Assembly (NCBI GenBank): GCA_017482415.1
Contig: JAFUMY010000112.1
Coordinates: forward strand, 1-48,674
DNA: 48,674 bases
Direction of reading: 5' to 3'
Source: Clostridia bacterium
GTDB lineage: Bacteria > Bacillota > Clostridia > Christensenellales > Borkfalkiaceae
This document shows, one piece after another, positions 1 to 48,674 of this stretch. Below the pieces are notes generated by a model. That model made no database searches and had not been told where the DNA came from. It saw only the letters and a program-made list of their open reading frames with translations. Each line of letters starts with the position of its first letter. Position 1 is the stretch's first letter. The translations under genes were made by a program, and so were the position numbers.

Positions 1-1
1 A

Positions 2-163
2 ATCGTTAAGACGGAGTTTGATCTTCGTCCGTACAACATCATCAAAACCTTGGATTTGAGAAAGCCCGTATTCGCGGCAACCGCTGCTTACGGACATTTC
101 GGAAGAGAGGGTTTTGCTTGGGAAAGAACGGACAAAACGGACGCTTTAAAGAAGTATCTTTAA
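2..163 (+). CDS. metK: S-adenosylmethionine synthetase, 3' end only (5' part lies outside the window)
   Basis: Frame 2 translates to [53 protein letters not shown], stop TAA at 161-163. AAYGHFGR followed by an aromatic-W-E...D stretch is the conserved MetK C-terminus. Confidence 0.85.
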
Positions 164-188
164 TCAATTAAAAAAATGAATGGGATTT

Positions 189-225
189 ACGCCGTGCGGA
201 AAATGGACCGCACGGCGTAATTTTT
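189..225 (+). terminator. Intrinsic terminator downstream of metK
   Basis: acgccgtgcgg (189-199), loop aaaatgga, ccgcacggcgt (208-218), then aattttt. An 11-bp perfect GC-rich stem plus a T-tract. Confidence 0.8.
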
Positions 226-286
226 ACTCGAAATATGTCAAAAATTAAGAAGTTTAGCTTTTTAATATAAAAAAGCAAAAAATATA

Positions 287-315
287 TTGACATTGACAAA
301 ACATGGTGCTATAAT
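287..315 (+). promoter_or_regulatory. Consensus sigma-A-type promoter (TTGACA, 17 nt, TGcTATAAT) for the small ORF / 1390-aa protein operon
   Basis: TTGACA at 287-292, 17-nt spacer, extended -10 TGcTATAAT at 307-315. A second overlapping TTGACA at 293-298 has only an 11-nt spacer and is not used. Confidence 0.6.
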
Positions 316-552
316 ATTCTATCATACTATAAGTAAAGCATCGATATCGAAAACAGCTATGAAGCAGTAAATAGCAATCAGTTTTATCGATTGTAAAACT
401 TATTTATTTTTTTTCCACGCGCGCGATACACTTTATATTCTATTTTACGCGTGGCAGCCCATGGGCTATTTGCTGTTTTACAGCAAATAAAGAATTTATT
501 TGGTTTAAATTTTATAAGTATAATAAAAGTATAATAAAAAAGGAGAGGTATT

Positions 553-699
553 ATGAGCAAATTGAATGTGATAAAAAGTGTTGAAAATGCTCGTAACTAC
601 GAGGAACTGAAGCTGGATGTAATCCGCTTTGAAGCAGAGGACGTCGTCACGGTAAGCCCTCCGGGCGAACAGTGGCCGGGCGAAGACTGGGGACAATAA
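553..699 (+). CDS. Small hypothetical protein of 48 aa, below the 60-aa cutoff of the ORF track: MSKLNVIKSVENARNYEELKLDVIRFEAEDVVTVSPPGEQWPGEDWGQ
   Basis: ATG at 553 preceded by aaGGAGAGG (539-548). TAA at 697-699 overlaps the AAGGAGG ribosome-binding site (698-704) of the next gene, whose ATG is at 711. That arrangement implies an operon with translational coupling. The peptide is acidic, has no Cys and no hydrophobic signal segment. Confidence 0.6.
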   Translation: MSKLNVIKSVENARNYEELKLDVIRFEAEDVVTVSPPGEQWPGEDWGQ

Positions 700-710
700 G
701 GAGGTAAGGT

Positions 711-3700
711 ATGAAAACGTTGAGTATGAAAAAGCTTAAAGTAATCGTACTGTCGTGCCTGCTTTTCTTGGCGACCTTTTTTGGGCTTGCCATGTGGAAG
801 CTGGATTCTAAGACGGCGAGCGCAAACGTAACCTTGAACCCCGACACGTATAAAACGGCGGGCGGTTCCGTGCGTCTTTTTAACGACGAGGGGGACGTGT
901 ACAGTCAAAGAAAGGGTATTCGTTTCCATATTCTTTTGGAAAAATCCCTGTATGAAACGTACAGCGCGAATGAAAATTTCGTATCCTATACGGTCGTATT
1001 GCCTAAGAGTATTTTAGGCACGGCGGAGCTTGGCTACGATACTCCGAAAGCGGTAAAGATTAACACGACGGAGTATTGGCAGGAATACGACAAGGATACG
1101 TCCTTTATGGAATCTATCGCTTACATATACGATCTTCCTGCGACGAAGCACGCAACCGATCTTTGCTTTATGGGCGTGTTCTCGACGGACGGCGGTTCGA
1201 CCTGGAACAAAACGGACGTAGGCGTGAAGAGCATGGCGTACGTTGCAAAAGCGGCGCGCGACGATGCAAATGCAAACTGGAACGATACGCAAGAAACGGC
1301 GTTAAACTACTATATTCCTAAGTACCAATACACCTACCAGGTAGGCAGTGCAAAAACGACGGAAACCGTTGAATACGGCGACGCGTTGAATATTCCTACG
1401 CTTGCGGAAAACACGTCTTGGTGGTATGAAGAGGGCAACGGCGAGGTTGCGCCTCCTACGGCGGCTACGTTTGAAAACTTAGGCGGTGCGGAAACGACGA
1501 AAATTCAGCTCACTTCGACAACAACCAGTCAATTCGTTTTGACGGGCGTTAATTATACGGAAACAGGCTTTAAGGTATGGGCTACGCTTTCCGCGAAAAA
1601 CTTTGGTCACGGTACGACGCTCAGCCCTGAAAACGTTGATATGGTCAAGGGCGATGGCACGGTTGTAGAAGCGAAGACGGTTACGGTAGAAGTTGTAAAT
1701 ATCAATGAGAATGCGGCGACGGATGAGGCTAAATATGCCGATGCGAAATCGCAGCTTGTTATCAGCTTTGATTATGACCAAATTTCTAACGGCGATACGT
1801 TGACGATTTTGAAGAGCTCGCAGTTCTATTACAACGGTTGCTTGTACGAGTTGGGTACCGATTACACCTTCGAATACAACAACGCAAACTGGCAGCTTCC
1901 TCTTGGTGAAATCCATCTCGGAGACATTGCTACAATTGTGAATTATACGGAAGGTCCTGAAAATGATAAGGAATATAATATTCGTGTTACTTTCCGTAGC
2001 GATTTCTTAATCAACGGCGGTGCAACGCTGGAAAAGGCAGACGGCTGCACGAAGGAAAGCAGTATTTATATTACGCGTTTTATAGGTGGTAGCGTGGATT
2101 ATATCACCACCGGTTATTATTATTGGAACCAAGGCGCTAATAAAATCCTTGAACTTCCTCAAACCAACGATCTTTGGGGCGAAGAAGACGGCGACGTTTT
2201 GACGATTGAAGCAGGTACGAAGCTGGTACAAAACAACGGCTACTATGTATTTGCAGAAACGATTACGGCAACGTATAGCGGTGGTGTCGATTGGGTCTTC
2301 TCGTTTGATGAGCATAATATCACCGCGGGGGAATTTAAGACTGCAAGTACGCGAACGGAAATCGATAAAGATGGTAACGAACAGATTTATATTGACGTTA
2401 CGACGAACACCCGTTGGGCGGATAGGACGGTCAAGGTTGTACTCAATGACGGCAAGTTGACATATCACAATACCGACAACGTAACGGAGCTCAATCCCGA
2501 TAAGATATACTACCACGGCGAAACGGCAGCAAACGGCACGCAATATTCGCTGCTGCGTATCTATTTGGACAAAATGAGCGTAACGGGGGACTGGGTAACC
2601 ATCCCTGCTAATACAGAATTCTGGGTGGGCGATCAGATTTATAGATTGACGGAAGACGTTATTTCTTATTACGTGTATGAACCCGAAGTTGGCTCTGGTC
2701 AATGGATCACGAATCCCGAGGTTAAGGACATTTCGGGAGCGGATATCCTTTCGATGAGATTTAACACGGACGATAATGGTCAAACCTATTCCATTCGTTA
2801 TACGACGAAGGAAAGCTGGTCGGATTACGGTTGGAATCGTGTTATCGTAGACGATACCTTCATTGACGGCGAAGGCGTTGTCTGTCATGGTACGAATTAT
2901 TCAAAATTCTTCTATCACGGCGCAGGGAATAATCTGTTTGAAATCCAAGGCGTAAACTTTGGTGCGGCAGGTGGCTCTGTAACCATTAAGGCGGGCACGT
3001 ATTTGTGGCTCTTGAATAACAGCAATCTTTCGTTTGAGGGCGCTTACCGTGTTACAGAAGATTTGTCGATTAGCGTTTCCGGCTCGAACGGCTCACCTGT
3101 TTATAAGGACGCCAACCTTGGAACGATTTGCAAGAGCGATATTGCGAGCTTCAGACACGACGGTTCGCATAGCGGTGAAATTCGTATTTCCTTGAACGGT
3201 GCGCTGATTCAAGGCGTATACGGTTTTGCGGACGTAGACGGCACGGCTACCTTAAACGGCTCGGCTACGACCAGTGGCTTCGTATATGGGTACAAGGAAG
3301 GCGTATATACAGGCAATACCATTCTTGCGTTTACAGGCGAGGATTTTGGAAAAGCATTCCAGGCAACGGCGGTGGGCGATAAGCTTTCGGTTGCGGAAGG
3401 TACGAAGCTTTGGCTTAGAGATGGCGCGGGTTACGTATTGATTGGCGATACGTGGAATTACGTTTGGAACGGCTCTACGTACGTAGACCGCGAGGCGACC
3501 TATGCGGTAAGCTTCAATGTGGCGAATGCAAAAATTACCGTAGACGACGAGGAGGTTACAAACGTAGCAGTTCAAGCGGGCGATCGCGTAACCTTCAAGA
3601 TTACCCCGAACGCAGGCTGCGAACTTTTGTCGGTAACGGGCGCAACGCAGAATCCTGACGGCTCGTATACGACCGATTATATCTTCAGCGGTACGACGGT

Positions 3701-4883
3701 TACGGTCAATGCGGCGGCTTACATTGATTTGGGCCTGAACTGTGTAAGCGGTATTAGCCGCTATAAGGAAGGTGTATATACGGGCGTTCGTATCAATCTG
3801 AATGAATCGGCGGTTGCAGGGCTTAACAATATCAGCGGTGGACACTATGGCATGGCTGTGAGCGGTGAAATGTCGTTGCTTGTCGGCGGCGTTGACGCAA
3901 ACTTCGATGCTTCTGGTGCATTCAACTACTTTGGGGCTGAACACGGCTCGTTGTTAGAGCTTCGTTTTGATACGACGAATCTGGAAGCAGGGGATATGTT
4001 CACAATCAAAGCGGGCACGATATTCTCGCATTCGAATATCCCTTATAAGCTCAGATTCACCGTAGACGTTATGGGTATTTATAATGGTGCTGAATGGAAG
4101 CCCGTTCTTAACCCTACGAAAGTGGGCGAGTTGAATTGGAGCACAATCCATAGAATTGCAAGCTATTCTGACGTAAACAATGGCGTTCCGCAAAACTATA
4201 CGATTCGTATGAGCTTAACGGAGGAGCTGTTTGGCGGCTCGACAAGCTATCAGGTAGTAGTCGGCGGTAACGTTTATTTGAACGGCATGGCTTATACGGG
4301 TGCTTGGGCATACCACGGTAACGGCAACAAGATTTTGCAGTTGTCGAACTGGAACTATGAGGCAGGCGACGTACTCGAGATTGAGGCTGGTGCGAAGATT
4401 TATATGGGCTCCTCGTACTATGAAGTAACGGAGACGTTGACGGCGCTTTGCACCGCAAACGGAAACGGCGCTACGTGGAACTGGGTAAGAGAGTCCACGC
4501 CGAAGCTTGGCGAAATCGATTGGTCGACGGTAGGCAATATTACAAGCTTCTCCGATTTAAAGGACGGAGTGGCGCAGAATTATATGATTCGTATATTCTT
4601 GACTGAGGCATTGTTCAATGGCGCACAACAGAACCATACGATATTTGCGTTAGACGGCGTAACGCTGAACGGCAATGCATACGTAGGTACTTGGACATAC
4701 CACGGCGGCGTCAATAAGATTTTGCAGATTGACACGTGGAACTATAAGAGTGGCGACGTATTGGTGATTGCGGCAGGCACGAAGATCTGTACTTCGACAG
4801 GCTATTACGAGGTAACGAAGACCTTGACGGCAACCTGTTCGGCAGACGGCACCGGCGCAACGTGGAACTTTACGGTTTCCTAA
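711..4883 (+). CDS. Large exported repeat protein (1390 aa), function unknown
   Basis: GGAGG at 700-704, 6 nt before the ATG. The N-terminus MKTLSMKKLKVIVLSCLLFLATFFGLAMW...TASA|NV looks like a signal peptide or signal anchor with an A-x-A cleavage site. At least 7 divergent modules share an aromatic-aromatic-(H/N)-G...N-(K)-I-L ... G-D-x-(L/V)-x-I-x-A-G-(T/A)-K core. The last two units (about 4111-4496 and 4497-4880) are clear tandem copies. No LPXTG or other anchor motif seen. Confidence 0.85.
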   Translation: MKTLSMKKLKVIVLSCLLFLATFFGLAMWKLDSKTASANVTLNPDTYKTAGGSVRLFNDEGDVYSQRKGIRFHILLEKSLYETYSANENFVSYTVVLPKSILGTAELGYDTPKAVKINTTEYWQEYDKDTSFMESIAYIYDLPATKHATDLCFMGVFSTDGGSTWNKTDVGVKSMAYVAKAARDDANANWNDTQETALNYYIPKYQYTYQVGSAKTTETVEYGDALNIPTLAENTSWWYEEGNGEVAPPTAATFENLGGAETTKIQLTSTTTSQFVLTGVNYTETGFKVWATLSAKNFGHGTTLSPENVDMVKGDGTVVEAKTVTVEVVNINENAATDEAKYADAKSQLVISFDYDQISNGDTLTILKSSQFYYNGCLYELGTDYTFEYNNANWQLPLGEIHLGDIATIVNYTEGPENDKEYNIRVTFRSDFLINGGATLEKADGCTKESSIYITRFIGGSVDYITTGYYYWNQGANKILELPQTNDLWGEEDGDVLTIEAGTKLVQNNGYYVFAETITATYSGGVDWVFSFDEHNITAGEFKTASTRTEIDKDGNEQIYIDVTTNTRWADRTVKVVLNDGKLTYHNTDNVTELNPDKIYYHGETAANGTQYSLLRIYLDKMSVTGDWVTIPANTEFWVGDQIYRLTEDVISYYVYEPEVGSGQWITNPEVKDISGADILSMRFNTDDNGQTYSIRYTTKESWSDYGWNRVIVDDTFIDGEGVVCHGTNYSKFFYHGAGNNLFEIQGVNFGAAGGSVTIKAGTYLWLLNNSNLSFEGAYRVTEDLSISVSGSNGSPVYKDANLGTICKSDIASFRHDGSHSGEIRISLNGALIQGVYGFADVDGTATLNGSATTSGFVYGYKEGVYTGNTILAFTGEDFGKAFQATAVGDKLSVAEGTKLWLRDGAGYVLIGDTWNYVWNGSTYVDREATYAVSFNVANAKITVDDEEVTNVAVQAGDRVTFKITPNAGCELLSVTGATQNPDGSYTTDYIFSGTTVTVNAAAYIDLGLNCVSGISRYKEGVYTGVRINLNESAVAGLNNISGGHYGMAVSGEMSLLVGGVDANFDASGAFNYFGAEHGSLLELRFDTTNLEAGDMFTIKAGTIFSHSNIPYKLRFTVDVMGIYNGAEWKPVLNPTKVGELNWSTIHRIASYSDVNNGVPQNYTIRMSLTEELFGGSTSYQVVVGGNVYLNGMAYTGAWAYHGNGNKILQLSNWNYEAGDVLEIEAGAKIYMGSSYYEVTETLTALCTANGNGATWNWVRESTPKLGEIDWSTVGNITSFSDLKDGVAQNYMIRIFLTEALFNGAQQNHTIFALDGVTLNGNAYVGTWTYHGGVNKILQIDTWNYKSGDVLVIAAGTKICTSTGYYEVTKTLTATCSADGTGATWNFTVS

Positions 4884-4890
4884 AAACGAT

Positions 4891-4928
4891 AAAATCCTCT
4901 TACGGAAATTTCCGTAAGAGGATTTTTT
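4891..4928 (+). terminator. Intrinsic terminator of the 1390-aa protein gene
   Basis: aaaatcctcttacggaaa / tttccgtaagaggatttt is a perfect palindrome (core stem cctcttacgga, loop aatt, tccgtaagagg) running into a T-tract, 8 nt after the stop. Confidence 0.85.
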
Positions 4929-4930
4929 GT

Positions 4931-5162
4931 GGTGAAGTTTGTCTTTTAGACAAGTGAAGTTCACTTCGTGAGTGAAGTTTGGGCTATGCCCAAGTGAAGT
5001 TTTTACTTCGTAAAAGATATGGCTGTTATTTATACGTAAAAACCGTTTTAAATAAAGCCTAAACTAAGCTTGCCGATTAGGCAAGCTTAACTTCACTGTT
5101 CGCGCAACGAACAACTTCACTTGCTTTCAGCAAACTTCACTTGTCTAAAGGACAAACTTCAC
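4931..5162. repeat. Intergenic composite repeat element, copy A: four forward GTGAAGTT, a conserved core, four AACTTCAC
   Basis: GTGAAGTT at 4932, 4954, 4972 and 4994. AACTTCAC at 5089, 5113, 5133 and 5155. Spacing is 18-24 bp. Spacers are short palindromes (tgtcttttagaca, tgggctatgccca, gttcgcgcaacgaac, tgctttcagca, tgtctaaaggaca). The core 5002-5088 is about 90 percent identical to that of copy B at 11568-11802. Confidence 0.9.
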
Positions 5163-5201
5163 CTATAATAGACTTGATGATAAAAAACCTTTCCAATTCA
5201 C

Positions 5202-5237
5202 AAAAAAAACGGACCCTTCCAAAAGAGTCCGTTTTTT
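5202..5237 (-). terminator. Intrinsic (bidirectional-looking) terminator of asnA
   Basis: aaaaaaaa-cggaccctt-ccaa-aagagtccg-tttttt. Read on the minus strand it is a stem-loop followed by eight T, 8 nt after the asnA stop. Confidence 0.75.
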
Positions 5238-5244
5238 CAGTTCA

Positions 5245-6252
5245 TTACAACAGCACTACGCCTTTTTCTGCACAGGTACGTCGGGTTTGTTCATCCCAAA
5301 GGGAAACCTGTACTTCGCCGATATGCGCTTTTCCAAGCAACAGCATGGAAAGCCTTGATTGCCCGATACCGCCGCCCATTGTAAGAGGTAATTTTCCTGC
5401 CAAAAGTGCCTTATGGAAGGGGAGTGCTCTGCGCTCGTCTAAGCCCGATTTTTTCAGCTGTTCATCTAAGGCTTTTTCGTCAACTCGAATACCCATGGAC
5501 GAGATCTCCATCGCACAGCCGAGTACGTCGTCCCAGAACAAGATATCACCGTTTAAGCTCCAATCGTCGTAGTCGGGGGCTCGCGAATCGTGCGGCTTTC
5601 CCGATTTCAGTTTATCGCCAATCTGCATAATAAATACCGTTTTATGCTCTTTCACAATGGCGTTTTCGCGTTCCTTAGAGGAAAGCTCGGGGTATAAATC
5701 TTCAAGCTCCTGTGAGGTGATAAATTTCACGGTACGTGTCAGCTCAACACCGATTTGCGGATACCGACAGCGCAGAAAATCGAGGGTGTCGCATATCGCG
5801 CCGACAATGCCCCGTACTACGTTTTTAAGATATTCGACGTTTCGAGTTTCAGGGGTGATAATCTTTTCCCAGTCCCACTGATCGGTGTACACCGAATGCA
5901 GGTTATCCATTTCCTCGTCACGGCGGATTGCGTTCATGTCCGTATACAAGCCCTCGCCTGCGGAAAAGCCGTAAACAGAGAGCGCCATACGCTTCCATTT
6001 TGCGAGCGAATGCACCACGACTGCATCCTTCCCCGTCTCCTTTAAATCGAAACGAACGGGGCGTTCCGTGCCGCTTAAATCGTCGTTTAAACCTGTCGTA
6101 GGGTCAACGAAGAGGGGGGCAGATACGCGTTTAAGGTTCAAAACGAGGCAAAGCCGCTCTTCAAAAGTGCGCTTCAATAGCCCGATCGCCGTCTGCGTAT
6201 CGTATAAGCCCAAAGCCGATTCGTAACCCTTTGGAATATATACCTTACTCAT
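5245..6252 (-). CDS. asnA: Aspartate--ammonia ligase (asparagine synthetase A), 335 aa
   Basis: Length and sequence are typical of AsnA (class II aaRS-like), e.g. MSKVYIPKGY...LYDTQ.AI, EISSMGIRVD, GGGIGQSRL. I chose the ATG (mirror 42423) 10 nt after gaaaagg rather than the GTG 4 codons upstream used by the track. Confidence 0.88.
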   Translation of the reverse strand: MSKVYIPKGYESALGLYDTQTAIGLLKRTFEERLCLVLNLKRVSAPLFVDPTTGLNDDLSGTERPVRFDLKETGKDAVVVHSLAKWKRMALSVYGFSAGEGLYTDMNAIRRDEEMDNLHSVYTDQWDWEKIITPETRNVEYLKNVVRGIVGAICDTLDFLRCRYPQIGVELTRTVKFITSQELEDLYPELSSKERENAIVKEHKTVFIMQIGDKLKSGKPHDSRAPDYDDWSLNGDILFWDDVLGCAMEISSMGIRVDEKALDEQLKKSGLDERRALPFHKALLAGKLPLTMGGGIGQSRLSMLLLGKAHIGEVQVSLWDEQTRRTCAEKGVVLL

Positions 6253-6283
6253 GATTTTTAACACCTTTTCGTGAATTTATCAT

Positions 6284-6313
6284 AGTATAGCATATTATCC
6301 GTAGCTTTGTCAA
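6284..6313 (-). promoter_or_regulatory. Promoter of asnA (TTGACA, 18 nt, TGcTATACT)
   Basis: On the mirror + strand: TTGACA at 42362-42367, 18-nt spacer, TATACT at 42386-42391 preceded by TGc. It lies about 30 nt upstream of the asnA start. Confidence 0.55.
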
Positions 6314-6414
6314 CGATATTTTAAATTGAATCGATATTTTCAATCGGGAGAATGAATAAGAGGTTTGTTTAGCAAATATCGCTAAAATTTCACAAAAGAA
6401 TTTCCCTTTCGCGC

Positions 6415-6443
6415 TTGACACCTGCGTGTGCGTGTGATATAAT
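6415..6443 (+). promoter_or_regulatory. Consensus promoter of the 1658-aa lipoprotein gene (TTGACA, 17 nt, TGaTATAAT)
   Basis: TTGACA at 6415-6420, 17-nt spacer, TGaTATAAT at 6435-6443. Divergent from the asnA promoter. Confidence 0.6.
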
Positions 6444-6529
6444 AATGAATAGAAGCGAGAAACGCTTTTTTTGCTTTTTACGGAGGACTGTTACCGAAAA
6501 AGTAAAAAGAAAAATGGAGGTATAACTCA

Positions 6530-9500
6530 GTGAAGAAATGGCTCAAAAAAGCACTCGTTGCCCTTTCTTGTGTGACGCTTGGCACGACGTTGATGTTCGG
6601 CTTTGCGGCATGTAAGGACGACGAGGAAAGTTCCAGCGGTAAAAAAGACTCGTCTACGACGGCTTGTACGCACGTATGGAATGAAGGCACAGTGCAAACG
6701 GCGGCAACCTGTACAACGGACGGTAGCATGCTGTACACCTGTACGAAGTGTAGCGAAACGAAGACGGAAAAAATCGCAGGCGGACACAAGTACAACACGA
6801 CGGTTGTCGAAGCGACTTGTCTTTCGGACGGCTACACGCTGAACACCTGTTCGGTTTGCGGTACGACCCAGAAGACGAACGTAACGAAGGCGGGCGATCA
6901 CAACTATCAAGAAACGGTTGTAGCAGCGACCTGTACAACGGACGGTATGACGACGTATACCTGTAAAGGCTGCGGCGACAGCTATCGTAACGTCACGGCG
7001 CGCGCGACCGGTCACAACACCGATGGCTGCACGTGGACGACGGAAGAAGTGCAAATTGCGCCTTGCACCTATCAAGGTATTGAAACAACAAAATGTAAGT
7101 CTTGCGGCGAGTCTATTGTGGTTGTTGTAAGCGAATACCAAAAACATGCAAACACGCATGTTACCACTATGGCAGCTACTTGTACGACAGTCGGTACAAA
7201 AATGATTGAATGTAATGATTGCGGCGAAAGAATTACCGAAGAAATCGCAATCAATCCCAATGCGCATGATTGGCAGGTTAGCGGTACGAATAACGGCTTG
7301 ACGAGCTATAGCTGTCAGCACATCGGTTGTACAGAAACCAAGACTGTATTCTCTGCAAAGACGCAGACCTCGGCTACCGTTCCTTCCTCGGCAATTCAGG
7401 ATGCAGGCGAGGTAGAGCTTCAAAACGCAGCGATTAAGATGGACGAGGCTGTTAAGAATCAGCTCGGCAGCGCAGACGTTAATCTTTCGGTTGAAGAAGC
7501 GGACGTTTCGGGAATTATTGATAACGAAACGGCAAACAAGCTTGGCAATAACCCTGTATACAACTTCAATATGTCGAACGCAAGCGGCCCGATTAAGAAT
7601 TTCAACGGCGAGCTTACCGTAACCGTTCCTTATACGCTTGAATACGGTATGGACCCCGATGAGGTCAGCGTTTATTACATAAACGATGAGGGTAAAGTAA
7701 CGGCAATGCCTGCTACCTATTCCGAGGTAAACGGCGAAGGCTTTGCTACCTTCACCACCAACCATTTCTCGTATTATACGGTTATCCGTTTGACGGCGGC
7801 AGAACGCTGTGCAGCATACGGGCATACCTATAAAACGACGGTGGTTGATCCTGCATGTAATCAGCAGGGCTACACGGTAAAGACCTGTCTTGTTTGTAAG
7901 AAGGTTGAGCCCCGCACGAACTTCACGCCCGCGCTTTCGCATAACTATTCGTCGGCGGTCGTTGCGGCTACCTGTACGGAAATGGGCTATACCGTATATA
8001 CCTGTTCGCTCTGTAACGACAAATACGTTTCCGATTACACGGCAAAGGTTGCGCATAAGTATGAAGATAGCGTAACCGCACCTACCTGTACGGCAAACGG
8101 TTATACGACGCATACCTGTACGGTATGTAATTCGTCCTACACCGACAGCGAAACGGACGCAAAGGGCCACACCTATGCGAACGGCGCTTGCAGCGTTTGC
8201 GGTCGTAAGGACCCCAATGCGGCGACCAATAACTTCTACTGGAATATGGTAGAAAGCCTTGCGTTGGTAGAAACCTATTATCTTGAAGTAAGCGGCTTGA
8301 ACATCGAAATGGTGAATACCTATTCGAACGGTGACAAGCAGAACATAACCTATAAAATGTCCCTTGCACAGGTACAAATCGGATTCGACGAAACGGGTAT
8401 CGTAGGCAAAGGCGAGGGTACCATGGTCATGACGAACGAAGAAACGGGCAAATCCCCGTCCTCGGATAACGCTTCCGGCGTTATGAAATTCGTATTCCGT
8501 GACGGTATGATTTACGCATACACAAAGGCAACGGAAACAATGGGCGCTGCTTACGAACAGTATATGGTTGTTCCTCAATCGTATATGTTCGATATGGAAG
8601 AAGATGAATTCCCTGCGTTTATTCAAATGATGAGCGGCAACGTTGCAGAAATCGGCGGTTTGCTTTCGGGCTTTGGCGCAGGCGAAAACAGCCGTATGAA
8701 CAACGTCCTGAAAACGGTCATTGAATATTGTTTCACCAAGACCGAAACGGAAAACGGCTATATGTTCACGTTGAATGCAGACCGCGCGCTTGAAATGTAC
8801 AATGCGATTAAGAACAACACGGTTGATAAGCTTTTCGACCTCGTGTTCGGCGAAGGTGCGTTTGCGGCAACGCAGAGCTTCCTTGTAGCTTCCGTTGATA
8901 AGACGGTTGCCCAGTTTGAAGCGGACGTTAAGACCGAGCTTGCAGCATGGGGTATCAATATTGATACGGTATATACCTTTATCAACAAATATGCCGGCAT
9001 GATGGGTAACATGGGCGGCGGCTCTGTTGGCGGCAACGCTAGCAGCAACAGTAGTATGCCCAGTCAAGGTATTCAGGGAGGCGTGAAGCCTATGGCGGCA
9101 AACGAAGCTCCCGAAGCATTCGACATCAAAGCGACGATCGCGGAAATGGGCAACGTGAAGATTTCCGAGGTCCTCGACGAGATGCTTAGCGAAGTGGTAG
9201 AGGAAGCGATTGATTATAAAGCGATGATCAATGAGTGCGCTGAACAGCTCAAAGCGATGAAGATTTTTGATATGGCAGAGCTTTCGGACGGCGAAATTGC
9301 AGATATTCAAGCGACGATTGAAGACGTAACGAAGGCACTTCGTAACAACCCTGTAACCTTCACGACGGATAAATCGGGTGCGCTCCTTTCCTTCGGCGCG
9401 AAGCTTACTGATTTCGTTCCCGTAGACAATACGGGCAAGACGCTTGGTCAGGACGGTGTTTACACCCTTTACGACGTGAAGATTAACGGCGAATTTAAGT

Positions 9501-11506
9501 TCGTTGCAGACGGTACGTATGCAGGCGTATACGAAGACGTAGTTGCAAAGGCAGAAGCTGCAAAGAAAGCATATCAGTTCACGGAAGGCTTCGAAACGGA
9601 TAACTATAACGTTTACGTAGTAGACGGCAAGACCTATCTTTGGTACTTTGGCGGCGATTCGTCCGACGATTACTACTATGATGAAGAATGGTACCTTTCC
9701 GACTACGACATCGAAAACGTTTACGGCACGGAAACCTATAACGGCAAGACTTGCACGAAGGCAAGAATTCGTCTCACCAACCTCTATATGATGAGAGATA
9801 GCGACGTTGATTTCATGGCGTCCACCGATTGTCACGGTTGGTTGATTTCGGAAGGCTACTGGCGCGGCTACTACGGCTACTGCGATGCATGGATTGATGC
9901 AGACGGTAACGTGGTTGGCACGGAAAACGTACTCGTTCAAGATTGGAATCAGAGCCGTTACTTTACCCTTGCATACAACGCGGCGACCGGCGAATACGCT
10001 TCGGGTACGCAGCATTGCTACAAGCTGGTTGAAACGAAGAAAGGCGAAGGCTGTGCATACACCTATGAAATCTACGAATGTACCGTTTGCGGCGCACGTA
10101 CCGCACAGTACGTAGACGGCGGACATAACACCCAGATGTATTACGAGCTCGCTCCCGGCTCCACGAGCTGTGAGGACGGTGTATACATGTATTGGAAGTG
10201 CGTAGATTGCGACAGAATCACCTCTTTCCATAAAGAATATTATCATAATACCTATCGCCACGAATACGTAATTGAAGACGTCAGCGAAGAGTGCGGTGAT
10301 ATGGTTGTCGTATGGTATGAATGCGCTTGCGGTGCAGAAAAGTATATTGATCATTGGCAAGGCAACGGAAGCAATATGCATTATTTTAACAATTCGGATA
10401 GGCAGTATATCGTTGACGAGCATACGCATAGAAATTATATCGAAACGTACACCTGCTCGCTTGAGCTTTGTCAGTACAAGTACACGGTAGAATGCGATTG
10501 GAATTATAGCTACAATGGCACGGAGGACGGCTGTCAGGTATGGTCTACCTACACCTACCGTTTCTTCGATAAGGCAGGCAACGTAGCGCTTACGTTGGTG
10601 GATAACGAAGGACCGTATAACCGCCATTATTACGACACGTATTCTTCTACGGAATACAGCAATAAGTACGGTACAGGTTGGGAAACGAAATGGACCTGCC
10701 AGCACTGCGGTACGGTTACCTCTTGGTCTCGTAATACTTATGATGAACATGGTAGACAGACCTATTATGAGGACGTGTTGGGTACTTACGGTTGGTACAG
10801 AGAATACGACGAGTATTGCACGTACATGCAATATGACCTTAAAACGGGCGAGTATGAAACGAGCGGTACGAACCATAACTACCAATATGTAAGCGGTAAG
10901 GATGGCGATTCCTGCACGCAGTACTATTACGAGGGTAGAATTTGCAGCGTGTGCGGAGATGAAGACGGCTACTACCGCGCGCCTGATGAGCATTGGTGGG
11001 CTAACCACGACGACGGACACAACTGGTACTATAACGGTGACCATTACTATTGCGGACACTGCGGAACGGAAAGCTCCACGGGCTCGGATGCAATCATTTC
11101 CCTTGAGGATATGGTAGAAGACGGCGTGCTTAAGGTGGGTTACTATAACTACCGTGAATGGAGAGCCGTTCAAGGTCAGGATAGCCTTGTGCTTGTCGAC
11201 ATCGTTTTGAACTACGATTACAACAGCACGGAGCGTATTACCATCACGGCGGACGATTTGTACACGAAGGTGGTAACGAGCCCTGAAAACGAATGGAAGG
11301 GCGACCACTGCTACGAGCATAACCGTGAAAGCGGTATCGTAACCGTGAACATGGACGTTTTGAAGGCGTGCATTGCAGAGTTGGGAATCGAGGTAGAAAA
11401 CGTTGCCGTAATCTTCAGCGTTGAAGAAAGAACGATTGTTGAAGGCGGCGAGGCTACGTGGCTTGAAATGGCGTTGACCTTCGATGCTTCGGAGCTTGCG
11501 CTCTAA
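6530..11506 (+). CDS. Giant lipoprotein (1658 aa) with repeated Cys3-His modules, function unknown
   Basis: GTG start at 6530, 9 nt after GGAGG (6516-6520). MKKWLKKALVALSCVTLGTTLMFGFAAC is a lipoprotein signal peptide with a lipobox Cys. There are repeated modules of about 33 aa of the form (A)TC-x3-G-x5-C-x2-C ... (G)H-x-(Y/W). About 5-6 lie at 6660-7355, 3-4 at 7805-8215, and more degenerate Cys/His/Tyr/Trp-rich units at about 10005-11090. Confidence 0.85.
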   Translation: MKKWLKKALVALSCVTLGTTLMFGFAACKDDEESSSGKKDSSTTACTHVWNEGTVQTAATCTTDGSMLYTCTKCSETKTEKIAGGHKYNTTVVEATCLSDGYTLNTCSVCGTTQKTNVTKAGDHNYQETVVAATCTTDGMTTYTCKGCGDSYRNVTARATGHNTDGCTWTTEEVQIAPCTYQGIETTKCKSCGESIVVVVSEYQKHANTHVTTMAATCTTVGTKMIECNDCGERITEEIAINPNAHDWQVSGTNNGLTSYSCQHIGCTETKTVFSAKTQTSATVPSSAIQDAGEVELQNAAIKMDEAVKNQLGSADVNLSVEEADVSGIIDNETANKLGNNPVYNFNMSNASGPIKNFNGELTVTVPYTLEYGMDPDEVSVYYINDEGKVTAMPATYSEVNGEGFATFTTNHFSYYTVIRLTAAERCAAYGHTYKTTVVDPACNQQGYTVKTCLVCKKVEPRTNFTPALSHNYSSAVVAATCTEMGYTVYTCSLCNDKYVSDYTAKVAHKYEDSVTAPTCTANGYTTHTCTVCNSSYTDSETDAKGHTYANGACSVCGRKDPNAATNNFYWNMVESLALVETYYLEVSGLNIEMVNTYSNGDKQNITYKMSLAQVQIGFDETGIVGKGEGTMVMTNEETGKSPSSDNASGVMKFVFRDGMIYAYTKATETMGAAYEQYMVVPQSYMFDMEEDEFPAFIQMMSGNVAEIGGLLSGFGAGENSRMNNVLKTVIEYCFTKTETENGYMFTLNADRALEMYNAIKNNTVDKLFDLVFGEGAFAATQSFLVASVDKTVAQFEADVKTELAAWGINIDTVYTFINKYAGMMGNMGGGSVGGNASSNSSMPSQGIQGGVKPMAANEAPEAFDIKATIAEMGNVKISEVLDEMLSEVVEEAIDYKAMINECAEQLKAMKIFDMAELSDGEIADIQATIEDVTKALRNNPVTFTTDKSGALLSFGAKLTDFVPVDNTGKTLGQDGVYTLYDVKINGEFKFVADGTYAGVYEDVVAKAEAAKKAYQFTEGFETDNYNVYVVDGKTYLWYFGGDSSDDYYYDEEWYLSDYDIENVYGTETYNGKTCTKARIRLTNLYMMRDSDVDFMASTDCHGWLISEGYWRGYYGYCDAWIDADGNVVGTENVLVQDWNQSRYFTLAYNAATGEYASGTQHCYKLVETKKGEGCAYTYEIYECTVCGARTAQYVDGGHNTQMYYELAPGSTSCEDGVYMYWKCVDCDRITSFHKEYYHNTYRHEYVIEDVSEECGDMVVVWYECACGAEKYIDHWQGNGSNMHYFNNSDRQYIVDEHTHRNYIETYTCSLELCQYKYTVECDWNYSYNGTEDGCQVWSTYTYRFFDKAGNVALTLVDNEGPYNRHYYDTYSSTEYSNKYGTGWETKWTCQHCGTVTSWSRNTYDEHGRQTYYEDVLGTYGWYREYDEYCTYMQYDLKTGEYETSGTNHNYQYVSGKDGDSCTQYYYEGRICSVCGDEDGYYRAPDEHWWANHDDGHNWYYNGDHYYCGHCGTESSTGSDAIISLEDMVEDGVLKVGYYNYREWRAVQGQDSLVLVDIVLNYDYNSTERITITADDLYTKVVTSPENEWKGDHCYEHNRESGIVTVNMDVLKACIAELGIEVENVAVIFSVEERTIVEGGEATWLEMALTFDASELAL

Positions 11507-11526
11507 TAAAAACCGAATAGGTAACG

Positions 11527-11565
11527 GAAGCCGAGAGGATTATTCCTCTCGGCTTCTTGCCTTTT
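11527..11565 (+). terminator. Intrinsic terminator of the lipoprotein gene
   Basis: gaagccgagagga-ttat-tcctctcggcttc, a 13-bp perfect stem, followed by ttgcctttt. Confidence 0.8.
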
Positions 11566-11567
11566 AG

Positions 11568-11802
11568 GTGAAATTTGGGCTGCGCCTAAGTGAAGTTCAT
11601 TTTGTGAGTGAAGTTGCGCTGTTAGCGCAGTGAAGTTTTTACTTCGTAAAAATTATGGCTGTTATTTATACGTAAAACCGTTTTAAATAAAGCCTTAACT
11701 AAGCTTGCCTTAAAAGCAAGCTTAACTTCACTGTTTGCGTAGCAAACAACTTCACTTGGCTAATAAGCCAAACTTCACTTTTGCTTTAGCAAAAACTTCA
11801 CT
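11568..11802. repeat. Intergenic composite repeat element, copy B (same family as 4931..5162)
   Basis: GTGAAATT at 11569, then GTGAAGTT at 11590, 11608 and 11630. AACTTCAC at 11724, 11748, 11771 and 11794. It shares the core tttttacttcgtaaaa..atggctgttatttatacgtaaaa.ccgttttaaataaagcct.aactaagcttgcc...gcaagctt. The inter-9-mer spacers are palindromic like those of copy A, and the hairpin spacers differ in sequence. Confidence 0.9.
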
Positions 11803-12047
11803 TATCTTTTAAAATTCTGTCTCAAAACTCGCAAAAGCGGTTATATATCTATCGTAGGTTTACAAATTAAACAAGGGAAAGGCGTAGCTTGCGATATTTT
11901 TTAAAAAAACGAGGCGAAAATGCTTGGAGTTTCCTTTTAAATATTGTATAATATAAAGTGATGGTAAATTGCCTAAATATGCCTATTTGGTCTTGATAGG
12001 CTTAGGCAAACGAGACAAGAAAAAATAAATCTATCGGAGTTTTTCTA

Positions 12048-14999
12048 ATGGGATTGATTAAATATTTAATGAGCGGTGACGGAAGAAAAAGCTTGAAAAA
12101 GCTGAATAAAATGGCGGATATGGTAGAGGCGTTAGAGCCGAAGTACCAAGCCATGGACGACGAAACGCTCAAAGCGCAGACGGGGATTTTAAAAGAACGT
12201 CTTCAAAACGGCGAAACGCTGGACGATATTTTATACGACGCATTTGCGGCGCTCCGCGAAGCGGGTAAGCGCGTACTGGGTATGCGTCATTTCCGCGTAC
12301 AGATTATCGGCGGTATCTGTTTGCATCAGGGGCGTATCGCAGAAATGCGTACAGGTGAAGGTAAAACCCTCGTTTCCACCCTGCCTGCCTATTTAAACGC
12401 TTTGACAGGCAAGAGCGTGCATATCGTTACGGTAAACGATTACCTTGCAAAGCGTGACGCGGAATGGATGGGGAAAGTCCATAAATTCATGGGGCTCACC
12501 GTCGGCGTTGTTGTTCCCGGTATGGAGGACGACGAAAAACGTGACGCGTATAAGTGTGATATCGTATACGGTACGAACAACGAGTTCGGTTTCGATTACC
12601 TTAGAGATAACCTTAAAACTGATTTAAATAAAATGGTACAAAGGGATTTGACCTTTGCAATCGTCGACGAAGTCGACTCCATTTTGATTGACGAAGCGAG
12701 AACGCCTTTGATTATTTCCGGTAAAGGTGAAAAATCCTCCGATTTGTATTTGCAGGTGGATAAGCTTGTTCGCACCTTCTCGGGTGGTTTCGACGACGAG
12801 CTGAAAGATGCGGAGGCGGCAGCTTTGGAAGCACTCCGCGCAGAGAAAAAGAACAAGAAAAAGAAGAAAATCGTCGAGGACGTAGAGGACGAAGAAGAAA
12901 CGGAAGAATACGTCGACTACACCAAGATGACCTTGGAAGAACAGGCGAACTACGAAGCGGAACAGGCGGAAAAGAAAGCGGCGGCTTTGGCGGCTGCGCC
13001 CGCAGGGAAGCGTTCGCTTGCGGCGGAAAAGGATTGGGATTATATTATCAACCGTAAGGATAAAACGGTCGAGCTCACGGACAGCGGTGCAAGAAAGGCG
13101 GAAAAATTCTTCCGTATCGACAGCATTGCGGAAATCGAGCATGCAGATTTAAACCACCATATCCAACAGGCACTCAAAGCGCATAAGCTCTTTAAACTGG
13201 ACGAGGACTATATCGTAAGCGACGGTGAGGTTATCATCGTCGACGAGTTCACGGGGCGTCTTATGATTGGACGTCGTTTCTCCGACGGTTTGCACCAGGC
13301 AATCGAGGCGAAGGAAGGGGTAGAGGTACGCAGTGAAAATAAGACGTACGCAACCATCACCTTCCAAAACTATTTCCGTTTGTATTCCAAGCTCTCGGGT
13401 ATGACGGGTACGGCAAAGACGGAAGAAGCGGAGTTTAGAACAATTTACTCCCTTGACGTTGTGGAAATTCCCACCAACCGTCCCATTCAGCGTGTCGATC
13501 TTCCCGATATGGTATACTCGACGGTGGACGGCAAAAAGCGCGCAATCGTCAACGAGATTATGCAACGCCACGAAAGCGGTCAGCCCATTCTCGTAGGTAC
13601 GTCGTCCGTAGATAAATCGGAAGAAATTTCCCGTTTGTTGAAGCGTAACGGGGTCAAACATAATATTTTGAACGCAAAGAATCACGAGCGTGAAGCAGAA
13701 ATCGTTGCGCAGGCAGGTCGTTTTGGCGCGGTTACCATTTCCACGAACATGGCAGGCCGTGGTACGGACATCTTGCTTGGCGGTAACCCTGAATACCTCG
13801 CGAAGAAGCGTTTGAGAGAAGAGGGCGCAGATAAGGACGATATCGAGCTTGCAATCAGCACCTATATCACCGACGTCAGCGAGGAAATCCAAGCCCTTCG
13901 CGATAGATACCAAAAGGTATACGAATACTATAAAAAGGAAACGGACGCAGAAAAGGAAAAGGTTATCGAGGCGGGCGGTCTTTGCATCATCGGTACCGAG
14001 CGTCACGAATCCCGTCGTATCGACAACCAGCTCCGTGGCCGTTCCGGCCGTCAGGGCGACATCGGTATGTCCGTATTCTTCCTGTCCTTGGAGGACGATC
14101 TCGTGCTCCGTTTCGGTGGCGAGAGAATGAAGGCGTTGTATAACTTCTTCAAGATTGACGAGGATACCTGCTTGCAGTCCCGTATGCTTTCGCACGGCAT
14201 TGAAAATGCACAGAAGAACATCGAAGGCAGAAACTTCGGTATCCGTAAAAACGTTTTGCAGTACGACGACGTCATGAACAAACAGCGTATGGTTATGTAT
14301 GAAGAACGTATGAACGTTTTGAAGGGCGCGGACGTACACGAGCAGGTGTTGAAATATATCCCCGACTACGTTGCGGAAACGCTGTCTGCGGCGGTCAACG
14401 TCGAAGACATGCCCGAGCTTTGGAACGCAGAAGAGCTCAATGCGGCTTTGGAAGCAAAGCTTCTTCCCGAGGGTACGAATTACGTCACGCCCGAGCGTCT
14501 TATGAAGTGGGATTACGAGCAGGCATTGAAGAAAATTTGCAGAAAGGTCGAAAAGGAATACGAAAAGAAGATTGAAGAGCTCAAAGAACAGGGCGTAGAT
14601 TTCTCGAACGTAGAAAGACGCGTACTGCTTATGACGGTTGATAGAAACTGGATTGACCATATCGACGCGATGGATCAGCTTCGTAAAGGTATCAGCCTTC
14701 GCGCTTACGGTCAGGTCGACCCGATTATTTCCTATAAGAAAGAGGGCTTCGACATGTTTGACGAGATGGTTGCGCGTATTCAGCGCACGGTCATTAGCGT
14801 GCTGTTGAAGGTGAAAATTGAAATGCGTCCTGCACCGCAGAACGTAAACGCAGCACCTGCGGCGAATAACGCGGCTGCACCTGCGGCAAGACCCGTTTCG
14901 CCTCGTCCTTTCCGTCGTCAGATGCCCGAGCCTTTATCGAATATGTCTTCGTTTAAAGCAGCGCAGAATGCACAGGCAGACAAAAAGGACAATCAATAA
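12048..14999 (+). CDS. secA: Preprotein translocase ATPase SecA (983 aa)
   Basis: MRTGEGKTL Walker A, IVDEVDSILIDEARTPLIISG, TNMAGRGTDI and RIDNQLRGRSGRQGD motifs. GGAG lies 8 nt upstream of the ATG. Confidence 0.97.
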   Translation: MGLIKYLMSGDGRKSLKKLNKMADMVEALEPKYQAMDDETLKAQTGILKERLQNGETLDDILYDAFAALREAGKRVLGMRHFRVQIIGGICLHQGRIAEMRTGEGKTLVSTLPAYLNALTGKSVHIVTVNDYLAKRDAEWMGKVHKFMGLTVGVVVPGMEDDEKRDAYKCDIVYGTNNEFGFDYLRDNLKTDLNKMVQRDLTFAIVDEVDSILIDEARTPLIISGKGEKSSDLYLQVDKLVRTFSGGFDDELKDAEAAALEALRAEKKNKKKKKIVEDVEDEEETEEYVDYTKMTLEEQANYEAEQAEKKAAALAAAPAGKRSLAAEKDWDYIINRKDKTVELTDSGARKAEKFFRIDSIAEIEHADLNHHIQQALKAHKLFKLDEDYIVSDGEVIIVDEFTGRLMIGRRFSDGLHQAIEAKEGVEVRSENKTYATITFQNYFRLYSKLSGMTGTAKTEEAEFRTIYSLDVVEIPTNRPIQRVDLPDMVYSTVDGKKRAIVNEIMQRHESGQPILVGTSSVDKSEEISRLLKRNGVKHNILNAKNHEREAEIVAQAGRFGAVTISTNMAGRGTDILLGGNPEYLAKKRLREEGADKDDIELAISTYITDVSEEIQALRDRYQKVYEYYKKETDAEKEKVIEAGGLCIIGTERHESRRIDNQLRGRSGRQGDIGMSVFFLSLEDDLVLRFGGERMKALYNFFKIDEDTCLQSRMLSHGIENAQKNIEGRNFGIRKNVLQYDDVMNKQRMVMYEERMNVLKGADVHEQVLKYIPDYVAETLSAAVNVEDMPELWNAEELNAALEAKLLPEGTNYVTPERLMKWDYEQALKKICRKVEKEYEKKIEELKEQGVDFSNVERRVLLMTVDRNWIDHIDAMDQLRKGISLRAYGQVDPIISYKKEGFDMFDEMVARIQRTVISVLLKVKIEMRPAPQNVNAAPAANNAAAPAARPVSPRPFRRQMPEPLSNMSSFKAAQNAQADKKDNQ

Positions 15000-15015
15000 T
15001 CAATAAGGAATTTTT

Positions 15016-16113
15016 ATGTTCAAAGCAGACGATTACAGATTAAAAATACAAGGCATGCGCGAGATTTTGAAAGAGGCGGAATACGCCCTGGATATCGAGC
15101 ATCTTCGTCCCAGACTTGCAGAGCTTGAAAAGGAACAGGAAAACCCTGACGTTTGGCAGGACCTTGAAAAATCGACTAAAATCGGCAGAGAGATTGCAGG
15201 GATTCGCAATAAAATTACGGCATATGAAAAGGGCGCAAACGCGCTTACCGATGCGGAGGACGTTATCGACCTTATCGAGGAGACCGAGGACGAGAGCTTG
15301 ATTGCAGAGCTTGACGAAATGCTGGTAACGGCGGAAAAGGATATCGAAGATATGCGTATCCGCGCGATTTTGAAAGGGCCTTACGACAATCATAACGCCA
15401 TGCTTGCGCTTCATGCAGGCGCAGGCGGTACGGAGGCGTGCGACTGGTGTCAGATGCTTTACCGTATGTATTGCCGTTATTGCGAAAAGAGAGGATTCAA
15501 GGTATATGAACTCGACCGTGAAGCAGGGGACGGCGCAGGCTTTAAGAGTGTGGATTTCCGCGTAGAAGGTGAAAATGCATACGGCTATTTGAAAGCGGAA
15601 ATGGGGGTACACAGACTTGTGCGTATTTCCCCGTTCGACGCAAACAAACGCCGTCAAACCTCCTTCTGTTCGTTGGAGGTTATGCCCGAGGTTGAGGACG
15701 ACAACGAAGTAGAAATCAACGACGACGATATCCGTATCGATATTTACCATTCGGGCGGCGCAGGCGGTCAAAACGTAAACAAGGTTGCCTCTGCCGTGCG
15801 TATCACCCATTTCCCTACGGGGATTGTGGTACAGTGCCAGAACGAGCGTTCGCAGCTTCAAAATAAAGCGATGTGCTTTAACATGCTTCGTTCAAAGCTT
15901 CTTGAAAAGAAGATTGAACAGCGCCAAGCAGAAGCGGCGGCGATGAAGGGCGACGTGAAGAAAATCGAGTGGGGTGCACAGATTCGTTCCTACGTATTCT
16001 GTCCGTATACGCTCGCAAAAGACCACCGCACGGGCTTCGAAAAAGGGGACATTCAGGCGGTTATGGACGGGGATATTCACGGCTTCGTCATCGATTATCT
16101 GAAAAAATCCTAA
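15016..16113 (+). CDS. prfB: Peptide chain release factor 2 (365 aa), encoded in one uninterrupted frame
   Basis: SPF tripeptide (RISPFD) and GGQ (SGGAGGQNVNKV). Located directly downstream of secA, as in many Bacillota. Confidence 0.95.
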   Translation: MFKADDYRLKIQGMREILKEAEYALDIEHLRPRLAELEKEQENPDVWQDLEKSTKIGREIAGIRNKITAYEKGANALTDAEDVIDLIEETEDESLIAELDEMLVTAEKDIEDMRIRAILKGPYDNHNAMLALHAGAGGTEACDWCQMLYRMYCRYCEKRGFKVYELDREAGDGAGFKSVDFRVEGENAYGYLKAEMGVHRLVRISPFDANKRRQTSFCSLEVMPEVEDDNEVEINDDDIRIDIYHSGGAGGQNVNKVASAVRITHFPTGIVVQCQNERSQLQNKAMCFNMLRSKLLEKKIEQRQAEAAAMKGDVKKIEWGAQIRSYVFCPYTLAKDHRTGFEKGDIQAVMDGDIHGFVIDYLKKS

Positions 16114-16119
16114 TAAGGT

Positions 16120-16145
16120 ACGGCGGCATTTGCCGCCGTTTTTTG
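16120..16145 (+). terminator. Intrinsic terminator-like hairpin after prfB
   Basis: acggcggca-tt-tgccgccgt followed by ttttt. It ends 8 nt before the tsaD ATG. Confidence 0.65.
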
Positions 16146-16152
16146 AAAAGGT

Positions 16153-17244
16153 ATGTATTATTCACTTGATAAAATAGAGCTTCATAAAGCGGAACCGATT
16201 ATTTTAGGAATCGAGTCCTCTTGCGATGAAACGGCTGCGGCGGTCATCAAGGGCAGAAGGATTCTGTCTGACGAGATTGCGTCCTCGGCAAAGGTGCAGG
16301 CGCAATTTGGCGGCGTAGTACCCGAAATCGCTTCGCGCGCGCATACGGACGCGGTGGCGGAGGTCGTTGAACGCGCCGTGAAAAACGCAGGGATTACCTA
16401 TGAAGATATAGACGCGGTGGCGGTTACCTACGGCGCAGGGCTGTTGGGCGCACTGCTTGTAGGCGTGTCCTTTGCAAAAGCCTTTGCATACGCATTGAAA
16501 AAACCGCTGATTGCAGTCAATCATATCCGTGGACATCTTGCTGCGGCGTACTTGGACGAGCCGAGCTTAGAAGCTCCATTTGTCACTCTGCTCGCAAGCG
16601 GCGGTCACACGGCGATTTTGTACGCAAAATCGGATGCGGAATTCGAGATTCTCGGCGCGACGCTTGACGATGCGGCAGGCGAAGCCTTCGATAAAGTGGC
16701 AAGGGTATTAGGGTTATCCTATCCCGGCGGCCCGAATATCGAGCGTGAGGCAAATAGCGGTACTGCGAATATTCCCATGCCCAAAATGCTCAAAGGCGGC
16801 GGTGGATACAATTTCTCATACAGCGGTTTAAAGACGGCCGTCATCAATTACTGTCACACGAAAGAGCAGAAAAACGAGCCGTATTCCAAGGCAGACGTGG
16901 CGGCTTCATTCCAAGCCGCAGCGGTGGACGTGCTCGTAGAAAAGACGGTGCAGGCGGCAAAAGAAAAAGGCGTGCGCGTAGTTACGGCAGGCGGCGGTGT
17001 TGCGGCAAACGGGTATTTGAGAAGCTCGCTTGCAAAGGCTTGCGAAGAAAACGGCTTAAGGCTTGTTCTGCCCGAAAAGAGATATTGCACAGACAATGCG
17101 GCGATGATTGCTTCGGAGGGGTTGGTTCAGTACCGACTGGGGAACTTTGCCGAAATGGATTTGACGGCGAAGGCTTCCATTCCTTTGGCGGCAACCTTGG
17201 AAACGGTACAAAGCCGCGCCGCAAAAAAAGCGGAGCAGAGGTAA
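16153..17244 (+). CDS. tsaD: tRNA N6-adenosine threonylcarbamoyltransferase TsaD (Kae1/Gcp family)
   Basis: ILGIESSCDETAAAV N-terminal motif, metal-binding NHIRGHL (H-x3-H), SGGHT, and the GGV.AN motif near the C-terminus. Confidence 0.93.
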   Translation: MYYSLDKIELHKAEPIILGIESSCDETAAAVIKGRRILSDEIASSAKVQAQFGGVVPEIASRAHTDAVAEVVERAVKNAGITYEDIDAVAVTYGAGLLGALLVGVSFAKAFAYALKKPLIAVNHIRGHLAAAYLDEPSLEAPFVTLLASGGHTAILYAKSDAEFEILGATLDDAAGEAFDKVARVLGLSYPGGPNIEREANSGTANIPMPKMLKGGGGYNFSYSGLKTAVINYCHTKEQKNEPYSKADVAASFQAAAVDVLVEKTVQAAKEKGVRVVTAGGGVAANGYLRSSLAKACEENGLRLVLPEKRYCTDNAAMIASEGLVQYRLGNFAEMDLTAKASIPLAATLETVQSRAAKKAEQR

Positions 17245-17250
17245 TTAGAG

Positions 17251-18195
17251 ATGTGGGAGCATATACTTGAATTTCTGCTGCACGCATTAAAGGATACGTG
17301 GCCGCTATTGCCTTGGATTTTGCTAATTTACGTATTGATTGAATTGTTGGAAAGTAAGACCGACCTTCGTAAAATCAATCGTTTTGGCGAAAGCTTAGGG
17401 CCCTTGGTTGGTTCGGCAACGGGTTTGATTCCACAGTGCGGATTCTCCGTTATGGCGGCGAAATTATTTGAGCAGAAGTATATTACAATCGGTACTCTGC
17501 TTGCGATTTTTATGGCGACGAGCGATGAGGCGTTTATCATTATGCTTTCCTCGGGCGAGGGAGCGAAATGGGTATTGCCCATGCTCGCGGTAAAGATTCT
17601 CGTAGGCGTTGTGGTAGGGTATGCCACGGACGGGATAATGCGGCTCGTAGGACGTAGGCAGGTATGCGCCGTCATGCCGTTGGAGACGGACGGAGCGCCC
17701 ACTACGGTGCATGAGATATTCATTCGACGTTATGAGGAGGAAAAGGACGTTGAGGTGAATTGCTCCTGCGGACGTTCGCACGGCGGTGATTCCGCATGGA
17801 AGAATTATCTGCTCTATCCAATCATTCACACGTTGAAGGTTGCGGTATTTATTTTCCTTGTAAACTTTGCGCTGACGGCGATTATACATTCGGTCGGCGA
17901 GAGCGTGTTTGAAGCGTTTATGCACAGAAATCGATTTTTACAGCCCTTCATTACCTGTGCAATCGGACTGATTCCCAACTGCGCGTCGAGCGTGGTGATT
18001 ACAGAGACCTTTTTAAGTCAAGGAATCACCTTTGGGTCTTGTGCGGCAGGGCTTTGCGCTAACGCAGGTATGGGGTTTGTAGTGCTCCTCAAAAACGTGC
18101 GGAAATGGAAGCGGAACTTGACGCTTATCGGGGTTTGTTATTGCATTTCGCTCGCAATCGGGCTGTTGTTAAATATCTTGCCGATTATGGCGTGA
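17251..18195 (+). CDS. Polytopic membrane protein with an internal two-fold repeat; possibly the ArsP_2/DUF2899-like putative 10-TM metal exporter family
   Basis: Multiple hydrophobic segments. Paired motifs GLIPQCGFSV (N-terminal half) and GLIPNCASSV (C-terminal half). A loop with HG and C-x-C (NCSCGRSHGGD). The family assignment is from memory of these motifs only. Confidence 0.75.
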   Translation: MWEHILEFLLHALKDTWPLLPWILLIYVLIELLESKTDLRKINRFGESLGPLVGSATGLIPQCGFSVMAAKLFEQKYITIGTLLAIFMATSDEAFIIMLSSGEGAKWVLPMLAVKILVGVVVGYATDGIMRLVGRRQVCAVMPLETDGAPTTVHEIFIRRYEEEKDVEVNCSCGRSHGGDSAWKNYLLYPIIHTLKVAVFIFLVNFALTAIIHSVGESVFEAFMHRNRFLQPFITCAIGLIPNCASSVVITETFLSQGITFGSCAAGLCANAGMGFVVLLKNVRKWKRNLTLIGVCYCISLAIGLLLNILPIMA

Positions 18196-18278
18196 GAAAA
18201 ATATTTCGAAATCCGTTTAAAAGGAGACGGATTTGCGGTATAAAAAAATAAGAAGGATTTTGAATTCGGAGGTATAGC

Positions 18279-18587
18279 ATGGAAGAAGTAACGTTGCTTG
18301 AAAAGAGTGAAAACGGCTTAAAAATTGCATTGTCGGGAGATATTGTTCTTGGGAATGCAGAGCGTTTTTATGAAGCGGTAATGGACGAATACCGCGCTGT
18401 TTCCAGAGATATTATATTTGATTGCGAGAAATTAAATTTCATCGACAGCACGACGCTGGGTACGTTTGTGAAAATTTTAAAGACGGTAAAGCAGAACGGG
18501 CATACGATGAAGCTTATCAATTTGCAGTCGAAGATTAAAAAGCTGTTTTTGATCTGCTCGCTTGATTCGATTATGGAGATTGCCTAA
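18279..18587 (+). CDS. STAS-domain anti-sigma-factor antagonist (SpoIIAA/RsbV-like), 102 aa
   Basis: Size and pattern fit: ...DCEKLNFIDSTTLGTFVKILK..., where the DS(T/S) site is the usual phospho-acceptor position. GGAGG ribosome-binding site. First gene of the sigma cluster. Confidence 0.8.
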   Translation: MEEVTLLEKSENGLKIALSGDIVLGNAERFYEAVMDEYRAVSRDIIFDCEKLNFIDSTTLGTFVKILKTVKQNGHTMKLINLQSKIKKLFLICSLDSIMEIA

Positions 18588-18588
18588 T

Positions 18589-18945
18589 ATGGATAAATTT
18601 TCGGTACAATTGCCTGTAACGGGCGAATATTTAACGACGGTGCGTTTGACGACGGGTGGGCTTTGTTCCCTCGTCGGTTTTGACGTGGATCTTGCCGAGG
18701 ATTATAAGGTATGCGTAACGGAAAGCTTATTGATTTTGAAACGCAACGGATACGCTACGGCAGCGATTGAATTTACCGTTGGGGAAGCACTTGCTTGCCG
18801 CGTGGTCGGCACGGGTGCTTGCGGCGAAAGGATAGAAGGCTTTGAGGATGAGATTTCGCGCGCGTTGCTTTCGGCACTGCTTGGCGAGGTCAAGTTCGTA
18901 ACGGACGAAAACGGTCGGGTAACGGAAATCGGATTTGAAGGCTAA
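18589..18945 (+). CDS. RsbW/SpoIIAB-like protein (118 aa) lacking the ATP-binding N-box Asn; probably a non-catalytic anti-sigma-like protein
   Basis: QLPVTGEYLTTVRLTTGGLCSLVGFDVDLAEDYKVCVTESLLIL aligns by eye with the RsbW N-terminus (vP..eYv..iRLT.sGv....G...d.ieDlK.aVsEa.tN). The position E+4 is Ile instead of Asn, and no G1/G2 boxes follow. I chose ATG 18589, 10 nt after GGAGA, over the TTG at 18562 in the track. Confidence 0.55.
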   Translation: MDKFSVQLPVTGEYLTTVRLTTGGLCSLVGFDVDLAEDYKVCVTESLLILKRNGYATAAIEFTVGEALACRVVGTGACGERIEGFEDEISRALLSALLGEVKFVTDENGRVTEIGFEG

Positions 18946-18947
18946 AA

Positions 18948-19682
18948 ATGGCAGACGAAAGAACAAACGAGCTGTTTCAGCGCTACAAAGAGAGCGGCGA
19001 TATTCGTATTCGTAACGAAATCGCTGAGAAATATCTCTACATAGCCGATATCCTTGCTAAAAAATTTGTAGGGCGAGGAGTGGAGTACGACGATTTAAAG
19101 CAAGTAGCGTCGTACGCGCTTTTGCGTGGAATCGACCGGTTCGATCCTGCTTTGGGAATGCAGTTCACGACCTTTATCACGCCGACGATTACGGGGGAAA
19201 TCAAGAATTATTTCCGTGATAAATCGCGTATGATTAAGCTGCCGAGACGGCTTGGTGAAAATGCTGCGCAGATTCGTGCCTTTTCTTTGGATTACGAGGC
19301 GAAAAACGGAGTAAAACCGAGCGTTAGGGTAATCGCCGAGGCGTTGGCTATATCGGAAGAAGACGTTGTACGGGCGCTGGAAATCGGCGGAACAGTGTCG
19401 CTCGACGGAATGGCAAGCGGCGGTGAAGAAGAGGACCGAACTCTTTATGCTCTGCTTTCGGACGGCGAGGATAAGTACGAGGATTTTGAAATGAAGGAAA
19501 CTCTGCGTGCGGCGATGAAGGATTTTTCGGATACTGAGCGCGCGCTTATCAAGTTCCGTTACGTTGACGAGCTGTCGCAAAGTGAAACGGCGAAGCGGTT
19601 GGGGGTTTCTCAAATGTTCGTTTCGAGAATGGAACGGAAGCTGCTTTTAAGATTGAAAGACAATCTAAAAGACTCTATATAA
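18948..19682 (+). CDS. Sigma-70 family sigma factor, SigB/SigF/SigG subgroup (244 aa)
   Basis: Region 2 (DLKQVASYALLRGIDRFDP..G.QFTTFITPTITGEIKNYFRD), region 3, and a region 4 HTH (LSQSETAKRLGVSQMFVSRMERK). Flanked by STAS and RsbW-like genes. Confidence 0.9.
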   Translation: MADERTNELFQRYKESGDIRIRNEIAEKYLYIADILAKKFVGRGVEYDDLKQVASYALLRGIDRFDPALGMQFTTFITPTITGEIKNYFRDKSRMIKLPRRLGENAAQIRAFSLDYEAKNGVKPSVRVIAEALAISEEDVVRALEIGGTVSLDGMASGGEEEDRTLYALLSDGEDKYEDFEMKETLRAAMKDFSDTERALIKFRYVDELSQSETAKRLGVSQMFVSRMERKLLLRLKDNLKDSI

Positions 19683-19693
19683 GGAGGGTGAAG

Positions 19694-20053
19694 ATGTTTT
19701 TCAGGATTAAGGATTATGAGGGTTTGGACTACGCTTTGGAGGCGCTTAGCGGTTTCTTGGAAGAAAGGTCGGTCGCACCCGAGCGGATATTTGACAGTAA
19801 GCTTGTGGCGTGCGAGTTGGTCGGAAACGTTTTGAAGCATGCGGAAAGCGTTGCCGAGCTGCACGGCGAAATCAAGGAAGGCTTTATCGAGTTAAAAATC
19901 TTGTCGGATAAGGCATTCGTGTTACCCCAAGAAATTTTCTGTTCGGACGTATATTCCGAACACGGCAGGGGCTTGTTTTTGGTGAAGCAGCTGTGCAAAG
20001 AACGAGTTTTTTCAGAGCAAGGCGGCATTCGTGTGTTGATTGAATTATTATAA
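19694..20053 (+). CDS. Compact RsbW/SpoIIAB-like anti-sigma factor serine kinase (119 aa)
   Basis: N-box ELVGNVLKHA (E+4 is Asn) and a G-box-like EHGRGLFLVKQL. ATG 19694 lies 6 nt after AAGGAGG (19681-19687). The GTG at 19688 used in the track abuts the ribosome-binding site. Confidence 0.65.
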   Translation: MFFRIKDYEGLDYALEALSGFLEERSVAPERIFDSKLVACELVGNVLKHAESVAELHGEIKEGFIELKILSDKAFVLPQEIFCSDVYSEHGRGLFLVKQLCKERVFSEQGGIRVLIELL

Positions 20054-20066
20054 CGCATACGATAAA

Positions 20067-20100
20067 AAAGCGGTGAAAAGTAGATACTTTTCACCGCTTT
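20067..20100 (+). terminator. Intrinsic terminator ending the sigma operon
   Basis: aaagcggtgaaaagta-ga-tacttttcaccgcttt. Long perfect stem, A-tract before it and T-run after it. Confidence 0.75.
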
Positions 20101-20123
20101 CAAATTTTCATTTGTATATAAAG

Positions 20124-20152
20124 AACCCCCGATGCTTAATGCATCGGGGGTT
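20124..20152 (-). terminator. Intrinsic terminator of the convergent membrane-protein gene
   Basis: aacccccgatgc-ttaat-gcatcgggggtt. On the minus strand the stem is followed by ctttatata. Confidence 0.7.
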
Positions 20153-20180
20153 TGCATTTCAAGAGAGTTCGTCTGAAAGC

Positions 20181-21482
20181 TTAGAACATCTGTTTCGTGG
20201 AGTACTGGTAAATTTTACCGAGAAGACCGCTAGGGATTCTATCTCTGTACTGACCGAGGTAGATGAACAACTTACGGAAGAATTCTTCGTTATCGCCGCC
20301 TACAACGTAGTCGGGGATTTCGGGCATAACGCCTTTCCATCTAAGGATGAAAAGTTCGGTAAATTCTCTTCTTTCCTGACCGTCAAGCATAGCGATGAAC
20401 GGGTCAAAGCTCTTGCAGTTGAAGAAGTCGTAACCAGCGGTTTCTGCTTTCTTGGGAAGCTTATCGATAGAGAGCTCGGAAGGGTTAACTTCTTTTGCCA
20501 TAACGATACCGGCGATAGGGCCGCCTTCATATGCGTATGCTTCTGCATATTCTTCTACGCGGAAGGTCTTATGTACGCTCTCTTCTTTTTCTTTCAAAGC
20601 TTTCTTTTGTGCATTCTTAAGCTGTAAGTTTACAATGATGATTTGAATCAAGGCAACGAGCGCAGCTGCAATCGAGAAGATGTGGTAGGAAGCGCTGTCG
20701 AGCTTGCAGATGATGAACACTACGCAGCAGCAAATTGCAAAGAACATCGAAATGATGTAGCGCGCAACGGAACCGCGAACGCCTTTCGCATTCATAATAC
20801 GTAAGAAACCAAACAAGAGGTTGAGTGCTGCCCAAGCTACGATAACGAGCATGAGTATCTTGCAAAGAAGGCTGTCAGCCAATGCTGCGGATACCGCGTC
20901 GCTTTCGTGCGTCATTGCCAACATGATGGCTACGATATAAACAACGCAGAGGAGGAATTGAAGCACTTCAATCCAAACGGATTTACCGTTTTTAACAAGC
21001 GCAAGAATCAAGTAGAACAAGAATGCTACCAAAGCAAGTGCCAAGGAAATAATATCAAAGGCAACTTCAAGAATTGCGCAATAAGAAGTAATCGCAATAA
21101 TTGACAGGCCGTATGCAAGGAATCCCCAGAACATGAAGAAGCAGATTGCACGTGCAAGACCAGGTGCCTTTTTGCCCGAGAAAATAGCGATTAAACCTAA
21201 AATTACAGTTAAAAGAACAACCGCAACGATCGCGTAGAGGGAAATACCGGCTACAAGACCGAGTAAAGAGCTTTCTGTCAAGAAAGGACTAAAATCCGAT
21301 TTAAACGCTTTAAGAACAGCGTCGAGGATGCTCATTTCTTCTACTGCGAAAAAGCCGCAAACGCCACCGGTCAATACCTTAACGGGGAGCAACAAAGCGA
21401 CTACGCTAAGAACGATGAAAAGTGCCGCAAGAAGACGGTAGCCAACGTTCTTTTTCTGTTTTTGGGTGTTGGTGTTACTCAT
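20181..21482 (-). CDS. Hypothetical membrane protein (433 aa): N-terminal polytopic region plus a soluble C-terminal domain of about 130 aa
   Basis: About 8-9 hydrophobic segments, then a KK/E-rich linker and the domain ...GYDFFNCKSFDPFIAMLDGQERREFTELFILRWKG.... The start was chosen at the ATG (mirror 27193) after AGGAGA, instead of the TTG 19 codons upstream. No family recognised. Confidence 0.75.
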   Translation of the reverse strand: MSNTNTQKQKKNVGYRLLAALFIVLSVVALLLPVKVLTGGVCGFFAVEEMSILDAVLKAFKSDFSPFLTESSLLGLVAGISLYAIVAVVLLTVILGLIAIFSGKKAPGLARAICFFMFWGFLAYGLSIIAITSYCAILEVAFDIISLALALVAFLFYLILALVKNGKSVWIEVLQFLLCVVYIVAIMLAMTHESDAVSAALADSLLCKILMLVIVAWAALNLLFGFLRIMNAKGVRGSVARYIISMFFAICCCVVFIICKLDSASYHIFSIAAALVALIQIIIVNLQLKNAQKKALKEKEESVHKTFRVEEYAEAYAYEGGPIAGIVMAKEVNPSELSIDKLPKKAETAGYDFFNCKSFDPFIAMLDGQERREFTELFILRWKGVMPEIPDYVVGGDNEEFFRKLFIYLGQYRDRIPSGLLGKIYQYSTKQMF

Positions 21483-21569
21483 AACAATTCTCCTGAAAAT
21501 ATTTTTGAATTTCCTTCTCTCCAGACTATGTATAGACAAAGCTATCGATAAAATGATTCATTTTACAGT

Positions 21570-21598
21570 ATTATAACACTTTTAAAAGAGGATGTCAA
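21570..21598 (-). promoter_or_regulatory. Consensus promoter of the membrane-protein gene (TTGACA, 17 nt, TGtTATAAT)
   Basis: On the mirror + strand: TTGACA at 27077-27082, 17-nt spacer, TGtTATAAT at 27097-27105. Confidence 0.6.
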
Positions 21599-21741
21599 TA
21601 CTTCAAGATGAATAATTTAAATATTTTCCGAGAAAATCTCAATTTTTTTATTATTTTCCCTTTAGGGAATTATATAGACCGCGCTTTTTTATAGCTACAC
21701 ATTAAGACTGTAAACGAATCGTAAAAAATACTCGAAAACCC

Positions 21742-21770
21742 TTGAAATTTTTTTCATTTTGCGGTATAAT
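21742..21770 (+). promoter_or_regulatory. Promoter of the PucR-family regulator gene (TTGAAA, 17 nt, TATAAT)
   Basis: TTGAAA at 21742-21747, 17-nt spacer, TATAAT at 21765-21770. This promoter overlaps the first codons of the track ORF start (TTG 21759), which argues for the downstream ATG at 21837. Confidence 0.55.
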
Positions 21771-21836
21771 AAAATGGTTAGAGAATCAACGAGGAAACGA
21801 AGTGATATAAACTGCATTCGTTTCAAGGGGAAAAGT

Positions 21837-22850
21837 ATGGCCGAACTCGAAAAAATTACACAAGAGCTCATGCAAAAAATGGGGATTTGCATGCGATATT
21901 ACGTCGAAAACACGCATCCAAAGGATATACCTGTTTGCGACCGCGCCTTTGAAGGATACACGGACGACGGTCAGTATACCTATTTCCGCTTTCTGTATAA
22001 AAACGTAGGGTATATCGGTGTCCTTGACGGGGCAGGGGAAACGCAGAAAAACTATGCGGTGTTATTGCCCTCGTTTATCGAGAGTTTTTCTGAAAAGGAA
22101 ACCGAGCTTTCAAAAACGGAATTTCTAAAGCGGATTCTGCTCGGGGAATGCTCCTCGATGAGTATATATAAATATATGACGAAATATTCCCTGAAAGGTG
22201 CGCCGTGTTTTGCGATTGCGCTGCGTATTCCCAAGCTCATGAAAGAGACCCTTTCCGTACTCGAACAGTATGGCGGAAACAGCTTGGATACCGCCGTGCA
22301 AATGAATGAGGACACCTGCGTGCTTGTAAAATTTGCGGAAGAGGGGAGCGAGTACCGTTCCTCCGTTGATTATGCGGAGTTTTTGGTACAGTCGTTAAAG
22401 GAAGAGCTCGGCTTGGACGCATGTGCAGGGGTTGGGCAGACGGTAAGAGAGCTGAAAGATATCGGATTATCCTATACGGGCGCAGAAAATACCTTGCGCT
22501 ATGCGGACGTGTTCGAATTGCAGGGCAACGTGCATTCATATAGAGAATTCCTTTTGGCGAAGTTGCTTGAGGATATTCCCGAAAGCAAGCTTGCGGAATA
22601 TCTGTCCGAAATGTCGGAAACGAGCTTTAAAGAGGTGTTCGAGGACGAGGAAATGCTGTGTACGGCGGAAACCTTTTTGCAGTGTAGCTTAAACGTCAGC
22701 GAAACGTCGAGAAATCTGTATATGCACCGCAATACCCTTTTGTATCGTTTGGATAAAATTGAAAAGGCGACGGGCTTGAATATTCGTTCCTTCTCGGATG
22801 CGGTTTCCTTCCGAGTTTTGACGATTTTACACCGCCTAATCAAAAAATAA
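21837..22850 (+). CDS. PucR/CdaR-family transcriptional regulator (337 aa)
   Basis: C-terminal PucR-type HTH: LNVSETSRNLYMHRNTLLYRLDKIEKATGLNIRSFSDAVSFRV. ATG 21837 lies 5 nt after AAGGGGAA. Confidence 0.8.
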   Translation: MAELEKITQELMQKMGICMRYYVENTHPKDIPVCDRAFEGYTDDGQYTYFRFLYKNVGYIGVLDGAGETQKNYAVLLPSFIESFSEKETELSKTEFLKRILLGECSSMSIYKYMTKYSLKGAPCFAIALRIPKLMKETLSVLEQYGGNSLDTAVQMNEDTCVLVKFAEEGSEYRSSVDYAEFLVQSLKEELGLDACAGVGQTVRELKDIGLSYTGAENTLRYADVFELQGNVHSYREFLLAKLLEDIPESKLAEYLSEMSETSFKEVFEDEEMLCTAETFLQCSLNVSETSRNLYMHRNTLLYRLDKIEKATGLNIRSFSDAVSFRVLTILHRLIKK

Positions 22851-22938
22851 AATACGATGAAATACCCGTTGAGATGCTATATTTTTACGTCTGAACGGGT
22901 ACAATTATATCATGGACTTAAATAAGGAAGGAGCCGAA

Positions 22939-24285
22939 ATGAAAAAAGAAAAAATAACGGCTGAAAATGATTTCAACGCGACCATGCCTGTTGCAAATCA
23001 ACAAAAACGAAGCAAGAAACGCGCCGTGGGGCGTGCACTTTTGGCGGTCGGCTTGGCGATTGTATTCTTTGGAATGGGGGCACTCGTGTTTTGGCTGTCG
23101 CTCGATTCGGAAATGCGCAGCCTCATCAAAGTAAAGGATACGATTGATCGGAGATACTATCAAGAGATAGAGGATGAAAAATTTTACGGCGCAGTCTTTT
23201 CGGCAATCAATAACGAGGTGCTGGATAGATACTCTTGCTACATGACGACGGATGAGTATGCCGCTTCGAATAGCGATATGGCAGGGGAGCGCAGCGGGCT
23301 GGGAATCGTATTCTCCACGCAGGCGGAGGACGGCTCTCAGCAGCTGGCGGTTATACGCGTTTGCGGCAATTCACCTGCGGAACAAGCAGGGCTTCGCGCT
23401 GGCGATTACGTCGTCGGGTTCGGGAAAGACCAAACCGCTTTAAAAGATAGTGTGGCATTCGACGAGTTGTCGGCGTTTTTGGAAACCTGTAAAACAGGGG
23501 AAAACTTTTTTATAAAGGTACGCACAGGCGCGGCGGATAAGGTTTTGACGATTGCGAAAGCCGAATATGTAGAAAATCATGTTTTTTATCGCAGTGCGAC
23601 CTCGGCGTTCGGCTTCACGGGCGCTGACGCAACGGTAAAGACGGCGGTAGGCGAGCCGCTGACGTGCTTGGATGAAGAAACCGCTTATATCCGCTTGCGG
23701 CAATTCGGTGGAAAGGCGGTAGAGGAATTCGAGCAGGCGATGGAAATTTTCCGCAGCGAGAAAAAGAAGAATTTGGTACTCGACCTTCGGGACAACGGCG
23801 GCGGATATTTAGACGTTATGCAGGAGATTGCAGGTTTTTTCTGTAAAAACACATCGGGAAAGCCCGTTGTTGCGATTGCCGATTATGGCGAAAAACAGGA
23901 AAAATTTCATGCGAAGAGAAACGTTTACGATGAATATTTTCAAGCGGACAGTCGCATTTGTATACTTGCGAACGGCAATACGGCTTCGGCTTCGGAAAGC
24001 TTAATGGGCTGCATGATTGATTATGGCGCGACGAAATATGCCGACGTTTGTTTGACGGAATGGGACGGCGTTGCGAAGACGTACGGAAAGGGAATCATGC
24101 AGGCGACTTATTATTTGGGATTAAAGAAGGATGCCTTGAAATTGACGACGGCGGAAATTAAATGGCCTTCGGGGAACAGTATTCACGCAAGAGGGGTTTT
24201 GAGTACGGACGGTACGAAAACGGTCAAGGGTGAAGGGCTCGATGAAACCGAGCTTGTTCATGCGATTGAAGCACTGTTTCAATAA
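22939..24285 (+). CDS. S41-family C-terminal processing peptidase with N-terminal membrane anchor and PDZ domain (448 aa)
   Basis: TM segment ALLAVGLAIVFFGMGALVFWL. PDZ-like NSPAEQAGLRAGDYVVGFG. S41 motifs LDLRDNGGGY, the NGNTASASE catalytic-Ser region, and the TYGKG Lys region. ATG 22939 lies 5 nt after AAGGAAGGAG; the track start at 22912 is 9 codons upstream. Confidence 0.85.
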   Translation: MKKEKITAENDFNATMPVANQQKRSKKRAVGRALLAVGLAIVFFGMGALVFWLSLDSEMRSLIKVKDTIDRRYYQEIEDEKFYGAVFSAINNEVLDRYSCYMTTDEYAASNSDMAGERSGLGIVFSTQAEDGSQQLAVIRVCGNSPAEQAGLRAGDYVVGFGKDQTALKDSVAFDELSAFLETCKTGENFFIKVRTGAADKVLTIAKAEYVENHVFYRSATSAFGFTGADATVKTAVGEPLTCLDEETAYIRLRQFGGKAVEEFEQAMEIFRSEKKKNLVLDLRDNGGGYLDVMQEIAGFFCKNTSGKPVVAIADYGEKQEKFHAKRNVYDEYFQADSRICILANGNTASASESLMGCMIDYGATKYADVCLTEWDGVAKTYGKGIMQATYYLGLKKDALKLTTAEIKWPSGNSIHARGVLSTDGTKTVKGEGLDETELVHAIEALFQ

Positions 24286-24320
24286 GTTTTGATATAGCAG
24301 GTACGAGTTGAGTATATAAA

Positions 24321-24354
24321 CAGGAGCGCGCGTCCCATGGGACGCGCGCTCCTG
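24321..24354. other. GC-rich perfect hairpin at the symmetry axis; resembles a bidirectional intrinsic terminator
   Basis: aaa-caggagcgcgcgtccca|tgggacgcgcgctcctg-ttt. The axis falls between 24337 and 24338 within CCATGG. The hairpin lies 36-69 nt after the peptidase stop codon on either arm. Confidence 0.6.
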
Positions 24355-24389
24355 TTTATATACTCAACTCGTACCTGCTATATCAAAAC

Positions 24390-25736
24390 TTATTGAAACA
24401 GTGCTTCAATCGCATGAACAAGCTCGGTTTCATCGAGCCCTTCACCCTTGACCGTTTTCGTACCGTCCGTACTCAAAACCCCTCTTGCGTGAATACTGTT
24501 CCCCGAAGGCCATTTAATTTCCGCCGTCGTCAATTTCAAGGCATCCTTCTTTAATCCCAAATAATAAGTCGCCTGCATGATTCCCTTTCCGTACGTCTTC
24601 GCAACGCCGTCCCATTCCGTCAAACAAACGTCGGCATATTTCGTCGCGCCATAATCAATCATGCAGCCCATTAAGCTTTCCGAAGCCGAAGCCGTATTGC
24701 CGTTCGCAAGTATACAAATGCGACTGTCCGCTTGAAAATATTCATCGTAAACGTTTCTCTTCGCATGAAATTTTTCCTGTTTTTCGCCATAATCGGCAAT
24801 CGCAACAACGGGCTTTCCCGATGTGTTTTTACAGAAAAAACCTGCAATCTCCTGCATAACGTCTAAATATCCGCCGCCGTTGTCCCGAAGGTCGAGTACC
24901 AAATTCTTCTTTTTCTCGCTGCGGAAAATTTCCATCGCCTGCTCGAATTCCTCTACCGCCTTTCCACCGAATTGCCGCAAGCGGATATAAGCGGTTTCTT
25001 CATCCAAGCACGTCAGCGGCTCGCCTACCGCCGTCTTTACCGTTGCGTCAGCGCCCGTGAAGCCGAACGCCGAGGTCGCACTGCGATAAAAAACATGATT
25101 TTCTACATATTCGGCTTTCGCAATCGTCAAAACCTTATCCGCCGCGCCTGTGCGTACCTTTATAAAAAAGTTTTCCCCTGTTTTACAGGTTTCCAAAAAC
25201 GCCGACAACTCGTCGAATGCCACACTATCTTTTAAAGCGGTTTGGTCTTTCCCGAACCCGACGACGTAATCGCCAGCGCGAAGCCCTGCTTGTTCCGCAG
25301 GTGAATTGCCGCAAACGCGTATAACCGCCAGCTGCTGAGAGCCGTCCTCCGCCTGCGTGGAGAATACGATTCCCAGCCCGCTGCGCTCCCCTGCCATATC
25401 GCTATTCGAAGCGGCATACTCATCCGTCGTCATGTAGCAAGAGTATCTATCCAGCACCTCGTTATTGATTGCCGAAAAGACTGCGCCGTAAAATTTTTCA
25501 TCCTCTATCTCTTGATAGTATCTCCGATCAATCGTATCCTTTACTTTGATGAGGCTGCGCATTTCCGAATCGAGCGACAGCCAAAACACGAGTGCCCCCA
25601 TTCCAAAGAATACAATCGCCAAGCCGACCGCCAAAAGTGCACGCCCCACGGCGCGTTTCTTGCTTCGTTTTTGTTGATTTGCAACAGGCATGGTCGCGTT
25701 GAAATCATTTTCAGCCGTTATTTTTTCTTTTTTCAT
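24390..25736 (-). CDS. S41-family peptidase, mirror copy of 22939..24285
   Basis: Identical translation in the ORF track (24390..25763- equals 22912..24285+). Confidence 0.85.
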   Translation of the reverse strand: MKKEKITAENDFNATMPVANQQKRSKKRAVGRALLAVGLAIVFFGMGALVFWLSLDSEMRSLIKVKDTIDRRYYQEIEDEKFYGAVFSAINNEVLDRYSCYMTTDEYAASNSDMAGERSGLGIVFSTQAEDGSQQLAVIRVCGNSPAEQAGLRAGDYVVGFGKDQTALKDSVAFDELSAFLETCKTGENFFIKVRTGAADKVLTIAKAEYVENHVFYRSATSAFGFTGADATVKTAVGEPLTCLDEETAYIRLRQFGGKAVEEFEQAMEIFRSEKKKNLVLDLRDNGGGYLDVMQEIAGFFCKNTSGKPVVAIADYGEKQEKFHAKRNVYDEYFQADSRICILANGNTASASESLMGCMIDYGATKYADVCLTEWDGVAKTYGKGIMQATYYLGLKKDALKLTTAEIKWPSGNSIHARGVLSTDGTKTVKGEGLDETELVHAIEALFQ

Positions 25737-25824
25737 TTCGGCTCCTTCCTTATTTAAGTCCATGATATAATTGTACCCGTTCAGACGTAAAAATATAGCA
25801 TCTCAACGGGTATTTCATCGTATT

Positions 25825-26838
25825 TTATTTTTTGATTAGGCGGTGTAAAATCGTCAAAACTCGGAAGGAAACCGCATCCGAGAAGGAACGAATATTCAAG
25901 CCCGTCGCCTTTTCAATTTTATCCAAACGATACAAAAGGGTATTGCGGTGCATATACAGATTTCTCGACGTTTCGCTGACGTTTAAGCTACACTGCAAAA
26001 AGGTTTCCGCCGTACACAGCATTTCCTCGTCCTCGAACACCTCTTTAAAGCTCGTTTCCGACATTTCGGACAGATATTCCGCAAGCTTGCTTTCGGGAAT
26101 ATCCTCAAGCAACTTCGCCAAAAGGAATTCTCTATATGAATGCACGTTGCCCTGCAATTCGAACACGTCCGCATAGCGCAAGGTATTTTCTGCGCCCGTA
26201 TAGGATAATCCGATATCTTTCAGCTCTCTTACCGTCTGCCCAACCCCTGCACATGCGTCCAAGCCGAGCTCTTCCTTTAACGACTGTACCAAAAACTCCG
26301 CATAATCAACGGAGGAACGGTACTCGCTCCCCTCTTCCGCAAATTTTACAAGCACGCAGGTGTCCTCATTCATTTGCACGGCGGTATCCAAGCTGTTTCC
26401 GCCATACTGTTCGAGTACGGAAAGGGTCTCTTTCATGAGCTTGGGAATACGCAGCGCAATCGCAAAACACGGCGCACCTTTCAGGGAATATTTCGTCATA
26501 TATTTATATATACTCATCGAGGAGCATTCCCCGAGCAGAATCCGCTTTAGAAATTCCGTTTTTGAAAGCTCGGTTTCCTTTTCAGAAAAACTCTCGATAA
26601 ACGAGGGCAATAACACCGCATAGTTTTTCTGCGTTTCCCCTGCCCCGTCAAGGACACCGATATACCCTACGTTTTTATACAGAAAGCGGAAATAGGTATA
26701 CTGACCGTCGTCCGTGTATCCTTCAAAGGCGCGGTCGCAAACAGGTATATCCTTTGGATGCGTGTTTTCGACGTAATATCGCATGCAAATCCCCATTTTT
26801 TGCATGAGCTCTTGTGTAATTTTTTCGAGTTCGGCCAT
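25825..26838 (-). CDS. PucR/CdaR-family regulator, mirror copy of 21837..22850
   Basis: Identical translation; coordinates sum to 48675. Confidence 0.8.
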   Translation of the reverse strand: MAELEKITQELMQKMGICMRYYVENTHPKDIPVCDRAFEGYTDDGQYTYFRFLYKNVGYIGVLDGAGETQKNYAVLLPSFIESFSEKETELSKTEFLKRILLGECSSMSIYKYMTKYSLKGAPCFAIALRIPKLMKETLSVLEQYGGNSLDTAVQMNEDTCVLVKFAEEGSEYRSSVDYAEFLVQSLKEELGLDACAGVGQTVRELKDIGLSYTGAENTLRYADVFELQGNVHSYREFLLAKLLEDIPESKLAEYLSEMSETSFKEVFEDEEMLCTAETFLQCSLNVSETSRNLYMHRNTLLYRLDKIEKATGLNIRSFSDAVSFRVLTILHRLIKK

Positions 26839-26904
26839 ACTTTTCCCCTTGAAACGAATGCAGTTTATATCACTTCGTTTCCTCGTTGATTCTCTAACCA
26901 TTTT

Positions 26905-26933
26905 ATTATACCGCAAAATGAAAAAAATTTCAA
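26905..26933 (-). promoter_or_regulatory. Mirror copy of the PucR-regulator promoter
   Basis: Reverse complement of 21742..21770. Confidence 0.55.
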
Positions 26934-27076
26934 GGGTTTTCGAGTATTTTTTACGATTCGTTTACAGTCTTAATGTGTAGCTATAAAAAAGCGCGGTCTA
27001 TATAATTCCCTAAAGGGAAAATAATAAAAAAATTGAGATTTTCTCGGAAAATATTTAAATTATTCATCTTGAAGTA

Positions 27077-27105
27077 TTGACATCCTCTTTTAAAAGTGTT
27101 ATAAT
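27077..27105 (+). promoter_or_regulatory. Mirror copy of the membrane-protein promoter (TTGACA, 17 nt, TGtTATAAT)
   Basis: Read directly: ttgaca at 27077-27082, tataat at 27100-27105, with tg at 27097-27098. Confidence 0.6.
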
Positions 27106-27192
27106 ACTGTAAAATGAATCATTTTATCGATAGCTTTGTCTATACATAGTCTGGAGAGAAGGAAATTCAAAAATATTTTCAGGAGAATTGTT

Positions 27193-28494
27193 ATGAGTAA
27201 CACCAACACCCAAAAACAGAAAAAGAACGTTGGCTACCGTCTTCTTGCGGCACTTTTCATCGTTCTTAGCGTAGTCGCTTTGTTGCTCCCCGTTAAGGTA
27301 TTGACCGGTGGCGTTTGCGGCTTTTTCGCAGTAGAAGAAATGAGCATCCTCGACGCTGTTCTTAAAGCGTTTAAATCGGATTTTAGTCCTTTCTTGACAG
27401 AAAGCTCTTTACTCGGTCTTGTAGCCGGTATTTCCCTCTACGCGATCGTTGCGGTTGTTCTTTTAACTGTAATTTTAGGTTTAATCGCTATTTTCTCGGG
27501 CAAAAAGGCACCTGGTCTTGCACGTGCAATCTGCTTCTTCATGTTCTGGGGATTCCTTGCATACGGCCTGTCAATTATTGCGATTACTTCTTATTGCGCA
27601 ATTCTTGAAGTTGCCTTTGATATTATTTCCTTGGCACTTGCTTTGGTAGCATTCTTGTTCTACTTGATTCTTGCGCTTGTTAAAAACGGTAAATCCGTTT
27701 GGATTGAAGTGCTTCAATTCCTCCTCTGCGTTGTTTATATCGTAGCCATCATGTTGGCAATGACGCACGAAAGCGACGCGGTATCCGCAGCATTGGCTGA
27801 CAGCCTTCTTTGCAAGATACTCATGCTCGTTATCGTAGCTTGGGCAGCACTCAACCTCTTGTTTGGTTTCTTACGTATTATGAATGCGAAAGGCGTTCGC
27901 GGTTCCGTTGCGCGCTACATCATTTCGATGTTCTTTGCAATTTGCTGCTGCGTAGTGTTCATCATCTGCAAGCTCGACAGCGCTTCCTACCACATCTTCT
28001 CGATTGCAGCTGCGCTCGTTGCCTTGATTCAAATCATCATTGTAAACTTACAGCTTAAGAATGCACAAAAGAAAGCTTTGAAAGAAAAAGAAGAGAGCGT
28101 ACATAAGACCTTCCGCGTAGAAGAATATGCAGAAGCATACGCATATGAAGGCGGCCCTATCGCCGGTATCGTTATGGCAAAAGAAGTTAACCCTTCCGAG
28201 CTCTCTATCGATAAGCTTCCCAAGAAAGCAGAAACCGCTGGTTACGACTTCTTCAACTGCAAGAGCTTTGACCCGTTCATCGCTATGCTTGACGGTCAGG
28301 AAAGAAGAGAATTTACCGAACTTTTCATCCTTAGATGGAAAGGCGTTATGCCCGAAATCCCCGACTACGTTGTAGGCGGCGATAACGAAGAATTCTTCCG
28401 TAAGTTGTTCATCTACCTCGGTCAGTACAGAGATAGAATCCCTAGCGGTCTTCTCGGTAAAATTTACCAGTACTCCACGAAACAGATGTTCTAA
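27193..28494 (+). CDS. Hypothetical membrane protein, mirror copy of 20181..21482
   Basis: Identical translation; AGGAGA-attgtt-ATG at 27181-27195. Confidence 0.75.
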   Translation: MSNTNTQKQKKNVGYRLLAALFIVLSVVALLLPVKVLTGGVCGFFAVEEMSILDAVLKAFKSDFSPFLTESSLLGLVAGISLYAIVAVVLLTVILGLIAIFSGKKAPGLARAICFFMFWGFLAYGLSIIAITSYCAILEVAFDIISLALALVAFLFYLILALVKNGKSVWIEVLQFLLCVVYIVAIMLAMTHESDAVSAALADSLLCKILMLVIVAWAALNLLFGFLRIMNAKGVRGSVARYIISMFFAICCCVVFIICKLDSASYHIFSIAAALVALIQIIIVNLQLKNAQKKALKEKEESVHKTFRVEEYAEAYAYEGGPIAGIVMAKEVNPSELSIDKLPKKAETAGYDFFNCKSFDPFIAMLDGQERREFTELFILRWKGVMPEIPDYVVGGDNEEFFRKLFIYLGQYRDRIPSGLLGKIYQYSTKQMF

Positions 28495-28522
28495 GCTTTC
28501 AGACGAACTCTCTTGAAATGCA

Positions 28523-28551
28523 AACCCCCGATGCATTAAGCATCGGGGGTT
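28523..28551 (+). terminator. Mirror copy of the terminator at 20124..20152
   Basis: aacccccgatgc-attaa-gcatcgggggtt followed by ctttatata. Confidence 0.7.
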
Positions 28552-28574
28552 CTTTATATACAAATGAAAATTTG

Positions 28575-28608
28575 AAAGCGGTGAAAAGTATCTACTTTTC
28601 ACCGCTTT
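28575..28608 (-). terminator. Mirror copy of the terminator at 20067..20100
   Basis: Reverse complement of the left-arm hairpin. Confidence 0.75.
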
Positions 28609-28621
28609 TTTATCGTATGCG

Positions 28622-28981
28622 TTATAATAATTCAATCAACACACGAATGCCGCCTTGCTCTGAAAAAACTCGTTCTTTGCACAGCTGCTTCACCAAAAAC
28701 AAGCCCCTGCCGTGTTCGGAATATACGTCCGAACAGAAAATTTCTTGGGGTAACACGAATGCCTTATCCGACAAGATTTTTAACTCGATAAAGCCTTCCT
28801 TGATTTCGCCGTGCAGCTCGGCAACGCTTTCCGCATGCTTCAAAACGTTTCCGACCAACTCGCACGCCACAAGCTTACTGTCAAATATCCGCTCGGGTGC
28901 GACCGACCTTTCTTCCAAGAAACCGCTAAGCGCCTCCAAAGCGTAGTCCAAACCCTCATAATCCTTAATCCTGAAAAACAT
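28622..28981 (-). CDS. RsbW/SpoIIAB-like anti-sigma kinase, mirror copy of 19694..20053
   Basis: Identical translation. Confidence 0.65.
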   Translation of the reverse strand: MFFRIKDYEGLDYALEALSGFLEERSVAPERIFDSKLVACELVGNVLKHAESVAELHGEIKEGFIELKILSDKAFVLPQEIFCSDVYSEHGRGLFLVKQLCKERVFSEQGGIRVLIELL

Positions 28982-28992
28982 CTTCACCCTCC

Positions 28993-29727
28993 TTATATAG
29001 AGTCTTTTAGATTGTCTTTCAATCTTAAAAGCAGCTTCCGTTCCATTCTCGAAACGAACATTTGAGAAACCCCCAACCGCTTCGCCGTTTCACTTTGCGA
29101 CAGCTCGTCAACGTAACGGAACTTGATAAGCGCGCGCTCAGTATCCGAAAAATCCTTCATCGCCGCACGCAGAGTTTCCTTCATTTCAAAATCCTCGTAC
29201 TTATCCTCGCCGTCCGAAAGCAGAGCATAAAGAGTTCGGTCCTCTTCTTCACCGCCGCTTGCCATTCCGTCGAGCGACACTGTTCCGCCGATTTCCAGCG
29301 CCCGTACAACGTCTTCTTCCGATATAGCCAACGCCTCGGCGATTACCCTAACGCTCGGTTTTACTCCGTTTTTCGCCTCGTAATCCAAAGAAAAGGCACG
29401 AATCTGCGCAGCATTTTCACCAAGCCGTCTCGGCAGCTTAATCATACGCGATTTATCACGGAAATAATTCTTGATTTCCCCCGTAATCGTCGGCGTGATA
29501 AAGGTCGTGAACTGCATTCCCAAAGCAGGATCGAACCGGTCGATTCCACGCAAAAGCGCGTACGACGCTACTTGCTTTAAATCGTCGTACTCCACTCCTC
29601 GCCCTACAAATTTTTTAGCAAGGATATCGGCTATGTAGAGATATTTCTCAGCGATTTCGTTACGAATACGAATATCGCCGCTCTCTTTGTAGCGCTGAAA
29701 CAGCTCGTTTGTTCTTTCGTCTGCCAT
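28993..29727 (-). CDS. SigB/F/G-type sigma factor, mirror copy of 18948..19682
   Basis: Identical translation. Confidence 0.9.
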   Translation of the reverse strand: MADERTNELFQRYKESGDIRIRNEIAEKYLYIADILAKKFVGRGVEYDDLKQVASYALLRGIDRFDPALGMQFTTFITPTITGEIKNYFRDKSRMIKLPRRLGENAAQIRAFSLDYEAKNGVKPSVRVIAEALAISEEDVVRALEIGGTVSLDGMASGGEEEDRTLYALLSDGEDKYEDFEMKETLRAAMKDFSDTERALIKFRYVDELSQSETAKRLGVSQMFVSRMERKLLLRLKDNLKDSI

Positions 29728-29729
29728 TT

Positions 29730-30086
29730 TTAGCCTTCAAATCCGATTTCCGTTACCCGACCGTTTTCGTCCGTTACGAACTTGACCTCGCCAAGCAGTG
29801 CCGAAAGCAACGCGCGCGAAATCTCATCCTCAAAGCCTTCTATCCTTTCGCCGCAAGCACCCGTGCCGACCACGCGGCAAGCAAGTGCTTCCCCAACGGT
29901 AAATTCAATCGCTGCCGTAGCGTATCCGTTGCGTTTCAAAATCAATAAGCTTTCCGTTACGCATACCTTATAATCCTCGGCAAGATCCACGTCAAAACCG
30001 ACGAGGGAACAAAGCCCACCCGTCGTCAAACGCACCGTCGTTAAATATTCGCCCGTTACAGGCAATTGTACCGAAAATTTATCCAT
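29730..30086 (-). CDS. Degenerate RsbW-like protein, mirror copy of 18589..18945
   Basis: Identical translation. Confidence 0.55.
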   Translation of the reverse strand: MDKFSVQLPVTGEYLTTVRLTTGGLCSLVGFDVDLAEDYKVCVTESLLILKRNGYATAAIEFTVGEALACRVVGTGACGERIEGFEDEISRALLSALLGEVKFVTDENGRVTEIGFEG

Positions 30087-30087
30087 A

Positions 30088-30396
30088 TTAGGCAATCTCC
30101 ATAATCGAATCAAGCGAGCAGATCAAAAACAGCTTTTTAATCTTCGACTGCAAATTGATAAGCTTCATCGTATGCCCGTTCTGCTTTACCGTCTTTAAAA
30201 TTTTCACAAACGTACCCAGCGTCGTGCTGTCGATGAAATTTAATTTCTCGCAATCAAATATAATATCTCTGGAAACAGCGCGGTATTCGTCCATTACCGC
30301 TTCATAAAAACGCTCTGCATTCCCAAGAACAATATCTCCCGACAATGCAATTTTTAAGCCGTTTTCACTCTTTTCAAGCAACGTTACTTCTTCCAT
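30088..30396 (-). CDS. STAS anti-sigma antagonist, mirror copy of 18279..18587
   Basis: Identical translation. Confidence 0.8.
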   Translation of the reverse strand: MEEVTLLEKSENGLKIALSGDIVLGNAERFYEAVMDEYRAVSRDIIFDCEKLNFIDSTTLGTFVKILKTVKQNGHTMKLINLQSKIKKLFLICSLDSIMEIA

Positions 30397-30479
30397 GCTA
30401 TACCTCCGAATTCAAAATCCTTCTTATTTTTTTATACCGCAAATCCGTCTCCTTTTAAACGGATTTCGAAATATTTTTC

Positions 30480-31424
30480 TCACGCCATAATCGGCAAGAT
30501 ATTTAACAACAGCCCGATTGCGAGCGAAATGCAATAACAAACCCCGATAAGCGTCAAGTTCCGCTTCCATTTCCGCACGTTTTTGAGGAGCACTACAAAC
30601 CCCATACCTGCGTTAGCGCAAAGCCCTGCCGCACAAGACCCAAAGGTGATTCCTTGACTTAAAAAGGTCTCTGTAATCACCACGCTCGACGCGCAGTTGG
30701 GAATCAGTCCGATTGCACAGGTAATGAAGGGCTGTAAAAATCGATTTCTGTGCATAAACGCTTCAAACACGCTCTCGCCGACCGAATGTATAATCGCCGT
30801 CAGCGCAAAGTTTACAAGGAAAATAAATACCGCAACCTTCAACGTGTGAATGATTGGATAGAGCAGATAATTCTTCCATGCGGAATCACCGCCGTGCGAA
30901 CGTCCGCAGGAGCAATTCACCTCAACGTCCTTTTCCTCCTCATAACGTCGAATGAATATCTCATGCACCGTAGTGGGCGCTCCGTCCGTCTCCAACGGCA
31001 TGACGGCGCATACCTGCCTACGTCCTACGAGCCGCATTATCCCGTCCGTGGCATACCCTACCACAACGCCTACGAGAATCTTTACCGCGAGCATGGGCAA
31101 TACCCATTTCGCTCCCTCGCCCGAGGAAAGCATAATGATAAACGCCTCATCGCTCGTCGCCATAAAAATCGCAAGCAGAGTACCGATTGTAATATACTTC
31201 TGCTCAAATAATTTCGCCGCCATAACGGAGAATCCGCACTGTGGAATCAAACCCGTTGCCGAACCAACCAAGGGCCCTAAGCTTTCGCCAAAACGATTGA
31301 TTTTACGAAGGTCGGTCTTACTTTCCAACAATTCAATCAATACGTAAATTAGCAAAATCCAAGGCAATAGCGGCCACGTATCCTTTAATGCGTGCAGCAG
31401 AAATTCAAGTATATGCTCCCACAT
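30480..31424 (-). CDS. Polytopic membrane protein (possible ArsP_2/DUF2899-like), mirror copy of 17251..18195
   Basis: Identical translation. Confidence 0.75.
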   Translation of the reverse strand: MWEHILEFLLHALKDTWPLLPWILLIYVLIELLESKTDLRKINRFGESLGPLVGSATGLIPQCGFSVMAAKLFEQKYITIGTLLAIFMATSDEAFIIMLSSGEGAKWVLPMLAVKILVGVVVGYATDGIMRLVGRRQVCAVMPLETDGAPTTVHEIFIRRYEEEKDVEVNCSCGRSHGGDSAWKNYLLYPIIHTLKVAVFIFLVNFALTAIIHSVGESVFEAFMHRNRFLQPFITCAIGLIPNCASSVVITETFLSQGITFGSCAAGLCANAGMGFVVLLKNVRKWKRNLTLIGVCYCISLAIGLLLNILPIMA

Positions 31425-31430
31425 CTCTAA

Positions 31431-32522
31431 TTACCTCTGCTCCGCTTTTTTTGCGGCGCGGCTTTGTACCGTTTCCAAGGTTGCCGCCAAAGGAATGGAA
31501 GCCTTCGCCGTCAAATCCATTTCGGCAAAGTTCCCCAGTCGGTACTGAACCAACCCCTCCGAAGCAATCATCGCCGCATTGTCTGTGCAATATCTCTTTT
31601 CGGGCAGAACAAGCCTTAAGCCGTTTTCTTCGCAAGCCTTTGCAAGCGAGCTTCTCAAATACCCGTTTGCCGCAACACCGCCGCCTGCCGTAACTACGCG
31701 CACGCCTTTTTCTTTTGCCGCCTGCACCGTCTTTTCTACGAGCACGTCCACCGCTGCGGCTTGGAATGAAGCCGCCACGTCTGCCTTGGAATACGGCTCG
31801 TTTTTCTGCTCTTTCGTGTGACAGTAATTGATGACGGCCGTCTTTAAACCGCTGTATGAGAAATTGTATCCACCGCCGCCTTTGAGCATTTTGGGCATGG
31901 GAATATTCGCAGTACCGCTATTTGCCTCACGCTCGATATTCGGGCCGCCGGGATAGGATAACCCTAATACCCTTGCCACTTTATCGAAGGCTTCGCCTGC
32001 CGCATCGTCAAGCGTCGCGCCGAGAATCTCGAATTCCGCATCCGATTTTGCGTACAAAATCGCCGTGTGACCGCCGCTTGCGAGCAGAGTGACAAATGGA
32101 GCTTCTAAGCTCGGCTCGTCCAAGTACGCCGCAGCAAGATGTCCACGGATATGATTGACTGCAATCAGCGGTTTTTTCAATGCGTATGCAAAGGCTTTTG
32201 CAAAGGACACGCCTACAAGCAGTGCGCCCAACAGCCCTGCGCCGTAGGTAACCGCCACCGCGTCTATATCTTCATAGGTAATCCCTGCGTTTTTCACGGC
32301 GCGTTCAACGACCTCCGCCACCGCGTCCGTATGCGCGCGCGAAGCGATTTCGGGTACTACGCCGCCAAATTGCGCCTGCACCTTTGCCGAGGACGCAATC
32401 TCGTCAGACAGAATCCTTCTGCCCTTGATGACCGCCGCAGCCGTTTCATCGCAAGAGGACTCGATTCCTAAAATAATCGGTTCCGCTTTATGAAGCTCTA
32501 TTTTATCAAGTGAATAATACAT
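31431..32522 (-). CDS. tsaD: TsaD, mirror copy of 16153..17244
   Basis: Identical translation. Confidence 0.93.
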   Translation of the reverse strand: MYYSLDKIELHKAEPIILGIESSCDETAAAVIKGRRILSDEIASSAKVQAQFGGVVPEIASRAHTDAVAEVVERAVKNAGITYEDIDAVAVTYGAGLLGALLVGVSFAKAFAYALKKPLIAVNHIRGHLAAAYLDEPSLEAPFVTLLASGGHTAILYAKSDAEFEILGATLDDAAGEAFDKVARVLGLSYPGGPNIEREANSGTANIPMPKMLKGGGGYNFSYSGLKTAVINYCHTKEQKNEPYSKADVAASFQAAAVDVLVEKTVQAAKEKGVRVVTAGGGVAANGYLRSSLAKACEENGLRLVLPEKRYCTDNAAMIASEGLVQYRLGNFAEMDLTAKASIPLAATLETVQSRAAKKAEQR

Positions 32523-32529
32523 ACCTTTT

Positions 32530-32555
32530 CAAAAAACGGCGGCAAATGCCGCCGT
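32530..32555 (-). terminator. Mirror copy of the prfB terminator-like hairpin
   Basis: Reverse complement of 16120..16145. Confidence 0.65.
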
Positions 32556-32561
32556 ACCTTA

Positions 32562-33659
32562 TTAGGATTTTTTCAGATAATCGATGACGAAGCCGTGAAT
32601 ATCCCCGTCCATAACCGCCTGAATGTCCCCTTTTTCGAAGCCCGTGCGGTGGTCTTTTGCGAGCGTATACGGACAGAATACGTAGGAACGAATCTGTGCA
32701 CCCCACTCGATTTTCTTCACGTCGCCCTTCATCGCCGCCGCTTCTGCTTGGCGCTGTTCAATCTTCTTTTCAAGAAGCTTTGAACGAAGCATGTTAAAGC
32801 ACATCGCTTTATTTTGAAGCTGCGAACGCTCGTTCTGGCACTGTACCACAATCCCCGTAGGGAAATGGGTGATACGCACGGCAGAGGCAACCTTGTTTAC
32901 GTTTTGACCGCCTGCGCCGCCCGAATGGTAAATATCGATACGGATATCGTCGTCGTTGATTTCTACTTCGTTGTCGTCCTCAACCTCGGGCATAACCTCC
33001 AACGAACAGAAGGAGGTTTGACGGCGTTTGTTTGCGTCGAACGGGGAAATACGCACAAGTCTGTGTACCCCCATTTCCGCTTTCAAATAGCCGTATGCAT
33101 TTTCACCTTCTACGCGGAAATCCACACTCTTAAAGCCTGCGCCGTCCCCTGCTTCACGGTCGAGTTCATATACCTTGAATCCTCTCTTTTCGCAATAACG
33201 GCAATACATACGGTAAAGCATCTGACACCAGTCGCACGCCTCCGTACCGCCTGCGCCTGCATGAAGCGCAAGCATGGCGTTATGATTGTCGTAAGGCCCT
33301 TTCAAAATCGCGCGGATACGCATATCTTCGATATCCTTTTCCGCCGTTACCAGCATTTCGTCAAGCTCTGCAATCAAGCTCTCGTCCTCGGTCTCCTCGA
33401 TAAGGTCGATAACGTCCTCCGCATCGGTAAGCGCGTTTGCGCCCTTTTCATATGCCGTAATTTTATTGCGAATCCCTGCAATCTCTCTGCCGATTTTAGT
33501 CGATTTTTCAAGGTCCTGCCAAACGTCAGGGTTTTCCTGTTCCTTTTCAAGCTCTGCAAGTCTGGGACGAAGATGCTCGATATCCAGGGCGTATTCCGCC
33601 TCTTTCAAAATCTCGCGCATGCCTTGTATTTTTAATCTGTAATCGTCTGCTTTGAACAT
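32562..33659 (-). CDS. prfB: Release factor 2, mirror copy of 15016..16113
   Basis: Identical translation. Confidence 0.95.
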   Translation of the reverse strand: MFKADDYRLKIQGMREILKEAEYALDIEHLRPRLAELEKEQENPDVWQDLEKSTKIGREIAGIRNKITAYEKGANALTDAEDVIDLIEETEDESLIAELDEMLVTAEKDIEDMRIRAILKGPYDNHNAMLALHAGAGGTEACDWCQMLYRMYCRYCEKRGFKVYELDREAGDGAGFKSVDFRVEGENAYGYLKAEMGVHRLVRISPFDANKRRQTSFCSLEVMPEVEDDNEVEINDDDIRIDIYHSGGAGGQNVNKVASAVRITHFPTGIVVQCQNERSQLQNKAMCFNMLRSKLLEKKIEQRQAEAAAMKGDVKKIEWGAQIRSYVFCPYTLAKDHRTGFEKGDIQAVMDGDIHGFVIDYLKKS

Positions 33660-33675
33660 AAAAATTCCTTATTGA

Positions 33676-36627
33676 TTATTGATTGTCCTTTTTGTCTGCC
33701 TGTGCATTCTGCGCTGCTTTAAACGAAGACATATTCGATAAAGGCTCGGGCATCTGACGACGGAAAGGACGAGGCGAAACGGGTCTTGCCGCAGGTGCAG
33801 CCGCGTTATTCGCCGCAGGTGCTGCGTTTACGTTCTGCGGTGCAGGACGCATTTCAATTTTCACCTTCAACAGCACGCTAATGACCGTGCGCTGAATACG
33901 CGCAACCATCTCGTCAAACATGTCGAAGCCCTCTTTCTTATAGGAAATAATCGGGTCGACCTGACCGTAAGCGCGAAGGCTGATACCTTTACGAAGCTGA
34001 TCCATCGCGTCGATATGGTCAATCCAGTTTCTATCAACCGTCATAAGCAGTACGCGTCTTTCTACGTTCGAGAAATCTACGCCCTGTTCTTTGAGCTCTT
34101 CAATCTTCTTTTCGTATTCCTTTTCGACCTTTCTGCAAATTTTCTTCAATGCCTGCTCGTAATCCCACTTCATAAGACGCTCGGGCGTGACGTAATTCGT
34201 ACCCTCGGGAAGAAGCTTTGCTTCCAAAGCCGCATTGAGCTCTTCTGCGTTCCAAAGCTCGGGCATGTCTTCGACGTTGACCGCCGCAGACAGCGTTTCC
34301 GCAACGTAGTCGGGGATATATTTCAACACCTGCTCGTGTACGTCCGCGCCCTTCAAAACGTTCATACGTTCTTCATACATAACCATACGCTGTTTGTTCA
34401 TGACGTCGTCGTACTGCAAAACGTTTTTACGGATACCGAAGTTTCTGCCTTCGATGTTCTTCTGTGCATTTTCAATGCCGTGCGAAAGCATACGGGACTG
34501 CAAGCAGGTATCCTCGTCAATCTTGAAGAAGTTATACAACGCCTTCATTCTCTCGCCACCGAAACGGAGCACGAGATCGTCCTCCAAGGACAGGAAGAAT
34601 ACGGACATACCGATGTCGCCCTGACGGCCGGAACGGCCACGGAGCTGGTTGTCGATACGACGGGATTCGTGACGCTCGGTACCGATGATGCAAAGACCGC
34701 CCGCCTCGATAACCTTTTCCTTTTCTGCGTCCGTTTCCTTTTTATAGTATTCGTATACCTTTTGGTATCTATCGCGAAGGGCTTGGATTTCCTCGCTGAC
34801 GTCGGTGATATAGGTGCTGATTGCAAGCTCGATATCGTCCTTATCTGCGCCCTCTTCTCTCAAACGCTTCTTCGCGAGGTATTCAGGGTTACCGCCAAGC
34901 AAGATGTCCGTACCACGGCCTGCCATGTTCGTGGAAATGGTAACCGCGCCAAAACGACCTGCCTGCGCAACGATTTCTGCTTCACGCTCGTGATTCTTTG
35001 CGTTCAAAATATTATGTTTGACCCCGTTACGCTTCAACAAACGGGAAATTTCTTCCGATTTATCTACGGACGACGTACCTACGAGAATGGGCTGACCGCT
35101 TTCGTGGCGTTGCATAATCTCGTTGACGATTGCGCGCTTTTTGCCGTCCACCGTCGAGTATACCATATCGGGAAGATCGACACGCTGAATGGGACGGTTG
35201 GTGGGAATTTCCACAACGTCAAGGGAGTAAATTGTTCTAAACTCCGCTTCTTCCGTCTTTGCCGTACCCGTCATACCCGAGAGCTTGGAATACAAACGGA
35301 AATAGTTTTGGAAGGTGATGGTTGCGTACGTCTTATTTTCACTGCGTACCTCTACCCCTTCCTTCGCCTCGATTGCCTGGTGCAAACCGTCGGAGAAACG
35401 ACGTCCAATCATAAGACGCCCCGTGAACTCGTCGACGATGATAACCTCACCGTCGCTTACGATATAGTCCTCGTCCAGTTTAAAGAGCTTATGCGCTTTG
35501 AGTGCCTGTTGGATATGGTGGTTTAAATCTGCATGCTCGATTTCCGCAATGCTGTCGATACGGAAGAATTTTTCCGCCTTTCTTGCACCGCTGTCCGTGA
35601 GCTCGACCGTTTTATCCTTACGGTTGATAATATAATCCCAATCCTTTTCCGCCGCAAGCGAACGCTTCCCTGCGGGCGCAGCCGCCAAAGCCGCCGCTTT
35701 CTTTTCCGCCTGTTCCGCTTCGTAGTTCGCCTGTTCTTCCAAGGTCATCTTGGTGTAGTCGACGTATTCTTCCGTTTCTTCTTCGTCCTCTACGTCCTCG
35801 ACGATTTTCTTCTTTTTCTTGTTCTTTTTCTCTGCGCGGAGTGCTTCCAAAGCTGCCGCCTCCGCATCTTTCAGCTCGTCGTCGAAACCACCCGAGAAGG
35901 TGCGAACAAGCTTATCCACCTGCAAATACAAATCGGAGGATTTTTCACCTTTACCGGAAATAATCAAAGGCGTTCTCGCTTCGTCAATCAAAATGGAGTC
36001 GACTTCGTCGACGATTGCAAAGGTCAAATCCCTTTGTACCATTTTATTTAAATCAGTTTTAAGGTTATCTCTAAGGTAATCGAAACCGAACTCGTTGTTC
36101 GTACCGTATACGATATCACACTTATACGCGTCACGTTTTTCGTCGTCCTCCATACCGGGAACAACAACGCCGACGGTGAGCCCCATGAATTTATGGACTT
36201 TCCCCATCCATTCCGCGTCACGCTTTGCAAGGTAATCGTTTACCGTAACGATATGCACGCTCTTGCCTGTCAAAGCGTTTAAATAGGCAGGCAGGGTGGA
36301 AACGAGGGTTTTACCTTCACCTGTACGCATTTCTGCGATACGCCCCTGATGCAAACAGATACCGCCGATAATCTGTACGCGGAAATGACGCATACCCAGT
36401 ACGCGCTTACCCGCTTCGCGGAGCGCCGCAAATGCGTCGTATAAAATATCGTCCAGCGTTTCGCCGTTTTGAAGACGTTCTTTTAAAATCCCCGTCTGCG
36501 CTTTGAGCGTTTCGTCGTCCATGGCTTGGTACTTCGGCTCTAACGCCTCTACCATATCCGCCATTTTATTCAGCTTTTTCAAGCTTTTTCTTCCGTCACC
36601 GCTCATTAAATATTTAATCAATCCCAT
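33676..36627 (-). CDS. secA: SecA, mirror copy of 12048..14999
   Basis: Identical translation. Confidence 0.97.
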   Translation of the reverse strand: MGLIKYLMSGDGRKSLKKLNKMADMVEALEPKYQAMDDETLKAQTGILKERLQNGETLDDILYDAFAALREAGKRVLGMRHFRVQIIGGICLHQGRIAEMRTGEGKTLVSTLPAYLNALTGKSVHIVTVNDYLAKRDAEWMGKVHKFMGLTVGVVVPGMEDDEKRDAYKCDIVYGTNNEFGFDYLRDNLKTDLNKMVQRDLTFAIVDEVDSILIDEARTPLIISGKGEKSSDLYLQVDKLVRTFSGGFDDELKDAEAAALEALRAEKKNKKKKKIVEDVEDEEETEEYVDYTKMTLEEQANYEAEQAEKKAAALAAAPAGKRSLAAEKDWDYIINRKDKTVELTDSGARKAEKFFRIDSIAEIEHADLNHHIQQALKAHKLFKLDEDYIVSDGEVIIVDEFTGRLMIGRRFSDGLHQAIEAKEGVEVRSENKTYATITFQNYFRLYSKLSGMTGTAKTEEAEFRTIYSLDVVEIPTNRPIQRVDLPDMVYSTVDGKKRAIVNEIMQRHESGQPILVGTSSVDKSEEISRLLKRNGVKHNILNAKNHEREAEIVAQAGRFGAVTISTNMAGRGTDILLGGNPEYLAKKRLREEGADKDDIELAISTYITDVSEEIQALRDRYQKVYEYYKKETDAEKEKVIEAGGLCIIGTERHESRRIDNQLRGRSGRQGDIGMSVFFLSLEDDLVLRFGGERMKALYNFFKIDEDTCLQSRMLSHGIENAQKNIEGRNFGIRKNVLQYDDVMNKQRMVMYEERMNVLKGADVHEQVLKYIPDYVAETLSAAVNVEDMPELWNAEELNAALEAKLLPEGTNYVTPERLMKWDYEQALKKICRKVEKEYEKKIEELKEQGVDFSNVERRVLLMTVDRNWIDHIDAMDQLRKGISLRAYGQVDPIISYKKEGFDMFDEMVARIQRTVISVLLKVKIEMRPAPQNVNAAPAANNAAAPAARPVSPRPFRRQMPEPLSNMSSFKAAQNAQADKKDNQ

Positions 36628-36872
36628 TAGAAAAACTCCGATAGATTTATTTTTTCTTGTCTCGTTTGCCTAAGCCTATCAAGACCAAATAGGCATATTT
36701 AGGCAATTTACCATCACTTTATATTATACAATATTTAAAAGGAAACTCCAAGCATTTTCGCCTCGTTTTTTTAAAAAATATCGCAAGCTACGCCTTTCCC
36801 TTGTTTAATTTGTAAACCTACGATAGATATATAACCGCTTTTGCGAGTTTTGAGACAGAATTTTAAAAGATA

Positions 36873-37107
36873 AGTGAAGTTTTTGCTAAAGCAAAAGTGA
36901 AGTTTGGCTTATTAGCCAAGTGAAGTTGTTTGCTACGCAAACAGTGAAGTTAAGCTTGCTTTTAAGGCAAGCTTAGTTAAGGCTTTATTTAAAACGGTTT
37001 TACGTATAAATAACAGCCATAATTTTTACGAAGTAAAAACTTCACTGCGCTAACAGCGCAACTTCACTCACAAAATGAACTTCACTTAGGCGCAGCCCAA
37101 ATTTCAC
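36873..37107. repeat. Composite GTGAAGTT repeat element, mirror of copy B
   Basis: Reverse complement of 11568..11802. Confidence 0.9.
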
Positions 37108-37109
37108 CT

Positions 37110-37148
37110 AAAAGGCAAGAAGCCGAGAGGAATAATCCTCTCGGCTTC
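37110..37148 (-). terminator. Mirror copy of the lipoprotein-gene terminator
   Basis: Reverse complement of 11527..11565. Confidence 0.8.
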
Positions 37149-37168
37149 CGTTACCTATTCGGTTTTTA

Positions 37169-40100
37169 TTAGAGCGCAAGCTCCGAAGCATCGAAGGTCA
37201 ACGCCATTTCAAGCCACGTAGCCTCGCCGCCTTCAACAATCGTTCTTTCTTCAACGCTGAAGATTACGGCAACGTTTTCTACCTCGATTCCCAACTCTGC
37301 AATGCACGCCTTCAAAACGTCCATGTTCACGGTTACGATACCGCTTTCACGGTTATGCTCGTAGCAGTGGTCGCCCTTCCATTCGTTTTCAGGGCTCGTT
37401 ACCACCTTCGTGTACAAATCGTCCGCCGTGATGGTAATACGCTCCGTGCTGTTGTAATCGTAGTTCAAAACGATGTCGACAAGCACAAGGCTATCCTGAC
37501 CTTGAACGGCTCTCCATTCACGGTAGTTATAGTAACCCACCTTAAGCACGCCGTCTTCTACCATATCCTCAAGGGAAATGATTGCATCCGAGCCCGTGGA
37601 GCTTTCCGTTCCGCAGTGTCCGCAATAGTAATGGTCACCGTTATAGTACCAGTTGTGTCCGTCGTCGTGGTTAGCCCACCAATGCTCATCAGGCGCGCGG
37701 TAGTAGCCGTCTTCATCTCCGCACACGCTGCAAATTCTACCCTCGTAATAGTACTGCGTGCAGGAATCGCCATCCTTACCGCTTACATATTGGTAGTTAT
37801 GGTTCGTACCGCTCGTTTCATACTCGCCCGTTTTAAGGTCATATTGCATGTACGTGCAATACTCGTCGTATTCTCTGTACCAACCGTAAGTACCCAACAC
37901 GTCCTCATAATAGGTCTGTCTACCATGTTCATCATAAGTATTACGAGACCAAGAGGTAACCGTACCGCAGTGCTGGCAGGTCCATTTCGTTTCCCAACCT
38001 GTACCGTACTTATTGCTGTATTCCGTAGAAGAATACGTGTCGTAATAATGGCGGTTATACGGTCCTTCGTTATCCACCAACGTAAGCGCTACGTTGCCTG
38101 CCTTATCGAAGAAACGGTAGGTGTAGGTAGACCATACCTGACAGCCGTCCTCCGTGCCATTGTAGCTATAATTCCAATCGCATTCTACCGTGTACTTGTA
38201 CTGACAAAGCTCAAGCGAGCAGGTGTACGTTTCGATATAATTTCTATGCGTATGCTCGTCAACGATATACTGCCTATCCGAATTGTTAAAATAATGCATA
38301 TTGCTTCCGTTGCCTTGCCAATGATCAATATACTTTTCTGCACCGCAAGCGCATTCATACCATACGACAACCATATCACCGCACTCTTCGCTGACGTCTT
38401 CAATTACGTATTCGTGGCGATAGGTATTATGATAATATTCTTTATGGAAAGAGGTGATTCTGTCGCAATCTACGCACTTCCAATACATGTATACACCGTC
38501 CTCACAGCTCGTGGAGCCGGGAGCGAGCTCGTAATACATCTGGGTGTTATGTCCGCCGTCTACGTACTGTGCGGTACGTGCGCCGCAAACGGTACATTCG
38601 TAGATTTCATAGGTGTATGCACAGCCTTCGCCTTTCTTCGTTTCAACCAGCTTGTAGCAATGCTGCGTACCCGAAGCGTATTCGCCGGTCGCCGCGTTGT
38701 ATGCAAGGGTAAAGTAACGGCTCTGATTCCAATCTTGAACGAGTACGTTTTCCGTGCCAACCACGTTACCGTCTGCATCAATCCATGCATCGCAGTAGCC
38801 GTAGTAGCCGCGCCAGTAGCCTTCCGAAATCAACCAACCGTGACAATCGGTGGACGCCATGAAATCAACGTCGCTATCTCTCATCATATAGAGGTTGGTG
38901 AGACGAATTCTTGCCTTCGTGCAAGTCTTGCCGTTATAGGTTTCCGTGCCGTAAACGTTTTCGATGTCGTAGTCGGAAAGGTACCATTCTTCATCATAGT
39001 AGTAATCGTCGGACGAATCGCCGCCAAAGTACCAAAGATAGGTCTTGCCGTCTACTACGTAAACGTTATAGTTATCCGTTTCGAAGCCTTCCGTGAACTG
39101 ATATGCTTTCTTTGCAGCTTCTGCCTTTGCAACTACGTCTTCGTATACGCCTGCATACGTACCGTCTGCAACGAACTTAAATTCGCCGTTAATCTTCACG
39201 TCGTAAAGGGTGTAAACACCGTCCTGACCAAGCGTCTTGCCCGTATTGTCTACGGGAACGAAATCAGTAAGCTTCGCGCCGAAGGAAAGGAGCGCACCCG
39301 ATTTATCCGTCGTGAAGGTTACAGGGTTGTTACGAAGTGCCTTCGTTACGTCTTCAATCGTCGCTTGAATATCTGCAATTTCGCCGTCCGAAAGCTCTGC
39401 CATATCAAAAATCTTCATCGCTTTGAGCTGTTCAGCGCACTCATTGATCATCGCTTTATAATCAATCGCTTCCTCTACCACTTCGCTAAGCATCTCGTCG
39501 AGGACCTCGGAAATCTTCACGTTGCCCATTTCCGCGATCGTCGCTTTGATGTCGAATGCTTCGGGAGCTTCGTTTGCCGCCATAGGCTTCACGCCTCCCT
39601 GAATACCTTGACTGGGCATACTACTGTTGCTGCTAGCGTTGCCGCCAACAGAGCCGCCGCCCATGTTACCCATCATGCCGGCATATTTGTTGATAAAGGT
39701 ATATACCGTATCAATATTGATACCCCATGCTGCAAGCTCGGTCTTAACGTCCGCTTCAAACTGGGCAACCGTCTTATCAACGGAAGCTACAAGGAAGCTC
39801 TGCGTTGCCGCAAACGCACCTTCGCCGAACACGAGGTCGAAAAGCTTATCAACCGTGTTGTTCTTAATCGCATTGTACATTTCAAGCGCGCGGTCTGCAT
39901 TCAACGTGAACATATAGCCGTTTTCCGTTTCGGTCTTGGTGAAACAATATTCAATGACCGTTTTCAGGACGTTGTTCATACGGCTGTTTTCGCCTGCGCC
40001 AAAGCCCGAAAGCAAACCGCCGATTTCTGCAACGTTGCCGCTCATCATTTGAATAAACGCAGGGAATTCATCTTCTTCCATATCGAACATATACGATTGA

Positions 40101-42145
40101 GGAACAACCATATACTGTTCGTAAGCAGCGCCCATTGTTTCCGTTGCCTTTGTGTATGCGTAAATCATACCGTCACGGAATACGAATTTCATAACGCCGG
40201 AAGCGTTATCCGAGGACGGGGATTTGCCCGTTTCTTCGTTCGTCATGACCATGGTACCCTCGCCTTTGCCTACGATACCCGTTTCGTCGAATCCGATTTG
40301 TACCTGTGCAAGGGACATTTTATAGGTTATGTTCTGCTTGTCACCGTTCGAATAGGTATTCACCATTTCGATGTTCAAGCCGCTTACTTCAAGATAATAG
40401 GTTTCTACCAACGCAAGGCTTTCTACCATATTCCAGTAGAAGTTATTGGTCGCCGCATTGGGGTCCTTACGACCGCAAACGCTGCAAGCGCCGTTCGCAT
40501 AGGTGTGGCCCTTTGCGTCCGTTTCGCTGTCGGTGTAGGACGAATTACATACCGTACAGGTATGCGTCGTATAACCGTTTGCCGTACAGGTAGGTGCGGT
40601 TACGCTATCTTCATACTTATGCGCAACCTTTGCCGTGTAATCGGAAACGTATTTGTCGTTACAGAGCGAACAGGTATATACGGTATAGCCCATTTCCGTA
40701 CAGGTAGCCGCAACGACCGCCGACGAATAGTTATGCGAAAGCGCGGGCGTGAAGTTCGTGCGGGGCTCAACCTTCTTACAAACAAGACAGGTCTTTACCG
40801 TGTAGCCCTGCTGATTACATGCAGGATCAACCACCGTCGTTTTATAGGTATGCCCGTATGCTGCACAGCGTTCTGCCGCCGTCAAACGGATAACCGTATA
40901 ATACGAGAAATGGTTGGTGGTGAAGGTAGCAAAGCCTTCGCCGTTTACCTCGGAATAGGTAGCAGGCATTGCCGTTACTTTACCCTCATCGTTTATGTAA
41001 TAAACGCTGACCTCATCGGGGTCCATACCGTATTCAAGCGTATAAGGAACGGTTACGGTAAGCTCGCCGTTGAAATTCTTAATCGGGCCGCTTGCGTTCG
41101 ACATATTGAAGTTGTATACAGGGTTATTGCCAAGCTTGTTTGCCGTTTCGTTATCAATAATTCCCGAAACGTCCGCTTCTTCAACCGAAAGATTAACGTC
41201 TGCGCTGCCGAGCTGATTCTTAACAGCCTCGTCCATCTTAATCGCTGCGTTTTGAAGCTCTACCTCGCCTGCATCCTGAATTGCCGAGGAAGGAACGGTA
41301 GCCGAGGTCTGCGTCTTTGCAGAGAATACAGTCTTGGTTTCTGTACAACCGATGTGCTGACAGCTATAGCTCGTCAAGCCGTTATTCGTACCGCTAACCT
41401 GCCAATCATGCGCATTGGGATTGATTGCGATTTCTTCGGTAATTCTTTCGCCGCAATCATTACATTCAATCATTTTTGTACCGACTGTCGTACAAGTAGC
41501 TGCCATAGTGGTAACATGCGTGTTTGCATGTTTTTGGTATTCGCTTACAACAACCACAATAGACTCGCCGCAAGACTTACATTTTGTTGTTTCAATACCT
41601 TGATAGGTGCAAGGCGCAATTTGCACTTCTTCCGTCGTCCACGTGCAGCCATCGGTGTTGTGACCGGTCGCGCGCGCCGTGACGTTACGATAGCTGTCGC
41701 CGCAGCCTTTACAGGTATACGTCGTCATACCGTCCGTTGTACAGGTCGCTGCTACAACCGTTTCTTGATAGTTGTGATCGCCCGCCTTCGTTACGTTCGT
41801 CTTCTGGGTCGTACCGCAAACCGAACAGGTGTTCAGCGTGTAGCCGTCCGAAAGACAAGTCGCTTCGACAACCGTCGTGTTGTACTTGTGTCCGCCTGCG
41901 ATTTTTTCCGTCTTCGTTTCGCTACACTTCGTACAGGTGTACAGCATGCTACCGTCCGTTGTACAGGTTGCCGCCGTTTGCACTGTGCCTTCATTCCATA
42001 CGTGCGTACAAGCCGTCGTAGACGAGTCTTTTTTACCGCTGGAACTTTCCTCGTCGTCCTTACATGCCGCAAAGCCGAACATCAACGTCGTGCCAAGCGT
42101 CACACAAGAAAGGGCAACGAGTGCTTTTTTGAGCCATTTCTTCAC
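37169..42145 (-). CDS. Giant Cys3-His modular lipoprotein, mirror copy of 6530..11506
   Basis: Identical translation. Confidence 0.85.
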   Translation of the reverse strand: MKKWLKKALVALSCVTLGTTLMFGFAACKDDEESSSGKKDSSTTACTHVWNEGTVQTAATCTTDGSMLYTCTKCSETKTEKIAGGHKYNTTVVEATCLSDGYTLNTCSVCGTTQKTNVTKAGDHNYQETVVAATCTTDGMTTYTCKGCGDSYRNVTARATGHNTDGCTWTTEEVQIAPCTYQGIETTKCKSCGESIVVVVSEYQKHANTHVTTMAATCTTVGTKMIECNDCGERITEEIAINPNAHDWQVSGTNNGLTSYSCQHIGCTETKTVFSAKTQTSATVPSSAIQDAGEVELQNAAIKMDEAVKNQLGSADVNLSVEEADVSGIIDNETANKLGNNPVYNFNMSNASGPIKNFNGELTVTVPYTLEYGMDPDEVSVYYINDEGKVTAMPATYSEVNGEGFATFTTNHFSYYTVIRLTAAERCAAYGHTYKTTVVDPACNQQGYTVKTCLVCKKVEPRTNFTPALSHNYSSAVVAATCTEMGYTVYTCSLCNDKYVSDYTAKVAHKYEDSVTAPTCTANGYTTHTCTVCNSSYTDSETDAKGHTYANGACSVCGRKDPNAATNNFYWNMVESLALVETYYLEVSGLNIEMVNTYSNGDKQNITYKMSLAQVQIGFDETGIVGKGEGTMVMTNEETGKSPSSDNASGVMKFVFRDGMIYAYTKATETMGAAYEQYMVVPQSYMFDMEEDEFPAFIQMMSGNVAEIGGLLSGFGAGENSRMNNVLKTVIEYCFTKTETENGYMFTLNADRALEMYNAIKNNTVDKLFDLVFGEGAFAATQSFLVASVDKTVAQFEADVKTELAAWGINIDTVYTFINKYAGMMGNMGGGSVGGNASSNSSMPSQGIQGGVKPMAANEAPEAFDIKATIAEMGNVKISEVLDEMLSEVVEEAIDYKAMINECAEQLKAMKIFDMAELSDGEIADIQATIEDVTKALRNNPVTFTTDKSGALLSFGAKLTDFVPVDNTGKTLGQDGVYTLYDVKINGEFKFVADGTYAGVYEDVVAKAEAAKKAYQFTEGFETDNYNVYVVDGKTYLWYFGGDSSDDYYYDEEWYLSDYDIENVYGTETYNGKTCTKARIRLTNLYMMRDSDVDFMASTDCHGWLISEGYWRGYYGYCDAWIDADGNVVGTENVLVQDWNQSRYFTLAYNAATGEYASGTQHCYKLVETKKGEGCAYTYEIYECTVCGARTAQYVDGGHNTQMYYELAPGSTSCEDGVYMYWKCVDCDRITSFHKEYYHNTYRHEYVIEDVSEECGDMVVVWYECACGAEKYIDHWQGNGSNMHYFNNSDRQYIVDEHTHRNYIETYTCSLELCQYKYTVECDWNYSYNGTEDGCQVWSTYTYRFFDKAGNVALTLVDNEGPYNRHYYDTYSSTEYSNKYGTGWETKWTCQHCGTVTSWSRNTYDEHGRQTYYEDVLGTYGWYREYDEYCTYMQYDLKTGEYETSGTNHNYQYVSGKDGDSCTQYYYEGRICSVCGDEDGYYRAPDEHWWANHDDGHNWYYNGDHYYCGHCGTESSTGSDAIISLEDMVEDGVLKVGYYNYREWRAVQGQDSLVLVDIVLNYDYNSTERITITADDLYTKVVTSPENEWKGDHCYEHNRESGIVTVNMDVLKACIAELGIEVENVAVIFSVEERTIVEGGEATWLEMALTFDASELAL

Positions 42146-42231
42146 TGAGTTATACCTCCATTTTTCTTTTTACTTTTTCGGTAACAGTCCTCCGTAAAAA
42201 GCAAAAAAAGCGTTTCTCGCTTCTATTCATT

Positions 42232-42260
42232 ATTATATCACACGCACACGCAGGTGTCAA
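42232..42260 (-). promoter_or_regulatory. Mirror copy of the lipoprotein-gene promoter
   Basis: Reverse complement of 6415..6443. Confidence 0.6.
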
Positions 42261-42361
42261 GCGCGAAAGGGAAATTCTTTTGTGAAATTTTAGCGATATT
42301 TGCTAAACAAACCTCTTATTCATTCTCCCGATTGAAAATATCGATTCAATTTAAAATATCG

Positions 42362-42391
42362 TTGACAAAGCTACGGATAATATGCTATACT
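42362..42391 (+). promoter_or_regulatory. Mirror copy of the asnA promoter (TTGACA, 18 nt, TGcTATACT)
   Basis: Read directly on the + strand at 42362-42391. Confidence 0.55.
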
Positions 42392-42422
42392 ATGATAAAT
42401 TCACGAAAAGGTGTTAAAAATC

Positions 42423-43430
42423 ATGAGTAAGGTATATATTCCAAAGGGTTACGAATCGGCTTTGGGCTTATACGATACGCAGACGGCGATCGGGCTATTG
42501 AAGCGCACTTTTGAAGAGCGGCTTTGCCTCGTTTTGAACCTTAAACGCGTATCTGCCCCCCTCTTCGTTGACCCTACGACAGGTTTAAACGACGATTTAA
42601 GCGGCACGGAACGCCCCGTTCGTTTCGATTTAAAGGAGACGGGGAAGGATGCAGTCGTGGTGCATTCGCTCGCAAAATGGAAGCGTATGGCGCTCTCTGT
42701 TTACGGCTTTTCCGCAGGCGAGGGCTTGTATACGGACATGAACGCAATCCGCCGTGACGAGGAAATGGATAACCTGCATTCGGTGTACACCGATCAGTGG
42801 GACTGGGAAAAGATTATCACCCCTGAAACTCGAAACGTCGAATATCTTAAAAACGTAGTACGGGGCATTGTCGGCGCGATATGCGACACCCTCGATTTTC
42901 TGCGCTGTCGGTATCCGCAAATCGGTGTTGAGCTGACACGTACCGTGAAATTTATCACCTCACAGGAGCTTGAAGATTTATACCCCGAGCTTTCCTCTAA
43001 GGAACGCGAAAACGCCATTGTGAAAGAGCATAAAACGGTATTTATTATGCAGATTGGCGATAAACTGAAATCGGGAAAGCCGCACGATTCGCGAGCCCCC
43101 GACTACGACGATTGGAGCTTAAACGGTGATATCTTGTTCTGGGACGACGTACTCGGCTGTGCGATGGAGATCTCGTCCATGGGTATTCGAGTTGACGAAA
43201 AAGCCTTAGATGAACAGCTGAAAAAATCGGGCTTAGACGAGCGCAGAGCACTCCCCTTCCATAAGGCACTTTTGGCAGGAAAATTACCTCTTACAATGGG
43301 CGGCGGTATCGGGCAATCAAGGCTTTCCATGCTGTTGCTTGGAAAAGCGCATATCGGCGAAGTACAGGTTTCCCTTTGGGATGAACAAACCCGACGTACC
43401 TGTGCAGAAAAAGGCGTAGTGCTGTTGTAA
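42423..43430 (+). CDS. asnA: Aspartate--ammonia ligase, mirror copy of 5245..6252
   Basis: Identical translation. Confidence 0.88.
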   Translation: MSKVYIPKGYESALGLYDTQTAIGLLKRTFEERLCLVLNLKRVSAPLFVDPTTGLNDDLSGTERPVRFDLKETGKDAVVVHSLAKWKRMALSVYGFSAGEGLYTDMNAIRRDEEMDNLHSVYTDQWDWEKIITPETRNVEYLKNVVRGIVGAICDTLDFLRCRYPQIGVELTRTVKFITSQELEDLYPELSSKERENAIVKEHKTVFIMQIGDKLKSGKPHDSRAPDYDDWSLNGDILFWDDVLGCAMEISSMGIRVDEKALDEQLKKSGLDERRALPFHKALLAGKLPLTMGGGIGQSRLSMLLLGKAHIGEVQVSLWDEQTRRTCAEKGVVLL

Positions 43431-43437
43431 TGAACTG

Positions 43438-43473
43438 AAAAAACGGACTCTTTTGGAAGGGTCCGTTTTTTTT
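43438..43473 (+). terminator. Mirror copy of the asnA terminator
   Basis: aaaaaacggactctt-ttgg-aagggtccgtttttttt. Confidence 0.75.
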
Positions 43474-43512
43474 GTGAATTGGAAAGGTTTTTTATCATCA
43501 AGTCTATTATAG

Positions 43513-43744
43513 GTGAAGTTTGTCCTTTAGACAAGTGAAGTTTGCTGAAAGCAAGTGAAGTTGTTCGTTGCGCGAACAGTGAAGTTAAGCTTGCCTAATC
43601 GGCAAGCTTAGTTTAGGCTTTATTTAAAACGGTTTTTACGTATAAATAACAGCCATATCTTTTACGAAGTAAAAACTTCACTTGGGCATAGCCCAAACTT
43701 CACTCACGAAGTGAACTTCACTTGTCTAAAAGACAAACTTCACC
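43513..43744. repeat. Composite GTGAAGTT repeat element, mirror of copy A
   Basis: Reverse complement of 4931..5162. Confidence 0.9.
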
Positions 43745-43746
43745 AC

Positions 43747-43784
43747 AAAAAATCCTCTTACGGAAATTTCCGTAAGAGGATTTT
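43747..43784 (-). terminator. Mirror copy of the terminator at 4891..4928
   Basis: Reverse complement of the left-arm hairpin. Confidence 0.85.
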
Positions 43785-43791
43785 ATCGTTT

Positions 43792-46700
43792 TTAGGAAAC
43801 CGTAAAGTTCCACGTTGCGCCGGTGCCGTCTGCCGAACAGGTTGCCGTCAAGGTCTTCGTTACCTCGTAATAGCCTGTCGAAGTACAGATCTTCGTGCCT
43901 GCCGCAATCACCAATACGTCGCCACTCTTATAGTTCCACGTGTCAATCTGCAAAATCTTATTGACGCCGCCGTGGTATGTCCAAGTACCTACGTATGCAT
44001 TGCCGTTCAGCGTTACGCCGTCTAACGCAAATATCGTATGGTTCTGTTGTGCGCCATTGAACAATGCCTCAGTCAAGAATATACGAATCATATAATTCTG
44101 CGCCACTCCGTCCTTTAAATCGGAGAAGCTTGTAATATTGCCTACCGTCGACCAATCGATTTCGCCAAGCTTCGGCGTGGACTCTCTTACCCAGTTCCAC
44201 GTAGCGCCGTTTCCGTTTGCGGTGCAAAGCGCCGTCAACGTCTCCGTTACTTCATAGTACGAGGAGCCCATATAAATCTTCGCACCAGCCTCAATCTCGA
44301 GTACGTCGCCTGCCTCATAGTTCCAGTTCGACAACTGCAAAATCTTGTTGCCGTTACCGTGGTATGCCCAAGCACCCGTATAAGCCATGCCGTTCAAATA
44401 AACGTTACCGCCGACTACTACCTGATAGCTTGTCGAGCCGCCAAACAGCTCCTCCGTTAAGCTCATACGAATCGTATAGTTTTGCGGAACGCCATTGTTT
44501 ACGTCAGAATAGCTTGCAATTCTATGGATTGTGCTCCAATTCAACTCGCCCACTTTCGTAGGGTTAAGAACGGGCTTCCATTCAGCACCATTATAAATAC
44601 CCATAACGTCTACGGTGAATCTGAGCTTATAAGGGATATTCGAATGCGAGAATATCGTGCCCGCTTTGATTGTGAACATATCCCCTGCTTCCAGATTCGT
44701 CGTATCAAAACGAAGCTCTAACAACGAGCCGTGTTCAGCCCCAAAGTAGTTGAATGCACCAGAAGCATCGAAGTTTGCGTCAACGCCGCCGACAAGCAAC
44801 GACATTTCACCGCTCACAGCCATGCCATAGTGTCCACCGCTGATATTGTTAAGCCCTGCAACCGCCGATTCATTCAGATTGATACGAACGCCCGTATATA
44901 CACCTTCCTTATAGCGGCTAATACCGCTTACACAGTTCAGGCCCAAATCAATGTAAGCCGCCGCATTGACCGTAACCGTCGTACCGCTGAAGATATAATC
45001 GGTCGTATACGAGCCGTCAGGATTCTGCGTTGCGCCCGTTACCGACAAAAGTTCGCAGCCTGCGTTCGGGGTAATCTTGAAGGTTACGCGATCGCCCGCT
45101 TGAACTGCTACGTTTGTAACCTCCTCGTCGTCTACGGTAATTTTTGCATTCGCCACATTGAAGCTTACCGCATAGGTCGCCTCGCGGTCTACGTACGTAG
45201 AGCCGTTCCAAACGTAATTCCACGTATCGCCAATCAATACGTAACCCGCGCCATCTCTAAGCCAAAGCTTCGTACCTTCCGCAACCGAAAGCTTATCGCC
45301 CACCGCCGTTGCCTGGAATGCTTTTCCAAAATCCTCGCCTGTAAACGCAAGAATGGTATTGCCTGTATATACGCCTTCCTTGTACCCATATACGAAGCCA
45401 CTGGTCGTAGCCGAGCCGTTTAAGGTAGCCGTGCCGTCTACGTCCGCAAAACCGTATACGCCTTGAATCAGCGCACCGTTCAAGGAAATACGAATTTCAC
45501 CGCTATGCGAACCGTCGTGTCTGAAGCTCGCAATATCGCTCTTGCAAATCGTTCCAAGGTTGGCGTCCTTATAAACAGGTGAGCCGTTCGAGCCGGAAAC
45601 GCTAATCGACAAATCTTCTGTAACACGGTAAGCGCCCTCAAACGAAAGATTGCTGTTATTCAAGAGCCACAAATACGTGCCCGCCTTAATGGTTACAGAG
45701 CCACCTGCCGCACCAAAGTTTACGCCTTGGATTTCAAACAGATTATTCCCTGCGCCGTGATAGAAGAATTTTGAATAATTCGTACCATGACAGACAACGC
45801 CTTCGCCGTCAATGAAGGTATCGTCTACGATAACACGATTCCAACCGTAATCCGACCAGCTTTCCTTCGTCGTATAACGAATGGAATAGGTTTGACCATT
45901 ATCGTCCGTGTTAAATCTCATCGAAAGGATATCCGCTCCCGAAATGTCCTTAACCTCGGGATTCGTGATCCATTGACCAGAGCCAACTTCGGGTTCATAC
46001 ACGTAATAAGAAATAACGTCTTCCGTCAATCTATAAATCTGATCGCCCACCCAGAATTCTGTATTAGCAGGGATGGTTACCCAGTCCCCCGTTACGCTCA
46101 TTTTGTCCAAATAGATACGCAGCAGCGAATATTGCGTGCCGTTTGCTGCCGTTTCGCCGTGGTAGTATATCTTATCGGGATTGAGCTCCGTTACGTTGTC
46201 GGTATTGTGATATGTCAACTTGCCGTCATTGAGTACAACCTTGACCGTCCTATCCGCCCAACGGGTGTTCGTCGTAACGTCAATATAAATCTGTTCGTTA
46301 CCATCTTTATCGATTTCCGTTCGCGTACTTGCAGTCTTAAATTCCCCCGCGGTGATATTATGCTCATCAAACGAGAAGACCCAATCGACACCACCGCTAT
46401 ACGTTGCCGTAATCGTTTCTGCAAATACATAGTAGCCGTTGTTTTGTACCAGCTTCGTACCTGCTTCAATCGTCAAAACGTCGCCGTCTTCTTCGCCCCA
46501 AAGATCGTTGGTTTGAGGAAGTTCAAGGATTTTATTAGCGCCTTGGTTCCAATAATAATAACCGGTGGTGATATAATCCACGCTACCACCTATAAAACGC
46601 GTAATATAAATACTGCTTTCCTTCGTGCAGCCGTCTGCCTTTTCCAGCGTTGCACCGCCGTTGATTAAGAAATCGCTACGGAAAGTAACACGAATATTAT

Positions 46701-47964
46701 ATTCCTTATCATTTTCAGGACCTTCCGTATAATTCACAATTGTAGCAATGTCTCCGAGATGGATTTCACCAAGAGGAAGCTGCCAGTTTGCGTTGTTGTA
46801 TTCGAAGGTGTAATCGGTACCCAACTCGTACAAGCAACCGTTGTAATAGAACTGCGAGCTCTTCAAAATCGTCAACGTATCGCCGTTAGAAATTTGGTCA
46901 TAATCAAAGCTGATAACAAGCTGCGATTTCGCATCGGCATATTTAGCCTCATCCGTCGCCGCATTCTCATTGATATTTACAACTTCTACCGTAACCGTCT
47001 TCGCTTCTACAACCGTGCCATCGCCCTTGACCATATCAACGTTTTCAGGGCTGAGCGTCGTACCGTGACCAAAGTTTTTCGCGGAAAGCGTAGCCCATAC
47101 CTTAAAGCCTGTTTCCGTATAATTAACGCCCGTCAAAACGAATTGACTGGTTGTTGTCGAAGTGAGCTGAATTTTCGTCGTTTCCGCACCGCCTAAGTTT
47201 TCAAACGTAGCCGCCGTAGGAGGCGCAACCTCGCCGTTGCCCTCTTCATACCACCAAGACGTGTTTTCCGCAAGCGTAGGAATATTCAACGCGTCGCCGT
47301 ATTCAACGGTTTCCGTCGTTTTTGCACTGCCTACCTGGTAGGTGTATTGGTACTTAGGAATATAGTAGTTTAACGCCGTTTCTTGCGTATCGTTCCAGTT
47401 TGCATTTGCATCGTCGCGCGCCGCTTTTGCAACGTACGCCATGCTCTTCACGCCTACGTCCGTTTTGTTCCAGGTCGAACCGCCGTCCGTCGAGAACACG
47501 CCCATAAAGCAAAGATCGGTTGCGTGCTTCGTCGCAGGAAGATCGTATATGTAAGCGATAGATTCCATAAAGGACGTATCCTTGTCGTATTCCTGCCAAT
47601 ACTCCGTCGTGTTAATCTTTACCGCTTTCGGAGTATCGTAGCCAAGCTCCGCCGTGCCTAAAATACTCTTAGGCAATACGACCGTATAGGATACGAAATT
47701 TTCATTCGCGCTGTACGTTTCATACAGGGATTTTTCCAAAAGAATATGGAAACGAATACCCTTTCTTTGACTGTACACGTCCCCCTCGTCGTTAAAAAGA
47801 CGCACGGAACCGCCCGCCGTTTTATACGTGTCGGGGTTCAAGGTTACGTTTGCGCTCGCCGTCTTAGAATCCAGCTTCCACATGGCAAGCCCAAAAAAGG
47901 TCGCCAAGAAAAGCAGGCACGACAGTACGATTACTTTAAGCTTTTTCATACTCAACGTTTTCAT
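43792..47964 (-). CDS. Large exported repeat protein (1390 aa), mirror copy of 711..4883
   Basis: Identical translation. Confidence 0.85.
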   Translation of the reverse strand: MKTLSMKKLKVIVLSCLLFLATFFGLAMWKLDSKTASANVTLNPDTYKTAGGSVRLFNDEGDVYSQRKGIRFHILLEKSLYETYSANENFVSYTVVLPKSILGTAELGYDTPKAVKINTTEYWQEYDKDTSFMESIAYIYDLPATKHATDLCFMGVFSTDGGSTWNKTDVGVKSMAYVAKAARDDANANWNDTQETALNYYIPKYQYTYQVGSAKTTETVEYGDALNIPTLAENTSWWYEEGNGEVAPPTAATFENLGGAETTKIQLTSTTTSQFVLTGVNYTETGFKVWATLSAKNFGHGTTLSPENVDMVKGDGTVVEAKTVTVEVVNINENAATDEAKYADAKSQLVISFDYDQISNGDTLTILKSSQFYYNGCLYELGTDYTFEYNNANWQLPLGEIHLGDIATIVNYTEGPENDKEYNIRVTFRSDFLINGGATLEKADGCTKESSIYITRFIGGSVDYITTGYYYWNQGANKILELPQTNDLWGEEDGDVLTIEAGTKLVQNNGYYVFAETITATYSGGVDWVFSFDEHNITAGEFKTASTRTEIDKDGNEQIYIDVTTNTRWADRTVKVVLNDGKLTYHNTDNVTELNPDKIYYHGETAANGTQYSLLRIYLDKMSVTGDWVTIPANTEFWVGDQIYRLTEDVISYYVYEPEVGSGQWITNPEVKDISGADILSMRFNTDDNGQTYSIRYTTKESWSDYGWNRVIVDDTFIDGEGVVCHGTNYSKFFYHGAGNNLFEIQGVNFGAAGGSVTIKAGTYLWLLNNSNLSFEGAYRVTEDLSISVSGSNGSPVYKDANLGTICKSDIASFRHDGSHSGEIRISLNGALIQGVYGFADVDGTATLNGSATTSGFVYGYKEGVYTGNTILAFTGEDFGKAFQATAVGDKLSVAEGTKLWLRDGAGYVLIGDTWNYVWNGSTYVDREATYAVSFNVANAKITVDDEEVTNVAVQAGDRVTFKITPNAGCELLSVTGATQNPDGSYTTDYIFSGTTVTVNAAAYIDLGLNCVSGISRYKEGVYTGVRINLNESAVAGLNNISGGHYGMAVSGEMSLLVGGVDANFDASGAFNYFGAEHGSLLELRFDTTNLEAGDMFTIKAGTIFSHSNIPYKLRFTVDVMGIYNGAEWKPVLNPTKVGELNWSTIHRIASYSDVNNGVPQNYTIRMSLTEELFGGSTSYQVVVGGNVYLNGMAYTGAWAYHGNGNKILQLSNWNYEAGDVLEIEAGAKIYMGSSYYEVTETLTALCTANGNGATWNWVRESTPKLGEIDWSTVGNITSFSDLKDGVAQNYMIRIFLTEALFNGAQQNHTIFALDGVTLNGNAYVGTWTYHGGVNKILQIDTWNYKSGDVLVIAAGTKICTSTGYYEVTKTLTATCSADGTGATWNFTVS

Positions 47965-47975
47965 ACCTTACCTCC

Positions 47976-48122
47976 TTATTGTCCCCAGTCTTCGCCCGGC
48001 CACTGTTCGCCCGGAGGGCTTACCGTGACGACGTCCTCTGCTTCAAAGCGGATTACATCCAGCTTCAGTTCCTCGTAGTTACGAGCATTTTCAACACTTT
48101 TTATCACATTCAATTTGCTCAT
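47976..48122 (-). CDS. Small 48-aa hypothetical protein, mirror copy of 553..699
   Basis: Reverse complement of the left-arm ORF; the stop complement tta is at 47976-47978. Confidence 0.6.
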   Translation of the reverse strand: MSKLNVIKSVENARNYEELKLDVIRFEAEDVVTVSPPGEQWPGEDWGQ

Positions 48123-48359
48123 AATACCTCTCCTTTTTTATTATACTTTTATTATACTTATAAAATTTAAACCAAATAAATTCTTTATTTGCTGTAAAAC
48201 AGCAAATAGCCCATGGGCTGCCACGCGTAAAATAGAATATAAAGTGTATCGCGCGCGTGGAAAAAAAATAAATAAGTTTTACAATCGATAAAACTGATTG
48301 CTATTTACTGCTTCATAGCTGTTTTCGATATCGATGCTTTACTTATAGTATGATAGAAT

Positions 48360-48388
48360 ATTATAGCACCATGTTTTGTCAATGTCAA
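48360..48388 (-). promoter_or_regulatory. Mirror copy of the promoter at 287..315
   Basis: Reverse complement. Confidence 0.6.
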
Positions 48389-48449
48389 TATATTTTTTGC
48401 TTTTTTATATTAAAAAGCTAAACTTCTTAATTTTTGACATATTTCGAGT

Positions 48450-48486
48450 AAAAATTACGCCGTGCGGTCCATTTTCCGCACGGCGT
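48450..48486 (-). terminator. Mirror copy of the metK terminator
   Basis: acgccgtgcgg-tccatttt-ccgcacggcgt, read at 48457-48486. Confidence 0.8.
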
Positions 48487-48511
48487 AAATCCCATTCATT
48501 TTTTTAATTGA

Positions 48512-48673
48512 TTAAAGATACTTCTTTAAAGCGTCCGTTTTGTCCGTTCTTTCCCAAGCAAAACCCTCTCTTCCGAAATGTCCGTAAGCAGCGGTTGCCG
48601 CGAATACGGGCTTTCTCAAATCCAAGGTTTTGATGATGTTGTACGGACGAAGATCAAACTCCGTCTTAACGAT
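48512..48673 (-). CDS. metK: S-adenosylmethionine synthetase 3' end, mirror copy of 2..163
   Basis: Reverse complement of the left-arm fragment. Confidence 0.85.
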
Positions 48674-48674
48674 T

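Follow-up and report, generated by a model that had tools for sequence, protein, structure and literature searches.

Does a palindrome of 48,674 nucleotides, in which normally single-copy housekeeping genes are paired with mirror images of themselves, exist in the genome of the bacterium to which it is assigned, or did it arise during sequencing or assembly? The contig that raises this question (hereafter the window, i.e., the whole 48,674-nt stretch of DNA analysed) derives from an uncultured Clostridia species of the gut that is related to Candidatus Scatosoma. Judging from comparisons of assembled sequence, the window is almost certainly a technical fold-back artefact, in which a real 24.3-kb segment (X) was joined to its own reverse complement.

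Mirror symmetry and gene content of the window

Comparison of the window with its own reverse complement gave 0 mismatches over 48,674 nt. The base counts of the whole window are A=T=12,897 and C=G=11,440, and both GC skew and AT skew are mirrored about the axis, which lies between 24337 and 24338, exactly at half the length (L/2), with no spacer. The bases flanking it are ...AAACAGGAGCGCGCGTCCCA on the left and TGGGACGCGCGCTCCTGTTT... on the right. Zero-spacer palindromes in 200 shuffles of 34 kb reached a half-length of 11 nt at most, and a chance origin of a perfect 48.7-kb palindrome is therefore impossible. The two termini of the window are the same base, within the C-terminal domain of metK (taking the window to be the whole contig, as its exact centring supports). 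Together, the axis at L/2 and the shared metK base indicate that the window is a whole contig composed of X followed by revcomp(X).

The arm was annotated with Pfam and NCBIfam, and the two parts of the window and the genes most relevant here are as follows.

1..24350, + strand: real genomic sequence, comprising arm X and the natural right half of the hairpin palindrome, as supported by annotation, same-species alignment and conserved gene order
24351..48674, no strand: mirrored half, the reverse complement of 1-24324, artefactual and absent from the genome at this place, as seen from its divergence from natural contigs
2-160: metK C-terminal fragment (PF02773)
12048-14999: secA
15016-16113: prfB
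16153-17244: tsaD
22912..24285, + strand: S41 (C-terminal processing) peptidase (PF03572 at 6e-27), the last real gene before the axis, with its stop codon ending 52 nt upstream of the axis

From the sequence alone, the original prediction had described the whole window as a spacerless perfect palindrome, with normally single-copy genes appearing as mirror pairs and only about 24.3 kb of independent information. Each of these points holds: the metK fragment, secA, prfB and tsaD all lie in one arm and are thus mirrored, and the independent information can be placed exactly at 1-24350.

The arm begins with the 3' end of metK, a gene for a 1390-aa secreted protein, asnA (- strand), a gene for a 1658-aa lipoprotein, secA, prfB and tsaD, followed by an ArsP_2 permease and a STAS/anti-sigma kinase/sigma factor/HATPase module, and ends with a 452-aa membrane protein (- strand), a PucR-type regulator and the S41 peptidase. 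An antisense ORF at 6527-11320 (- strand) was rejected as a gene, as it has the Arg/Val-rich composition of a shadow frame and lies opposite the lipoprotein ORF, which has a signal peptide. A tRNA or tmRNA at the axis was rejected, as the window contains neither. The phage collections searched gave no match to the window and the plasmid collections only matches of ~70 nt to secA genes; from these searches, the contig is not a deposited phage or plasmid. No relative was found among the viral contigs scanned.

Continuation beyond the axis in same-species contigs and relatives

Contigs of the same species were found with the S41 peptidase as an anchor, through a cluster of 99%-identical proteins (P0001 and its members). 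Three of them, L155 (62 kb), L156 (57 kb) and L157 (57 kb), align without gaps to window positions 12939-24354, at 99.6-99.7% nucleotide identity over 11.4 kb, and then run past the axis position into unmirrored genes: tkt (- strand, transketolase), pgm (- strand, phosphoglucomutase), degV, UDPGP, DUF4363, DUF421, ECF-S and lgt. The window leaves the natural sequence at 24351, where it has C and the natural contigs have T, and the next 300 nt are 29% identical. The real sequence is limited to bases 1-24350. These contigs support the fold-back artefact that the original prediction had ranked first, and the continuation from about 24337 into different unique sequence, which it had named as refuting a biological palindrome when seen in reads, is found at the level of other assemblies. 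All three were obtained from other samples, and with 33-45 mismatches to the window in 11.4 kb (~0.3-0.4%) they indicate the content of the window's own strain only indirectly.

Passing through this site is the exception within the species. The ends of 10 of the 13 same-species contigs lie at -23, -6, 0, +11 or +12 nt from the axis, that is, within -23 to +12 nt of the apex of a hairpin described below, and the hairpin is therefore a recurrent trouble spot for sequencing and assembly. Identical end coordinates recur in MEGAHIT-style k141 contigs, 'METAG-scaffold' records and Logan contigs, and this recurrence across contig sources points to read-level dropout at the hairpin. The convergent S41/tkt junction was also considered as a replication terminus or dif site, which was rejected because GC skew is positive throughout L155.

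The locus is also conserved in more distant genomes. The gene order from secA to S41 is kept in dozens of metagenome-assembled genomes (MAGs) of Candidatus Scatosoma and other Clostridia, and in relatives with 75-80% S41 identity the hairpin has a homologue, after which the same downstream block and tkt follow. Of the 80 related MAG loci, most run on into unmirrored sequence, and neither a mirrored S41 gene nor an inverted repeat of at least 100 bp occurs at the locus in any of them. Exact look-ups of the S41 peptidase and AsnA proteins of the window returned no record. In addition, an S41 protein scan of species-representative genomes and metagenome contigs returned only relatives of at most 61% identity, which served for the analysis of synteny and hairpin conservation.

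The natural palindrome and hairpin at the axis

Two features of the natural sequence between the S41 stop codon and the point of divergence bear on the position of the axis.

24325..24350, no strand: natural zero-spacer perfect palindrome of 26 bp, AGCGCGCGTCCCA to the left of its centre and TGGGACGCGCGCT to the right, identical in L155, L156 and L157 (half-length 13)
24296..24315, + strand: conserved 3'-flank motif GCAGGTACGAGTTGAGTATA (GGGCAGGTAYGMGWTGAA in relatives), between the S41 stop and the hairpin, at the same position in many relatives

The window axis is the exact centre of the natural 26-bp palindrome, and the window passes from real into mirrored sequence at some point within 24325..24350. 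The palindrome forms the apex of a GC-rich terminator-type hairpin, 52 nt past the S41 stop codon. As seen in L155-L157, the axis thus coincides with a short natural inverted repeat from which self-reverse-complementary k-mers or snap-back priming can arise, and its position on this palindrome, at a conserved terminator hairpin, explains the location of the fold-back. The palindrome is the second longest perfect one in 34.3 kb of natural sequence (against the shuffle maximum half-length of 11). Only two palindromes of at least 26 bp occur in the 34,285 bp of natural sequence, and the probability that a random axis falls on the centre of either is ~6e-5. The longer of the two, a perfect 36-bp palindrome at 4891-4926, was assembled through with no fold-back. 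A palindrome alone is therefore insufficient, and we infer an extra factor, for which GC-rich stem stability and read dropout are candidates.

The same probability weighs against a long-read artefact unrelated to the hairpin, i.e., nanopore template-to-complement read-through or a missed PacBio adapter, with the axis at a fragment end and the arms equalised by polishing. Inverted chimeric reads that yield mirror-image sequences are documented for ligation-based nanopore libraries (PMC13141652). However, a random fragment end would have to coincide with the centre of one of the two long palindromes, and such reads would also be less expected to yield 24-kb arms free of differences, or a clean zero-spacer junction that retains nothing of an adapter. 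The nanopore variant listed in the original prediction is thus argued against by an axis at the centre of a natural palindrome instead of a random fragment end, and we regard this kind of artefact as exceedingly improbable.

The natural RNA is predicted to fold into a 15-bp stem with a CAUG loop (-38.8 kcal/mol, z = -5.2) that starts 35 nt past the S41 stop. The homologous hairpin in 23 relatives shows compensatory changes at 10 of 12 pairs, indicating that the pairing is conserved and the sequence is not. The hairpin resembles a Rho-independent (intrinsic) terminator in being GC-rich, in lying 35-40 nt past a stop codon and in its compensatory pairing, and in most relatives also in having an A-tract on one side and a T-tract on the other (CAAAAGCGC...GCGCTTTTG). 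By contrast, the tail right after the stem is U-poor in the window species (CUUCUGCAAUUUAUUAU): most relatives have GCGCTTTTGCAATT after the stem, whereas in the window species it is CTTCTGCAATTTATTAT, with an interrupted U run. It further differs from typical intrinsic terminators in its unusually long stem (15-17 bp) and self-complementary loop. Overall, the natural hairpin fits a terminator-type element, and its role as a terminator is predicted. The axis hairpin was not listed by a consensus terminator scan of the window. An Rfam search of the natural intergenic region (L155 11200-11700) gave no family at gathering score, with partial terminator-like matches to Atu_C9 and rnk_leader, and by this search the axis hairpin is outside known RNA families. 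As for a structured sRNA in the conserved block past the hairpin, RNAalifold predicts only one further short hairpin there, which has no compensatory changes.

The conservation of pairing rather than sequence also bears on whether the axis could be the covalently closed hairpin telomere of a linear replicon ending there, or a replicated-telomere junction, that was read through. A replicated hairpin telomere looks like a zero-spacer perfect palindrome, as at the junctions of Borrelia ResT, phage N15 TelN and phiKO2 TelK replicated telomeres, and many same-species contigs end at or near the axis. However, three same-species contigs and more distant relatives pass the site with conserved gene order and at least 10 kb on each side of it, which makes the site internal in other assemblies, unlike in the ResT/TelN/TelK systems, and the contig ends are spread from -23 to +12 rather than marking one terminus. 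The hairpin sequence varies among relatives, as fits a terminator better than a resolvase target. The sequence examined also differs from those systems in its gene content: no telomere resolvase, recombinase, transposase or partition gene was found among the ORFs of the arm or in the 10 kb that naturally follow downstream, the flanks carry chromosomal housekeeping genes, and no phage or plasmid match was obtained. The telomere option of the original prediction is thus contradicted by the pass-through contigs, the resolvase-free arm and the unconserved hairpin sequence, and we give it next to no credence.

Probable origin of the fold-back and its consequences

Returning to the technical fold-back, X extends from the middle of metK to the terminator that follows the S41 gene, and revcomp(X) comes next. 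Reads would traverse the hairpin poorly, leaving the link to the tkt side weakly covered or missing, and most assemblies of the species end there. The palindrome at the same time opens a path by which a sequence can run into its own reverse complement: every (k+1)-mer centred on the axis in a de Bruijn graph is self-reverse-complementary at odd k up to 25, including k=21, which is the default first stage of common assemblers. Alternatively, a single strand ending within the palindrome can snap back in vitro and prime its own synthesis. The product of either route would be X + revcomp(X), the two halves meeting without a spacer at the centre of the palindrome and both ends lying at the same genomic base, exactly as the window shows. 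As a rough division, we lean somewhat towards a self-join by the assembler after read dropout, while real snap-back chimeric molecules formed in library preparation or amplification are a serious possibility.

Comparable cases have been described. Whole-contig palindromes were found in SPAdes isolate assemblies of M. bovis (81 contigs; PMC9455707) and in cyanobacterial single-cell (SAG) assemblies (bioRxiv 10.1101/2023.06.06.543983), and in both studies they were judged to be assembly errors and removed. The window is like these contigs in consisting of X + revcomp(X), in having all genes mirror-paired and in showing a duplication that is absent from other assemblies; it belongs to a known artefact class and is of low biological interest. 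The two reports leave the nucleator of the fold-back unnamed, whereas the axis of the window is mapped to the base on a natural 26-bp palindrome, and, unlike in those reports, most other assemblies of the species are found to break at this very site. With regard to read quality, inverted repeats trigger sequence-specific errors in Illumina data (PMC3141275). With regard to snap-back, chimeras formed in multiple displacement amplification (MDA) are mostly inverted and are primed at complementarities of 2-21 nt (PMC1855051), and hairpin formation by long single-stranded DNA was proposed for chimeric fragments from FFPE material (PMC8458033). The window would resemble such inverted chimeras, in which a 3' end primes on the same molecule, and its 13-nt half-palindrome falls within the 2-21 nt range. 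However, more than 85% of MDA chimeras have an intervening deletion (PMC1855051), while the junction in the window has neither spacer nor deletion.

The fold-back might instead be real DNA. Large inverted duplications in vivo can be nucleated by short palindromes. A very recent inverted duplication in a strain or subpopulation, by intrastrand fold-back or template switching at the 26-bp palindrome, would leave a true 48.7-kb chromosomal palindrome with its axis exactly on such a palindrome, as is seen here, and a strain-specific event is compatible with pass-through contigs that stem from other samples. However, real arms should have differing outer junctions, and both outer ends of the window are at the same metK base, as expected of one unitig read out and back. 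Two identical 24-kb arms would normally come out of a short-read assembler as a single collapsed copy, the fold-back is seen in no other assembly of the species and at none of the 80 related MAG loci, and the breaks in 10 of 13 contigs reveal a technical problem already present at the site. Long perfect palindromes are also generally unstable in bacteria, which further argues against a genuine duplication, and we consider it very improbable and unnecessary to account for the window. There is likewise only a slim chance that the fold-back is real DNA in the broader sense, with the palindrome having nucleated either a hairpin-primed inverted duplication in vivo or a hairpin-capped broken chromosome end that was later replicated. 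In that event, the contig ends at the hairpin in other samples would reflect real breakage or cruciform processing, not sequencing dropout.

With the technical fold-back as the preferred reading, the usable sequence is bases 1-24350 only, and the biological weight of the window is small because the mirrored half is not in the genome. The duplication of secA, prfB, tsaD and metK is spurious and would inflate estimates of contamination or duplication, e.g., those based on single-copy marker counts. A whole-contig palindrome also trivially has 'inverted terminal repeats', and software that assesses completeness from terminal repeats could call it a complete linear element. The window might be used as a test case for assembly quality-control filters, and it provides a base-resolved example of how a short terminator palindrome breaks assemblies (10 of 13 contigs here) and occasionally yields a self-joined contig.

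Symmetry and gene content of the contig

The stretch had been described as a perfect palindrome, and we found no mismatch between the window and its own reverse complement over 48,674 nt. The axis of symmetry is at 24337/24338, with zero spacer (central sequence TATATAAACAGGAGCGCGCGTCCCA to its left and TGGGACGCGCGCTCCTGTTTATATA to its right), and base composition and skews are mirror-symmetric around it. Since the axis falls exactly at half the length and both window ends lie at the same intragenic base, the window is most simply an entire contig of the form X + revcomp(X). The arm X holds the following genes, from its outer end to the axis.

Gene content of one arm
2-160: metK, last 53 codons (PF02773)
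711-4883, plus strand: secreted protein, 1390 aa, without Pfam or NCBIfam match
5245-6264, minus strand: asnA
6530-11506, plus strand: putative lipoprotein, 1658 aa, without family match (Pfam, NCBIfam)
12048-14999: secA
15016-16113: prfB
16153-17244: tsaD
17251-18195: ArsP_2 permease
18279-20053: partner-switching module (STAS protein, RsbW-like kinase, sigma factor, second HATPase)
20181-21539, minus strand: membrane protein, 452 aa (o452)
21759-22850: PucR-type regulator
22912-24285: S41 peptidase

The arm carries no gene for a recombinase, transposase or resolvase, no tRNA and no phage or plasmid gene. The S41 stop codon lies 52 nt before the axis, which is itself within GC-rich sequence. 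Both the 1390-aa and the 1658-aa ORFs carry N-terminal signal sequences, with a lipobox-like GFAAC in the latter, and Thr, Gly, Asn and Tyr are abundant in their products, which presumably sit at the cell surface and fall into no recognised family. A 1597-aa open frame (6527-11320, minus strand) runs antisense to the 1658-aa ORF across 4.8 kb, and would encode a product with much Val, Arg, Ala and Ile; the frame was rejected as a gene and resembles instead a shadow frame of the sense gene. In addition, the 540-nt intergenic region upstream of secA contains about 3.4 imperfect tandem copies (11724-11811, 70% matches) of the 23-nt unit AACTTCACTTTTGCTTTAGCAAA.

Same-species contigs and the breakpoint

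Using a cluster from a large protein collection (P0001 and seven other members) that is 99% identical to the window S41 peptidase, we found 13 same-species contigs with 98.4-99.7% nucleotide identity to the arm. None of the 13 folds back; ten stop close to the axis, and three pass its position.

Same-species contigs passing the axis position
L155: ENA ERZ28654221 scaffold_1340, 62 kb
L156: ERZ28654512 scaffold_1315, 57 kb
L157: ERZ28654584 scaffold_1257, 57 kb

These three contigs align ungapped to window positions 12939-24354 at 99.6-99.7% identity, and beyond the axis they encode transketolase (minus strand), phosphoglucomutase (minus), degV, a UDP-glucose pyrophosphorylase-family gene, DUF4363 (minus), DUF421 (minus), an ECF S-component and lgt. 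Their natural sequence reads AAACAGGAGCGCGCGTCCCA up to the axis and TGGGACGCGCGCTTCTGCAATTTATTATGGAGG after it. The window matches it through 24350, with the first mismatch at 24351 (window C, natural T), where the natural sequence continues with TTCTGCAATTTATTATGGAGG (L155 11413 onward); over the 300 nt after divergence, identity is 29%, the random level. In the natural sequence, 24325-24350 make up a perfect palindrome of 26 bp (13 + 13) without spacer, identical in L155-L157 and centred exactly on the axis, with pairing that reaches 17 bp if one G-T pair is allowed. Because identity ends together with this palindrome, the change from real to mirrored sequence must lie within those 26 bp.

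The axis palindrome is the second-longest perfect palindrome in the 34.3 kb of reconstructed natural sequence, after an AT-richer one of 36 bp at 4891-4926, and shuffled sequences gave half-lengths of at most 11. The chance of a random axis falling on the centre of either palindrome is about 6e-5. A long-read template-to-complement read-through would turn back at a random fragment end, and is hardly credible given that the axis coincides with a palindrome centre.

Overall, the unmirrored continuation of the same-species contigs and the position of the switch support the fold-back artefact that the original prediction had preferred. The real sequence is 1-24350, and 24351-48674 is to be discarded; the mirrored half is not a biological feature, and the contig is of low interest except as a clean quality-control example.

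Related loci and the hairpin at the axis

A search with the S41 protein through species-representative genomes yielded 80 loci. All come from uncultured gut Clostridia, and many of these bear the name Candidatus Scatosoma (Bacillota; Clostridia). S41 identity to the window reaches 61% at best among them, but SecA is 80-90% and PrfB about 95% identical, and the order secA, prfB, tsaD, ArsP_2, STAS, kinase, sigma, HATPase, o452 (minus), PucR, S41 is kept in dozens of loci. None of the 80 carries a minus-strand S41 copy, the only inverted repeat of at least 100 bp at the locus is an unrelated 157-bp pair in one of them (L043), and most have unmirrored DNA for 10 kb past S41. A genuine, recent inverted duplication in the sampled strain would be compatible with the fact that the axis-crossing contigs all come from other samples. 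However, the contig ends are symmetric, short-read assemblers would be expected to collapse identical arms, and the fold-back is absent from the other 13 same-species contigs and from the 80 related loci, so that we consider such a duplication very improbable.

In many relatives, the S41 stop leads directly into the conserved motif GGGCAGGTAYGMGWTGAA, which is followed by an A-rich stretch and then a strong GC-rich hairpin, and the window axis coincides with the expected loop position of this hairpin. Relatives with 80% and 75% S41 identity (L150-L154) share the layout of hairpin, conserved block and tkt (minus strand). As RNA, the natural axis sequence is predicted to form a 15-bp stem with a CAUG loop (-38.8 kcal/mol, z = -5.2). 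Aligning 23 relatives gave 12 predicted pairs for the homologous hairpin, 10 of them with compensatory double changes; an A-tract on one side and a T-tract on the other usually border it (CAAAAGCGC...GCGCTTTTG). These compensatory changes and flanking tracts argue, by sequence comparison, that the axis hairpin is a genuine, selected terminator-type hairpin in which pairing is conserved but sequence is not. No Rfam family was found for it.

Directly 3' of the hairpin lies a non-coding block of about 150 nt (L155 11413-11580; about 34 related loci, alignment A1). Its primary sequence is strongly conserved across species whose S41 is only 47-57% identical to that of the window. Its invariant elements are TATGGAGGT, TATA, TTGCGTAAA.TGCGTTGT, GTGATAAT and GAAAA, and it stops at the tkt-side terminator. 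The block has no Rfam match; one extra short hairpin is predicted in it, without compensatory changes, and a candidate ORF of 18-30 codons starting MEVFL(G)IRKR was spotted by eye. Of the post-S41 conserved region, the real part of the window holds only the upstream motif (24296-24315) and the left half-stem.

The 452-aa membrane protein is placed differently in L001, the closest species-representative MAG. Its homologue there (11641-12969, 47% identity) is a plus-strand gene downstream of S41, whereas the window and most other relatives have it on the minus strand, upstream of PucR; the differing placement is a local rearrangement or a paralogue.

Contig ends and possible routes to the fold-back

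The ten contigs that stop near the axis end as follows.

Contig ends relative to the axis
-23: L162, L163, L164
-6: L165, L166
0: L159, L160
0, plus three erroneous bases: L158 (11400-11402; CCCAATG, natural CCCATGG)
+11: L161
+12: L149

Contigs with identical S41 share their end coordinate across two or three pipelines (MEGAHIT-style k141, 'METAG-scaffold' and Logan): -23 for three contigs, -6 for two and 0 for three. Such contigs probably go back to one read set put through different assemblies, which leaves roughly eight sample groups, of which three pass and five break. The shared ends locate the cause in the reads and not in any one assembler, and fit a failure of those read sets at the hairpin. 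This agrees with the sequence-specific failure of Illumina chemistry reported at inverted repeats (PMC3141275).

A hairpin telomere at the axis would make this site the end of a linear replicon, which we regard as highly unlikely: L155-L157 run through it, the stopping contigs end at scattered positions, and no resolvase was found within the sequence examined. Moreover, the stem sequence is not conserved, and a telomere-resolvase target would be expected to show the opposite pattern to that of the axis hairpin.

The fold-back itself could have arisen by two routes, each of which would yield exactly the observed X + revcomp(X). In the assembly graph, any (k+1)-mer centred on the axis is self-reverse-complementary when k is odd and no larger than 25, and a walk entering from X could reverse at the axis and exit along revcomp(X). 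An under-covered true link to the tkt side would leave this turn-back uncontradicted, and a join made at a small-k stage may persist into the final contigs. SPAdes includes a step that splits self-conjugate edges at their midpoint, which would also account for contigs stopping exactly at the axis. Alternatively, in vitro, a single strand with its 3' end inside the right palindrome half might snap back onto the left half, and its extension would produce genuine X + revcomp(X) molecules. Most MDA chimeras are inverted, with priming at 2-21 nt of complementarity and usually a deletion (PMC1855051), and hairpin-mediated chimeras have been proposed for damaged DNA as well (PMC8458033). We lean somewhat towards the graph route. 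Whole-contig palindromes have been reported previously and judged to be assembly errors (PMC9455707; bioRxiv 10.1101/2023.06.06.543983).

The 36-bp zero-spacer palindrome AAAATCCTCTTACGGAAATTTCCGTAAGAGGATTTT (4891-4926; mirror 43749-43784) lies between the stops of the 1390-aa ORF (plus) and asnA (minus) and probably serves as a bidirectional terminator. The assembly passed through it without break or fold-back, so a palindrome alone is insufficient for fold-back; we infer that the stability of the GC-rich stem and read dropout contributed at the axis.

Follow-up and report, generated by a model that had tools for sequence, protein, structure and literature searches.

The window analysed here (the whole stretch of DNA, 48,674 nt) is its own reverse complement with 0 mismatches, and this palindrome is most likely an assembly fold-back because it carries the housekeeping genes secA, prfB, tsaD and asnA. 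Its four clusters of repeated sites correspond to two independent copies of one element, copy A (4931-5163) and copy B (11567-11802), together with their mirror images (Table 1). In L122, an independent assembly of the window's strain whose AsnA is 100% identical, the sequence runs '...ggattttttgtggtgaa' and gives way to a stretch of N exactly at the position of copy A, indicating that the left junction of copy A is not a fold-back artefact.

Both window copies are intergenic and located behind protein-gene terminators, not in a 23S rRNA helix. Copy A starts 5 nt past the T run of the terminator of a gene encoding a 1390-aa protein and is followed on its other side by the convergent asnA gene. 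Each arm of the element is made of a conserved 8-mer (GTGAAGTT, read on the arm's own strand) alternating with hairpins of free sequence, and the two arms face each other across a variable core. Read on the minus strand, the right arm of copy A is again a GTGAAGTT-hairpin array. The window contains 32 matches to the 8-mer against 1.8 expected, and none of 100 shuffles had as many. Copies A and B differ in the sequence of their hairpins at equivalent positions; their cores are nearly identical, including the AT-rich stretch.

An earlier note on this DNA had given the eight GTGAAGTT/AACTTCAC sites of copy A at exactly the positions found here, and its placement of the element after the terminator of the 1390-aa protein gene, between convergent genes, was correct. 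Its description of the spacers as small hairpins is borne out: the outer stems of the six same-arm spacers add up to 26 bp (copy A) and 25 bp (copy B), and the spacer stem content of either copy was equalled in 0 of 20,000 composition-preserving shuffles. The near-identical inverted outer units reported there also stand, the outer arms of copy A (4931-4961 and 5133-5163) being 97% complementary over 31 nt. By prediction, these terminal inverted repeats are able to form a long stem. The whole element has a predicted folding energy of -114 kcal/mol as RNA (z = -14.5 against shuffles) and -72.5 kcal/mol as DNA (z = -13.8), and the predicted minimum-energy fold is a branched rod with side hairpins, the same shape as the rod of paired arms that the note had envisaged for a transcript. 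A single sigma-70-like promoter match was found (5141-5169); it sits at the right end, is directed away from the element and is no better than expected by chance.

Table 1. Coordinates of the element copies, their surroundings and their matches to the Gut-1 RNA model (RF01706) within the window.
Feature	Position	Strand	Content
ORF of 1390 aa	711-4883	+	upstream of copy A
Terminator of the 1390-aa gene	4891-4931 (palindrome at 4891-4926)	+	perfect 18-bp palindrome, then T run; context, outside the element
Copy A, left arm	4931-5002	+	(G)GTGAAGTT at 4932, 4954, 4972, 4994
Copy A, left-arm hairpins (n = 3)			tgtc-ttt-t-agaca, cac-ttc-gtg, tgggc-tat-gccca
Copy A, core	5002-5088	+	hairpin tttac-ttc-gtaaa (5002-5015), AT-rich stretch, hairpin aagcttgcc-gatta-ggcaagctt (5065-5089)
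Copy A, right arm	5089-5163	-	AACTTCAC(C) at 5089, 5113, 5133, 5155; three hairpins between
Gut-1 match, copy A left arm	4930-5005	+	41.1 bits, E 6e-7; below the 50-bit threshold
Gut-1 match, copy A right arm	5109-5180	-	30.9 bits; below threshold
asnA	5245-6264	-	convergent gene
Copy B, left arm	11567-11637	+	degenerate GGTGAAATT at 11567-11575; GTGAAGTT at 11590, 11608, 11630
Copy B, core	11638-11723	+	~95% identity to the copy A core
Copy B, right arm	11724-11802	-	AACTTCAC at 11724, 11748, 11771, 11794; three hairpins between
Gut-1 match, copy B left arm	11566-11641	+	38.8 bits; below threshold
Gut-1 match, copy B right arm	11744-11822	-	26.2 bits; below threshold
Mirror of copy B	36873-37108		not an independent copy
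Mirror of copy A	43512-43744		not an independent copy

Distribution and mobility of the family

The case in which the earlier note would have given up a distinct family, that of only two loci, does not apply: about 80 or more loci were found in other genomes. One genome per species was scanned for three GTGAAGTT sites spaced 8-18 nt apart, a pattern found at 119 or more loci. Once coding tandem repeats had been set aside, at least 86 hairpin-spaced clusters remained in at least 78 loci among the matches listed, and at least 55 inverted composites (3-4 forward sites, a core and 3-4 reverse sites) were counted. The hosts among the matches listed are nearly all Oscillospiraceae, Acutalibacteraceae, Christensenellaceae and other gut or rumen Clostridia MAGs. 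The element in the window is a gene-less ('orphan') member of this mobile palindromic repeat family of gut Clostridia.

The canonical layout, shared by most of these elements, starts with a 5' module, ACTAAGTTTGCCC-loop-GGGCAA, followed by three GTGAAGTT-hairpin units, a short core ending in GGGCAAACTT, and three or four AACTTCAC-hairpin units. The GGGCAAACTT end of the core is able to pair with the 5' module of canonical copies and co-varies with it. The window copies are a variant of this layout in which the 5' module is a complete local hairpin within a longer core; in copy A, this hairpin (5065-5089) corresponds to the 'CTAAGTTTGCC...GGCAAACTT' module of the canonical family. Metagenomes searched with a 20-mer from the window-type core yielded a single match, a chance one inside a coding region, and because of this the 87-nt core looks lineage-specific. 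The three-site pattern matched 58 times in viral contigs, nearly always in coding tandem repeats; real elements were found on four viral contigs (L148, with two complete copies, L133, L173 and L180). A literature search with the 8-mer as text gave only primer noise, and no description of such arrays was found in the literature on Gut-1, S23p and STRR.

Comparison of the copies indicated which parts of the element are constrained. Among 148 distinct spacers sampled (58 + 90), the stems held 557 Watson-Crick pairs and 17 internal mismatches, and they differ from each other by paired transitions (tttTGC/GCAaaa, tttCGC/GCGaaa and tttCAC/GTGaaa, for example). The hairpins are therefore conserved as structures rather than as sequences. 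Start to start, the sites lie 16-26 bp apart across the family, a distance set by hairpin length, so the spacing of about two helical turns that had been proposed for them does not hold. In dozens of species the partner arm hardly ever departs from AACTTCAC, in contrast to the hairpins and cores, which are free to vary. Loops are 81% pyrimidine in the left arm and just AT-rich in the right arm. Internal mismatches in the stems include four G-T against two A-C, too few for a test of strand, so that the stems agree equally well with RNA, single-stranded DNA and a cruciform. The long-range CTAAGTTTGCCC/GGGCAAACTT helix has wobbles that favour the top strand, without reaching significance. Three loci (L076, L048 and L075) have solo arms without a partner arm. 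The element usually lies 16-130 nt from the upstream stop codon, shares the orientation of the upstream gene in 33 cases against 10 among the matches listed, and is followed in many copies by a terminator-like hairpin.

Filled and empty sites were compared in relatives chosen through AsnA, and the empty sites that the earlier note had proposed to look for were found. Both window sites are empty in L120, which has the same gene order and a 96% identical AsnA: at site A, a 120-nt spacer contains the same terminator followed directly by unrelated sequence, and at site B 43 nt replace the 236-nt element. Site B is also empty in L125 (AsnA 89% identical). In a sister species, L123 and L124 have identical AsnA proteins, and L124 harbours two extra, strain-specific insertions of ~205 and ~235 nt; one follows the terminator of asnA, the other comes immediately after a stop codon. 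Both represent a variant family, in which one arm carries GTGAATTG and the other ATTTCAC (= GTGAAAT); the arms, GTGAATTG and GTGAAATG, are not exact complements. Eleven near-identical canonical copies were found in different species with unrelated flanks. Collectively, these comparisons show that the family is insertion-polymorphic and that copies come and go between close strains.

No convincing target-site duplication was seen in four filled/empty pairs, three of which are blurred by other sequence differences; the cleanest pair, site 2 of L124 and L123, has none. Clustering of the neighbouring ORFs at 119 loci among the matches listed revealed no recurrent transposase or integrase family. 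The search for a cognate transposase or RAYT was likewise negative across the 119 loci listed and the window, where the sole RAYT-like gene, in L021, has unrelated repeats around it; this gene was rejected as a cognate enzyme since the repeats flanking it are its own.

Relation to the Gut-1 RNA

Gut-1 was reported from metagenome sequence of the human gut and from none of the organisms sequenced (Weinberg 2010, PMC2864571). Its Rfam entry, RF01706, is typed as an sRNA gene and has a gathering threshold of 50 bits. The whole window gave no Rfam match at curated thresholds. With permissive filters on a short stretch, the window arms aligned to the Gut-1 model from end to end, each on its own strand, at scores below this threshold (Table 1), and relatives with the same 8-mer exceeded it (L118, 57.4 bits; L029, 52 and 51 bits; L124, 50.9 bits). 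The earlier note, which did not recognise the element from any described family, consequently has to be amended: each arm is a sub-threshold match to Gut-1, and relatives sharing the 8-mer pass.

The Gut-1 consensus is made of four GUGAAAU linkers separated by three hairpins, and the four conserved purine-rich linkers and three co-varying hairpins are present in the window arms. When the Gut-1 seed alignment was read with its flanks, an array of complementary units was found downstream in all five sequences read; this partner array is clear in two of them (for example GUGAUAUU x3 ... AUAUCAC x4) and degenerate or distant in the other three. Because the seed flanks carry this complementary array, the published Gut-1 motif represents a single arm of a larger palindrome. 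The window arms share with Gut-1 the four conserved (G)UGAAAU-type linkers, the three co-varying hairpins and the gut habitat, and differ in scoring below threshold and in their linker, GUGAAGUU. Whereas the published motif is a single arm, typed as an sRNA of unknown function, the family described here has inverted pairs of arms around a core, is insertion-polymorphic and is linked to PF05635 genes.

Association with PF05635 four-helix-bundle genes

One small family was enriched beside the element: PF05635, the family of 23S rRNA intervening-sequence proteins and Avd (S23p). The solved structure nearest to these proteins is 2rld, a five-chain entry. Neither window copy has a PF05635 gene inside or beside it, across the 24 kb of unique window sequence. 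In relatives, the architecture of the element forms a fixed leader, and in one case the two flanks, of PF05635 genes. For genes of the MKDSELR type, the GTGAAGTT array ends 20-35 nt before the ATG in 11 of 11 loci fetched, and the leader is a full composite in 10 of these; the gene of L075 has a reverse arm on one side and a forward arm on the other. Several of the 11 loci are found behind a rumA-type methyltransferase gene.

In a second, divergent PF05635 subfamily (MTDNKNQ), this architecture recurs with another repeat unit, TCGATAT/ATATCGA, in 12 of 12 fetched contigs and in L035. Its layout is three or four TCGATAT-hairpin units, a core, and three to six ATATCGA units. Gene-less 4+4 TCGATAT elements also exist and occur on the same contigs as GTGAAGTT elements. 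Homologues of both subfamilies are mostly found on contigs <3 kb and in clusters of hundreds of member sequences, which is the assembly look of repeat-flanked multicopy genes.

The match between repeat unit and gene subfamily in Clostridia could be explained by simple co-inheritance, because gene and leader are 20-35 nt apart and most examples share a single locus, on the 3' side of a rumA-type methyltransferase gene. For a check independent of the 8-mer, 13 PF05635 genes were taken from plasmid records of other phyla. Arrays of short units and their complements were present around the gene in nine of the 13, usually one on each side with the array upstream and the complement downstream; two of the remaining genes were ambiguous and two had none. 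The paired arrays are AAGGTTY and RAACCTT in Riemerella, CAGGAGT and ACTYCTG in Nostoc, Aulosira and Trichormus, and GGGAGTA and CCCTACT in N. edaphicum. In Pseudanabaena, where the gene lies between cas6 and cas4, AGCTTTT and then AAAAGCT are both upstream and AAAAGCC is downstream. Arrays also surround the PF05635 gene in Leptolyngbya and Stanieria, and an Azospirillum 23S rRNA intervening sequence has GAGGACR units and their complement. The number of units per arm varies widely, from 3-7 in Clostridia to 2-14 in other phyla, and a scheme with one unit per pentamer subunit was set aside on this ground. We know of no catalytic activity of the four-helix-bundle protein, so the PF05635 protein alone cannot explain insertion.

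A mobile palindrome and its possible protein partner

Intervening sequences of rRNA are selfish, end in inverted repeats and are excised by RNase III; some of them contain an S23p ORF, for which a role in mobility has been proposed (PMC4990558). The element resembles the 23S rRNA intervening sequences, such as those of Coxiella, in being a selfish insertion with inverted repeats that form a long stem (a predicted one here), in existing as both ORF-bearing (PF05635) and short ORF-less forms, and in its sporadic distribution among strains. Unlike them, it is intergenic behind terminators and not in rRNA helices, and its stem consists of repeated 8-mers with side hairpins instead of a plain inverted repeat. 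With REP, BIME and REPIN sequences it has in common short conserved motif and palindrome units that are arrayed, inverted and intergenic after genes, with many orphan copies and few beside a cognate gene. It departs from them in that no RAYT was associated with it at the loci listed, the associated gene encoding a four-helix-bundle protein without a known catalytic motif, and in that the units within one arm are direct repeats and do not alternate. Correia/NEMIS, ERIC and BOX elements are similar in size (120-240 bp), inverted ends, intergenic dispersal and likely co-transcription with a neighbouring gene into what would be a long hairpin; they differ from it in that no target duplication was seen here and in that its arms are modular arrays of 8-mers and hairpins. 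The element thus combines known kinds, the Gut-1 motif, intergenic palindromic repeats and intervening-sequence-like elements, in a new variant form. The MITE/REP-like reading of the earlier note is right in outline: a dispersed, non-coding inverted-repeat family, MITE- or REP/BIME-like in the broad sense, is borne out by the loci and the insertion polymorphism.

With slightly less than even confidence, we tentatively regard the element as a mobile palindrome that lacks a gene, resembles an intervening sequence and has, in its 8-mers, probable sites for a PF05635-type protein. The 8-mers would then be putative recognition sites for a protein supplied in trans, because they are invariant in an otherwise unconstrained partner arm across dozens of species while their surroundings vary; pairing is not the sole constraint on them, since the arms of L124 are not exact complements. 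The hairpins may space the 8-mer sites and present them on a folded single strand. Upon read-through past the upstream terminator, the arms would pair up as a branched stem comparable to that of rRNA intervening sequences, and by analogy this stem would be a likely RNase III substrate and a 3'-end structure; cutting is expected because of the known behaviour of intervening sequences (PMC4990558). Orphan and gene-linked copies may relate to each other as ORF-less to ORF-bearing intervening sequences do, or as REPs to the RAYT locus.

It is rather unlikely, though the main alternative, that the element is a purely structural selfish palindrome of the type of ERIC, Correia or ORF-less intervening sequences. 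The 8-mers would let the arms zip in any register with no sequence-specific protein involved, the transcript would serve as an RNase III substrate or a 3'-UTR stabiliser, and the copies would spread by recombination or a host process with PF05635 genes as frequent passengers. The very stable branched rod predicted for the element fits this explanation, as do the quite different units of the arrays at PF05635 genes of other phyla, the co-orientation with the upstream gene (33:10 among the matches listed) and the known role of intervening-sequence stems as RNase III substrates (PMC4990558). Selection for pairing alone should, however, let the 8-mer and its complement drift together, and the partner arm is instead almost invariably AACTTCAC. 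The imperfectly complementary arms of L124 and the solo arms of L076, L048 and L075 also argue against it.

An origin as a MITE, an internally deleted transposon whose 8-mers bind a conventional transposase or, as in REPINs, an HUH/RAYT enzyme acting on folded strands, appears improbable. Terminal inverted repeats, insertion polymorphism and dispersal in multiple copies would all agree with it, and the short motif 5' of a hairpin on each arm's strand resembles a REP unit, which is a GTAG motif with a hairpin. No transposase or integrase family recurs beside the element at the 119 loci among the matches listed, however, the RAYT-like gene of L021 has its own different flanking repeats, and no clear target duplication was seen. 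The ends of Tn7 and Mu, to which the arrays had been likened, have several transposase-binding sites of ~22 bp each and give a 5-bp target duplication. This likeness is not borne out: the sites described here are 8 nt long with variable spacing, no 5-bp duplication was seen, and no TnsB/MuA-type gene or other transposase lies nearby.

It is harder still to credit that the arms form a pair of convergent genes for trans-acting small RNAs, each arm a Gut-1 sRNA, as the Rfam typing, the co-variation of the hairpins and the terminator-like hairpin after many copies might suggest. The element is multicopy and shows no conservation at orthologous sites in close relatives; its arms face each other on opposite strands, so that each transcript would enter its own complement; the lone sigma-70-like match, directed outward, is at chance level, leaving no evident promoter; and there are hardly any G-U pairs, an unusual trait in an old structured RNA. 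A protein-binding array in duplex DNA (an operator or iteron array, as raised in the earlier note, or a centromere-like site) is very improbable: it would account for eight identical 8-bp sites in two opposed sets, but not for unphased spacing of 16-26 bp, for co-varying hairpins whose conservation would be pointless in duplex binding, or for many chromosomal intergenic copies per genome behind the terminators of unrelated genes.

Beyond the window, the reading of the element as a gene-less mobile palindrome with sites for a PF05635-type protein ties Gut-1, PF05635 and intervening sequences into one testable hypothesis, namely that the protein binds the repeat unit. Gut-1, reportedly listed for >15 years as a structured RNA of unknown function from gut metagenome sequences only, is now placed as one arm of an insertion-polymorphic palindrome in named Clostridia lineages. 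In practical terms, such elements break short-read assemblies, as in L122 and in the contigs <3 kb. The link between array and four-helix-bundle protein is the part most worth following up. The repeat unit of the PF05635 leader changes with the gene subfamily, and comparable arrays occur in cyanobacteria, in Bacteroidota and in the Azospirillum intervening sequence. It is possible, albeit on the unlikely side, that short-unit arrays and their complements are the cis partner of PF05635 proteins across phyla and define one class of intervening-sequence-like mobile cassettes. Gut-1 and the element described here would be gene-less derivatives of this class, and a pentameric protein would bind the units on the folded strand and be needed for the spread or maintenance of the array. 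S23p/PF05635 proteins are very common and have, to our knowledge, no known role outside diversity-generating retroelements, and we know of no explanation for the origin and mobility of rRNA intervening sequences. If the arrays are indeed the cis partner of PF05635 proteins across phyla, a very common protein family would gain a function, and the rRNA intervening sequences a source.

Window palindrome, giant ORFs and the empty site in a relative

The window (1-48674) is identical to its own reverse complement with 0 mismatches, the centre lying at 24337/24338, and holds only 24,337 nt of unique sequence. Because it carries housekeeping genes, this palindromy seems to reflect a fold-back during assembly rather than a biological feature. 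Two giant ORFs of 1390 and 1658 aa, neither of which has a Pfam match, are variably present among relatives: L120 has both, L125 has the 1658-aa ORF without the 1390-aa ORF, and L123, L124 and L126 are devoid of both. A long open frame antisense to the 1658-aa ORF suggests that this region consists of strongly biased or repetitive sequence.

In L120, the equivalent of the site of the window's second element copy (2615-2660) is empty, and 'GGTGAAAAATTGCAC' within it abuts the shared right flank. This sequence resembles a fusion of the element's two outermost half-sites. It might have been left by excision, be what remains of a decayed copy, or represent a preferred target.

Coordinates of ORFs, genes, elements and arrays in the window and in the compared sequences (L-numbers)
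Feature	Sequence	Position	Strand	Size
Giant ORF 1	Window	711-4883	+	1390 aa
Giant ORF 2	Window	6530-11506	+	1658 aa
Open frame antisense to giant ORF 2	Window	6527-11320	opposite	1597 aa
RAYT-like Y1 transposase gene	L021	4531-5076	minus	
Complete GTGAAGTT element	L148	3845-4037		
Complete GTGAAGTT element	L148	7848-8042		
Solo forward arm	L076	20-130		
Solo forward arm	L076	775-910		
Solo forward arm	L076	3880-4150		
TCGATAT leader array	L035	~2750-2455	reverse	
Orphan TCGATAT copy	L064	6063-6238		
Orphan TCGATAT copy	L133	5142-5309		
Orphan TCGATAT copy	L180	755-922		

Larger unit, solo arms and genomic settings

Alignment of eleven species (L027, L033, L049, L052, L081, L096, L097, L100, L105, L028 and L031) revealed a conserved larger unit of ~400 nt enclosing the canonical element, beyond which the flanks are unrelated. 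Its upstream part contains a 12-bp hairpin (AGCGTGATACTC...GAGTATCACGCT); its downstream part contains a terminator-like hairpin followed by GTTATAAGGGTTTGGGCTTAGCCC...TTGACTAGTCAAATGCGATGCT. Three solo forward arms were found in L076, each followed by a conserved sequence (AGTTATTCGGTAAGAGACCTCATAGCTTCGG...). L148, a 17-kb contig classed as viral, harbours two complete GTGAAGTT elements that are oppositely oriented; the phage GP20-b RNA motif also has a match on this contig.

In a Ruminococcus MAG (L021 4150-5310), a RAYT-like Y1 transposase gene has its own ~27-nt repeat on both sides, with five copies on one and three on the other, the two sets being inverted relative to each other. The locus is a classic REP/RAYT arrangement with no relation to the GTGAAGTT element.

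Arrays associated with PF05635 genes

In element copies preceding four-helix-bundle (PF05635) genes, the right-arm spacers are non-hairpin (e.g. L029 590-660 and L186 1890-1970) and bear direct GAGCG/GCGAG repeats (tgtgagcgaagcgaac, tacgagcgagagcgagt). A second array family, built on the unit TCGATAT/ATATCGA and without an Rfam match, shares the architecture of the GTGAAGTT element. As leaders, these arrays precede genes of another four-helix-bundle subfamily (L035, L197-L208), with a unit number that varies by strain (L199 versus L197); gene-less 4+4 elements of this unit also occur. A gene of a third PF05635 subfamily (L087, reverse strand) has arrays on both sides, made of contiguous GTGGAGTT/GTGAAGTT 8-mer runs without hairpins, then spaced AACTCCAC units.

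Outside Clostridia, PF05635 genes were sampled in plasmid records from cyanobacteria, Riemerella, Azospirillum and Gemmatirosa (L192-L196 and L209-L216). Inserted genes were found in operon interiors (cas6-cas4, Fe-S cluster assembly gene/sufB, ribonucleotide reductase subunits) and in a 23S rRNA gene. In nine of these 13 cases, the PF05635 gene is surrounded by 7-nt units in tandem and by the reverse complements of these units.

Follow-up and report, generated by a model that had tools for sequence, protein, structure and literature searches.

The window, by which we mean the whole stretch of 48,674 nucleotides analysed here, was found to be its own reverse complement with 0 mismatches, so that only its first 24.3 kb represent independent sequence. 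This unique arm carries ordinary chromosomal genes of the spore-forming Firmicute type, among them asnA, secA, prfB, tsaD and a spoIIAA/AB/sigF-like block. Two very large ORFs (711-4883 and 6530-11506) are also encoded there, and both products start with a signal peptide, that of the second ORF carrying a lipobox. No Pfam or NCBIfam match was obtained for either ORF, and sequence comparison of the two giant proteins revealed no relationship between them.

A copy of the same repeat element lies beyond each of these ORFs. Copy A starts 4 nt past the terminator at 4891-4926 and is flanked by the terminator of ORF 711-4883 and the bidirectional asnA terminator, and copy B starts about 10 nt past a terminator-like hairpin 3' of the stop codon of ORF 6530-11506. 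Both copies have the same plan: four (A/G)GTGAAGTT words, a core of about 87 nt and four inverted AACTTCACT words, AACTTCACT being the reverse complement of the left-arm word AGTGAAGTT. Allowing at most 1 mismatch, the 9-mer occurs 36 times in the window (9.7±3.1 expected), and nearly all of these occurrences fall within elements. The features are collected in Table 1.

Table 1. Positions of copies A and B, of their parts and of their mirror images in the window.
Feature	Position	Strand	Remarks
Terminator-like hairpin of giant lipoprotein ORF 6530-11506	11526..11557	+	14-bp stem, T-rich tail
Copy B, whole element	11567-11802	+	Sequence read directly and parsed
Copy B, left arm	11567..11637	+	Full-length Rfam Gut-1 match, 38.8 bits, E 5e-5, model 1-77/77
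Copy B, left-arm words	GGTGAAATT 11567; AGTGAAGTT 11589, 11607, 11629	+	
Copy B, left-arm hairpin spacers	11576-11588, 11598-11606, 11616-11628	+	
Copy B, core (86 nt)	11638..11723	+	Few differences from copy A core
Copy B, small hairpin of core, TTTTTAC-TTC-GTAAAAA		+	
Copy B, AT-rich long hairpin of core, GGCTGTTATTTA...TAAATAAAGCC	11657-11694	+	
Copy B, conserved ACTAAG of core	11698-11703	+	ACTAAG plus hairpin common to 45 relatives
Copy B, closed hairpin of core, AAGCTTGCC-TTAAA-AGCAAGCTT	11701-11723	+	
Copy B, right arm	11724..11802	+	Gut-1 match on minus strand, 26.2 bits
Copy B, right-arm words	AACTTCACT 11724, 11748, 11771, 11794	+	
Copy B, right-arm hairpin spacers	11733-11747 (centre GCGTAGC), 11757-11770, 11780-11793	+	
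Copy A, whole element	4931..5163	+	Layout as copy B; Gut-1 41.1 bits (+), 30.9 bits (-)
Copy A, parts	left arm 4931-5001, core 5002-5088 (87 nt), right arm 5089-5163	+	
Copy B, mirror image in second palindrome arm	36873..37108	-	0-mismatch palindrome, 9-mer matches
Copy A, mirror image in second palindrome arm	43512..43744	-	0-mismatch palindrome, 9-mer matches

The first-pass annotation of this DNA had claimed that the 9-mers and the core are kept between the copies, that the spacers change in sequence and still form hairpins, and that both copies stand just after the terminator of a very large exported-protein ORF; all of this was found at A and B. The layout is the same, and the differences between the cores are limited to a small number of substitutions, a single 1-nt indel and the loop of the aagcttgc hairpin. 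Most corresponding spacers of the two copies bear no relation to each other (4/13 and 3/13 identical, or unequal in length), with two exceptions: the 9-nt spacer, which was rightly singled out for its 2 differences (7/9 identical), and the first right spacer (11/15). The compensatory change reported in the latter is present, with GTTCG...CGAAC in copy A and GTTTGC...GCAAAC in copy B, so that a C:G pair becomes T:A. All 12 spacers of the two copies are hairpins, with 53 of 57 symmetric positions forming Watson-Crick pairs against 15.5±3.4 after shuffling, and the count of 53 was reached by 0/20,000 shuffles. The first observation on copy B was thus confirmed as real and beyond chance. When copy B was folded as RNA, each strand gave a z-score of about -8.7 to -8.9. 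The ends of copies A and B showed neither a target-site duplication nor a direct repeat.

Members, architecture and setting of the family

Public genomes were searched for three GTGAAGTT words at the right spacing, and at least 119 stretches were recovered; part of these are unrelated tandem repeats. Among the matches listed, the hosts were nearly all gut or rumen Clostridia MAGs, and those named among them were Oscillospiraceae, Acutalibacteraceae, Christensenellaceae, Ca. Scatosoma and Ruminococcus. The family is carried by at least about 100 loci plus one phage contig (L021), a viral contig with terminase and portal genes in which two complete elements in opposite orientation lie around the capsid genes. 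A BLAST comparison of elements with annotated phage and plasmid collections gave no match. The exact pattern of the window core had no match among metagenome contigs, and a looser pattern gave 119 matches in them, mostly due to chance, with contig L294 as the single true element; the core motif GTGGCTGTTATTTATA is common to this contig and the Ca. Scatosoma loci L125 and L064.

Each building block of the family couples an invariant 8-9-mer (AGTGAAGTT; opposite strand, AACTTCACT) with a short hairpin of free stem sequence, so that the two alternate. An arm consists of three or four blocks, and with very few exceptions two arms point towards each other as GTGAAGTT...core...AACTTCAC, the order being F...R in 36 elements and R...F in 1-2. 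Folding back of the inverted doublets into one long hairpin gave z-scores from -8.7 to -15.6. In the type 1 layout, found at about 45 loci, an optional long hairpin, the hairpin ACTAAGTTTGCC(C)-loop-(G)GGCAA and three GTGAAGTT words with two hairpins are followed by the TCGCC-TGAC-GGCGA hairpin, AGTG..GGGCAAACTT and, at the end, three hairpins set between four AACTTCAC words. In the window copies this order is permuted (type 2) with the left arm first, and the type 2 core has ACTAAG and the closed AAGCTTGCC/GGCAAGCTT hairpin directly before the right arm. Arms may be expanded to 6-7 modules, and one such array lies at an assembly gap (L144). In relatives, which have extra conserved hairpins beyond the arms, the element borders are uncertain.

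Several features indicated that the element is dispersed. In one subfamily, 13 copies were about 84% identical over about 205 nt and their 1.5-kb flanks were unrelated. Elements located after rlmCD-like genes had near-identical left parts (judged by eye, not quantified), and the proteins themselves were only 37-48% identical. Near-identical elements beside diverged rlmCD-like proteins, together with unrelated flanks, mark the family as a dispersed, duplicative or horizontally moving repeat and not as a syntenic regulatory site. REP/BIME/REPIN elements number tens to hundreds of copies per genome; here, from 8-kb loci and the 24-kb unique part of the window, the density reached 2 copies in 24 kb in the window and up to 4 arms in 8 kb elsewhere (L134). 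Identical hairpins recurred among elements, some of them at other positions within the arm, and 3 of 48 left-arm spacers were also found in right arms in the same reading sense. This recurrence suggests that the spacers changed through module exchange rather than stepwise compensatory mutation.

All elements are intergenic, and the complete ones lie within 14 convergent, 11 tandem and 2 divergent gene pairs, promoter regions of divergent genes being avoided; the location after gene 3' ends or terminators, first described for the window, holds in the wider family too. Type 1 elements have a polarity: 31 of 45 are preceded by a co-directional ORF that ends at most 110 nt away, and in 6-7 of the 45 this upstream ORF takes its stop codon from the TAA within ACTAAG. 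True single arms (n=26) were co-directional with their neighbours in 7 cases, antisense in 6 and in divergent regions in 5. Housekeeping genes make up most of the neighbours (ribosomal proteins, RuvC, GroES, Era, recO, cotJ), and no link to giant exported-protein genes was seen among the neighbours in other genomes, so that the specific tie to such genes proposed earlier was not borne out; as stated above, the two giants of the window are themselves unrelated. A link to replication direction was rejected, the GC skew of the loci having no consistent sign (14/23 and 18/30).

No transposase, RAYT/Y1, integrase or primase gene adjoined about 100 loci, as judged from 66 immediate neighbours and the clustering of 617 ORFs, and no cas or reverse-transcriptase gene was found near the elements or in the window. 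The only recurrent neighbour was a PF05635/TIGR02436 four-helix-bundle gene adjoining five elements, which starts about 25 nt past the right arm in four loci and is placed between an R arm and an F arm in L133. Both 23S IVS proteins and DGR Avd belong to the PF05635 family. Some elements occur in pairs around gene sets that vary, namely recO and Mrr in L064, the four-helix-bundle gene and HTH-T5orf172 in L087, and asnA and a giant gene in the window. In L087 and the window, the paired copies are near-identical at the centre and different in their outer parts, and the second L087 copy contains a remnant of the rlmCD 3' end. The idea of a cassette or island was rejected, as both accessory and housekeeping genes lie between paired elements and no recombinase is among them.

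Pairing, covariation and loop asymmetry

Folding kept without sequence, which had been claimed from two copies, was found throughout the family. Among 262 distinct family spacers, 87.7% of the symmetric positions were Watson-Crick pairs compared with 28% in shuffled sequences, and 68% of these spacers were perfect palindromes compared with 1.4%. Covariation was assessed in an alignment of 22 type-1 elements, using four named hairpins and 500 shuffles. The proportion of paired cells was 94.4% (shuffled, 79.1%), the covariation score was 0.407 (shuffled, 0.112) and the number of cells with two-sided changes was 65 (shuffled, 17.6). In these measures 0/500 shuffles reached the observed values, and the shifted-register controls collapsed. 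The hairpin structure is under selection.

The kind of pairing is also distinctive. One-sided changes of the wobble type were present in just 2 cells of this alignment as against the 65 two-sided ones, and on the GTGAAGTT strand there were 22 G·T and 34 A·C pairs, both rare among 1155 pairs. The family hairpins were thereby shown to be strictly Watson-Crick in their pairing. The G-T pairs listed in the first-pass annotation are indeed present in the window copies, but the family has no excess of wobble pairs, and the deduction of a + strand RNA from them is supported by neither count. RNAalifold applied to full elements paired the invariant 9-mers across the arms, a pairing that the invariant columns neither support nor refute.

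The loop is the sole asymmetric part of a palindromic hairpin, and the two strands were therefore compared by their loops, counting distinct spacer sequences that are phylogenetically non-independent. On the AACTTCAC strand, GNA accounted for 55 of 124 triloops against 4 TNC, and GNNA for 24 of 55 tetraloops against 0 TNNC, with GNYA (16) outnumbering the RNA-type GNRA (8); the closing pair was 5'C-G3' in 160 of 192 hairpins (83%). The 5'-AACTTCAC-3' strand runs outward from the core in both arms and is opposite to the strand annotated in Rfam. GCGNAGC and GCGNNAGC have been described as exceptionally stable DNA mini-hairpins (PMC13037366), and the stability of the d(GNA) loop depends on the closing pair (PMC3201870). 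Exact GCGTAGC, GCGCAGC and GCATAGC spacers are present in the family; in copy B, GCGTAGC forms the centre of the first right spacer and GCGCAGC that of the first left spacer on the bottom strand. RNA hairpins would favour UNCG or GNRA loops, and no enrichment of either was detected on either strand. Nearest-neighbour energies, calculated with DNA or RNA parameters, gave no stability advantage to the AACTTCAC strand; it was the GTGAAGTT strand that was better by 0.1-0.2 kcal/mol owing to G·T/G·U extension, in models that contain no special loops. As the energy models do not favour the AACTTCAC strand, the argument for DNA rests on the loop statistics and the published special-loop stabilities.

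Identity with the Gut-1 motif

In an Rfam scan, the left arms of the window copies matched RF01706 (Gut-1) with 41.1 bits for A and 38.8 bits for B (E about 1e-5 to 5e-5), and the right arms matched it on the opposite strand with 30.9 and 26.2 bits, respectively. In both left arms, three hairpins and four UGAAxU words were aligned over model positions 1-77/77. The curated gathering score of RF01706 is 50 bits, and all four window arms lie under it; relatives with the same 8-mer exceed it, the left halves of five type-1 elements scoring 52.0, 51.0, 57.4, 54.2 and 50.6 bits.

Gut-1 was reported by Weinberg et al. (2010) from human gut metagenomes only, with no function proposed (PMC2864571). Its consensus consists of four UGAAAU words with three hairpins between them (RF01706, PMC2864571), and the Rfam curators rate it as certainly RNA (RF01706). 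A literature search for 'Gut-1 RNA' found nothing beyond Weinberg et al. (2010), and Gut-1 has been an orphan motif since 2010. Gut-1 and the window arms share three sequence-variable hairpins between conserved (G)UGAAxU words, a middle hairpin with a CUUCG-type loop and an origin from the gut. They differ in the word, which is GUGAAAU in Gut-1 and GUGAAGUU in the window, and in extent, since Gut-1 as published is a single arm whereas the window element consists of two inverted arms and a core. When the seed rows of Weinberg et al. were viewed with their flanks, an inverted partner arm was found, e.g., GUGAUAUU x4 and then AAUAUCAC x4, with hairpin spacers. The paper itself does not mention the partner arm in the seed rows (PMC2864571).

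A single arm of the element is therefore the catalogued Rfam Gut-1 motif; the element's kind is already in Rfam, and only half of the element has been catalogued. It can be regarded as secure that copy B truly belongs to the Gut-1 repeat family, that it has two arms and that it is under selection. New in this study are the two-arm architecture of the motif and its taxonomic home, which is the Oscillospiraceae, Acutalibacteraceae, Christensenellaceae, Ca. Scatosoma and a phage. Also new is the evidence from loops and wobble pairs, which, in contrast to the Gut-1 annotation, favours the opposite strand, and DNA over RNA.

Possible modes of action and comparison with known systems

Considering the pairing, loop and dispersal data together, we tentatively favour, with somewhat less than even confidence, the explanation that the element may act as folded single-stranded DNA in the manner of REP/BIME/REPIN elements and not as + strand RNA. 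In the proposed process, the DNA would become transiently single-stranded or extruded, allowing the hairpins to form, and the AACTTCAC strand of each arm would then present C-G-closed hairpins with GNA or GNNA loops. A putative trans-acting protein could read the 9-mers held between the hairpins, and the candidate events that it might catalyse are cleavage and transposition, priming, or recombination. The element would multiply or persist as REP/BIME/REPIN elements do, and its hairpin modules may be swapped between copies by recombination at the identical 9-mers. A more far-reaching proposal, possible in our opinion but doubtful, is that the Gut-1 'RNA' was mis-assigned and would represent one arm of a so far undescribed element class, built of DNA-hairpin modules and present in gut Clostridia and their phages; here an invariant 9-mer would alternate with extra-stable d(C-GNA-G) mini-hairpins on opposite strands around a core. 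Such elements would be read as single-stranded DNA by a putative protein that drives their spread or marks priming or recombination sites; an HUH/Y1-type enzyme, a primase and the PF05635 four-helix-bundle protein can be considered for this role. Counting against a DNA reading, no mobilising gene adjoins about 100 loci, the window copies show no target-site duplication, the type-1 polarity relative to the upstream gene would likewise be compatible with a 3'-UTR RNA, and the curators' rating stands.

The element could instead be a structured RNA, as Gut-1 is annotated, transcribed with or just after the upstream gene; its single-stranded, GAA-containing linkers between hairpins would bind a protein, or else pairing between its arms would give a long branched stem that serves processing or 3'-end protection. 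We consider this possible, though on the unlikely side. Full-length matches to the Gut-1 covariance model, some above the gathering score, speak for such an RNA, together with the strong hairpin covariation, the short distance to a co-directional gene whose stop codon is at times supplied by the type-1 element, the slightly better folding of the GTGAAGTT strand and the low z-scores of both copy B strands as RNA. In addition, U-A, U·G and G·U pairs can lengthen the stems of the GTGAAGTT strand so that GAA linkers remain, an arrangement also present in the Rfam model. Wobble is nevertheless near absent from the stems, and neither strand is enriched in RNA-type loops. Since one arm mirrors the other, a single transcript cannot read both in the same, favoured sense, and single arms occur in both orientations relative to genes. 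Furthermore, intrinsic terminators precede both window copies, and with the bidirectional one after copy A, read-through transcription should be low.

An array of binding sites in duplex DNA, iteron-like or att-like, would account for a different part of the data: inverted 9-bp sites would surround an AT-rich core, and pairs of elements would border inserted gene blocks. The invariant 9-mers amid variable sequence, in inverted arrays of three to four sites and with an AT-rich core in the window type, would be expected of it, and so would the variable gene sets flanked by the pairs in L064, L087 and the window. The shared centres and differing outer parts of the L087 and window pairs resemble hybrid attachment sites, and the rlmCD 3' end remnant in the second L087 copy also agrees with this idea. 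We hold it to be improbable, as the site spacing of 16 to 24 bp has no helical phasing, no recombinase or initiator gene lies near, most elements are solitary between housekeeping genes, and duplex binding gives no reason for spacers that are all palindromic or for strand-asymmetric loops. Active diversification, which the first-pass annotation had raised, would require a CRISPR-like or DGR-like site with dedicated machinery rewriting the spacers. The repeat-spacer-repeat layout with invariant repeats and variable spacers recalls such a site, and the PF05635 gene adjoining five elements belongs to the family that includes DGR Avd. This explanation is scarcely credible, because the repeats have only 9 nt, the spacers of 7-17 nt are all palindromic, no cas, reverse-transcriptase or similar gene was found nearby, and the same spacers recur in different genomes and positions with the look of module reshuffling.

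Several known systems were compared with the element. An intrinsic terminator did not fit, as the spacer hairpins are followed by AGTGAAGTT with no T tract, and the canonical terminators are separate and found beyond the element. DnaA boxes, uptake sequences, LytTR sites and CRISPR were rejected since the word is confined to arrays and the layout is unfit. With respect to MITE features, the two arms form an inverted repeat, copies A and B end without a visible direct repeat, and the borders are uncertain in relatives. Integron attC sites are similar in that structure and not sequence is kept, in their location between genes and in the recognition of a folded single strand, as proposed here for the element; their order is ...AAC/GTT... 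(R''(RYYYAAC) and then R'(GTTRRRY)) and that of the element is GTT...AAC. They were rejected on this reversed order and on the lack of an extrahelical-base signature, an integrase and a cassette array.

The ssi signals and hairpin promoters of the phage G4 origin, RSF1010 ssiA/ssiB and phage N4 come closer, being clustered, stable DNA hairpins with GNA loops closed by C-G pairs (PMC13037366). The RSF1010 ssiA and ssiB hairpins are on opposite strands, as here, and the G4, RSF1010 and N4 signals function only on single-stranded DNA, which by analogy would also hold for the element (PMC13037366). In contrast, each of these signals is a single-copy part of its replicon or phage early region and lacks a repeated 9-mer (PMC13037366), whereas the element is dispersed between chromosomal genes.

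REP, BIME and REPIN elements resemble the family as short extragenic palindromic repeats near gene 3' ends at unrelated loci, with inverted doublets that can fold into a long hairpin in single-stranded DNA and with most copies lacking an adjoining mobilising gene (PMC3116915). In REP the palindrome is conserved and has a GTAG foot (PMC3116915), whereas here the hairpins are free and the linker 8-9-mer is conserved; each arm here is moreover an array of 3-4 (up to 7) modules, and no RAYT was found in the same survey of loci only (66 immediate neighbours, 617 ORFs). As both a conserved palindrome and an adjacent RAYT are missing, the element is at most REPIN-like in its working and not a member of the REPIN family. 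If the DNA reading is true, it would bear on genome plasticity and on genome assembly, as arrays break assemblies (for example in L144), and also on annotation, because on covariation alone an RNA gene would have been annotated where a DNA element lies. Gut Clostridia would then possess their own counterpart of REP/REPIN, built on another principle in which the linker is conserved and the hairpins are free.

Palindromic window and the edges of copies A and B

The window is identical to its own reverse complement over positions 1-48,674 with 0 mismatches, a perfect palindrome centred at 24,337/24,338, where the sequence reads GCGCGCGTCCCATGGGACGCGCGC. Each feature of the window is therefore present twice. 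This palindrome looks like a fold-back artefact of assembly or library preparation rather than biology. The two-armed hairpin-repeat elements of the window, copies A and B, each carry at their right edge an outward-pointing promoter-like match, identified by consensus match only, part of which is supplied by the last hairpin and 9-mer (Table).

Table. Positions of features in the window and in other loci (L numbers) that carry family members, from gut and rumen Clostridia except for the phage contig L021
Feature	Location	Detail
Promoter-like match, copy A	window 5141-5169	TTGTCT-17-TATAAT; 10/12, consensus match only
Promoter-like match, copy B	window 11786-11815	TTAGCA-18-TAAAAT; 9/12, consensus match only
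PF05635/TIGR02436 gene	L087 637-1050	starts ~25 nt past 4-repeat arm
PF05635/TIGR02436 gene	L084 3613-4065	starts ~25 nt past 4-repeat arm
PF05635/TIGR02436 gene	L142 4871-5398	starts ~25 nt past 4-repeat arm
PF05635/TIGR02436 gene	L133 2716-3072	R arm on one side, F arm (opposite orientation) on the other
PF05635/TIGR02436 gene	L161 7273-7839	distant from the arm detected there
Gene-end hairpin before ACTAAG	L141 5880-5925	
Gene-end hairpin before ACTAAG	L151 ~5280-5322	
Gene-end hairpin before ACTAAG	L084 ~4181-4225	
Gene-end hairpin before ACTAAG	L087 3060-3100	
Array of repeated modules	L144 3596-3953	interrupted by a run of N
Type-1 element (example)	L155 2984-3085	left arm with GGGCAA on both sides
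6S RNA gene	L148 3880-4071	Rfam, 58.1 bits
GP20-b RNA motif	L021 4684-4743	RF03003, 52.3 bits

Repeats and hairpins within and beyond the arms

In type-1 elements, the common layout, the left arm is flanked by the direct repeat GGGCAA, and the 5' strand AAGTTTGCCC has two possible pairing partners, a nearby copy and the distant GGGCAAACTT. In L084 and L142 the direct repeat is GGCGA instead, and the 5' strand, the nearby copy and the distant partner are all altered in concert. Two readings fit this arrangement: a switch between alternative pairings, or a footprint left behind by an insertion.

In one subfamily (L155, L107, L154, L163 and L158), conserved sequence extends outside the right arm, some 100 nt rightward of the final AACTTCAC, and comprises a long hairpin, CAGAAAAAGAGAG...CTCTCTTTCTG, terminator-like when read on the other strand, followed by a gggcttagccc hairpin and a tttgactagtcaaa hairpin; the repeated unit may therefore be about 400 nt. 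At least seven GTGAAGTT modules with identical, repeated spacers form the array in L144. Such arrays can grow through tandem duplication and cause breaks in assemblies.

Genes and RNA motifs beside the elements

Downstream of rlmCD-like methyltransferase genes, the long hairpin preceding ACTAAG consists of the gene's final codons (…VE(S/T)VVCL…) and an inverted copy of them, the stop codon being the TAA within ACTAAG. The second element of L087 retains this gene-end remnant, the gene itself being absent. In L148 a type-1 element is followed, 62 nt further downstream, by a 6S RNA gene, and in the phage contig L021 a GP20-b motif is located between the two elements, upstream of capsid-module genes.

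The sole recurrent neighbour of the elements, at five loci, is a four-helix-bundle gene of PF05635/TIGR02436, the family of 23S rRNA IVS and DGR Avd proteins.
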